Origin: Phallusia mammillata
Taxonomy: Eukaryota
Direction: 5' to 3'
Assembly (NCBI GenBank): GCA_965637545.1
Contig: OZ281499.1
Span: forward strand, 15,252,001 to 15,316,000
Length of the DNA stretch: 64,000 nt
Of the stretch, positions 1 through 64,000 are shown in pieces. A program made the position numbers and the translations under genes. Each line of letters begins with the position of its first letter. Position 1 is the stretch's first letter. The notes under the pieces are model-generated. The model worked only from the letters and a program-made list of their open reading frames with translations. It did not search any database and was not told the DNA's origin.

Positions 1-1414
1 ATCGGCAAACAAAATCCTACCTTGTAAAATAATGAGAAACGCCGTCCTAGGACGTGATGTTTCCATTGGAAACTAAAATGTGAAAATGATGGTTAGTTTG
101 TTGCAAAAACACGTTTGTTAACTTGAAAAACAAAACGCTTTATAATATATAAAATTCAAAACAATAAAAATATAAAATACCTTGCTAAATCGGCAATCTC
201 AAAACTTCGAACTTAGAGAAGAAATCAAGCCCGTCTCGTTAAAGTTTCAGAACGGACTAAACAATTATTCTTGACATCGCTGGGAACCGGCACTGATATC
301 AGTGCATGACACAGCGGTTCCGTCGTCATTGAAAAGGAAACAAAATCATTCGCTCTATCATAATTATTTAAATATCATTTCCAGAAGTTCCGCTGACTAA
401 TTCGGACTCTTGCAAAATCCACATTGCGCAACATGCAAAAGACTATGCTGTTAAATTCCAATTGAATAGTTGTGAAGCAACAACGTTTTTTTTTGTATAT
501 TTGTGTATTTCCTACAAACAGTATTGGAGCATAAGTAACCGCACAGTTCATATCAGTTAACTTTACAGTCACGTCTTTGTTGGCGCTCTTACAAGTCCAA
601 AAAACTAATAAATTTCGATTGAGTTTAGTGCTTTTGGGGACGGTTGCTTTACAGCAAAGCGATGCAAAAGACGCACCAATTAAAGCGATAAACAGCGCAC
701 TAAGTGATGTTAAGGTGCATCAAGCGATAAAAGGTAGACTGAATGATTTCAATGGGCACCAAATGATCCTGTATATTTTAGTCACCCCTCTTTTTATAGC
801 ACTGTGTTGGATAATGTACGTGTGTTAGTGCGCTTAATTTTCATAATTATGCAATAGGCTATAGTTAAAAACAGCTTTTCAAAATGGAGCAAGACTGGGT
901 TACTTTTGCATATGCCTGTATACTTATCACGTAACCTTGTTAAATATAATAATCCATTTAGTCTCTGTTGTTTAGATTCGAAAAATAGACATAAGAATAG
1001 GTAAGTGCAACACGTTTTTAAAGAGGAATACATGGACTTGTCCATTTCAAAAGGGTAAGAAATAGGCTTATTGTTGTCATCGTGAAATTGATATCACTCT
1101 TTTTCAAAACACAAAAATATTAGAAGTAAACACCAGCAATTATTTCTTGTCATCGACTGCGTTAAAAAGGTTACAATAACGTTTTTACAGGACACCTAAT
1201 CATACCAGATTAGGGTACAACTAAAGATTTTTAATCGCAAGACTTTAAATGGCACTTGTTCATTTATTTACCTACCAAAACTCGTTTTTGTCCTCTAAGC
1301 AAAATGCTTTGCCCATGAGTAGTGACAAATACAACCTAATTGTATTTCTGCGCCTCAAAGCAAACAATAAAACGAATATGAAAACTGCACTGTTTGTTGT
1401 GAAACCCGCTAAAC

Positions 1415-1834
1415 CAGCGGTTCCCAAACTTTTTCATATTTTTTTCAAAACGGTCCCTTTGCCATTATTTTGAGGGCTCGCGGTCCTTGAGCCTAAATGT
1501 GTATTTCATAAAAACGAAAGTTGATTTCAGGATTTTAGCTAGTTATGCAAAATTTCGCATAAAAGTCATCCAAACACAGCTTGTGACATCACAGACAAGA
1601 CAAATGCACTACAATTGTGCGCGAACAATTACATTTTTGATAGTTGTCATTCAATAAAGGCTATTGTTAAGCAATGGAGACAGTTGATTCTCAATTCTAC
1701 TTGGATTTAAACTTATTTAGTGGCACAAACTGACGCCAAATAAGATTATAGAATTACTTAAACCGCTTCGCGGTCCCCCCAAAATTGCCTCAGGGACCCC
1801 TAAAGGACCGCGGACCCCAGTTTGGGAACCGCTG
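1415..1834. mobile_element. Non-autonomous hAT MITE (420 bp)
   Basis: Perfect 16-bp TIR CAGCGGTTCCCAAACT / AGTTTGGGAACCGCTG. Perfect 8-bp TSD CGCTAAAC (1407-1414, 1835-1842). Subterminal cgcggtcc/ggaccgcg motifs. Confidence 0.93.
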
Positions 1835-2403
1835 CGCTAAACGATAGCTATTCTTCAATTGTTTGTAATAGTTTTATTAAAAAAATTATCCCAAACCCGA
1901 ACAAAAACAGTTGATAAAGTAACAAGAAAGTAACCTGATGTCATTTAGGATGTAGCGGATGAATACTAAACACCAATATGAAGGACTTGACCCAATTCCC
2001 AATCTTCCTTTGTTTACTTTCTTGTAGCAGTTAAGTAAATAACTTTAAATGTGTTGCGAAATGATGATCAGGAAGACATTTTCGGTGCAACAACAGGTAA
2101 GTTGTATTTCATATGATTTAGTTCAGTCATGGATACATTAAATCATTGTACAGCACCCTGTGGGTGCTGCCAAGTTGTGTCACAATTTGGCCCATGTGGT
2201 CTGTTATATATCAGTGCTTTGGCCCTTCTGTTTTTTTCACGTTGCTTAGTTTTTAAAGTAATCTGGTTAATATCAGTGCTGGCTTAGGTTTTTTAAAATA
2301 CCGTTTATTCACCAAATTAGTAAACCCATTTACACTGCAACAACAGAGTTTGGCTTATTCCTCTAAAGTTGGGCACATTTCAAAAGCAAATCATAGTGTA
2401 GAC

Positions 2404-3014
2404 CAGTGTTTCTCAACCTGGGGGTCGCGACCCCCAAAGGGGTCGCCAAGCACTTTTGAGGGGGTCGCGAAGACGCAACTCAACTCGGAATGATTTTATC
2501 AGTAGCATAAAAACTTTCCCTGTGACTTCTGTTTAGCATAGTAACTCACACGATTGTTTGACCTACAACGGGCGCAACAGGAAACTTGGCCGAATGGCCT
2601 GGCGCGCCTGACCCATGTACAAAACCTGATCGGGTTTCTTCCCGCGGAGTATCCTGGGTTCGAATCCCGTGAACGACAAAGGGCAATTTTCAGTTCTCGG
2701 ACTGCCGCCTGATTGTCACGGGCGCAACAATATTTGCGATTGTAGCCTAAACTTCTATAATTGCAGTTTTTGGCTTTTCTTAACATAAAAAACACGAAAT
2801 AGTGAAATGGTTAGTGAAAATGAGCCACAAACACAATTTTAAGGGTTTTCTTGAGTACAGCAAAACTATCGGAGCCACGTTAGATTGCAAATGTGTGATG
2901 ACACAATCAACACATTCTGGTAGTTAAACTTCTTGTGTGCGTGTATAAAGGGGTCGCGTTGTGTTAGAAAATCTCTGAAGGGGGTCGCATAGCAAAAAAG
3001 GTTGAGAACCACTG
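2404..3014. mobile_element. Non-autonomous hAT MITE (611 bp) with nested insertion
   Basis: TIR CAGTGTTTCTCAACCT / AGGTTGAGAACCACTG. Perfect 8-bp TSD GTGTAGAC (2396-2403, 3015-3022). Repeated subterminal GGGGTCGC. Confidence 0.93.
2580..2717 (+). mobile_element. tRNA-derived SINE-like insertion inside the hAT MITE
   Basis: A box TGGCCGAATGG (2587-2597) and B box GGTTCGAATCC (2657-2667). Flanked by the 12-bp direct repeat ACGGGCGCAACA (2568-2579, 2718-2729). The insert starts 7 nt before the A-box T, i.e. at tRNA position +1. Confidence 0.7.
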
Positions 3015-4210
3015 GTGTAGACTGTGGAGTGTTCGGAAATCACTTGTTCCTGATTAAACCCTTATTAAAGTATAACAACTAATTCGTTGTTTGTATTTCC
3101 AGTTAAATTTAGCATCACAAAAAAGGTTCGTATTGTGGCGTCACAAAAGTAACTTCATTTAAATTGTAAATGCATGATTTTTTTGTTTTATTGACACATT
3201 ATTAGACTTGCCAGCATGGGCGGTTGTAATCATTGCAAGGTGACCTTCTGGGACCTAAACAAACTATACAAACGGATATCAAAACACTGCTCGTTTCTTT
3301 AGCAACCTGTTTTAAATATCGATTCTCGTAAATTGACACCTATGTCTTTTTTTGTTACATTTTTTACAGTTTGGTTTTTTCTAACCTTCCTGTCATGGGT
3401 GTTGATTGTGTCACATGCGTAAACAGTCGTTTTTCCAGATCACACAGTTCGTTGTTTTTAAAAACACATTCCACATGACCAATGTGATGTGACTTTACCA
3501 AATAAGGACTACGAAGTTATGGATGTATGTTATCTTTCAGGTTAGTAAATGCACGCCCCAAAAGTAAAATCCTCTATTGAAAAGGACTTTATTGCTGGGC
3601 AATTATAACTTGTACTTTAAATGTGACTGTTGTTTAGTTTAAATTTAGATTTTATGTCAGTTTGCTTTTCCTTCTGCTATATTGCGGATTAGCGGGTCTG
3701 AAATATGAAAAACACGACGGCTTGTTTGTGGGCTATGTATTCCATTCACCATTAGACGACAATCGACGGTTCCATCAAACTTAGGTTTAACACCAACGCA
3801 CAACCCACAAGTTTTGTGATGCAGCAGAAAAATAAAAGATAGATCATACAACTTTTCGCATGAGCGCCAAATGTATATTGAAAATTTTGGCAAAGATTCA
3901 TGTTGTTATTTCCTGGTTTTGTCTGCCGTTTACTGAAAAAATTAATAAGATTCAAGATGTTTGGTAGTCTACTTTATAGCGCTCAACGAAAATCTATATA
4001 ATCAGAGGATTAAATGCGATTAAATATGGCAAAAATAAAAAGTTGACAAAACTCGGGTCGGTTCGTTTCCGCGGTCATTGAACGAAAAACGGGTTGGCAC
4101 AAAAGTTGATTACGCATTTCATAGAAAGTAAAACTAAAGTTCCGAAATCTGGTGAGTTCGTTTCCAGTCCGTCTAGGTTAAATCATCATTTGTTTTCAGG
4201 GTACTGATTT

Positions 4211-4956
4211 CTATTGTTTGCACTCGGTTTCATGACAACCGCATTCGACGACGAAATCGTATTCGAAGTTATAGGCTAGTCCGTCAGTGCAGGATAGCTC
4301 AACGGTCTCGGGACGAGTGTGAATGGGGTGGCAGCAACGACACGATAAGTCGAAGTCACCGGTTTCACTACAAGATACACATAGTTAAACATGTGAGGCT
4401 CTTATCTACATATCCAACTTCACCATTGTTAAGCTTTAATCGTTTTTTAGCTTGCAAAGCTTTCCTCATAATTCACAACACTTTCTGAGGATAATTCTTT
4501 TTTAAATTAGATAAATAGGGGAATCATAAATACACAAAAAACGTAAACTTTTTTCTGGTACACTACCAGGCTATGCAGCGGTCGAGGTACCACATTTTCG
4601 ATTTCGACATGTTAGAAAGTCATGACTAGTGATCTGATAGGCAAAATGTCTGTACATGTATATTTAAGCAGTGTCGAAATGCTTTTAAGCAGATGTGAAG
4701 TTTTTACATAATTACTAAGATAATAAAATAAAACGACAATTTTTTGCAAGGTGAAAACTTACACATTGTAAGCAGACGTTGTCTTGCAAGATCCCACGCA
4801 TGTCGGGACGTTGACCTTGTCACTTGAAGTGCACGTGATATCAGGCCGTGTTGGTGGCGTTACTGTAATTATCTCATCGGTATCTTCGGGCGTGCACATC
4901 TTACAGGCTTGGCAGCACCCTTCGCTTGCAGTGGTGGGGAAGAGTTGACCACCAGC
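4211..4956 (-). CDS. C-terminal cystine knot (CTCK) exons
   Basis: Exons 4763-4956 and 4211-4367 give KMC...ITC...VNVPTCVGSCKT...SCRCCHP...VELSCTDG...YDFVVECGCHETECKQ*. The 11 Cys match VWF/mucin CK domains. Confidence 0.92.
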
Positions 4957-7900
4957 CTAACGAAATAATGTGTTAAGTGTTTGCATCACGCCTTTGACGA
5001 GTGTCGTGTCTAACAGATTTACCTTACTGCACTCTTCTGCGTCAACAGGTTCACACGTATATTTGTCGCTGGTCTTGATATATGGACAGTTAGACTCAAA
5101 CTGAAGACACTCCAGCACACTGCAATGATCATCATTTGACGACCATTTTGAGCCCACCTGTGCAAGTGTACATTAAATACGATTTAGAAATCAAGATTTT
5201 TTTTTCAGTTAGTATAGTCCAGGATAGAAAAAAAACTAATACGAAAATATGATTTCTTTATATATATGATTGTAACTTACATTTTGTTCAATAGGGAATA
5301 GATAAACATTACTTAAAAAACATACGCGAAACATACCGGATACGCGACTCCTTCCAATGCACAGCTATCGCATTTGCAGTAGTATTCGGGACAACACTGG
5401 TCCACCGTGTTGTTTCGAATCGCCTTGTAGCCCACTGGGCACGTAAAGTTGGAAGAGGGACATTCGTTGAAAAGAACGTTGACTGGTTTACACTTGCACT
5501 CGTACCTAAGCAAAAATTAAATCATCACAATACTGTTACAAACAAAATACATCATAAAACACATTATAATTATTTCATTAAAAGTCTATATCACCGCACA
5601 AATTCACTTACACCGGGCAACATCCATCATATGTTCCAGTATTTATAGCCTCCTCGTATTCTCCACAATTGCCTACAGTACAACACGATTTATCCTTGCA
5701 AACCACCTTCGATTCCGGGCAACAATTTTGGTTTGGGTTTTCATCATTTGTCTTTGGTACAATCGTCTCGCAGAGTTGGAGATCATTTGGATCGGGTTCT
5801 TGATAGTCGCGGCAGTCTTTGCAAACGCAACTGTAACTTGGGCAGCACGGATGATCAGATTTTGACTCCACTTTTTCCTTTCCATACTCACAAACCGTCT
5901 GCGCACCTTCACACCTGTAGAACTGAGATTCGTTGCAAACTATTTCAACCAACGGGCAGCATGCTTGGTTCGGGTTCTCTTCGAGAGTTAGGCTTCGCTT
6001 AACCTCGTACCATTCTGGGTCTCGAACATCCTCCGGTTTAACGTAGTCCGGTCCACAGTCTTCGCAGCCACACTCATAGGTAGGACAACAAACAGATGAA
6101 TGGTACGTCGGAGTGGCCTCATAATAGGTGTTACATTCTTGTGGTTCTGGGCAGGTTACAGCCCGTTGCTGGAAATCGTGTGAACAGGCGCCACTGATTA
6201 TCTTTTTAACGCACACCAGCACAGTACATGGATTTTCGGTCGTCACAATTGCTCCCAAAGGATAACTCTCGCTTTCGTGTTCACAGTTTGGTGGAATAAG
6301 AGTGACTACGAAGCACAAATCGGCTCCTCGTTGGTTGCTGCAGCGATATTGCACACATGGGTCTTCGGGATCTGTCCAAGTATCGTCTAAATTGTAAGTG
6401 TCTTCCCCATGGCGACAAACGTTACAAACACACCTTTCACGTCTGCAGCAGTTTAGTTCGTGCGCACATCCGTAATCGCCATCCACGTAATCGTCATCGA
6501 TTACCTTCTTGTAACCTTCATCACAATTAACGACAGGACACGCGCTCGACTTGCACTCAATCGTGTGAGTGGAGCAACAGTCTTCATAAACAGTGTAGAC
6601 CTGTTGCAGTGTGCAAACCGTGGGCGTTGGGTTGTAGGGACAAGACACTCTCGAACAGGTGTAACTTTCGCACGTAGGTACACAATCTCCCTTTCCTGAA
6701 TGGAAACCAGTGGAGGTTGCTTCATAGCAAGTGTCACACGTTGGTTTGGGAGGGCATAAGGTCGGATCGTTAACGCATTTTGAATCTTTAACACAACCAC
6801 AGGCGTCTCGTTCTGTGACTTCAGGTCGGCAACCAGGCTTCGACGCACATTCTTCTACGTCGGGATTAACCACACATTCAAGCGCTTCGGGACATCTGCA
6901 GTAGTTGGTCGGACACACGGTTCCCCTTTTAAATACTTCCTCCGGAGGTTCACAAGTCAGAGTGGCGTTTGCGTCAGGTGGGCAAACACATTCGTAAGTA
7001 TTGCAGCAAGCGCCGGTCTGGCCCGATATCTGGTGTTCTTGTGGAGGTTCGCACACAGGTTTAGCTGGGCAAAGGTCTGTATCGCATACACAGGAATACG
7101 ATGGACAACAGCCAACATCAAATGTTTTTCTTTGTCTTTTGTATTCGACTAGACATGTTTTGTTGTATGGTGAACACGTTTCACTTGACTCCACATCCTC
7201 TTTGCATACGCGCTCATATTCTGGACAACATTCATGACTATCTTCCTTGCGAACTACCTCCTCACCGGTTTGAAGAAGTGCTGCCACTTGATCATATGTT
7301 TCATAACTGGATCCACAACAGCTTGTATCGTTTGCACAGACTAAATAGGACGCAGGACAGCATTCCTGAATCGGGTTTTCCTCTACAGTTTTGTTTATTC
7401 GGATGTAACATTGATGGTCCGATGGTGGATTAAACAGCTTGGTGTTGCACTCGGGTTTACACACACAAATATATGACGGGCAGCATTCCGTTTTGTCATT
7501 GGTTCGAAGGCGTTCTTTGCCAATCGGACACGAGGTATTCCATTCGGGACAGGCCTGCGACAAGACCTCAGGACCAGCACAGTCGTATTTTGAACGCGGA
7601 CAACACACCTGATTAGGGTTTTCGTCCAAAGTTTGATTAACAACTACCTGGTATTCCGTCTCATTGCCTCCAGGTAAGGTAGAATAGTCGGTATCACATG
7701 GTTTGCACAGACAAGTGATTTTAGGGCAACAAACGCCAGGTAGATGTTCCACTTGTTTAGTTTGGAAAACATTGCAGTGCGCCGTTGGCGGACAAACTTC
7801 GATATCATCTACGAATGACGTTTCGCAGTGAGGTGAAATTCGACAAACCAAAGATTTACAAGGATCATTGGGCACTGGTAGTTTCGCTCCAATGCCAACA

Positions 7901-10900
7901 ATAACTTCAGTTCCGTTTTCTGAGGTATGTGTGCAATATGGATCACGTTCCGAAATTGAGTGACATTCGCCGTCCCAATCTCCCGTACACATTAGGACGT
8001 TGCAAGAGCCGGTAGCTATCCACTGTTCACCTACTTTGTAAGGAGTTTCTTTGTAGAAACAAACGTCGCAGACACACTTTTCTTTTGGGCAACAATCGAG
8101 GCCGGGCGCACAGGTAAGATCATTACTCCAGAATTCATCAGTAAGTTCTGCATGATAACCTTCTTTGCATTTCTCTCGCGGACATTTAGTTGAGTGGCAA
8201 ATGATTTCGGTCACTGGGCAGCATGGGTCAGAATTGTTTGCTGAAATAGTGTTAAATATGCAAATCGGAGGCAACTTCTGTTTTGGTGGGCATGAATTGC
8301 GTTTGCACTTGTATAAATTGCACGTAGAATTACAATCTCCAACAACAAGCTTGGTTGCAACAACCACAGCAGAGTAACAGTCAGGACAGTTTGGCGGATC
8401 GTCGCATGGTGCTGGATCACCAACACATGTCGAGTTAATTGCACATCCACATTCATCTCTGGCGTCCACAACCGCACGACAACCAGGTTTGTCGGTACAA
8501 TCAATTGTGGCTTCCTTCGGGCAATCATCCGGACATCTGCATTGTTTCTGCGGACATTCTGTTTCAGTGTAGGCTTCAACTTTTGGAGCGGTGCATACAA
8601 GATCTTCAGTGGGATCAGGTGGACAAATGCATGTGTATGTTGTGCAACACTCTCCATCACCCCGTGAACTACTAAGGACCTTATTTCCAGTGCAAACTGG
8701 CGAAGCATCACAAAGATCCAAGTCACAAATGCACGAGTAAGATGGGCAACATCCGTTGTCTTCACTATCACGACTAGATTTGTATCCTGTTTCACAGACT
8801 GGATAAGTTGAAGTGCACTTGGGATCGGTTGCCCCATTTGGATCGCAAATCTTTTCGTATTCTTGACAGCATTCTGTAGCTGGACTCTTAGGAATAACAA
8901 TCTCGGCTGTTTCCAATTGACTTTCTAATTCTTCCTTTGTCACATAATCGTCACCGCATTCTGGACACACACATTTATATGAGGGGCAGCAAATGAAATC
9001 CAAATCATCTTCGGGCCCGGGAGAAGACTGAACAACTTTGGGAGACGGACAAGCTTCTTTAACTGCTGCATACTGCGGGCAGCTGGCAGCCAGTTGCCCA
9101 GGTGGATAGCAAACACATCTACCTAAACAACCAGACGTGTCGTACTCAGGATCTGGTACCTGGCCTGGTAATGTACAAGTTCCATCAGGAGAGGGTTTTA
9201 CTTGTGGTAAATCGTATTCATCTGGATATTGGTTTGGATCACACACACAAGATTGAAGTGGACAACATTCATTATCTTCGTTTTCTGACTCCGATAACTT
9301 TTTGTACTCTGGACAATAATCAATCTCTCCTTCACATATAACACCGACACAAGTGCAGTCGTATGATGAACAACATTTATCATTGTGCGAGCCAGATTCT
9401 GATGGCGGATGTGTTTGTAGTTTTTTGTACTCGCAATCAGGTACCGCAGCACAAGCCGCATAATTGCAAACACATGTATATTGAGGACAACATTCTGTTT
9501 CGTCATTAGTCCTCTGCCGAATGTAACCATACTCGCAAGTAAAGTCGGACCACTGATCACATTCTTCTTGTAGTTCAAGATTTGGTTTACAAACGCAACT
9601 TCCTATTGGACAACACAGATTTTCGTCTTCGGGTGCATACTCAGTGACAAATTTCTTGTATTTTTCGCAAGGCAGTGATGGGGAAATGTACTCTGGACAT
9701 GTCTTGGGGCGACATTGATAGACATTGCAATCTGCATCACATTCATAAGTTCCGGGAATAGATTTGGTTGTCGATAATTCGTGACAGTCACCACATATAG
9801 TAGGATCTGGACAAAGTTGTGGATCGGGAACACATTCCGATGACTCGACGCAACCACAGTCAGCAGCAGATGCGTAGTTTAATTTTACTTTACATCCAGG
9901 ACTATGTGTGCAGTTGGCATCAACATGTGGACAATCACAAACACATGTAGGTTTAGGACATTCTCCTTCGGTGTATATAATTACTTCGTATTTCCCTTCA
10001 CATATAGGCTTATCATATTTTGGACAAACGCACTTGACTTCAGGGCAGCAGTAACCAGGTTGATCGACATATTGTGCACTCTTTTGACCTTCGCATACCT
10101 TAGTTGGACACGTGTTTTGCTGATAGTAGGCCTGATAAGTTTCACAGTTGGTGTTGGTAGCTGCGTTGTACTCTGCACAGACGTAAACACCACAACCATC
10201 CTCAGATGGAACTGTTGTTCCTGGTTTGATCGGTTTGCTGTTGACCGGATTGCGACAGAGAGGGCAGCACACTAAGTAAAATACATATCTGTCATTGCAA
10301 AATCAGTACAACTATGACACTTGTAAGCTTATTATTTACCGCATTCATCAGTGTAGGTCTGACACCCACATTCATCAACTCCATCCTCCACTGGTGCGTA
10401 ATTATTGCCTTCCTCACAAACTGGTGGAGCTGGACAGTTGCAACCTGGAAATGGGATGAAATTGATTATAAAAGCTTGATTGTCATGTATTTCATAGTAA
10501 GCTGGTTGCTAACTTTCAGAAAAAGTAGAAACACTTTTGAATGTCGAAATCGACGAACTTCTTACAAATCATCAGAACAAAGAAAGTTTATGGCGCTTTT
10601 AAGGATGTTTGTAATGTGTAACAATATGTATGTAAATAACAATACGTAAAGGTAAATTTTAAACTTTTGTTATGTTTTAAACAACCAGTGCTTACATTCC
10701 TCTTTGATGCATTCTTTATTTTCATCACTGCGATACACGTAACCGTCTGGACAAGTACACGCCGAGACCGGTACATTGGTGCAGATAGTTGGGTCCTGCA
10801 AAAATGTTAATTTAGACATTTTATACTTTTAGTCATGAGGATTTTTCTCACCTGTGTTGTGAGATTAAAACAACTTTTACTTGCGGTGCAAGAGTCAATG

Positions 10901-13900
10901 CACTCACGGTAGACTTCAATTCCGGTGCAACTTACGTTACCTGCGGACAAATAATTAACATATATGCATTTTTGCAAAGGTATATCAGTAAATTGTAATC
11001 ATAAGTACCTTCGTCGCAGTCCAAGGCCTTTTGGTAATTGCCACAACTGCCTTTGTTTCTACATTGGGTGACATGTTGCTGAATGAAACGCGATGTGCAA
11101 ACGTTACATTGCGCTTCGACAGCTGATGCAGTCTCATTGTCAAAAAAGCACTGCTCCTGACTACACAGTTCACGCAGTTCCGTTAGGTTAGCCCCTTGGT
11201 GACAGTCGTCTGAAAACAAATTTTCTAATAAAAAGAAGCCAAGGATTTTTAATTAAGGCACATAAACAAACAGGTTACCGAAAACGGGGTCGTTCAAAGC
11301 ATCACATGGGTCGCTGTATCCGAAGTACGAGCAATTTCGACAAACAATGCACGGACTGACTGTTTGACATCTTTCCTCGTCACAAGTGTTGCCATATCCA
11401 CACGGAGGAAGACAAGTTGAATCTTGTTGGTAATCAGTGACGACAACAGGGTCAAACGTCGGACATTCGTATTCAGGTCCATCCCCACAATTACCTGAAA
11501 ATTTTCGAAGTAACATTGCAAGCCATCTACATTATAGGCTTCAAGCACAAAAGAAAGGGTGGAATGAAAAAAAATAATCTTACCGCACAATCCCATTGTT
11601 CCGGTGCTTCGCGCAGATAAGAACAGGTCAATGACGCCCACAGCATTGACATTTCGTCCGATGTCAGGATTTCGATAGTAAATTACAGTACTTTCCTCCT
11701 TGAGCCACAATACGACGTAAACAACATATTTAATAGAGCCACGGTTTACTGTGCCTCGGTATATGTGGACGCCGTAGTTGTGATATTCCTTGACTTCGTT
11801 TCCATTCAACAAAACCTGCACACCGTACACACAATTTAAGTAATGTATATTAAACCGCTTTAATCATCCAAATAACCTACTTTTCCTGTTGTTGGAAATA
11901 GTTCGAAGCGATTTTTCTTGTAACGAATAGTCAGCTTTTTGTAGCACAGTTGGTTAGATGTGTATGTTCCACTTGGTAAAAGTTGTGCGCAATGAGCTTG
12001 CTCCACCAACACCTCGAATCGATCACTTTCAATATCCTTTATACAGAAATCTTAGATAATGTCCTATTGTAGAAATAAGTAGAAACTACCAACCCTTGTT
12101 AAAAGATACGTGCAATTGCCAACTAGGTTAAATTGCTGTCGACAGCGATATCTCCAGGAATTTGATGTTCCGAGGTCTCGGCATTTGCCTATCAGAGCAT
12201 GTGACAAGTAACAATTTAAAGTTGCCTTATGGAGTAGTTCAGTTACTTACAGATGCATTTATATTCGTCACAGCAACTTGTGTTTGAAGCAAAAACCTTT
12301 TCTTGGTCGTAGCTGCAAGTTACATTTGCGCATGTCTTGTCAACTGGAAGGGATAAAAATTGGTGACGCCATTTAAACAACTAGGGAAATCAGAAAATAA
12401 AGCTTAAACCTCACCGCATTGGTATACGGGGCCACAGCAAGGATCATCACGCACGAGTTCTTTCTCTTGACATTCTCCGCATGTAACTTCATCTTCGCAT
12501 TCGAATTTTTCTTCCCTCTCTTTTTCCGGACACTTGTTCGCTTCTCGTTGGACGATTTTGATTTTGTAGCACTCGGGATTCTCAGGATCATCATACTCGT
12601 AACCGACCTACGTTGTAAAAAATGAACTGGTTGAACAAATAAACTAAACGACCGAACAACAACAAAGTTAAAATAGAAATAGGAAACGTTTTGCTTGTCA
12701 CAAACGCTTTAGTCGAGATAATGTGTAAGATTTATTTTACAACAAGACCAACCGATTGTAGACTTCCGTTGATGTCCGCATATTTGCATTCTGTTCACAA
12801 AACAAAATATTTCATTAGTTCAAAGTATGACCGTATCATAAATGTTTGCAGAATTACGTTTAATACAAAGCTATGTGTTTGTTAGTATTGTTACATTACT
12901 CGTCCACTTACCACAGTAATAATATTTGCAGCATTTATCGTCTATGGTAGTGTTCTCTATTTTCACATATTGACGATTGGGACATTCGGTCCCATCTGGA
13001 CAACTTGTATCGCCATCGTAGGATGTTTCGAACACATTAGTTGACGTGTTTTGCAGGCAAGAATAGTACGAACAATCATCTTCCCATTTCTCATCCGGCT
13101 AAAAAAATTAAATTACCTAGTGCATATAACAAGATTCAGTGGTTCTGAAAATAAATGACCATACCTCATAATATTTCCCTTTGTACATGCAACGTACGCT
13201 TTCTGTAATGACAAAAAGTGTAATGGTTATCAAAATTAACATCAACAACTTGAAAGGGGTTTGCATCCCACCAAAAATCATTTGAAATAACACTCATCAA
13301 ATACAAACAAGAAATGTGCTACTTACTACACTCAGTCTCATTGCAACATTGATTTACACCGTCAGCTACACTGACAATCGTCAACTCCTCTGTAGAATCG
13401 CACTTGTTTTGTTCGCATTTGGAATAGTCACACACTGAAAAAATAATCGTTTTTGTGTTTTAAAAACAAAATGCCAATGGTAGCACAACAAAAAATTAAC
13501 TAAGTAAAACATACCACAGTCATAGGCAGGACAACATCCGTATGATCCATCAGCCAAGCCCAAATATTGTCGTTTTTGATCACTCCGACAAGTGAAATCA
13601 AACCATTGGTCACATACTTCCTCTAGACCCGCACTTTGTTTACACTCGCAACCATATCTGTCACAACATTTGCCGGTGTCTTCGTTCGAGTAATGCTGAG
13701 TCTGTTGTTGATATTTCGAACAGGATGGAGCATCGTAGACAGGACACGGGTCTTTTTGACATTGGTACTTGGGACAGGTTGAGTTGCAATCGCCAACGAC
13801 TATCACAGTGTCGACTTGGATGGATGAATAACAAGTCGGGCAATTAGGTGGATCATCGCAAGGTGCTGGATCTCCAACACATGTCGAGTTAATTGCACAT

Positions 13901-16900
13901 CCACATTCATCTCTGGCGTCCACCACCGCACGACAACCAGGTTTGTCGGTACAATCAATTGTGGCTTCCTTCGGGCAATCATCCGGACATCTGCATTGTT
14001 TCTGCGGACATTCTGTTTCGGTGTAGGCTTCAACTTTGGGAGCAATGCAAACTAGGTCTTCATTGGGATCGGGTGGACAAATGCATGCATATGTTGTGCA
14101 ACACTCTCCACCACCTCGTGAACTACTAAGAACCTTATTTCCTGTGCAAACTGGCGAGGCATCACAAAGATCCAAGTCACAAATGCAAGAGTAAGATGGA
14201 CAACATCCGTTGTCTTCACTGTCACGACTGGATTTATATCCTGTTTCACAGACTGGATAAGTTGAAGTGCAATTGGGATTGGTTCGGGCATTTGGATCGC
14301 AAATCTTTTCGTATTCTTGACAACACTCGGAAGCTGGAGATTTGGGAATAACTATTTCAGCTATTTCCAGTTGACTTTCTAATTCTTCCTTTGTCACATA
14401 ATCTTCACCACATTCTGGACACACACATTTGTATGAGGGGCAGCAAACGAAATCCAAATCATCGGCCGGACCGGGAGAAGACTTAATGACTTTTGGATAT
14501 GGACAAGCTGCTTTAAATGCTGCGTACTGCGGGCAATTGGCAGGTAATTGACCAGGTGGATAGCAAATACATTTACCCAAACAGCCAGACGTGTCGTACA
14601 CAGGATTTGGTACCTGGCCTGGTAATGTACAAGTTCCATCAGGAGAGGGTTTGACTTGTGGTAAATCGTATTCATCTGGATATTGGTTTGGATCACACAC
14701 ACAAGATTGGAGTGGGCAACATTCATTATCTTCGTTTTCTGACTCCGATAACTTTTTGTATTCTGGACAAGAATCAATCTCTCCTTCGCATACGACACCA
14801 ACACAAGTGCAGTCGTATGAATAACAACATTTGTCGTTATGGGAACCAGAATCTGTTGGTGGATACGTTTGAAGAGCTTTATAGTCGCAGTCTGGAGCTG
14901 AAGGACAAGCAGCATCATTACAAACGCACTCATATTGAGGACAACATTCTGTTTCATCATTAGTTCTCTGACGTATATAACCAACTTCACAAGTAAAGTC
15001 GGACCACTGATCACATTCTTCTTGTAGTTCAAGTTTCGGTTTGCAAACACAACTTCCCTTAGGACAACATAGATTTTCGTCATCGGCCGAATATTCAGTG
15101 ACAAATTTCTTGTATTTTCCACACGGTAGAGATGGAGATGTGTAATCTGGACACGTCGTAGGTCGACATTGATAGACATTGCAATCTGCATCACATTCAT
15201 ATGTTCCGGGAATCGATTTGGTTGTCGATAATTCATGACACTTGGCACATATAGGAGGATCTGGACAAAGCTGTGGATCGGTAACACATTCCCACGATTC
15301 AACACAACCACACTCAGCAGCAGATACGTAGTTTAGTTTCACTTTGCATCCAGGACTATGTGTGCAGTTGGCATCAACATGTGGACATTCGCAAACACAT
15401 GTTGGTTTGGGACATTCATCTTCAGTGTACTTTATAACTTCATACGTCCCGTTGCAGTTTGGTTCGTCGTACTCGGGACATACACATTTTACTGCAGGGC
15501 AGCAATATCCCGGGTTGTCTTCATATCGTGGTACTTTTTGACCTTTGCAAGTCGCGGTTGGGCAAGGATTATCTCGATAGTAAGCTTGGAGCGTTTTGCA
15601 GTTAGGATTGGTTTCGTTATCGTGTTCAGGACAAATGTACACTCCACATCCGTCCTCGGTTGGACTCGACTTGCCCGGGTAAATCTCACCGCCAGTAACA
15701 GGATGTCTGCAAATCGGGCAGCAATCTGAAAGGCATTACCGCTTAGTTAGTAAAATTGGTACAAATGTAAGTCCGAACGTTTTCATAGGCATACTTACAG
15801 CATTCGTCAGTGAAGTTTGGACACAAACAATTATCGACGCCGCTAGAGACTGGGGCATAATTGGGTCCCTCCTCGCAGACTGGTGGCTCAGGACATTCAC
15901 AACCTATAATTTAAATAATTAGACGTTAAAAGAATGACATAAGTTACAAAAAGTGGATTTTTCTCACATTCTTCCACTACACAAGCCAGATTGTCTTTGC
16001 TTCGATAAACGTAACCGTCAGGACAGGTACACGTCGACACTGTGGCCGGAATACACGCATCAGCCTAAACAAGTTGTATAATAAAACCGTGCAACAATTT
16101 TGTAAACAGTTAAAGTGAAGTACTAACCTGACTTGATGTAACATCCTCGCACGTCTTAATAGCATCGCAACTGTTAATGCATTCCTTAAAAACCTCATGG
16201 GCTTCGCAAGTTTCATCACCTTTTAAGACAAATAAAAGCGTTAATAATAATATATTGCCAGTAATCGAAAACGTATATTGGCAGTAACCCTACCTTCGTC
16301 ACAGTCCAGCTTCTTTACGTAATTCTCGCAAAACCCATTGTTTTGACAGTGAGTAATGTGTTGCTGGATAAATTTCGATGAACAAACATTGCATTGGGCT
16401 TCAATTGCTTCTGCGGTGTCATTCTCGTAAAAACATTGTTCCTCATAACACATTGACTTTAATTCTGAGCGGTTTCCGGCCGCATTGCAGGAGTCTAAAG
16501 ACAATTGATAACTTTCTCAACAATACTAATAGTTAGAACCCACAATGTCATATCATAACAATAACGAAAAACTGCATTTTAAGCACATGTCAATTACAGT
16601 TAATAGTACTTGTAATAAACTTTTAATTGTTGCCATACGTGTTTGCTTGAAAAAGTATAGTTACCAAACAGTGGGTCGTCAAGAGCATCACATGGGTCGC
16701 TGTATCCGAAGTACGAGCAATTTCGACATACAATGCACGGACTGACTGTTTGACATCTTTCCTCTTCACAAGTGTCGCCATATCCACATGGAGGAAGACA
16801 AGTTGAATCTTGTTGGTAATCCGTTGTGATCAGTTCCCCGATTGAAGGACATTCAGTCTCCGGACCACCGTTGCAATTTCCTGTTGAGATTACCTTAGTC

Positions 16901-19900
16901 AACCAAGTTTTTCATAAACTTTTTTATCCGTGGTATACCCTTGTACGGGGAAAAAGGGGCAACCCCAACTACCTAAAATGTAATGACCGTCTGGATCCTA
17001 ACTATACGTAACTACAGTACATGCCAATTTACTTCATGATTTCACAACTTATTTTTAATCGGGGCGAGTAAAAGAGTGGTCATTACACAATACTTTAATA
17101 AAATATGGTAAGTGATGTATTGGCTGGCTGGCTTGCACAGACCACTAGGTCAACAAAAAATTCTGTATGCCACAGCCACCACAAGTTCTATATCAAACAC
17201 TAAAATCTCGTGCCTCACTTTGAGATCTCTTACGGTGGAAGGTACCACGGTACGCAGGTTGAAAACTGATCTAACTGCTGGTTAACTGGTACTTACCACA
17301 TAATCCAGTGGTTCCAGTCGCCCGCACTGTTAAATAGATATCGATTGTTCCAATGGCGTTAGTAACTCGCCCAATATTAGGATTCCGGTAATACACTATC
17401 GTTTCTTCCTGCTTTAGCCAGATGAGCAGAAACGCGACATATCTCACATCGTTTCGAGTCACAAAACCCCGGTAAACTTTGACATGGTATTCATTATAAT
17501 TTGAGAGCTCGTTTCCATTCAACAAAACCTGTTTTAAGTAGAACTAGAATGATAAAAGGATGTTTTAAGTAGAACTAGAATGGTGACTTTTATAATTTTG
17601 CCAAGAAATAAGATGCATGGGTGTTTACGATCAACAGTGTTATTCAGTATTTCACTTTTAATGTCGAAATTTTATACAAAATCAAAAACTTTTTAAGGTT
17701 GAGAAAAACACTTACAATTGGTGTGCAATTGGCTTTGAAAGTTTGCGAACTATGAATCTAAATTCTCGGTAACGTACGACATTCAAAGTTAAATTCCAGC
17801 CTACCTCTCCGGACGTTGTAAAAAGTTCAAATTGGTTTGCCTTGTATCGGATAGTTAGCTTTTTGTAGCATTTCTGGTTGGATGTGTATATATCATTTGG
17901 ATATATTTGGTAGCAAAGACCCTGCTCCACAAGCACCTCAAAACGATCGCTGTCAATGTCCTGTGGAGAAAAAGAACTAATTAATCAATTAATGTTGTAC
18001 TAAACAAGTTACAAACCTTTGATAACAAAAAGGTGCAGTTCCCAACTAGATTAAACCGATTCCGACATCGATAGCTCCCGGCAAAATTTGTATTTAGATC
18101 CTTACATTTACCTAAATAATTGTTAGTATGTATGAAGTGTGTTTTAGTGGCGAATTTTAAGTCTGTATGGGCTATTGGTAATGTAACGCAACTTGTGCTT
18201 CAATACGAGCAACAAAATTAGGGTAAACTATCGCAACCTAATCGGTTAAACCTAATAGCGAACGACAACAACACAAAACAACAATATTTATAATGAAACT
18301 ATTTCACGCAGGCAAATTCACAACAAAAATTACCTCAGGTTGGGCAATGTTCTGCCCACCCAGAATAAATGTAAAATTATGGTATGTACAACTTAAAAGT
18401 AAAGTTCCTTACAGACACATTTATATTCGTCACAACACGATGAATTCGATACAAGGACCTTCTCTTGATCTTCAATGCATGTTACGTTTTCACAGGTCTT
18501 TTCCACTAAACAAATGCAGAAACTTAGTTAATAACAGAAAAACATATATAAAGATCAAAATATAGTTTGTTACCGCATTGATAGACGGGGCCACAGCACG
18601 TATCATTGCTCACGAGTTCTTTATCTTGACAATCTCCGCATGTAACTTCATCTTCGCATTCGAACTTTTCTTCCCTTACAGTTTCAGGACACTGGTTCGC
18701 TTCACGTTGGACGACTTTAATTGTGTAGCATTCGGGATTCTCCGGGTAATCGTATTCATAACCCACCTTTATTGGTATTTTTTATTAATTTACAATTATG
18801 TTATACTTTTCAGTACACACAGTACGCCAAGGCTTCATGTGTTTCCATATATAACAAGTTTGAAGTTTTTGGAGTTGCAGCAAAAGTTGAAGTAACGGGC
18901 AATTTGCACAAAAGTTAACGCAAGTTTATTGGCTGTAAATTTATGACGGTCATAAACATCGCAGAGAAAAATTTAGTTTTAAAAAAAAAACTAATAACAA
19001 TACCACTTACTGTCTGCAGTGTTTCGTTGACAACGTAGTATTTGCACTCTGTAAACATTCAAAAGTTACTTATTAGAACTACAGGCCTACTGATCACAGC
19101 AAAAACGTTTACCTATTAACACTGCGACATGTAATAAACGGACGAACTTACCGCAGTAGTATGACTTGCAACATGGATCTTCCTGAATGGAGTTTTCTAC
19201 TTGCACATATCGTTGGTCCGGACAGGCTTCAGGGTCTTCACAAGGTTTGTACCCGTCAAACTCAGACTCGTAAAAACTTGATGTATCGTTGTAAAGGCAA
19301 GTGTATTGCGAGCAGTCATCAACCCAGGTGGCGTTTGGCTACAAATATTTGTGTTTTTGTAGTGGCGTTCAATAACATTCGTTTGAAAAATTTTATGTTA
19401 ATTTTAAATATCAGACCACTGGTAAAACTGAAGGTTAAAACAAACAAATTACAATTTGTTTTGAATTTTTTTAAAAGAGAATCATCTTTCAGCTACCATT
19501 TTAGAAAAAAAGGTGCCCAAGGACGTTAAAGCACGTTTCTTTCTCAGTGTTTAATCACATTATAAGTTACCTTATAAGACTCTCCGCGATAGATGCATCT
19601 TGCACTTTCTGTGGAAAAAAATCACATAATCGTTTTTCAAATGCAACCAACTTTTGTATGTACAGTAACGTTTCAAAAGTACAAACTTACTGCACTCGTA
19701 TTTGTCACAGCACTCTTTAATTCCGTCAGCCTTTTTCACCAAAACTACGTCGGCTGCAGGAGGACAAATCTTACTCGGACAAGTGGTGTTGTCACAAACT
19801 GTAAAAAAACATATTAGAATATACCATCACAACATACATTTTTTCTAAACACAGGGGTTTGTTTGCTCCGTTATTGCAGACACGTTTTAAGAGGACTTAG

Positions 19901-22900
19901 CATTTTAAGTAGTGTGGTACAAAATATGGCAAAAAACAGAAGCCGAAATGTTTCCTGCAAACAGTACAAGTGTGTTCGTTTGTTGGAATATTACCTATAA
20001 TTTTACCTAGCCCTACATACAAATACACACACCGCAATCGTAGTCCCAACAACAGGGTTGTGTTGTTTGCCAGGTATTCTTCATGACCGTTCGATAGAAT
20101 TCCCCTTCACAAACGTAGCTACAACTTTGCTCAAAGCACTTAGTAACCATTACAGCCTTATCGCCTTCTTCGACACATGTTCGCGTGCAACATTCGTCCT
20201 CATACTCGTAGCTTAGACTTCCCTGAAGCCAAACGGTATATATCAAATAAGGTTTGCTTTAGAATTTTTAAAAGCTAAAAACACGGTATGGTTATGATGT
20301 ATCACCATCGAGCTCATTGCTATAATGCTATTTCGTTTTAAAAACATTTTAGCTGGTACAAAAATAGTTTCAACAATACGTACCGTAAATGGCGATCCTT
20401 CTGGGTCTACACATGGTGGTTTCACTGCAAAAAACAGCAAATGTTACAACAATGTAATCAGCTTGAACGTAAGTTAAAACTGCGTATGTAACAAAACAAA
20501 AAGTAAGCTAAAAGTCAAAATATAAGCTTACCACATTGATAAAGCGGACAACAGTCGCTGGTTCCGTTTTGCTGTCCGAGGTACGTTCTGGATTCGTGTT
20601 TAGCACAAGTCAAGTCATACCAATGTAAGCACAGATCCGCTAATTCCTCGTTCGGTTTACATTCGCATTTGGTCTGAGGACAGCACTTGTTGCTATCTTC
20701 GTCGTCGTATAATGATACTTCCTGTTGATACTCAGCGCATGGCAACGCAGGGGAATCATAGGTTGGACACGGGTCTTTTTGGCATTGGTACTTGGGACAA
20801 GTTGAGTTGCAATCACCAACAACTATTACTGTGTCAACTTGATGAACGGAATAACACGATGGGCAATCGGGGGCTTCATCGCAAGGTGCTGGATCTCCAA
20901 TACAGGTTGAGTTTATTGCACATCCACATTCATCTCTAGCGTCGACGACCGCACGACAACCAGGTTTATCGGTACAATCAATTGTAGCTTCCTTCGGGCA
21001 ATCATCGGGGCAGTGACAGTATTTTTGTGGACAAACTGTTTCGGTGTATGCTTCGACTTTCGGTGCAACGCAAACAAGATCTTTATTAGGGTCTTCGGGA
21101 CACACGCATTCGTATGCTAGGCAGCAACTTTCATCGACTGTACTGTCGTTGGTCAGTATCTTGGGAGTGTCACATTCTGGTGCCGATGGGCAAAGGCTCT
21201 GGTCGCATATGCATGTGTAAGATGGACAGCATTCAACATCTTTGGGACTTCGTTGCAACTTGTATCCATATGAACATGATGGAATGTATTGGAAACAATA
21301 CTCGCTTGATGCCGCGTCGGGATCACAGATTAACTGATATTCCTGGCAACACTCAGCTGCTGGCTCCTTCGGAACGACTATATGTCCTGGTCCTCGTGTT
21401 TTATTTAAATCTTCTCTTGATAGATAATCTTCTCCGCATTCGGGACAAACGCATTCGGCAGCAGGGCAGCATATATAATCCAGATCATTTTCTGGAGCAG
21501 GAATATTTCGCACAACCTTCGGATCTTTGCAGACTTCGACAAGTACCTGATACTTCACACAATTGTCCAACAAATGCTCTTCAGGGTAACACTCGCATTT
21601 TGGCACGCAGCCAGATGGGTCATAGACTGGGGCCACTTGTTGACCTGGAAGTGAGCATTCTCCATCCTCGTTTGGCTTATACGGAGAAACAGTTAACTCG
21701 TATTGATATTGGCTTGGATCGCAAACACATGTGTACATAGGACAACATTCATTTGACTCATCTTTGCCAGATTGTATCTTTTGATATCGTGGGCACTCAT
21801 GTGGCTTTCCAATACAGATCACTCCTTCACATGTACAGTTGTACGAATCGCAACAGACTTCTTGATGAGATCCAGTGGCTGTGGACGAAGGCGAAGTGGT
21901 GACTAGCTGCTTGTAGTCACAATCGATTGGTTGGGGACACGCGTCCTCGTTACAAACACACTCGTACTCTGGACAACATTCATCTTCGCGATTAGTTCTT
22001 ATGGCCACATAGTCGTCATCGCATTCAAAATTCCACTGGGGACATTCCCTTTGCAGATCAGGTACAGGTTTACATATGCATTCGGCCTTTGGACAACAAA
22101 GATCGCTGTCGCTAGGATCATACTTGGTTACCACAATCTCATACTCAGGACAAGGTAAAGTTGGAGAAAGGTACGGCGGACAAGTTCTGGGTGTGCATTG
22201 ATAGACATTGCAATTCGCATCACATTCGTAGGTCCCAGGAACAGAACTGGTTGTCGATAGTTCTTGACATTTGCTACATATAGGAGGATCTGGACAAAGC
22301 TGTGGATCGGGGACACATTCCCACGATTCGACACAACCACAGTCAGTAGAAGATGCGTAGTTAAGTTTTACTTTACATCCTGGACTGTGTGTACAATTGG
22401 CATTGATAGGTGGGCAATCACAAACACATATGGGCTTGGGACATTCTCCTTCGGTGTACTTAACTACTTCATACTTCTGCGTGCAGACTAGTTCGTCATA
22501 TTCCGGACAAACGCAAATCTTATCGGGGCAACAATAACCGGGCTGGTCGACGTATTTGGCAATCTTCTGGCCTTCACAAGTTTGCGTTGGACATGTGTTG
22601 TGCTGGTAATAAGCCTGATAGGTTTCACAGTTGGGGTTGGTAGCTGCGTTGTATTCTGCACAAACGTAAACACCACAACCATCCTCAGATGGAACTGTTG
22701 TTCCCGGTTCTATAGGCCCGTTGTTGACAGGGTTGCGACATCTTGGGCAGCAAACTGAAAAACAACAACATATTGTACGTTGAACCTTTAACAAATTTTA
22801 TAAGTCTTCGTTGGGACAGCAATGCTATGTTGTGGGTCACAGTGCTTTCGATGTCAAGCTGTCAGTCACTGGAATCCGGACTGGAGGTTATGACACATTT

Positions 22901-25900
22901 GTACGAAATATGGTGGTAAAAATGTGTTTTATAAAATTAGTTATTTCCTAAAGAAACACATATCGACCACAACCTAATTAAGAAGGGAAAGTATGATATT
23001 TTGCCTTGCCTGCTATGGGGGAAAATGCACATTTTAGGTCCCGTAAATCGGTGTTTTAAATCAAAACCAATTTGCATCAAGTCACAACTTAAATTTTTGT
23101 CTGCAGTCTACGCCAGTGATTTTCAACCGCGGTGTTCCGCGGAACACTAGTGTTCCGTGAAAGATCGTCAGGTGTTCTGCGAGAAATTTGCTTGTTTGAA
23201 TAGATGAGGTTTTTTATCCGTTTTAGTGATTACGTGATGTGCGATTTAGCGTTTTAGTGTCACCCTGAGCCTAGTTGTTTTATTCTTATTGTATCGTTTG
23301 ATGTTCCGCAAAATTATTTTAATGCATAAAGTGTTCCGTGGCTCATAAAAGGTTGAAAAACACTGGTCTACGCTACTAGTTCGCAGTTAGAAATCCGTAT
23401 TTTCCGCGTTTATACAGTAGGATGAAAATAACTTTTTTATGTGTACTGTGTTTCAACCATTATTGCTTACCGCAAATAGCCCTGTGTACAGGACAACCGC
23501 AATCATCTACACCATCTTGTACAGCGACATAGTTAGGTCCTTCCTCGCATACAGGAGGTGACGGACAGCTACAACCTGAAGAACACACCACCATTTAGCA
23601 TTGTTGTAAAAATTGTGTTTTGGGAAATGTTCGTCTTACATTCCTGCTTGACACATGTTTGATCTGTTTCGCTGCGAAATACGTATCCTTCGGGACATGC
23701 ACATCCGGACACAACAGTCTCTGCGCAAATGCTTGACACCTAAAACAACAAATTTTGCACTGAGAATGATATATTCACTACAGTTACAGACGGAGCAACC
23801 ACTAAAATGGTTTCCATTTGCAGTTGAAGCAATTAAGCTCGGTGAACATTAGAAACTTACTGTGGTAGAAACGATTCCATCACACGTCTTTCTGGCCTCG
23901 CAATCATCAATGCAGTGTTGATATTCTTGTATACCAGGACATACTTCTCTACCTGTAAAAGATAAGAAAAACGTCAAATCACATTCAGTTCACAACTAAA
24001 CAATACCGTTTATAATGAAGACACACTAAATCATTTTAAAGTGGTCCTGCAATTCAAGCCCAAACCCGAATCGTTTTTCCAAAGCCTGTTTACGCCGAAA
24101 GTTTTGTTGATAGGCCCATAATAATAAAGACATAAATGGCCCAAAGACGTTTTAGGGCCGTTAATCATTAGGTTATAGCCTGCAACCAGCTACTAACCCC
24201 GCTTATATTTTAAAACATTACTGACACAGAATGCGAAGCCAGGCCCAAGTCAAGTCCATTTGTAAAAAAAACAAAGCCAGGTCCAAATCAAGTCCATTTG
24301 TAAAAAACCAAAACCTGACTTATAACTCTGCACTAAACAGGGTCGAACTAGGACAACAGAGCAAAAGAACGTGTGGCACAACTTACCAGTGTCACACAAA
24401 AACGTTTCCTGATAGTTGTTGCAGTGACCGTTCCCTTGGCACTCCGCTATGTGCTGTTGGAGAAACTGTGACGAGCAAACGTTGCACTGAGCCTCCACAG
24501 CAGTTGTGTTGTCGTTCGATGAAAAACATTGAGATTCGTAACACTGCTCGTACAGTGCGGTCATGTTCACACCTTCATGACAGGCGTCTACAATTTGACA
24601 AGCAAAGTAGTTAAAAAGATATGTTCCAAATAATGTCAAGATTGACAGTAATTATTTTTTATTGCGTAATTACTATAGTTGTTGCAAAGTTACTTATAGT
24701 CGACATTGTAAGACAAAAAGCTTACCAGTTCATACAAATATCTCAAACAAATAACAATAAGTTGCAGGCAACAGTTACAGTAGCGCCCATATGGTCAAAC
24801 CTGGAAATCGAAATAAGTCCTACCAATAATCTATGCATCATTAAAGCAGAACAGACAGGGTTCATGGAACAGATAAGGCTTGATCACAAGAAAATGACAA
24901 ACAAAATGTTCCAACGATAGGTTTTTGATTGCACAAGAAAAACAACAACATACATTAGAGTGGTACGATACATAAAAATGTGATTTCATTACACAAGTTT
25001 AAATTAGTACTAATATTACTATTTTGTATTACTTCAGCAGTTTCAACAAACCCTAAAGCTAATAGTTTAATAAGGCAGCAAAAAGTATAAACCCATACCA
25101 AAGACAGGATTTTCCAGGGCAGCACATGGGTCGTTGAGTCCAAATTCTGTGCAGTTTTGACACACTATACATGGACTGATATCCTTACATCGTTCCTCTT
25201 CGCAAGTGTCACCATATCCACATGGTGGCAAGCAAGTTGAGTCTTGTTGATAATCTGTTGTCACCAGTGGGCCAGTGGATGGACACTCGTACTCAGGTTG
25301 TCCGTCGCAATTTCCTGAGCGAAAATATTTTGCGGTATTAGGCTGATCGTTTTATGACCTCAGTGTCCAGAATTACACATGTATGCGTATGTATGGGCTA
25401 CTTAGCAGAGGTCAGCAACACTTCAAACGCAGTGGGCCAATTTGTTATTTTAAAATAGTAATGACTTCGATATTTTGTATCCGATGTATCTTTTTGTGAT
25501 TTTTGTCTGGTTCATAGGTTATTTCAGCGTTGCGGAGCCCCTGCTCTACAACATTTTGGAGTTAAATAATATGGATTTTAAATTGTGCAAAACTATGATT
25601 AATATGAAAGCAGTTAAGATGAACATAAATTCATAACTGGGATCAGCCCTGAAGCGTCTATGCAGACCAGCGATCACGGCACACTCATAAATAAATCACA
25701 GTACGCCAGGCCCATTGAAGGCGCTATACCGAATCAGCCGGTCACCAAGCATTCACCACCATATGGCAAGGCGTAGGCTAGAAAAATCTAGCCTGCGGTG
25801 GGATTCGAACCGACGACAGGAGTCTTTCCGGGACTCGCGCTCTACCAACTGGCGATCCCCTACTACGAAGCTGACATGTGCAGCATACGAGGCAGGCAAC

Positions 25901-28900
25901 GGTGCTTGTGATTCGACTTTCGGCGGATTCTCCACTGGGCCTGTGTAGCTCAGTTGGTAGAGCGCGAGTCCCGGAAAGACTCCTGTCGTGGGTTCGAATC
26001 CCACCGCAGGCTAGATTTTTCTAGCCTACGCCTTGCCATATGGTGGTGAATGCTTGGTGACCGGCTGATTCGGTATAGCGCCTTCAATGGGCCTGGCGTA
26101 CTGTGATTAATATGAAAGCAGCTACACTTTTAAAGATTGATTTCTACACCCTATTTTTTATGATAAAATACTTAAAGTCGAGAAAGATTGACTTATACAT
26201 GAATAACTGCAACCGTAAATTATAGAATATAAAGCAAATGATGTTAACATTAACAAAACCTACCACAAAGTCCGGCTGTTCCCTTCGGTCTTGCGGTTAG
26301 ATAGAGGTCAATCGTGCCTACGGCATTTGGATTCTGGCCGATATACGGATTTCGATAGAAGATAATCACACCCTCATTCCTGAGCCATAGGAGAAGGTAG
26401 GCGACGTATTTAACTGAGTCTCGGGTCACCCTGCCACTAAATACGTACACGCCGTAGTTGTTGTACCTCGGTATCTCATTTCCATTTAACAGAATCTAAT
26501 GAAAGGGAAAAAATGATGTCAAACTAAAACAATTTCCTCATAATAGCAGAAAAGCTTTGGCGGATTATTGCGAACATGGCAAAAAAGTGAATTTAAAATA
26601 ATGTTGAAAGATATCGCTGTATGTCTTAAGCCATCTGTGGACATCCTTTTACCAATCTTTTACCGACTCAACGGAGACCGGGAACGCTGAGCTATAACAA
26701 TTAACTTACAAAATATTGATTTTGTCTACATGCTTAAACTTTCGCATTATTTTGGTTTAACAGCGAGTTTCTTTAAAATGACCACAACAATATGTCCAAA
26801 GAAATATTTCCAAGTTGGTTTTAATTTAGTCTCTTACCTTCCCAGGTTGAATAAGGAATTCAAATTGGTTTGTCTTGTAATTGATAGTAAGCTTTTTGTA
26901 GCAAATCTGGTTGGCTGTAAAAAGTCCATCAGGATAAATTTCTCCACAGAAGCCCTGGTTCACAAGGATCTCAAAATTGTCGTTTTCCACATCCTACAAA
27001 GAACAAAAACCAGTAAACAGCAAATCTTTAGGGTCTACAATTTACAACTTGCAGGCAAACACACTAAATCAATTGAAAAACTTCTCTACAATTCTCTACA
27101 ATTGCGCATGTTGAAATTATGTCGGCAAACCATTGGTTGGATGGCAAAACCGTAGCAAGTATAAAAGTGTATGAAAGCCAAGAGTATGTTGATTGCCTTA
27201 GGCAAAAAAAGAGACTACGAACAAAGGTATCGTTTCTAATTTATTATTGACAAGACGGGTGACGACGAATTTACAACGTTACCTTTGAAAGAAGGAAAGT
27301 GCAGTTTCCAACAAGATTGAATCTTTGTCGACAGCGATATTGAAATGCAAAGTTTGAGCCGACTCCGCTGCATTTACCTGTTTTAAACAAATATCCATGA
27401 AAAGCGTACACATTTGGAGGCTTTTCTCATAATATACAATCAAATACTTACAAATACACTTGTACTCATCACAGCAACTATCGTTAGAAACCAACACCTT
27501 GTATTGTTCGTCTGTACACTGGACTTCGGGACATGTCTTGTTAGCTGTGGAATTATGTCATAAAACAATTAGAAAACAGCAAAACGGAAAAACGTTCACG
27601 AATTAAAAAATGCTTTTCGAGAACTAGTTGGTGATTTGATGACAAGAATAAAGGGAAATAATTACGCATTTCGATGCAATGCAACTAGTCACCCTTTTCA
27701 GCAGATTTTAAATTCAACTAAGCAATTTGCAAGACCAACAAAAAATGGTGCGCGTTTCAATAGCTTAAAACCTAATTACTACCGCATTGTTTTTTTAAGT
27801 TTTTACACGCTTTGGAAAAACAAAACGACGTTCCAGCGAAAGCACAATGTTTTGAAATATTTTTGTAGTGTTGCATGACCACAATTACAGTGATACAATT
27901 AAAGGTTTTACTAAACTTTTAATATTTCCTAATTTGCCATTTGGAAAAAAACCTACTGCATTGATACACGGAACCACAGCATGTATTGTTACGCACGAGT
28001 ACTCTCTCTTGACAATCTCCGCATATAACTTCATCTTCGCATTCGAACCTTTCTTCCCTCACAGTTTCCGGACACTCGTTCGCTTCACGTTGGACGACTT
28101 TAATTGTGTAGCATTCGGGATTCTCCGGGTCCTCATATTCATAACCGACCTGAATAACAAGTTTATCATGCAGCCCATCGCACATGTTCACTACATTTGA
28201 CCAAATTGGTAAGAAAGTGTTGTTTTAAACTTAAAATAACTCAAATAACTTACGGTTTGTAAGTTTCCATTGATGTTGATGTATTTGCAAACTGTAAAGA
28301 GAAAATTAGCCCTCATAAAATGACCTCAAAATTTCATGATTAGACCGTGTAGGTATCAACACCGGTCTATCTTACGAAAGTTCCAAACATATATAGACAC
28401 TACTGTTATCTTTTTACCAGGACAGTCTAATATATTTCGGTTAAGCCGAAAAATGCTGTTGAAAGACGGTGTATCCAATAGCTGAGAGTTGCTATTACAA
28501 AGAAAATACTTACCGCAAAAATACGCCTTGCAGCACTCGTTCACATATGATGTGTTTTCTGCTTTTTCATATTGGTCGTTTGGACAAGTTACGTCAGGTG
28601 GACAATCGTATGCACTGCCTTCTACGGATTCAAATACGCTTGTGGTTTCGTTGAGAACACAGCGATATTTCGAACAGCCGTCTGTCCACGTTGTATTGGC
28701 CTACGAAGAAAAGATATTGTGAAAATGAAACTTCCAACATAATGTGCGCATATGCAAATTTTAACATTTTGACTAAAGTTCAAGACAAGTGCATTTGGTG
28801 ATAAAAATCGCTTTCTACAACATTTTTGGTTGTATTACAAGGTAACAGTTTATGTGGTAATTACAACCTAAAGACTTACTTCAATATTAGGGATACTGCT

Positions 28901-31900
28901 ACTTTGGAAATATTCATAAAAAATAACTTTGTTCCATACATGAACTAAATGGCTTGTACAATCCTAAACAGGGTGACATTGACAATAACAAAACCTACAT
29001 ACCTCATAGACTTCTCCCTTGTACTCACAGCGAACACTTTCTGTAAAACATAATTTTCGTAGCTTAGCAAGTCGACGAAAATAATGATTTTAAAACATTT
29101 TCATGTATTTACACTCACAAATAGCTTGATAAAACATATACACTTACTACAGTCATACTCGTCACAGCAAGTCTCAATCCCGTCAGCCTTCTGCACCACA
29201 ATTAGTTCGCTGGACGGCGTACACATAGGAATAGGACAGTTTTTGTTGTCGCAAACTGAGTAAAGAAAAATAAACAAAATTACTCTGCAGGCAAACACCA
29301 GGAAAGCACCAATAGTTCACGCTTGAGTACGCTTAATCGACCACACAGAATTTAATTTTAATTACACGTTTATTACAAAATATAGTATACCTACTTCCAA
29401 TCTTTACTAAAGTAACTAATTCAACTTTTTATTCCGTTAATTGTTAATTAGAGGCAAAAGGTAGCCCATGACCTAAAGGATATTACACGAAACAACAAAA
29501 CAAAACACACCGCAATCAAATTCGCGACAACAAGGACGTTCAGAATCCCACGCCGTTCCCAATTTCGGATAGAAGTGATCTTTGTCACACTGGTAAGAGC
29601 ACATTGGCATGAAACACCTGGTTTCCACCGTCGATTTGTCATCTTTTTCAATACATTCGCTTGTGCAGCATTTATCTTCAAGCTCGTACGAAATTGTGCC
29701 CTGCAAACAGAAATTATGTGTGGAATTAGTAAACAAAACTAACCAGTTTAACGATACCCAACATAATGATTTAGGTTTTTGAGTCAAATTCTAGTTTTTA
29801 TGTCATTTGGTTTGTTTCTCATTGTTGCGAATGTCGTTTTTCACAAAACCAACGACCTAGTACCATGTCAGTCCGGAAATAGTTGTCAATCTTATACTTT
29901 TGATGTGTAGTGTAAACCAATTACTACGACTAGAAAAATGAAGATGTCAAAAACGCCTCGAAAATTGTGTACTTACAGTAAATGGTTTTCCTTCAGGATC
30001 AGCGCACGGTGGTTTTACTGAAAACAAATAGGTTTAAAATAGAAAGGTGCACATAAAATTGGTAGGCTGTAGTTAAATAGTCCTATGGCAAAATGGTTTA
30101 ATGCAGTGGTCAGCAACTGCCGTTCTGCGGCCCGGTGCCGGTCCGCAAAGAGTTCGTTATCGGGCCGTAGACTTTTCCTGGATTAATGCTTCAAAACATT
30201 TTGCCCATGTATTCCGGGGATGATAAACTAATTTAAACGTTTCAATTGCCAAATATTTGTAGTTTTTGAAGGCGGGTCCGCGTAAAATTTCAGTTTCAAA
30301 AACGGTCCGCAAAAAAGATTGCCGACCACGGGATTAATGTATTAGGGATGTCAAAGTTTTCACGATTGTTTGTGTCGGCAATAAAAATATGTTAACTTGC
30401 AAAAAACAAAGTAAAGTGACTTAAAAACTTACCACACTCATATGATGGACAACATAAGTCGGTTTCATTAGACATTCCAAGGTAAGACTTGGTTTCGTAC
30501 TCGCCACATTCAATATCGTGCCATTGAGGACAGATTTCCTTCAAGTCTTCTTTGCAAACTAGAAAACACCAACAAAAACTAGAGCAGTGTTACCCACCTT
30601 TATATGGTTGCAACACACTGACAAAGTACAGTTAATCGTGGCATCAAGTAATATTTTGTTTGGGGCATCTTTACCAGGAAAAACACACTACAAAAAGTCT
30701 TTCAATGAAGTTTGTAACTTATATTTACAGTCATAGTTCAAACTTTCGCAACGAAAGCAAAAACAGTTAGGCATTTCAAATACAAATAAGTTGGATACCT
30801 ACGCTAGCCTAAACTTGTGTTCACTTTCATTAAAAAAAATCGACGCATTTTTTCTATTGGCCTAAGGTTGAATCTTACCGCATGTGAGCACGGGACAGCA
30901 ACCGGATGAATCATGAAAGTAATTTTCGGTTTGAATGGTCTGATATTTAGAACATGACATTCTGTCACTCCATTGTGGACACGTTTTAGGCAATTGCGAT
31001 CTATCACAACGGCAGCCATATTCCGTGCAACATACGTTGGGGTCATCCGACGAAGAGATGTATGAGATCTTGTATTAAAATCACAGAACTTTTTTTAAAA
31101 AAGGGTTTAGAATAAAAGGTTAACCAATGTTTTATATAACAGTGTTTCCTAAGGTTGCGGTACTTTGTAGGCCAAAAACAAACAATAAATGTTTAAAGAA
31201 ATTTACTGGCGACTTTATAGCGTTGGGTGAGACTGCTTTTGGTACAAAAGAAAGTCCAAAACAGACTTCTGGCGTTGTCGTGCAGACCAGTATACAAGTT
31301 TTAAAACATGACATGGTAGTTGTACTCTTTAAATTCAGTTTTTAGCAGCATACTTGGAAATCTTTCATCGCAGAGTGGTTGAAATATACGTTGTTAACAG
31401 GTAAACATATAGTATATTTTTACTTCACAATATGGACCGGGTAACGCATTATAACGTGTTTTTCGTTGTTTGGATAATATGTGATGTACCAACAAAACTT
31501 ATTCTTTAAGCATGCAATAGCCTACTTGGGTAACAGAACATTCGTGTCGAAAGTTAATCAAAACACAACAAAAGTTGCACAAACAGAAGATAGCCCCTTA
31601 GGCATCGTTAAACACATATTTTCTTACCGGGTAGGCTACTTCGTATTGACCACATCCAGAGATCTGCGGACAGTGCTCCTTTGCATCGTAAAACACCTGA
31701 AGTGTTGGGCAAGCTGTGCCTTCGGACGCTGTGCATACCTTGGTTACACATTCGTCCTCCTTGTAGCGGCCATTTATCTGTTATGTAGATACACGTTTAA
31801 AGCAGGTTCATTTGAGTTCAGCTCGAGGCCTTTGTACTTACTTCAATCTCTGTCCCATCTGCTACACAGTACTCGCAACGACAGCCGACCTTTGGACAAC

Positions 31901-34900
31901 ACGAATCATCGTCGATAGAGTAACTGGTATAACCCAGCGGACATTCGTCTGGTTGAGGGCAAAGTTTGATAAGCTCGGAATCGTCTTTGCAAACTGCGAA
32001 AAAACGTTTTGTTAAGATTTAAATGTTTAATTTTACAAAGTATTACAAAGTTCTGGGAATATTTAGCTGTCGCAATTGCTTACATTTTGCGATAAAACAA
32101 CACTATTTTATTGGGTATGGAAGCGTAGCATACTGTTCTGATCATACAAACGTTTTATACAAAACGCCTTTCTTTTGCTATTGCAGTTTATGCTTATGCA
32201 AGTAGTGTAATATATTTTTGCCTATATAACATTACAATTGCGGCACCATACAAAAAGTCGGATAAACACCTACTATCAAATCAGAAAAAAACAAAAAATC
32301 AGCAGAGTGTCCTCGTTACTTCAGACAGTTTTAGCTGAGTTTGATGATAAAATCAATTGTACAATATGACAACAAACCAAATCAGTTTTAAGTAACAACT
32401 CATAAGGATATAAAATAAACCAACCGCATTCGTGTTGCGGGCAACAGCCGTTCGTATCTGGGTACGTTCCTGTATCTTTTTTACGCTCTAGCGATCCACA
32501 CGTAGGTGATTTAGGACATTCTACATCCAAGGTACTTGAAGGCTTGCAAACTGAAAAAAATATCGTAGATAAACAAATATACCTAATTATCAAGCTAGAA
32601 CAAACAATGTACATGTAAAAAGTTGTGTGTTTATTTACGTGCAAACGCTAGTCGGTGATGATGACTGCTATTGAGACGTTTGACAGTGATTCTGAAAAAT
32701 CCTCCCTGTCACAAAAATACAGTAGCATATTTACCGCATTCCAGTTCTTCACAGCAGGGGTCAGGGTCATCTTGAGGGTCACTGTAGGTCACAGGTCTCG
32801 ATGTTTTGTAATCTGGACAGTCTATTGATTGAATGCAATTGTTGTTCGTGCTTCGAATCTTGGGACATTCGCCCGAGAAATATGTGCATTCCAATTTTGA
32901 GCATTCCTCGTCATACCAAACCTCACCAATCTAAAAAATACGCAAAATATGAAACTAAGTCTCACTTTCCTTGTTTACTAATGGATGGAAAACATGCGAT
33001 AGAGCAAACCGCTAGTTCCTTTTTTACTGGTTCAGACGATAGAAAAACGATTAATTTACAGAAAAGCGTTACTTCATATCCCGTCTAGCACAAACAGGCA
33101 TCTGGCCATTGGTATAAGCATCACCCAAACCGAATTAAGCAATCCAACAAATAAATTTCGGGGGTATGTGCAGTCGCCAGACAATTACAGGTCACTTACG
33201 TCTCTGGTAACATTTTTGGAATCGACACAAGCTTTGGGGCAAGGTTTTGGAGTTGTTACCGTCGTCGTACTGGTTGCTAAAATGACAAGAATTTGTAATA
33301 AACGAAATCGTAATATACCAGTAAACTTGCTCTAAAGAAACTTGCTGATTAAAGATAACGACATAAACATGTGTTACATACAAAGATTTGACGGTAAAAT
33401 ATATTACAAATTTAAAAAGAATTTATTAGGCCTTCCAGCACTCTCATGGGGAAATAAGGTCCAAAATCACCTAATTATATGAGCAACTCATGTTTACTTT
33501 TGTTTTCAATTTGTTTTGCAAGACTCAGTGTATACAGAATATGATATCACGTAAAATAAGAACCAAACGTATTCTTACGCGTTGTAACGGTCGTGTAGAT
33601 TGTGGTTGCAGTTGTTGTTGTCACAGTTGTAGTTGTGGTCGGGCATGGACCACAGGAGTTCTCGTCAATACAAGTCTGGTTCTCCGGACTAAAAACGAAC
33701 AGATAAAGTTCGACAAACAACGTTCAATGACAGGGCTAAACTTAGCCGAACTAACATTTCCATGTAAACATATAAGGCTATAAACCATTTTACAACAACG
33801 CGGATTATTGACTTGATTTTCTGCAAGTTAGTTATTTGATTCTGTACACCAATAAACGATTTAAGGACAAAACTTATTGCGGCCATATTTTTGCCATATT
33901 TCACTTTTTGCATGTCGGTTTTTGTGTGAATGTCGTTGTTTAATTAGAAATTATAAAATTGCAGTTCATACTTATGCAAGTACTTTGAATTCGATAGTGT
34001 GATGTGTTTAGATACAATTTATCGTGTAACTTGGGTAAAAGAAATCTATTTGGAACTAACAATAAAATTTCAACCTGAATACTGCTCCCAGAGGGCACTT
34101 TGGATGACATCCCTCCAAACAAGGCAAACCACAGTTATGTTGGTTGTTTCTGTTGCAGCACGTATCGGGGCAAGACGTCCCACAAACATCGTAACGCCAT
34201 TCGCACTTGTCATCCTTATTCAATAGTTCGCACATAGTCGCTGCAAAAGGAAAAAATATTTTTTAACCGTTGAAATGATCAGAATACTTATTCCAATACA
34301 AATCTGCCTATGAGGTTAGCAACTCTTTTTCAAGTTGTCACTAAAGACGGATTCAGCTAATCATATAACCAAGTGTGTCAAGCTTTTGACAAAGTTTTCC
34401 GGACGATTTTCATACCAAATGACTACGGTTGGGATTTACAATTCCCGTGTAATTGAACGGGTTGTGCGATTAAACAAATTTGCCTGTATAAGAATATTGG
34501 CAAAACTTGTTCTTTTATGGAATGTGCTTTATATTTCTAAGAGTAGCCAAATTGCTTATTATGTACAAAGTATTTTTTTTCTTTTGGACTTATTTTTGAA
34601 AACTTACGACAGATATCAGCTGATCTCCATTCCACAAATATGCCCGCTTGACTACATACATGAGCATATGCAACGACAGCAGTACAGAAACATTCACAGT
34701 CCCCTCCTGCTTCACAACCACATGTGTCAGTCAAACAGTGTTCAAGGTACATCTCGTGGTTAATCTAAACAAAATTTTTGAAGTTTAAAATCTCCTAAAA
34801 AAAGTGGTTGAATCGCTGCATTATTCTAAATGAGTGACCCGATTATATTAAATAGTTTTTGTTTCTCTATTTGTTATTTTCAACGTCATTGAGTGACAAA

Positions 34901-37900
34901 TAGTAAAAGGCACAATTGCCTTTGGTGGGTCAAACGCGACATTGGTGGGGTCAGACGGCCTTATGCCAGATATTTTAAGGCGACATGGTTACGTTAACGT
35001 TATAACTAGTACACTTTAAATGATTAGTTTAAAAACAGGGTCATTTAGCACAAAATGGTTGGGAACTGCTGTTATAGAACATACTTTCAAAGTGCATTTT
35101 TCGTTGCAGCGAGCAACTTTTAAAACGACTTTTCGTTACTACTTAAGTGACTTGTTGAAAACCTGTCACATAAGAATGCTAAACAATGTTTTTTTCGATC
35201 TAAGAGACAGTGTTACGAAAAAACTACTTCACATGCTCTATATTACGTTGTTATGTTTGCAAATAAACTACCTTTTATATATTTATTCGCCAATTTGTTT
35301 GCGCTTTTGTTGATACTTGATTTTTTACTGACGAAGTGGAAACGTTCGGACAAAGAATATTTGTACATAGGACATAGGAATAGTTAGTTAAGACTTTCTA
35401 CCCAGTACAATAGGTAACAAAACAATTTGTTCTAGTGAAATCCTATGCCTTTAAATCTATAGTGCTGATTCATGATGGACTAGGTGTGGGTAGAAATTTG
35501 TAAATGATTTGATAATACTGTTTAATAGACCTTTACAAACAATATATTTACCGGGGCTAAAGTTGCAAAAGTATCGTCAAAGTTTTGCATCTCTAAATAT
35601 GCTTGTTGCAAATGTTACCTCGTCTCTACACTTTTTGAAAGCATCGTCTAGTAGAATATTGCACTGTCTGATCGCCCAGGACTTTCTGGCTGGATACACG
35701 TCGCACATGTCCGAGGTCTTCGCAAATTCACTGTATGGACACGATTCTTTCAGTCGCCAGTTATTTCCGAACACGTTGCTATTAGCTACGACTTCCTGAC
35801 TTCTCATCAAAAAGTCATTGTTTTCGTCTCCATCGAAGTTCCCACACAGACCGCATACTTTGTTCTGAATGCAATAGATAATGTTAGTAGGCGTTCAAGT
35901 ATAGGCCTAGACATGTTTTATTCTGTAATGTAGAGGTCGTCAACTGGGTGTGAATTCAAAAAAATTTTGAGCTAATATAGGCATTTTGTAGAAAAAGGCA
36001 TTTTGTTTAAGAAGCTTTCTTAACCTTTTTGTGAAAAGGGCTAAAAAAAGATAAACGTTGAACCATTCCTGTAATCTATTTCACTGATTTTTGGATGTAA
36101 AAGTAGCGTTAATTGAAAAGAATGCGAAAATGATTCAACGTAAACAAGAAGCCCAACGTAGTGGCGATTGTGAATTCAAATTTCTTCATACAGTTGTTTT
36201 ACTGACATAACTGGTGCCGCAAATGTTGAAAACTTGTATACTAAAATACTGTATAACAAATATTCTTCATATGCACACAAAGATTGATGTACTAATCTTG
36301 AAATCTAATACAGTCGTTACTTACATTGTGCGCGGAATTGAGTTCAATATAAATCCGAGTTTTTTGGTCCCAAAACACAGTGACACCAATCACTGTATCA
36401 ATGACAACAAAGGATCCGTGGTTGGAAATCGTGTAGACAACGTCAACACCGTTGGACTCGGCAAGAGAAGTTTCCTCAGGAGTATATCCTTGTTCCAGAA
36501 GGATTTGATTCGACTAAAAATACATATGATAACACCTAAAATACAGAAGCCTACAATGTATGTCTGAAGACTTGCTAATATATGCAGTCCATCGGTAGAG
36601 AAAATAGTTTAGATTTGATCACATACTGATTTAAGGTTTATCACGAGCAATTGTTAAACGCAGACTACAACAACCGTGTCATTACGATAAATGTTCATTT
36701 CGGTTTTGGAATAAATAAAATACATTTTGCCAATGTTGGAGGCCTATTAGGCTATTGGTTCTTTACCAAAGAAATTAATTTTGTACACATCGTATTTTAC
36801 TTTTTTATCGTACCAACTGAACTTAATAACCCCAAATTTATGATTCGTAATTCTACAAACCCTATTGGTATACGTTTTATTAATACTTACTCCCAACTGA
36901 ACAGTTGTGGTTCTTGAACAAACATAGCCAAGTGTCTCACATGGGTTTGTTTTAGCAAAGATCTTGAAAGAACTGGAATTTGTGCCACATTCATCCTGCA
37001 AAATAAATACGTTAAACAAATGAATTATTGGTTATAGAGATACACAAAGAAACGTTCTGGACTAACAAATGACAAACCAGATTTACAACCAACAAACAAA
37101 AATAACCTTCATTTTAACATCTGTATAAAACAGGTTTTTTCATGTACAAGGTGTACAGATGTATTTACCGTAGTCAAGACGTACTCGCAATCTCCAGCAA
37201 AATCAAACCATTTATGATCAAAGGTTTTGTAGTGAGATTCCCCGGTAACGCTACACCAGCCTCCGCATATTTTGCTTGTACATTTCCATCTTCCCGAATT
37301 GCAAGAACTATAGAGACAAGAAAAGGTAAAGTCACATCGGAAATTTATCAACAACATAATGGAAACAAATATGACATATAATATTCAGTGCCACCTTACC
37401 ATTGATTGCAATCAACGTCTATGGATGAACCGTGGTCGTATTGCTTGTTGTTGTGGTAACAAGGACATTCCGTGGGATCGATACATTTTTCATCATGCCA
37501 CACAAGCCCGGATGGACAACTGCATCCTGGTTTCAATACATATTTGTATTTAAAGTTTGTGTCAAAATAAACACTAACAATAAAGGCTAGGAGCCATTAA
37601 TTAATAAGATAAAACACTATAACAACGCAAAACGACGCCGTGCTGATAAATGCATGAAAAACGTATGCAAACTTGCATTTAAAATTTGTAGCAATTCGAC
37701 AACTTAACAGATGTATCAGCATTATAATAAAGAAATGCTAAAACAATTTTACAAAAGGGAATCACAAAAAGTTGTTAATTTATTTTAAAGTATACAATTT
37801 TTCAGCCAAGGAAATACAGTTTTGTCTGTAGATTGCTCCTCATTTTGACAAAAAATATGTTGCAAAAAAAACAAGAACAAGTTTTCAAGAACAAGAACTA

Positions 37901-40900
37901 ACCAGAGACACAGATTGTAAGAGGACAGGGGAGATCTTTGTTGACGCAAGTCTTGGCACATTCAGCTCCTTCTAAACTCTGACTTTCAAACGCTCCTAGA
38001 CTGCAGTTGTGATAAACCTGACCTGGGGGACACATGGATGGGAAGGTACCTTCTCCCTCGCACTCTATGGAGCCACGAATACACTGGCTGAAAACAAATC
38101 ATTATGTTCAGATTACCAACTTTTGAAAGGGAGTAAAAGTACAATGTTGCAAACAAAGTCCTTGGAGTTTGAAAAGCAATACCTTTCCCCCGATATTGCA
38201 TTTCAAACTTATAATCATATAGCCCTCGCAGTCAACATTACATAAAGCACCATTTTTGGCCGTTTTGAGGACAAAGAATCTACGAATTCTGAGCTTACCA
38301 CATGACTCCAGGTGTGTAGATGGTTCGGCCGGGCTCATACCATGTTCCGAGATAGTAACAAGGGCAATCTACATCCTCAACACATACATCTGAATCAAAC
38401 AAACAACTATTTACCTTCGTTTGCTCACAAAAATTCTGTTGGTAAAATCATATAATTTTCACCCTTTGTTAGTAAGCCTATATTCATAGTTAAAAGTTCA
38501 CGTTATAAATTATTATTGTTTAATATCAGAACGACCTTTTTACAAAAGCAACATTTATTATAAAGTGTAAGGCAATGAACATATTGTGTAACTCACTAAA
38601 AAGTGAACGTTAAGAATTTAAATATTGTTGTTTAACATCAATGCGCTTTTTACAAACGTAGCATTTATTTTAAAGTGCAAATATTGTGACGTCAAATTGA
38701 TTTTACCTTGTGGTGAAACAAACATTCCCTCTGGACAATTGCAACCTTCCACGCAAACAGATGAGCATTGCTCTGGTACAGAAATCGACCGACAGGTTTT
38801 GCCACAACCAGACCCGCACGGCTTGTAAATTTGACCTCCCGTACATGTAATATCTTGACGAAACAGCATAGCAAAAATATGAAGCAAATATATTGTCTTG
38901 CAAATCAACTAAGTAACGACATTTTTTGAAAAGGAATTGCAATAAGGATAAATTCACACCAAATACATCAGGTTTTACAGGGCACAACACCAATATTAAA
39001 TATGTCATAGCATTTATCTCCATTAAACTACATTGTACAGTACATTTCGTTTGTGTTTTGTTACTATTTCAACGATAATTCGCGGGATACTGTTGGTGGT
39101 GGTAATTGACTAACATACAAACAATCATCTTTTTAAAACAGCCCTTTGCAAAATACTAACCACTAAAAAATAAGCAAACAATCACAACACCTTCAAAACT
39201 ATAATAGATAGTCTTCAGAAATTTCGACACAATATTATAGACTTTTCAAGCACTTCAGCGAACACACTTTTGTAAAAACATAATTGTAATAATTAAAAAT
39301 AGTTATTTCTAAAGTAATATTCATTGATGTAAACTAAGGGCAACGAACTGCACACATGAAATAAAATTTCGTTGTACTTACTGCAAAAGTCGGGTGATCT
39401 CCAGTCAACGGTTTTTCCGAACGTGTTACACTTCTGCGCATAAACAGCAAGCGCCCCGCACATGCAATCATTGTTAGAATCCTTGGTGCAAGCGCAAAAT
39501 TCGAACATGCAGTCACGATAGTACTGTTCGGGGCTGACGTCATCGTGGCAATCTGAGAAAGGCGCTTCGAATATTTTGCGGCAAGCTTCTTTGGCCCAGT
39601 TTCCTAAAAAAGAAGATCAAAGCATACGCATAAATTTATAATATGAACAACAAACTGTGAGACAAAAGCAATCATTCCTTACAAAAACGCATAAAAATTC
39701 AATTTTGGCAAACTAAACTATTTTTTAGTTTCTTAATAATCAAGTTGTGTCTTATATTTCCTTTTCATTATGCTAACCTTTTAAGAAAACTATTATCATC
39801 GTTGGCAACTTTGCTTCCGGTGATGCTGTTTTACGTGTATTTTGTAATTAACTTTCTTTATTATTATGTGATGTTTGCGAATGTTTGTTTGTAAAACTTT
39901 TGGCATCAATAGGTTGTGTAACTGACTAGCCAGAGCACATTTCATTTCATGTAAATAGTGATTAGTAGGGCAAATATTTTTTGACTTGTCAAAAAAAGTC
40001 AAAATTTTGTCAAAATTGTTGGAATAGGTCAAAAATTGTCAAAATTGTTCACAAAGTCAAAATTTTTTACAAAGTTAAAATTGTTTACAAACTGCATTGT
40101 CGTGGTGTTGTAGAGGTTGCACTGTCAGTGAACTGTTCATTTTACACCTTGTAGACTACTTTATTCTGTTGTAACTGGCCCATTGCCTACTTATTGTGAA
40201 TCATAAACCATCAAGTGAGTGAAATAATTAGGTTGATATGGCATGATGCGCAACACATCTAAAAACGTTCAAAATTTTGGTAGGTCCCAAGTCATTTTAC
40301 GGCAGCTGCAGGTTAGGTGCAGCTCTTGCTTCGGTTTTGCTTTAGGTATTTCATGTATCTTTCGTTTAGACAACTGTATTGAATAATTTTCGTTGTGTCT
40401 TAGCCGCAGTTTTTTGGCAGTGATTTTTAATTAGCTCATTTCCCTTTTCAGAACAGGCTAGGTCTGTGTTCAGATTTTTGCCCTTCTGTTAGACATTTGC
40501 TCTACAGAGTAGCCTACAGCCATATTTCAACTTTTTGTACAATAATGTGTAATTTAACTACTTGAATTTTTCATAGGTCAAAATTTTGTCAAAAAAAAGT
40601 TTTTTAAAGTCAAAATTTGTCAAAATTTTCAATTTGTAGGTCAAAATTTTTCGTTTTTTAGGTCAAAAAATAATTGCCCTAGTGATTAGCATTTCGGGCA
40701 AAAAGGACAAAAGAAAACTAGTAAATATTAAGACAAGAACTTTGTTGCAAACAATATCGCAAGTACGAAGTCAGTCAAGTTTATTTTTTCATCTTTATTT
40801 TGATTAACAAAGTTTTGCTTGACATATACGAAACCGAAGCACGCTTATTAGGTTTAAATCACGTCATAGGTGTGAAACCTTTGCCAAAACTGAAAATGTG

Positions 40901-43900
40901 AGTGATAACTTAATAAAACGAAATAGCATTGCTGTGCAAAACAGCTGATTTCTAATCACCGAAACGACGTGTCGTGAAACGTCTGTCCGATGTCAAGCTG
41001 AACCCTCCTGCTATCGTAAACCAATGAGTTACTCTCTTGGGACTTCTGCCTACAGTGTCTTTCTTGACCAAACGAGCGTTAGACACATTTACGTTTCGGG
41101 GGCCTGTGGGTGAACCGCTGGGTCAATCGGGGTAAAACTTCTGGAGGATCAAGTTCAGATTAATATCTAACATGTGTCCAAATTTAAATAAATTAGAAGC
41201 ACTCTTTCTTTACCAAACGAGCGTTACAAACCAGCGTTAAAATATTACGTTTCGGGGACCTGTGGGTGAACCGCTGGGTAATTTGGGGTCAAACTTCTGG
41301 TGGACCAAGTTTGGATAAATATCTAACATATGTCCAAATTTCAATAAATTTGAAGCACGCTTTCTTCACTAAACGAGCGTTACAAACCAGCGTTAAAAAT
41401 TTTACGTTTCGGGGGCCTGTGGGTGAACCGCTGGGTAATTTGGGGTCAAACTTCAGGTGGACCAAGTTTGGATTAATATCTAACATATGTCCAAATTTCA
41501 ATAAATTTAAAGCACTCTTTCTTGACCAAACCAGCGTTACAAACCAGCGTTAGACAGAAAAAAGAAAAAAAAAAAAAAAAAATACGGACAAAAACAATAT
41601 GTGTCCCCTTCAGGGAAGGGGACCCATAATTACTTTGCACAAAGTATATAAAAAGTACAACAAAATAAATCGTTAATACCTTTATCGCTATTTATTTGGC
41701 ACGGATGAACCGGTTTGTTAGGAATATCATCACAATCATCATCCAATTTCCATGAATTGCCAAATGATGTTGGTGTACTTTCTAGAATGTTTTGTGACGA
41801 CAGAAAGTCATCAGCTGAGTTGCCGTTGTAATCCCCGGCAAGACCACACAGCTTGCCTGCAAAACGACGACCGGAACATGAAAACTTCACCACTCGTTAG
41901 TTTTTAACAAATCAGGCATAAGGTATTTGAAATGCAATAGCTAAGGGACTAAAACAGGTCAAAAGTTTTTCTTGATAATGATGAACACATCGCCGCATTG
42001 ATATTATGGCATGTGTTTGAACCTTTTACCCGACTTAGGGGTATAGCGCGGTAATTGATAGGGCTATAAAACTGATGCCACCGACAGTCACTGTATCTAC
42101 CAAGTGTAAAATTTTAACTTCAATTTAACATACAATTCATTATTTTGCTGTATTATGTTTAATTTCTGTATATTGCCTCAGTAACAAAAACTAACCAATG
42201 ATCAGCAACTATTCTACTACTGTCTAAATATCGTGGCAATGTACAGCAAACAGATCGTTATAATAAATATGCAGAATGTTATAACATACTACGTAAAATA
42301 TCAATAGCATAAATATCTAAAAACATGAATCGCGTTACAATACAGATTTTGTTCAGTTTTTAATATTTAAACAAGCAAGTTCCACTGAACTTTGAACATA
42401 AAAAAGGTATTGTCACTGCATAGGCGTTCATTAATCTCTGACCTCTGTACTTCTGTGGCACTGTAACGAAGAGAGTGTCGTGTCCATTCCAAAGTACACA
42501 AATACCAGTTTGTCTGTGGGACACGCGGATATAAAGAGACGACTCACGATAAATGTTCACGTCACCTGAAAAAAAAACACATATTAAAAACGATAACGTT
42601 AGAGAATCGTTATCTCGACTAGGGAACTTTGCATATCGACGCTGTAGCTTTTTAATACTGTGTAATCTAAAATAGAATCTCCAGCTCTTTGCTTGGTGGA
42701 TGAACCTATAATGAACCTTGTGCTTATTGATAACGTTTATGAAAACCATTGCGTCATTCACCCTTAAGAATTTATAATTTGCATATTTTGCACCACCAAA
42801 TAGAATCTATTTAAATAAGATACCGATGATGCTGTAAATGTGAAAAGTATACATCTCAATTTTATAAGGGTGAATGACTTAATGTTTTTCATAAAGTGTA
42901 GCTTTTTAGTTAGTCAAACAACACAAAAACGATCTTTTATATTTCTTATTTTTTTGTATTTTACTAATCAAGATACGTAAAAAATCTCATTCACCTGATG
43001 ATATTCACTATCACAAAAATATGCATTTAAAAATATGTATAACAAAAAACAAACAAAAATACTTTGAAACAGAAACAGGTGCTTACCAGATTGGTAGGGA
43101 AGTTGTACCTCGTAGTTGTTGATGCTTACTACGTGAAATTCGGTCAAAGAGATTTTCTACACAAAACAAAAGCCTTCTTTTAGCTTAATTTGTGTTTTTG
43201 CATGATAAACAATTGCCTAAAACTGAAAGCAAATATGCACAATAGCAGCAGTGAACGCCAATGGCTCATTTAACCGGTACTACGCTTCGTAAAATTTGAA
43301 CATTCGTGGGAAGCCCAAAAACTGTCGTTATATTTTTTTTGAAAATGACACATAAAAAAGGTAGAGAAAAAGACAAAAAGGTAGAAGAAAAAAGGCAGCA
43401 AATACCTGGCTTTTGCCGAATATGATTAGTTCGATAGTAAATGTCTTAATACAGCTTGTCCCACGATCGGCTCCACAATCAGTACTTTCCAAGTACATGG
43501 TAAAGGATTGGTCAGCGCAGTCTTTGGCAAAAACATACTGACAGCGGCCAACAAATGTAAAGAACTTGTCATCAAAGGTTTTGAAATGGTCGAACCCGAA
43601 AATGTGGGCTGTACCAGGACACATTGACGACTCACATCTCCATTGTCCAGCATCGCAGGTACTGTAGAATAAAATTTATCGTTTTATCACAATTTAATAA
43701 AAAATAAAAATTGCAATTTTTCATCCAGTGTTCGCTTTCGAGTAATGGTTTTGGTGCTTGTAGCCATTTACCCTTGGTCTACAATAACTGATAAGCTATA
43801 TCGAATTGTAGTAATTGGCATGACACTTTGTAGTAAATTTGGCAGCTTTTTACACGTTCACGTATCATTTAAGCTACTATAATTTTACTTAGTCACAAAT

Positions 43901-46900
43901 AGGCCAAAACATGAAATGTTTTAAAATCCAATATCAACCCCCCGCTTAGCTGTTTCGTACCTCTGGGTAAGAAACCCTTTTATGGAGTTTTCACTATGTT
44001 TTAAAAACTCCGAATGTTAAGGTTGTGCAACAACTTGAGCGCTAAATAAGTGTTATAAATGCCAAAGTTGGGGTTGCACAATCAGATCAGACAAAAAGTT
44101 TGTAAGCATAAAATCAGTACAAAACGCTTTACTTAAATAATTTCAAAACGTACCAGTTGTTGCAGTTAAAGGTGCTAGTTCTTTCTCCAGGTCTGTATTC
44201 TATTCCTTTGTGGATGCACGGACAGTTGGCGAGAACAGTGCAATCACCAGCATGTTCGTATCGTCCTGTAATGTACGTTAATGTTACATAGTTTGCAAAA
44301 GAGCACATTTGCATTCATTATTTACAAAACACAAACCGTATGGACACTGGCATCTGTCGAAGCAAAGTTGATTTGGCAGGAGATGTGGAACAATGCAAGT
44401 CTGGGGCGATTCCTTTCCACATTCGATCCATTCCTGATTTGCTGGACATCCTCTCACTGGACACAATAAAAAATGAACCATAACGCAATGTATCAAACCT
44501 TTTGCACATTACAAAACACTTACAGCATTGGTTTGTGGTTCTCCACTCAGGGGGTTCTGCACCGAATAACGCACAACTTCTGGAGTAAACAGTGACACTT
44601 TCACATTGGCAGTCGGCTCGAATCTTGTAATTGCATCTGCACAACTCCGTCTTACACAAATCATAATAGATGCTCGGATCGAGAACCTCGTGGCAAGAGG
44701 GAAATGATTCCCAGAGTATGTTACAAATATCACTTACTCCCTGTCAATGTTTAACACAATGTAATGCTTCAAATCTGCTGTAATTCAATTTAAGGTAGCA
44801 ACCGGACCACACACATAAATCGGTTACAACAATTTTAAGTTCAAATTTCATTCTGAATTTAAACATGGTAGTCATGCTCACCTGTTCTGCTTTGCATGTG
44901 GTGAAATTCTCTGTTACTGTTTTTATATCGTGACAAACCTCATTCACTTCTCGTTCAACCCATGTTTTGGCAACAATGTGTCCATTTATATCTCCAGTGA
45001 CAGGCACCCCTTTCAATTTACAATTCAGTTACAAATTACGGCAAAAAATAGTTAACAGTTCAATTAGTTATTAGGATTAATCTGCTCACATGAATCAGTT
45101 TTTCGTGCAACTCTAAAATCAGTCAAAAAGCAAAAATTATTTAGTAAAAATTCTAACCTTGTTTAGTTACAAGGTCATCGGTCTTGATTCCATTAAAGTT
45201 CCCACAAAGACCAGCAGTTTTGTTGTTATATCTTCCACTGTCAAGGATAACATGCACAGAACTTGTGTCCCGGTCAAACTTAACCTGCATCTCACCCAGT
45301 GATAGGATAATAAACGGCTGTGGGCGACTGATGAGCACTCCATAGCCATCAAAAGGTAATGAAATACTGAGGAATAGAAAAAACATATACCTTGGTCTAC
45401 AGTTTTACAAAAAGTCACTTACAACTTTATTACAACAGTTTGTCAGATTTTCCAAATGTAGTTGTATTAGTGTCAAAACAATAAACACTTAAAACTAGAC
45501 CAAACACTCACAAACTTATTGAAACTAAATCATAAAACTAAAACCAAGTCTTACAATTTTTCATTAAGAGTGACTTCCTGTTTAGTAATGGCAACCTTAA
45601 TGTTGGAAGCAGCAATCAAAACAGTAACCTGTGTGATGCATTTCAAATCATAAACATATTTTCCGTCTTCAACACAAGCAGGATTTTTTCGAACCAAGAC
45701 CTAAACATATAATTAATACATTTATTTCGTAATCTGTTAAAAAATGTGAAACAATGAAATCTAAAAACTTTTTACAGCAAGACAGAACAGGGTTCGGTGC
45801 ACCAAAGCATTATTAAGAAAAAGGTTCTTTTCTGCAAAAAAAGGCCTAAAGAAATGAAAAGTTCTGTTCTGCAAAAAATGTTTTTGCTATTTGACTATGC
45901 ATAGCTCTGTGGTAAAACAATATTTGCTAAAATTACAAGTGTAGAAGGGCCACAAAATAATTACAAGCAGTCAGTAAACCTTAAAATCTGGAGTGCCAAC
46001 AGAAGAGACCAATTCATATTGACAAACACCAGGAAAGTCATATAAAAAACCATCAAATGTTAACACATTTCCAGCTCCAAACACAGTGCATATTCCACCA
46101 CTGATGTCACTTGAAAGGTCTACAGTGGTTCCTGGGGGTTTGCTGTATGCACCTGGGAAACACAGAAGATAATACATTTCCAATATTACCCAAATCTACT
46201 TTTTACAATCATAACCAACCACATAACAATTATAAAACACAAATAAGAGTCAATAAAAGTACAAGGTTAACACAAAGAACCAAATCCACTGAAGTAAATC
46301 AGCACACAATCCAAGTTTAGGAAATTGAAAAATTAAGTATTTTAGAGAAACACACATGTAAAAAAATTATTTCAAGACAATAAATTGTGCATAATGTCCC
46401 ATGAGTTTGGTTTGCCTATGTAGTTTGTGTTACACTGGTTGCAGTACTCAAGGCACCTTAAAAAATTAACAAAAAAATTTCCACCTGCTAAAACTATTTA
46501 AGTGCAAAAATCTATCACGAGAACGAAACAAAAAGTTAAGCCAATCATTGTCTTACTGTAAAGGCAGCGGTGTCCGTAGTAACCTTCCCTGCATTGGCAT
46601 GTATTGGGCCCGATGCATGTTCCCCCATTTAGGCACGGTTGATCACATTGATCTGGAAATTCACAAATATTTTGGAGTATGTTTTGCGTTTTTTAATACT
46701 GTCATATTTGTGCTGATAAATCATGTTTGTTTGAGACATTATTGTAAGTTTGGACAAGAAATTAACAACATGATGTAGGAAAATATAGAAATACTTCTTG
46801 TTCTTTTAGAATGTGGTGCCCCCGAAGAGTCCCGATTTACCAACAAAAATAGTACACCAACTGTTGTCAAAATTAAACCAACTGTTGTCAAAATTTCGTA

Positions 46901-48784
46901 ATGTATTTAGTATTTTAATTCAGGACAATGCAAATTACCAAACAAGCATCGGATGATCGGATAACAAACGGATTTCTGTCACAACAAATGCCGAAAGTAG
47001 ACATCGAAAAAAATGCCGAAAATCCCCAAGGGAAACCCCCTCAATAAATTTGTTTTGCCAATTTGAAATAATTGTTCATGGGCACAAAAAAAGTTATTTT
47101 GTTACGTTTTAAGTTGTATACGATGGTTCACAAAATTTATAGTGACATGCAACATGACGTTGACATATACAAAAAGTTAGAAAATGATTATTTTACCTAT
47201 TTCATCCAAGTATTCACATCCAGGCACTTCCAATGCGCGAATACACTGTTCGGTTTTGTGGTCATACGCTGTTTTATGGGCGCATTTTGTCTCGTAGGGT
47301 TGGCCATTAATGCAGATATTGAAATAAACGCAGTTATAGACTTCTTGAAAAGTAAAAAATTGTTTCACTGTTCCTTTGTCGTCCCTGCAGATATCGTCCG
47401 TGCCTGCAAAAATATAACAGGTAAAGCAGTGTCAAAAATTTTGCCAGTTAAAGTAACCGTGCTTAACGTTTTAGTGTCAAAACTTGTCACAAACTTATCG
47501 GTCAGAAACAAAGACAAATTGGTTTTCTCAACGAATATTTTCTGAATTGTTGGCGTTGCCTGCAGTGATGTCGAAATGATATGACCAAACATAGCAAACA
47601 TTAGATTTTCATGAATTGGCGGCAGGTCGGTGCCGAAATTGTGTTTGTTTCCTGAGAAAATTTGTGTTGTCGCAAACGTGACAGATCTATATGGTGCTTG
47701 GATGCAAGTTCAGAAAAAACACTTAATCGTTCACCTTTGGTATTAAAGATATATATATTTCGCTACTACAGCATCGTCAGTATCTTATTCAAATAGAACC
47801 AATAGGTGTTTTTTCGGAACTTACATCCATTGCTATAAGGTTCATTATTCTTCATCCACCAAGCAACGGCCTGGGTGATTTCAGCTTTAAGTTTCAATTA
47901 CGAGTATATGGTGCTTGATTTGAAATTACCCAAACGCGACAAATGTCAAAATTACTTACGATCATCCAAATGGTTGACAGTTTCTAAATCCCCATTGTCC
48001 ACTTGTCGTTTGACTGCAAAACAAATGTTACAAATAAAACACATGTAACAATTGAACGAAAATTGGTGCCGAAAAATGAAATAAAAATATTCGCGGTGTG
48101 GACACTCGGTGCTGTGGTCAAAAAACTCACCTATCGAGGAAACATGGATCTTAGTTTCCTCATTCCTGCAAAACAAATCCCATCATGTTATTATCGGAAT
48201 ATCTACTTACACCATAACTCATGTCAGCCGCACATTTAGATAGGTGCGCAAAAGCACAAACACCTATTTGAAACGGTATATATCCAACCATACTGACGGT
48301 TAGGGCTATTAGGGTTGGGCTAAAATATTATCATTAAAAAATCCAATAGAACTGACATTAAAAATTAACAAGGTTCCAGTTCGTTATAATTTTTAAAAAC
48401 TTCCTAACCCTGCCCCATTTTAGCTGCTAAATTAATTCAGGTTTTTGCTTCCGCTATCGAGATTTAATTAAATGTGTGTCAGCCGTGAGTTATGAAAAAC
48501 TTACCATTCAAGTTTGTTTGTTGATTCCAACGCTTTTACATACAGAACTAAAAAAGACAAACGTTTTAATATTGCCTAGGTAGCTATAGTTGTATCATTA
48601 TCATTTTGTTCTTAAACTTCGTTTTAAATTCTCAGCTATTAAATAAGGAATTTATCGCAATGTACATGGAAGTAATAAAACACAGGATCAGAAAGAATTT
48701 ACTATACACCCATATTGTTAAAGTTAGAGACTTACGTAATAGGTTAACCACCAACAATTTCCAGAACAACATCCTGTCAATCAT
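4211..48784 (-). CDS. Giant secreted gel-forming mucin / von Willebrand factor-like protein (SP-CBM14-EGF-D1-D2-D'D3-short Thr patch-3x[D4-like + Cys-rich stalk]-CTCK); multi-exon
   Basis: Phase-consistent GT-AG exons were traced by eye. 5' end: 48736-48784 (ATG; MIDRMLFWKLLVVNLL), 48505-48547 (LLYVKA-LES, signal peptide), 48131-48165, 47960-48013, 47825-47884, 47197-47403, 46557-46652, 45980-46152, 45555-45700, 45158-45366, 44882-45009, 44524-44740. 3' end: 5612-10271, 5337-5505, 5023-5157, 4763-4956, 4211-4367 (TAG at 4211-4213). Recognisable vWD (TFDG/TFDD/TFDH, GLCGNF), C8, TIL and cystine-knot motifs occur in mucin/VWF order. Not every internal exon edge was verified. Confidence 0.92.
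5612..13434 (-). repeat. Intragenic module III (giant exon 5612-10271)
   Basis: Exons 12094-12188 (95 bp), 11584-11815 (232 bp), 11279-11494 (216 bp). The 4660-bp exon carries 28 CC doublets, mostly in CCPxYxCxC-type units. This module lacks the VKPPC and GSLSY/GTISY exons seen in modules I and II. Confidence 0.9.
13515..20424 (-). repeat. Intragenic module II (giant exon 13515-15725)
   Basis: Exons 18017-18111 (95 bp), 17297-17528 (232 bp), 16665-16880 (216 bp). The giant exon is 2211 bp and homologous to 20532-22754. Confidence 0.9.
23114..23365. mobile_element. Non-autonomous hAT MITE (252 bp)
   Basis: TIR CAGTGATTTTCAACC / GGTTGAAAAACACTG. Perfect 8-bp TSD GTCTACGC. Subterminal tgttccg motifs. 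Confidence 0.92.
25694..26108. repeat. Long inverted repeat (158-bp arms, 99-bp spacer) made of tRNA-derived SINE-like sequence
   Basis: Arms 25694-25851 and 25951-26108 are reverse complements except for one mismatch (25812/25990). The 18-bp direct repeat TGATTAATATGAAAGCAG occurs at 25596-25613 and 26104-26121. Confidence 0.92.
25939..26012 (+). ncRNA. tRNA-like Pol III unit (non-canonical; SINE head or pseudo-tRNA)
   Basis: Cloverleaf with acceptor GCCTGTG/CGCAGGC, D stem GCTC/GAGC, anticodon-like stem GAGTC/GACTC with loop CCGGAAA, and T arm GTGGG-TTCGAAT-CCCAC, followed by T5 at 26016-26020. It lacks U33 and has an extra nt after the D stem, so it is unlikely to be a translating tRNA. 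Confidence 0.6.
30104..30331. mobile_element. Older hAT MITE (228 bp)
   Basis: Imperfect TIR CAGTGGTCAGCAA / TTGCCGACCACGG. TSD GTTTAATG / GATTAATG (7/8 match). Subterminal ggtccgc repeats. Confidence 0.8.
33200..33688 (-). CDS. Two exons encoding a very short Thr-rich (PTS-like) segment
   Basis: Exons 33579-33688 and 33200-33276 give CGPCPTTTTTVTTTTATTIYTTVTTPTSTTTVTTPKPCPKAC. Confidence 0.85.
34075..38040 (-). CDS. D'D3 assembly exons (TIL'-E'-vWD-C8-TIL)
   Basis: CPPGQVYHNC...ECAKTC; GWCSVTGESHYKTFDHKWFDFAGDCEYVL; KVCGLCGNFDG; C8 [40 protein letters not shown] (34608-34764); TIL CEWRYDVCGTSCPDTC...CLEGCHPKCP (34075-34240). These closely match the VWF/mucin D3 pattern. Confidence 0.92.
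38060..43661 (-). CDS. D2 assembly exons (vWD-C8-TIL-E)
   Basis: CPGTAHIFGFDHFKTFDDKFFTFVGRCQYVFAKDC; KLCGLAGDYNGNSADDF (exon 41680-41856); C8 exon 39382-39603 (FEFCAC...CMCGALAVYAQKC...VDWRSPDFC); TIL CTGGQIYKPCGSGCGKTC. Confidence 0.9.
39966..40681. mobile_element. Non-autonomous hAT (Ac-type) element (716 bp)
   Basis: 20-bp TIR TAGGGCAAATATTTTTTGAC / GTCAAAAAATAATTGCCCTA (19/20 match). Perfect 8-bp TSD GTGATTAG (39958-39965, 40682-40689). Dense GTCAAAA arrays at both subtermini. Confidence 0.9.
41057..41630 (+). mobile_element. Tandem array of 3+ units of 156-157 bp, then A-rich tract and terminal hairpin (HINE/pearl-like non-autonomous element; 5' end uncertain, possibly about 40730)
   Basis: Anchor acgtttcggg recurs at 41091, 41247 and 41404. 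It is followed by acagaaaaaag-A-run-tacggacaaaaacaatatgt and a 9-bp stem GTCCCCTTC-agg-GAAGGGGAC (41603-41623). The family assignment is inferred from architecture. Confidence 0.7.
44154..46152 (-). CDS. D1 assembly exons (vWD-C8-TIL-E)
   Basis: GICTVFGAGNVLTFDGFLYDFPGVCQYEL; KTAGLCGNFNGIKTDDL; C8 CHEVLDPSIYYDLCKTELC...CQCESVTVYSRSC...EWRTTNQC; TIL CPANQEWIECG; CPCIHKGIEYRPGE. Confidence 0.9.
46557..46652 (-). CDS. Exon encoding an EGF-like domain
   Basis: [28 protein letters not shown] has canonical EGF Cys spacing. 96-bp phase 1-1 exon. Confidence 0.9.
47197..47403 (-). CDS. Exon encoding a CBM14 / peritrophin-A (ChtBD2) chitin-binding domain
   Basis: Translates TDDICRDDKGTVKQFFTFQEVYNCVYFNICINGQPYETKCAHKTAYDHKTEQCIRALEVPGCEYLDEI. 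Six Cys are spaced x18-x5-x9-x12-x8 with aromatics (YF, YD) at typical CBM14 positions. Phase 1-1 exon. Confidence 0.88.
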
Positions 48785-48864
48785 CTTGATGCTGCAAACA
48801 ATCTGAATCACAAAACACCTGTCAGTGAAACTTACGTAGACATTAAAAGCAAAATTACACTTAC

Positions 48865-48935
48865 CTTTGCAGCACTGAGATGAAAATGGTATCGAATGCG
48901 GTTTGGCTCCTGCCTTTTATTCCTTTTTAGCAGGT
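48865..48935 (-). other. Probable 5' UTR exon of the mucin-like gene
   Basis: Flanked by acceptor gttttag and donor gtaagt. A 62-bp intron (48803-48864) joins it to the ATG-containing exon 48736-48802. It contains no ATG. Confidence 0.5.
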
Positions 48936-50265
48936 CTAAAACTGTGTCAAAAGGCGAACTATGGCACCATAGAAGGGAAAAGACAAAGTTCCAAATTGAC
49001 AATGACTAATGCATATTTCCTCTTGGTTTGATGTTTGAACCCGAAAACTGTGGCACCATTGCGATTAAAGTACATTTAAATGTGTTGCTCTTCAGCCACT
49101 GAACAAGGAGGGTTGATTGAATTTAGATTTCAAGTTGTTTTAAATAAGCGTTGTTTGTTGCATGAAACATCGTCCTATACCTAAACTCCTAATAAGAAGT
49201 AAAGATGATGTTATTTTCATGTTGATAGGCAGTTAATTAACCATTCTGTTTGTTTCAGCGCCAAAAAACATTAGTCACAGTGTACATGAACGTATGCGTG
49301 TCAAAGCTGTGAAACAAAGGCGTTAAGATTAGGCCACAAGTGACTATTTCTCGTGGATAAACCTATCTATTTGCATGTACCAAATTCATGCATTAATGTT
49401 GAAAAATTCAAGAAAAAGTGAGCACAGCATATAATGCTTTTGCGTAAATGTAATTTTCACACTTTAACGTTTCACACTTTAACAGCATCAATGCAATTAC
49501 GTTCGAAAGATTAAAGCGAACTGTTAGAGTCCAAAAGTTTAACTAATTGTACCTGTGAATGTACGTTGATCCATCCGTTGTGATATCATTCGGACTGCAA
49601 ACCAGCAATTGCCTGAAAATCGATTTGACTTTTGCCCTGCAATACCTTTACCGTAACTGTACACTGTATACTTGATACACTGCTGGACATAGTGCACATA
49701 TGCTGCCGGTCCAAAGCACAAACCAATAAATCTCATCACTTCTATTCAAACATTTTATACAATTACAGTCAACCAATTAAGGTATAACAACTTGTATTTT
49801 TGTTTCCAAAGAAATTATTCTAAATAAGTCCCATCAATCCAGCAATGAGTTAGATGCGAATCAAGTTTTGTTAAACTAAATCGCGACGAGATGAGTCATT
49901 GGATTTTTTTTAATTGTTTTGCTCGACATTTGGTTCATAACAAAACGATAGGTTTTGTTGTACCATGTCGAAGAATTTTATTACCGAAAAAATCAAGCGC
50001 AAAGGTGAAATTTAAATCAACAAGTCTGCAAGAAAAGGAGCTTTTTCAGGCCGCTAAGATCGTTGGTTTGAATTGAAGAGTACCACTTTTGGTTTAGAAT
50101 TTTAATCGTGTTAACGCAAAATGTAAAAAATACGTTGTTTCTAAGCAAAAGCACCCTCAACTGATCCGTAAGCGAGATTTAATTTTGTTTGCGATCAAGC
50201 TGTATTTGTATCAAGTGTTCAAGTTAGGACGTATAGTGTTATTAACGGTAGAGCTACTAAAACCA

Positions 50266-50553
50266 AACTCATGCCAGTGCCATATTTAGTTAAAATTCGA
50301 TAGGTGGCGTTACGAGCTGAATTATTAATTTAACAGCTAAAGAGGGGGGAAGGTTGGGAAGTAAGCTTATGAAAATTCAAATTTAGGAACTAAGTTTATG
50401 AGTTATTTTGATTGAATTTTTAATAATAGTACCTTACAACAACCATAATAGCTCTAACCGTCAGCAATTTTGAAAATATACTGTTTCAAATTTTGGTTTG
50501 CGCTCTTTGCGCCACCTATAGAAATTCAGTTAAATGTGCCGCTGGCGTGAGTT
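50266..50553. mobile_element. Degenerate MITE-like element with about 44-bp imperfect TIRs
   Basis: aactcatgccagtgccatatttagttaaaattcgataggtggcg vs cgccacctatagaaattcagttaaatgtgccgctggcgtgagtt (reverse-complement similarity). No clear TSD. Confidence 0.6.
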
Positions 50554-51972
50554 ATGATGCTAGTGGATTTTCCGTTATCAATAGTTAAAAAGCTTAAATG
50601 ACAACATACTGTCCAAAAAATTGTCACCTTGCAAGTTTAAAAATAAAATACGATTTTTTCGGGTTTGTATTTTCCAGGCACACAAATCAAAAGCAAGACA
50701 TCAGAGTAACGTCGAAATCCAGTGCGTACTGCGTCATGATCAATTACAAAACATCAGCAAACACCTGCACGTCTGCGATAAAGTTAAAACACTTAAAAGC
50801 AATGGTTGCAACGAAGCAAAAACTTTTGGGACGGAAAGATAAAATGCATAGCGGTAAACTCCGCGTATCATTAGTTTTCGAGGGAAATGAACAAAACATT
50901 TTTGATACATATCATAAGTACGAAGCATATTAAAAAAGAACATGCATGGTTAAATGAACAACGTTTTTTTCTTCAAATTTGTTACGTGGGTGGGTTTTCG
51001 CGTTTTTTCTATGACAGCTTTTGTTATTCCGATTGTTACTTAAGAAACTATGTAAAAAGTTGTTAATAGAACTGTGTACAATTTGGATAAACACCATCAA
51101 TCAATAGGATTCCACTTTTTGTGGAAAGCAAAATCAGCACGAAGCTACGTATGATCACAGAAAGGGTAGAACAAAACCACGCAGAAATTCACAAACAATT
51201 TGTTTATGCAAATCAGTAAAAATATTTACAACTATTCGCCGTGGACAATATGGAAACGTTTTTAGGAAACAAAAAAATGAAATAGTGTTGTTAAAGAGTA
51301 TTTAGAAAAGCTAACGATAAGACAATTTTTGGTGTTCAAGTTAAAGTTTTAAACAATTCTAACGGTAATCGAACAATTTCAATTTTACTTTGTCAGAAAC
51401 ATTAAATCTTTACGTTGCAGGAATAAAAATCATTAATCGTACGGTATTTATTCAGATTATGGTTTTCATAAGGTCAACAGCCAACAAAAAACATCACGGT
51501 TAAAAAATTTATCTTTTCCTAAACAAGAAATCTACATTGTCACACTGCACTTTGGTGTGTATGTGGGATTTAAATAAAATACCTGCAAAATCATTGAGTA
51601 AAAAGGCGTTTACAAGCATAAAATAATTTCCTCGGCCGAATAATCATAGCGACACACGAAGCATATTGACAAACATAAATGCATAAAAAATGTTACACAG
51701 ACATACTGAATCCAATTGTTGGAAAAATTAATTTGAATTTCCTTGCAATGTTGACAGTAATAGGATTTTACGTGCACGTCTTTGAATGTTTTAAAGTGTG
51801 TTTCCATATCACAAAATAGGTCTGCCAGTCCCAAGTCGGTAAAACCAATTTTTGAAACCATTTTGATAATATGTTTCTGATACATTGTTACACGACTGGT
51901 GTATTTTGTATTAGATAATTGAATGTGGAATCACAGCTAAAAATCGGGAGGCATTTAAAAAGGAAACACTGT

Positions 51973-54900
51973 CTATTTGGTTTTAAGCAACTGCTTCATG
52001 TCTTCCAAAGCTTCAAGAAGTTTCTCTCCAAACAGTTTGGAGTCAGTTTCTGGGCAACTGCGGTAACTGGTGATGTGGATGGTGGCTAAAAAATATATAT
52101 TGCACTATAACTCGTAAGCCAAATGGTCCCAAAAAAACCTGTGGACCACCGAAAAAGTTTGGTGTTAATTAGGTTTGGTGATAAACTGGAAATAGATGCA
52201 TGTAATTTATCAAATATTCAATACCAGAAAAGTTTATTAAAGTTATGTGGACATTTAATGTTAGCTGTCAGGCGTTTGATATCACTTCTAAAAATTCTGT
52301 ATTGAAGGATTTAACTGAACTGGTGCCGCCCCATGGCCTGAAACAAGCTGAGAACCGCTGGCAGAAGTTCACAATATAACGCACAAGCCCTGCGACTTAA
52401 TATAGGAGATTTAGATTTTTTATATTATCTAAATGCATTTAAATATAATGGATTCATTTGCCCCCTTACTCTTTGTTGCGCATCATTACATGAGTGTTTT
52501 ATGTTTGCATTATTATACCTAGCAAGATTTTACCTAATCCAACAGGTTTAACGTAGTATTTACCAGTATTTTTATAATCAGGCAACAGTTTTTTTTGAGT
52601 TATTGCTACTCTTACTAAAAGATAAGTTTTTACATGGGTTTTTAGGCAGTCCAGGAAAGTATTTTGATGGATTTGGCGTGGAATTTAAAAAGCCGAAATT
52701 GATAAGAAATTGATACCCCATAATGGTAATACTTGCGCGTATGGTCTCAAAGAAGGTGCAATTTTACACGCATAAGTAAGTCAAACTTCTTTTTAAACAT
52801 TCAACTTACTGAAATTTTCGCCAAGGAAGAGATAAAATACTCCATAACCGTCATCGCGTAACGGTGAGAAGGCGCCACCTGCAGGGTACACATCCATATT
52901 TTTCGAAATTTTTTTGTCAAAAATGAAGGGAGCTTGTGAGGTCGAAAGCTGGTCGTAGTCGGTCAGAATCTAAACAAATAAAAAATATAATTGTTTGCAA
53001 ACAGCAAAACGTTACCACCAAAAACGAACGCAGAAAACGGTCCGAAATCCCTTCAAAAATCCCAAACGGGAGATTTTGGTATAATTACTGCTTCTTGTCT
53101 AAAATAAATTTATGAATTTTTTGGAAACCAGATGTAAACGTACGCTGTGTAAACAGTCTTGAGCGGATTCATTGTGACCAACGATGTCAAACGAAGGACA
53201 GGATATTGCCTTCATATCCTAACGACGTTTTTATTACAGTTAAAAGTAAGGACACTGGTGAGGGTTAATTTTAGGCACAGCGCTTTAGCATTTGAGAGTG
53301 AATACCAAATCCCCGCTATAAGAGATTAATGGTTGGATAAGTGATTAGGAATTTACTGCAGTTAAAGCAAAACAAGTTGTCATTCATGTTTTCCCGTGAC
53401 ATTAAACTGGATAATAGTGACCTCAATCTTCCTCCACGGGATGCACTGTGTGGCAGGCAATTTTGAAGCATTCTCTGTGGCAAAATTGCAAACCCAAGCC
53501 AAAACAAAATTATAACACTGGATTTTTGCAAGAAAGGTAATGAGCACTGTTTATCAAGTAGGTGGTACAAACATACATCTACTAGAGGTAGTAAATCTTA
53601 TGTGGACACACCCAATGGTTGGAAAAGCTCAGACCTAGACGGCAACTGTACAACGACCTTTGAAACCTCGTAAGTAGAGGTCTCGCGATGTCAGACAAAA
53701 TGCTTGTAGGCTTGATAAACAAAAGAAGATCTTATATTACAATAAAACAAACAGTTTCTGTTTCGTCTACAACCACGTAAATATCCAGTTTCAAGCGAAA
53801 TAAGTAAGGCTTGGTCTGACCAAAGGGCGCTTGTCTATAGTGATTGCTCTGTTAAAATAGCTTTAGAAATTATTTTTGATTAGGTACTGCTATCCTACTT
53901 GTGCTAAATTGCTGAAAAAGTTAATGACCAACAATCCAAGCGTTCTGTTTACACAGTCTGACGGAAAATACCTTGATACCTAATAATTTGAACACGTTTG
54001 GACTTTGTGAACCTGTTATGTTAAACGAGACTTGAGAGCATTCTACCTTTGTTTCAAAAAGCTTTGGTTTGACTCCAGCGAACTTTGCTGCCACAATTAA
54101 TCCAAACATGTGACGGTCTGCTCCAAGCCCGTTCATCGATTCTAGTTTGTATTGGTGATGGTAGGCCATGGCTGTCTTCAGATGCTTAATGCATTCGGAG
54201 CGTGGTACGTTGGGATCGTCCATAGCCTGTTTCAAAAACGTAAGGATGTGAAAAAAATGTATGTAATTAAGTTTTTTTCGAAAAAAAGTATTTATATAAT
54301 TTGTTTTGCATATTGCTGTTGATAAATTGTCAAAGAATTCCAAATAAATACGACTTTATCTCCCAGACTAACTTTTATTTAGGAGGTGACTCAAGACATT
54401 CAATTTATCTTGGGATGACTCAAGGCATTCAGTTTAATTTATCTATTCAGCTTAACCACGGGTTCAGGAATTATCATAACACGTGTCTGAGTACTTTTAC
54501 AACGTTTGTTACAGCAAAGGAAACAAGTCATTAATTCAGGTATAAAAACATATAATTTATCAGTAGTCCGTTGTTAAAATTAAATAAATCTAAATCATTA
54601 GGAAACCAAAGCAAAAAAAAACTGATCATGTGTGGTCCTGTATGTCAATTGCAATGTACAAATTTAAACGTTAGGAAATCTTGCAATGTATATTGTACTT
54701 GTATGGGTTGAGCTATGGAAGCTCTTACCACGGATATATGGCATTTATGGTCAGATGTAAATGATGAAGGGTTTGACATTTCGTCTCCTAACACTGAGCG
54801 GTCGACTTACGCATGCTTGTAACCACAAAACTGAAAGGAAACATTATAGCCACAAACAGAATTATACCTGGGTAAAAGCTAGAGAGTGTTTTGAAGGTGT

Positions 54901-57900
54901 ACGGATGGTTTCTGTTCGTCCATACTTGAAAAACCTAAAAATATGGAAAAAATGTTAAACAATACAACACACTGACATACGACAAAATCAAACTATGTGC
55001 TACTCTGATCAGCAATAAACACTTTTCCCACACCTTTATTGTCTTATTCTTATCCAAATACCCACCATACATAACAAAGTTCTATGTGGAAACATATCAC
55101 AATAAGACTAGTGTAACTTTTCCACAGAACAAAGTTCAAAAGTTGGTTTAATTCAAGTCATGTTTGACTTTCACGCGAATGACGTACATCACGGCATTTT
55201 ATCAAACAGGTTTTGTCATGACAAGGAAATGTCTGGCGGGTTAATAAATATTGACATGACAAATAAGGTCTGCCACTTGTTGACAAAATGCCGCTTAGCC
55301 TATGTACTTTGGTACCACGCAGCTAGGACAAATTTGGTTCGGACCTTCAAGGTCATGTTCGAATTCGAATAATGTTCAAAACTTTCAACGTATGTCAGTT
55401 GTTGGTACTATACCACCATATCATGCAAAACTATATCTTGGTTTCCCTAATAAAAACATCAAAACGTATTGTAATGAAAAGTGGGTAGACCCAACTAAAA
55501 GTTTAAAAAATATTTTACATACTTTACAATGCACCAACCAACAAAGTATGAAACTCCTTGATCCCGTACTTTAATACATAATGACTTTTTCTTTGAATGA
55601 CTTTTTCTTGATCATACGCTTGGAACAAACCAGCGTTAAACAGAAAAAAGAAATACGGACGAAAACAATATGTGCGCGTTTCAGGGAAGGGGAGCCATAT
55701 TGACCGTATTTCTGACATTTGACGTAGAGTTTATTGAGCAATTGACTTTATTATAAACTTTATGAAAAGGTCGTGAACGTTTGCGCTTAACGTGGTCGGT
55801 CAAAACAACAAACAAACCTTGTCATGGCCGTTTCGTAAGTCTTGGGTACCTTCTTGTTCATGCGATAGAAGGCTAGCTGCAGCGCCATCTGCATAAACGA
55901 ATCCGGACTAACCCGAAGCTTCTTGATAGCACCTTTGCCGTGGTTCAGTTTCAAAGCGTGTGCATCCAAGTTCATGGCCTGTTGAGAGGAAAAAAATGTT
56001 ATGATAAAAACGGCATTTTTTATTTTCTAAGCAAGCTAACCTGAACATTTATTTGTTACAGAAATGTTAAGGTAGACCAGTGATCACGGCACACCCATAT
56101 ATAGATCACAGGACGCTAGGCCTACTAAAACATTCCCGAGAGGCAAGGCGTAGGCTAAAAATATATAGCCTGCGGCGGCAATTGAAAAACCGCCTTATCC
56201 GTAAAACCTCTTCAATGGGCCTGGTATTTTATTTAATATAACAAAGCTATATACACCTATTACTGAAAAAGTGTCAATATAAAGAGGCTTCTTATGTTAC
56301 ACTTACAGTATCATTGATTACGATGTTAAATGTTTGGTCTAGTGTTTGCTATATAAAAACACTGTAACGGGATTTTCGAAACGAATTGATATTGAATATA
56401 TGCTAATTTGCCAGTGTACATGCATTTGTGAGGCAAATTTTAATGCACTGCGTGCAAAGAAGTGGAACAACCGGTATTTTTGCAAAACCGCAGAATGGCA
56501 CTTACAAAACCAGGCAACGCATTTTCTGCGTTTATTTCTGGACAGCGACAAAATACCAACGTCAAAAAGATACCAAGACAAAGACACAGAACTTACTATT
56601 TGCTGAAATGTTTCCTCGTATTTTGGAATAGCACTGCGAAACGATGACAAATCCCAATCAATTTTGGAAGGTACAGGCAATACGGCATGATGGGAAGCTT
56701 CTGGACAAAATGCATTGCCCTGGTCATCATATTTAGAACGTGCCCAGATGTACTCCAAAACACGGCTTGTCAACTGCAAACAAATGTGACATGGAGGATC
56801 ATATTAGCTTAGGATTTGTGCAGTAATGAAAACTGCTTGTGGCAGTTAATCCTTATAAGTTCTACATGTTTACAACATTTGGGTTCAGTGCAGCTGGAAA
56901 TGTCTTGGAAATTTATTTATCTCTAATTAACTGTTTCTTTGGGCCAGAAAATAGCTGAAAAGATTGATACTGTATATATTTCATAAAATGCCTATTTATT
57001 TTATCTACCTAATGTAGCATGTACACGGAAGGTATGACTATACATCGTTCTTCATATATAAGCAAGGAAATCGCGTTTTAACACGCGAGGTTGATGGTTT
57101 ACATTTCACAAACAAAGCATAAATGGTAATGGGGGCAATTCATCTAAAGGCGTAGGAGAATGCAGTGACATCAGCTCCTAGTACGTTCAGTCAATACAAA
57201 ACGGGACACAAAAATGCAACAGTGTCAACTTACTGTCGCGTCAGCTGTAGCATGTTCGACGTTTCCTCCGGACAGACCGTTCTCATGAATGACGCATGTC
57301 AGAGACTTGTCAAGCCATCTGCTGAAGCCGTTGCCAAACAGGTTTGCATGACATTCCTCTGAAAGGTCCTGTATTAAATGCACACTTATTACTGCATTTT
57401 TAACCATTTTTCTGTTTTCAGAAAACGTCATATGACACGTATGTTTAACTTTCTGGCACAAGTTGAGTATATTTTCGTGAACCATCACAGGAAAAAAGGC
57501 AACTTAATGCACGTTTTCCAGCACAACCTTAACATTGAGCATGTTTAAGAGAGTTATTTCAAAGGATAAAAATTCAATTCTATCATCATGTGTGGCTTAA
57601 AAAAATACATTTTAATGGTAAAGCACAACAGAACAAAGCTTCTAGTTGCTTTTAAAATGTTTTGTACCAGAGATGTAACAATAAAACGTTTGTTTGCATA
57701 GTACACAATGAAAAGAGGGCAAATAACTTTCAGTCACAGGGATAAACAGGTGAATTAAAGAACCTCTTGTACAGTCTGAATAGTAGTACATACCTTTGGC
57801 TTGGTATCTTCCAAAACAAGGTGAAATATGGCACTTTCAACTTCTTGCAGAAATGCACTGTTACGTGGGTGAGCGAGCAGTTTTTCTCGTTCCTGCAAAA

Positions 57901-64000: not shown

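What the first reader, a model, noticed from the sequence alone, without database searches (positions are those of the whole stretch)
4211..48784. A ~7,000-aa chitin-capped, PTS-poor, disulfide-built mucin/VWF-like polymer subunit
Seen: one continuous spliced ORF with mucin/VWF termini (D1-D2-D'D3 ... CK). The centre is not O-glycosylated PTS but thousands of residues of CCPxYxCxC-type Cys-rich units with many NxS/T sites, plus three D4-like assemblies. Known: gel-forming mucins and VWF have one D4 and a short C-domain stalk. Inference: this is a filament or net-forming protein (pharyngeal feeding net, gut chitin membrane, tunic or clotting scaffold) whose mesh spacing is set by a hyper-extended stalk rather than by a glycan brush. 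The length is a rough hand sum.
Basis: partly seen in the sequence, partly recalled or inferred. Interest (0 to 1): 0.82.

Follow-up and report, generated by a model that had tools for sequence, protein, structure and literature searches.

The report
Giant cysteine-built sea-squirt mucin/VWF relative
This is one very large sea-squirt gene for a secreted protein with the polymer-forming ends of mucins and von Willebrand factor and a chitin-binding cap, but its long middle is built of thousands of residues of disulfide-locked mini-domains instead of a sugar-coated mucin region, a layout not yet described.

Summary
On the minus strand, from about 48.8 kb to 4.2 kb, lies one multi-exon gene of about 6,500-6,900 residues (my partial models give 6,260-6,518). 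Its order is CBM14, EGF, three canonical VWD-C8-TIL assemblies, a PTS stretch of about 32 residues, small Cys-rich exons, three tandem modules, then VWC-like exons and a cystine knot. Each module is a divergent VWD-C8-TIL assembly followed by a giant exon of 740-1,552 residues.

Spliced contigs prove that giant exon 1 is joined onward into module 2. My gene finder recovered all six observed junctions without being given them. D3 keeps both cysteines that VWF uses for intermolecular bonds.

The giant exons match no Pfam family and no solved-structure sequence. Only 12 relatives turned up among 1.84 billion representative proteins, and the named ones are all ascidian fragments. Clavelina shows the same collinear layout, split by annotation.

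The closest described protein is Ciona Ci-GFM1 (2,880 aa, CBD, tiny PTS, one D4). I call this a new variant of a known kind. Polymer formation and chitin binding are inferred, not shown, and tissue and function remain open.

Earlier notes of this scan report other giant VWF/mucin variants on other DNA of this genome.

The parts
48736..48784 (-). Candidate first exon: ATG at 48784, MIDRMLFWKLLVVNLL, GTAAGT donor. A possible signal peptide. The 5' end is not settled.
   Evidence: Sequence read directly. Its phase fits the acceptor at 47403. No RNA support was obtained.
47197..47403 (-). Chitin-binding peritrophin-A domain (CBM14) with six Cys.
   Evidence: Pfam PF01607, E 1.1e-6, 29.1 bits, above the cut-off of 22.1.
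46557..46652 (-). EGF-like domain.
   Evidence: Pfam EGF (23.2 bits) and EGF_2 (23.1 bits), E about 1e-4, both above their cut-offs.
44154..46152 (-). D1 assembly: VWD1 (46152..45156), C8-1 (44740-44524), TIL1 (44456-44337), E-like exon (44265-44154).
   Evidence: Pfam VWD start E 9e-7 and end E 4e-10; C8 E 1e-13; TIL E 4e-4, 20.9 bits, below the cut-off of 24.5.
38299..43661 (-). D2 assembly: VWD2 (43661..41680), C8-2 (39603-39382), TIL2 (38853-38707), E2 (38389-38299).
   Evidence: Pfam VWD E 5e-11 and 2e-5, C8 E 5e-20, TIL E 9e-11.
33579..38087 (-). D'D3: TIL' and E' (38087-37400), VWD3 (37307..35619), C8-3 (to 34608), TIL3 (34240-34075). Keeps the cysteines equivalent to VWF C1099 and C1142.
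   Evidence: Pfam VWD, C8 and TIL. C8-3 exon against VWF residues 1076-1126, E 8e-21. TIL3 exon against MUC2, MUC5B and VWF D3, E 4e-7.
33200..33688 (-). The only PTS-like stretch, about 32 Thr-rich residues over two exons. It joins the end of D3 to a VWC-like start.
   Evidence: Gene models, sequence, composition scan.
29977..32930 (-). Seven small Cys-rich exons (CC..C.C units) between the PTS stretch and module 1.
   Evidence: Gene models. Homologous to the N-terminus of Clavelina P0003.
20532..29700 (-). Module 1: small Cys-rich exons; divergent VWD (27372..26264); C8-like (25314-24387); TIL-like (23952-23471); giant exon 22754-20532 (740 aa).
   Evidence: RNA junctions 23739|23861 and 20532|20424.
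13515..20424 (-). Module 2: same order of parts; giant exon 15725-13515 (736 aa).
   Evidence: RNA junctions 20424|20532, 20222|20384, 19798|20033, 19048|19152 and 18766|19011..
5612..13434 (-). Module 3: same order of parts, without the two small exons that open modules 1 and 2; giant exon 10271-5612 (1,552 aa, two super-units).
5023..5505 (-). C-terminal VWC-like exons.
   Evidence: Homology to the C-termini of P0001 and P0003. In P0003 this part hits the VWF C4 domain at E 0.035.
4211..4956 (-). C-terminal cystine-knot (CTCK) domain and stop codon (4211-4213).
   Evidence: phmmer against PDB: Norrin and VWF CTCK at E 1e-4. Pfam DAN and Cys_knot, sub-threshold.

Best explanation
One gene on the minus strand encodes a secreted protein of about 6.5-6.9 thousand residues. 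It belongs to the VWF / gel-forming-mucin superfamily.

Likely mechanism, by homology:
- The C-terminal cystine knot joins two chains tail to tail.
- The D3 assembly, which keeps both intermolecular cysteines of VWF, joins dimers head to head into disulfide-linked polymers.
- The N-terminal CBM14 domain ties the polymer ends to chitin.

The middle is not a glycan brush. It is a protein spacer of about 5,000 residues made of small disulfide-locked modules. Some are VWC-like. Many are short six-Cys CC(P)xxxCxC units. Three divergent VWD-C8-TIL assemblies interrupt the array. This spacer arose by tandem triplication of a module.

The most likely setting is a chitin-containing extracellular sheet or mucus such as the ascidian gut envelope membrane, by analogy with Ci-GFM1.

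Shown: domains, conserved cysteines, splicing across one module boundary, restriction of the centre to ascidians.
Inferred: a single transcript over the whole length, polymerisation, chitin binding, tissue.
For: - Domains: Pfam CBM14, EGF and three sets of VWD/C8/TIL; CTCK.
- D3 cysteines: the C8-3 exon aligns to VWF 1076-1126 at E 8e-21 and has Cys where the C1099A chain 7kwo_V has Ala. The TIL3 'CEWRY' Cys falls on VWF residue 1142.
- Splicing: contigs carry GT..AG junctions on the minus strand that join giant exon 1 to module 2.
- Gene model: an ab initio dynamic-programming model, not given these junctions, recovered all six. It runs as one open frame through 71-81 exons.
- No separate start: the exons after D3 have no Met followed by a signal peptide.
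- Domains span exon boundaries. The PTS exon ends in the start of a VWC-like domain that the next exon continues.
- Clavelina: VWD-C8-TIL gene models lie directly upstream of the homologue P0003 on the same strand, about 560 nt away. P0003's annotated start Met is internal to an exon whose frame continues upstream.
- Internal assemblies: a profile of them hits the MUC5AC D1 assembly at E 8e-5 and the TIL protein BSTI at E 0.018.
- Centre: conserved Cys pattern at 35-50% identity across three ascidian orders. AF2 pLDDT 82-86.
- Ci-GFM1 precedent: PMC6109156.
Against: - RNA evidence covers only 6 kb, and the runs are RNA only by inference from the spliced junctions.
- No annotated protein anywhere joins the D1-D3 part to the Cys-rich part. 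Public models in Clavelina, Styela and Phallusia are separate fragments.
- The 5' end and the signal peptide are not settled.
- Pfam does not recognise the internal VWDs or any VWC in the centre.
- The short units match no solved fold, so calling them a 'stalk' is by analogy.
- There is only one CBM14 domain.
- No expression site is known.
Confidence: 0.6

Rival explanations
1. Two or more genes. An N-terminal gene (CBM14-EGF-D1-D2-D'D3-PTS) would end near 33.5 kb. One or more separate kielin/chordin-like genes would encode the Cys-rich modules and the cystine knot.
For: Public annotations split the locus in this way in Clavelina: models of 564 aa, 797 aa and 3,613 aa. No database protein joins both parts. 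Reading through the donor at 33579 reaches a stop after about 10 codons, so a short isoform is conceivable.
Against: The exons downstream of 33.2 kb have no start codon with a signal peptide, yet they encode a disulfide-rich secreted protein. The Clavelina model's start Met lies inside an exon whose frame continues upstream. Phases fit throughout. The one module boundary that was tested is spliced through.
Confidence: 0.1
2. It is one gene, but it works elsewhere. It could be a fibre of the pharyngeal feeding mucus (endostyle product), a tunic component or a wound/clot scaffold, with CBM14 binding another glycan or serving no chitin role.
For: Ascidians carry many multi-VWD proteins of unknown role (PMC4948705). 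The make-up of the filter is unresolved (bioRxiv 10.1101/2025.01.21.634085). The runs that hold the transcript are of unknown tissue.
Against: CBM14 is a chitin-binding module, and the one characterised ascidian relative that carries it, Ci-GFM1, is enriched in the gut chitin membrane compared with pharyngeal mucus cords. The filter proteomics found no mucus-specific peptides, though it used databases that lack this gene.
Confidence: 0.25
3. The Cys-rich arrays act as BMP or growth-factor binders, like chordin, kielin/chordin-like protein or NELL, rather than as a structural spacer.
For: NCBI names the Styela homologue 'kielin/chordin-like'. The best Foldseek hits of the 400-residue model are NEL/NELL2 and VWC domains.
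Against: There is no Pfam VWC hit. The matches are weak (Z below 5). The protein has the full polymerisation set of VWF and mucins plus a chitin-binding cap, and its size is far beyond that of signalling modulators.
Confidence: 0.05

Closest known systems
Ci-GFM1, the gel-forming mucin of the Ciona gut chitin membrane (Nakashima et al. 2018, PMC6109156; LC072665)
   Same: Both are ascidian proteins. Both have one CBM14-type chitin-binding domain, D1-D2-D'D3, a PTS of only tens of residues after D3, an internal D assembly, VWC domains and a cystine knot. Both keep the intermolecular cysteines.
   Different: Ci-GFM1 has 2,880 aa, one D4, and FN2 domains. This gene has about 6.5-6.9 thousand residues, three internal divergent D assemblies and four super-units of about 740 residues without Pfam matches. 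No FN2 was seen in the exons scanned. No Ciona protein appeared among the 12 relatives of the super-unit.
Human von Willebrand factor
   Same: D1-D2-D'D3 at the N-terminus and VWC plus CTCK at the C-terminus. The C8-3 exon is about 60% identical to VWF 1076-1126. The cysteines equivalent to C1099 and C1142 are kept, and the CTCK domain matches.
   Different: No VWA domains and no furin site were seen between D2 and D'. There are three internal D assemblies instead of one D4. The Cys-rich spacer is about 5,000 residues instead of six C domains. A CBM14-EGF cap is present.
Vertebrate gel-forming mucins (MUC2, MUC5AC, MUC5B)
   Same: The N-terminal D assemblies and the TIL3 'CEW(H/R)Y' motif, the cystine knot, and no propeptide cleavage site.
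   Different: The PTS stretch is about 32 residues instead of thousands. No CysD domain and no GDPH motif were seen.
Kielin/chordin-like protein and NELL (VWC-repeat proteins)
   Same: Arrays of small Cys-rich beta-hairpin modules. The first unit of each giant exon is weakly VWC-like.
   Different: There is no Pfam VWC match. Most units are shorter six-Cys modules with CC-x4-C-x-C endings. The polymerising ends are absent from KCP and NELL.
Other giant VWF/mucin variants noted by this scan in the same genome (s1-388441, a 98-bead exon; s1-355925, twenty VWA domains)
   Same: The same theme: a VWF/mucin frame whose centre is something other than PTS.
   Different: They are different central modules on other DNA. 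I did not compare them at sequence level here, and the look-up by sequence was blank.

Membership tests
VWF / gel-forming mucin superfamily | Three N-terminal VWD-C8-TIL assemblies (D1, D2, D'D3) | tested here: met
   Pfam VWD, C8 and TIL hits on exons between 46.2 kb and 34.0 kb.
VWF / gel-forming mucin superfamily | D3 cysteines that make intermolecular disulfides (VWF C1099 and C1142) | tested here: met
   Alignments to VWF and MUC2 D3 chains. Cys is present at both positions. Bond formation itself cannot be tested here.
VWF / gel-forming mucin superfamily | C-terminal cystine-knot dimerisation domain | tested here: met
   The last exon hits Norrin and VWF CTCK at E 1e-4. The Clavelina orthologue hits VWF CTCK at E 1e-8.
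VWF / gel-forming mucin superfamily | A D4 assembly between the centre and the C domains | tested here: inconclusive
   Three internal VWD-C8-TIL-like assemblies exist. Their profile hits the MUC5AC D1 assembly at E 8e-5 and Pfam misses them. Nothing marks them as D4 in particular.
Gel-forming mucin (strict sense) | A long, densely O-glycosylated PTS domain | tested here: not met
   The only PTS-like stretch is about 32 residues. S+T+P is 21% overall.
von Willebrand factor (strict sense) | VWA domains between D3 and D4 | tested here: not met
   No VWA hit in any exon scanned, nor in the homologues. Not every small exon was scanned.
Ci-GFM1-type chitin-binding GFM | A CBM14 chitin-binding domain on a D1-D3...CK frame with a minute PTS | tested here: met
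   CBM14 at E 1.1e-6. PTS of about 32 residues. Compared with the description in PMC6109156.
Ci-GFM1-type chitin-binding GFM | Orthology to Ci-GFM1 (sequence, one D4, FN2 domains, about 2,900 aa) | not testable with these tools
   The LC072665 sequence could not be fetched and the supplementary alignment is not held as text. Size and the number of D assemblies differ.
Kielin/chordin-like VWC-repeat proteins | Repeated Pfam-recognisable VWC (chordin-type CR) domains | tested here: not met
   No Pfam family in the giant exons or in P0001, P0003 and P0005. The fold match of the first unit is only Z 4.9.
SCO-spondin | TSR and LDLa repeats between VWD and CTCK | tested here: not met
   No TSP_1 or LDLa hit in any scan.

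The most novel reading that the evidence does not exclude
The protein would be a rod-like, glycan-poor structural filament particular to ascidians. Tail-to-tail dimers of a disulfide-locked bead chain of about 5,000 residues would span a few tenths of a micrometre. That is a rough inference from the size of VWF C domains. If so, the gene would set the sub-micrometre spacing of a regular extracellular net: either the chitin-framed gut envelope membrane or the rectangular pharyngeal filter, whose reported pores are 0.2-0.5 by 0.5-2.2 um and whose protein make-up is unknown. Proteomics would have missed it because public databases hold only unnamed fragments of it.
Probability: 0.12. Interest if true: 0.8.

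Novelty: new variant of a known kind. Interest (0 to 1): 0.55.

Why it matters
Mucins and VWF are usually explained as one polymerising frame with an exchangeable centre: a glycan brush in mucins, A domains in VWF. This gene shows a third kind of centre in the sister group of vertebrates. It is a very long, conserved, disulfide-built protein spacer, punctuated by extra D assemblies and combined with a chitin-binding cap.

It extends the Ci-GFM1 story of a chitin-to-mucus transition in chordate guts. It also gives a concrete candidate for the unknown proteins of ascidian extracellular nets.

In practice, it shows that current ascidian annotations cut these genes into pieces named 'uncharacterized', 'kielin/chordin-like' or 'notch-like'. 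That would hide them from proteomics and from surveys of mucin evolution.

Tried and rejected
- Pfam on the three giant exons and on the homologues P0001, P0003 and P0005 found nothing.
- phmmer of a giant exon against PDB sequences found nothing.
- Pfam on single exons of the internal D assemblies found nothing. Only a profile built from several copies reached MUC5AC.
- Foldseek and the wide VIA search with the three-unit model (pLDDT 86) gave no credible match, best Z 2.9. The short units therefore stay unassigned. I do not claim a new fold.
- A word search with P0003 over its whole length, for models of 2,000-6,300 aa, found no full-length orthologue.
- One retraining of my gene finder used a wrong reading phase and gave nonsense. 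I discarded it and repeated it correctly.
- I scanned the frame 45170-45418 in the wrong frame. The right frame, 45156-45404, holds the end of VWD1.
- I tried to get the Ci-GFM1 sequence or alignment from the paper's supplements. Only legends and a proteome table are held.
- SCO-spondin, KCP/NELL, hemolectin-type and peritrophin readings were considered and set aside (see the membership table).
- The species was not established. Other agents' notes say Phallusia mammillata. If that is right, P0001 (49% identity) is a paralogue rather than the orthologue. I did not test this.
Full report
**What is there**

The window has no N runs. All long Cys-rich open frames between 4.2 kb and 48.9 kb lie on the minus strand. 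The gene therefore runs from about 48.8 kb (N-terminus) down to 4.2 kb (C-terminus). Upstream, at 53-62 kb on the same strand, is an unrelated gene with carnitine-acyltransferase-like frames. That gene bounds the locus.

**Ends of the protein**

Pfam was run on single exons by reference.
- CBM_14 at 47180-47431 (E 1.1e-6, above the curated cut-off). Its six Cys have peritrophin-A spacing; the consensus is from my own knowledge.
- EGF at 46501-46692.
- Three canonical D assemblies:
  - VWD1 start and end, C8-1, TIL1.
  - VWD2, C8-2, TIL2.
  - TIL'/E' and the start of VWD3, the end of VWD3 and C8-3, TIL3.
- The last exon (4214-4366) hits Norrin and the VWF cystine-knot domain at E 1e-4.
- The C-terminus of the Clavelina homologue hits VWF CTCK at E 1e-8 and the VWF C4 domain at E 0.035.

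None of the three N-terminal VWDs has a GDPH motif.

**Polymerisation residues**

The C8-3 exon (34608-34764) aligns to VWF residues 1076-1126 at E 8e-21. The chain of 7kwo_V, a C1099A construct, shows Ala where the other VWF chains and the window have Cys. The C1099 equivalent is therefore present.

The TIL3 exon aligns to the D3 assemblies of MUC2, MUC5B, MUC5AC and VWF (best E 4e-7). Its 'CEWRY' cysteine falls on VWF residue 1142 by index. That these two cysteines make the intermolecular bonds is established knowledge (VWF C1099/C1142; Ci-GFM1 discussion in PMC6109156). Bond formation in this protein is inferred.

**The centre**

After D3 comes a Thr-rich stretch of about 32 residues over two small exons (33688-33579 and 33276-33200). 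It is the only PTS-like segment. Overall S+T+P is 21% and Cys is 12.7%, about 820 cysteines. N-glycosylation sequons are enriched: 65 against 38 +/- 5 in residue shuffles.

Seven small Cys-rich exons follow. Then come three tandem modules. Each module has small Cys-rich exons, a divergent VWD-C8-TIL assembly and one giant exon:
- 22754-20532 (740 aa)
- 15725-13515 (736 aa)
- 10271-5612 (1,552 aa, holding two super-units)

The giant exons are 61% identical (1 against 2) and 84% identical (2 against the first 661 residues of 3). The modules are therefore tandem duplicates of different age.

**Internal D assemblies**

Pfam sees nothing in their exons or in the contiguous Clavelina protein. Even so, the pieces are conserved between the window's three copies, two Clavelina copies and Styela. 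A profile of them hits the MUC5AC D1 assembly over VWD-C8-TIL at E 8e-5 and the TIL protein BSTI at E 0.018.

They are real but very divergent D assemblies. Nothing shows that they are D4 in particular. The canonical GDPH..TFDG start is replaced here by '..YRCR..F.L.GNC'. Clavelina ('TFNCN') and Styela ('PFHCN') share an extra Cys at that place.

**Nature of the Cys-rich units**

The giant exons match no Pfam family and no PDB sequence.

An AlphaFold2 model of the first 400 residues, built from 16 aligned copies, has mean pLDDT 82 and pTM 0.33. That fits confident small modules on a flexible or extended chain. The model consists of a series of disulfide-rich beta-hairpins. The best Foldseek hits are NEL/NELL2, the MUC2 C-terminal domains, VWF C4, and the CCN3 and collagen IIA VWC domains. 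In the VIA re-alignment, residues 1-81 match VWC domains (CCN3 Z 4.9, rmsd 6.2 over 67 residues; collagen IIA Z 3.8; MUC2 Z 3.8; VWF C4 Z 3.1) and FnI modules (Z about 4). These matches are weak but consistent. The first unit is VWC-like.

A separate model of three short six-Cys units (C-x6-C-x14-CC-x4-C-x-C; pLDDT 86) found nothing credible. Foldseek E values were all above 0.8, and the wide VIA search gave a best Z of 2.9, to the MUC2 C-terminus. I leave these units unassigned. A weak search result does not prove a new fold.

**One gene or several**

Shown:
- Contigs of four runs of one study carry six junctions with CT..AC ends on the plus strand, that is GT..AG on the minus strand.
- One contig runs from giant exon 1 (20646-20532) through the 41-nt exon (20424-20384) into 20222-20108.
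- Others continue to 19798 and through 19152|19048 and 19011|18766.
- The gene is therefore spliced and transcribed, and module 1 is joined to module 2.

Inferred:
- My own dynamic-programming exon finder used codon log-odds plus generic splice matrices and was not given these junctions. It recovered all six and gives a single open frame of 53, 71-73 and 77-81 exons (5,286, 6,260-6,315 and 6,431-6,518 aa) as the coding model improved.
- Exons known from homology but still missed, such as the N-terminal VWD pieces of the modules and parts of VWD1, would bring the total to about 6.5-6.9 thousand residues.
- Downstream of D3 no exon offers a Met with a signal peptide.
- Domains span the exon junctions there.

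In Clavelina lepadiformis the same layout is collinear. Two VWD-C8-TIL models (564 aa and 797 aa) lie directly upstream of the 3,613-aa homologue, on the same strand, about 560 nt away. That homologue's annotated Met sits inside an exon whose frame continues upstream with the sequence homologous to the window's exon 32930-32735. The public split therefore looks like an annotation artefact.

The 5' end is not settled. ATG 48784 with a GTAAGT donor fits in phase and is hydrophobic, but it is unverified.

**Relatives**

- The word search found a Phallusia mammillata fragment (2,427 aa, 49% identity, named 'notch-like', ending in a cystine knot) and an unnamed protein of 2,146 aa.
- The exhaustive HMMER search of 1.84 billion representatives with a giant exon gave only 12 proteins at E <= 0.001.
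- The named ones are Clavelina ('uncharacterized') and Styela clava ('kielin/chordin-like').
- The centre is therefore, as far as can be seen, restricted to ascidians. It is present in all three ascidian orders. Its Cys pattern is conserved at 35-50% identity.
- Copy number varies. The Phallusia fragment has three super-units before the knot and the window has two.

**Comparison with what is known**

The closest described protein is Ci-GFM1 of Ciona, which was cloned by RT-PCR and RACE. It has 2,880 aa, one CBD, D1-D2-D'D3, a 50-residue PTS, one D4, two VWC domains and a cystine knot. It is the third most abundant protein of the chitin-framed gut envelope membrane and is enriched there over pharyngeal mucus cords (PMC6109156).

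The present gene shares the cap, the frame and the minute PTS. It is more than twice as long, has three internal D assemblies, and has four super-units that no Ciona protein matched. Whether it is an expanded orthologue or a paralogue of Ci-GFM1 could not be tested.

Tunicates are known to carry many multi-VWD proteins (17 in Ciona; PMC4948705). Earlier notes of this scan report other giant VWF/mucin variants elsewhere in this genome. I did not check those notes.

**Mechanism, with odds**

I commit to a secreted polymer, disulfide-linked through CK and D3, whose ends bind chitin and whose centre is a protein spacer rather than a glycan brush (0.6).
- Setting in a gut chitin membrane or its mucus: about 0.4 of the total.
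- Another extracellular net (pharyngeal filter, tunic, clot): about 0.25.
- Separate genes: about 0.1.
- A growth-factor-binding role: about 0.05.

The idea that rod length sets a mesh is attractive. The ascidian filter is described with pores of 0.2-0.5 by 0.5-2.2 um and has no known protein. A recent preprint even doubts the mesh and found no mucus-specific peptides, although it used databases that lack this gene. The idea remains speculation.

**Limits and rules kept**

I did not build, search or fold a joined full-length protein. All searches used single exons by reference or database proteins. The single reads call was kept to 6,000 letters.

Noticed in passing
window 25596-26121: Within the intron between the VWD and C8-like exons of module 1, both strands read through tRNA-like sequence (frames such as 'GGIRTHD...LPTEL'). 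It looks like an inverted pair of tRNA-derived SINE-like units.
   Followed up: no
window 53300-62700, minus strand: The upstream neighbour has frames typical of a carnitine/choline O-acyltransferase, including transmembrane-looking N-terminal frames near 60.9-61.3 kb. It bounds the mucin-like gene.
   Followed up: partly
L001 9900-10100 (Clavelina lepadiformis OX392445.1): The RefSeq model XP_076818448.1 starts at a Met that is internal to an exon. The frame continues upstream ('PGEIWFDEACQGLECTFFGEECLT-M...') and matches the window's exon 32930-32735. The Clavelina locus seems to be cut into three gene models.
   Followed up: partly
window 27283-27372, 17984-18199, 12094-12183; P0003 about 240-270; P0005 about 38-65: All internal VWDs carry an extra Cys where canonical VWDs have 'TFDG'. 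The window has 'YRCR', Clavelina 'TFNCN' and Styela 'PFHCN'. The feature is conserved across ascidian orders, so it is a family trait, perhaps an extra disulfide.
   Followed up: partly
window 13434-13327 compared with 20424-20033 and 30017-29511: Module 3 lacks the two small exons (41 nt and 190 nt, together 77 codons) that open modules 1 and 2. The frame is kept.
   Followed up: no
P0001 (Phallusia mammillata) compared with window 10271-5612: The number of super-units before the cystine knot differs: three in the Phallusia fragment and two here. Identity is only 49%. If other agents are right that this genome is P. mammillata, P0001 would be a second, paralogous gene.
   Followed up: no
window 23113-23273: A 1,214-nt contig of run X1 matches two short intronic pieces with 455 other letters between them and loose ends on both sides. 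It is probably a dispersed repeat, not part of the transcript.
   Followed up: no
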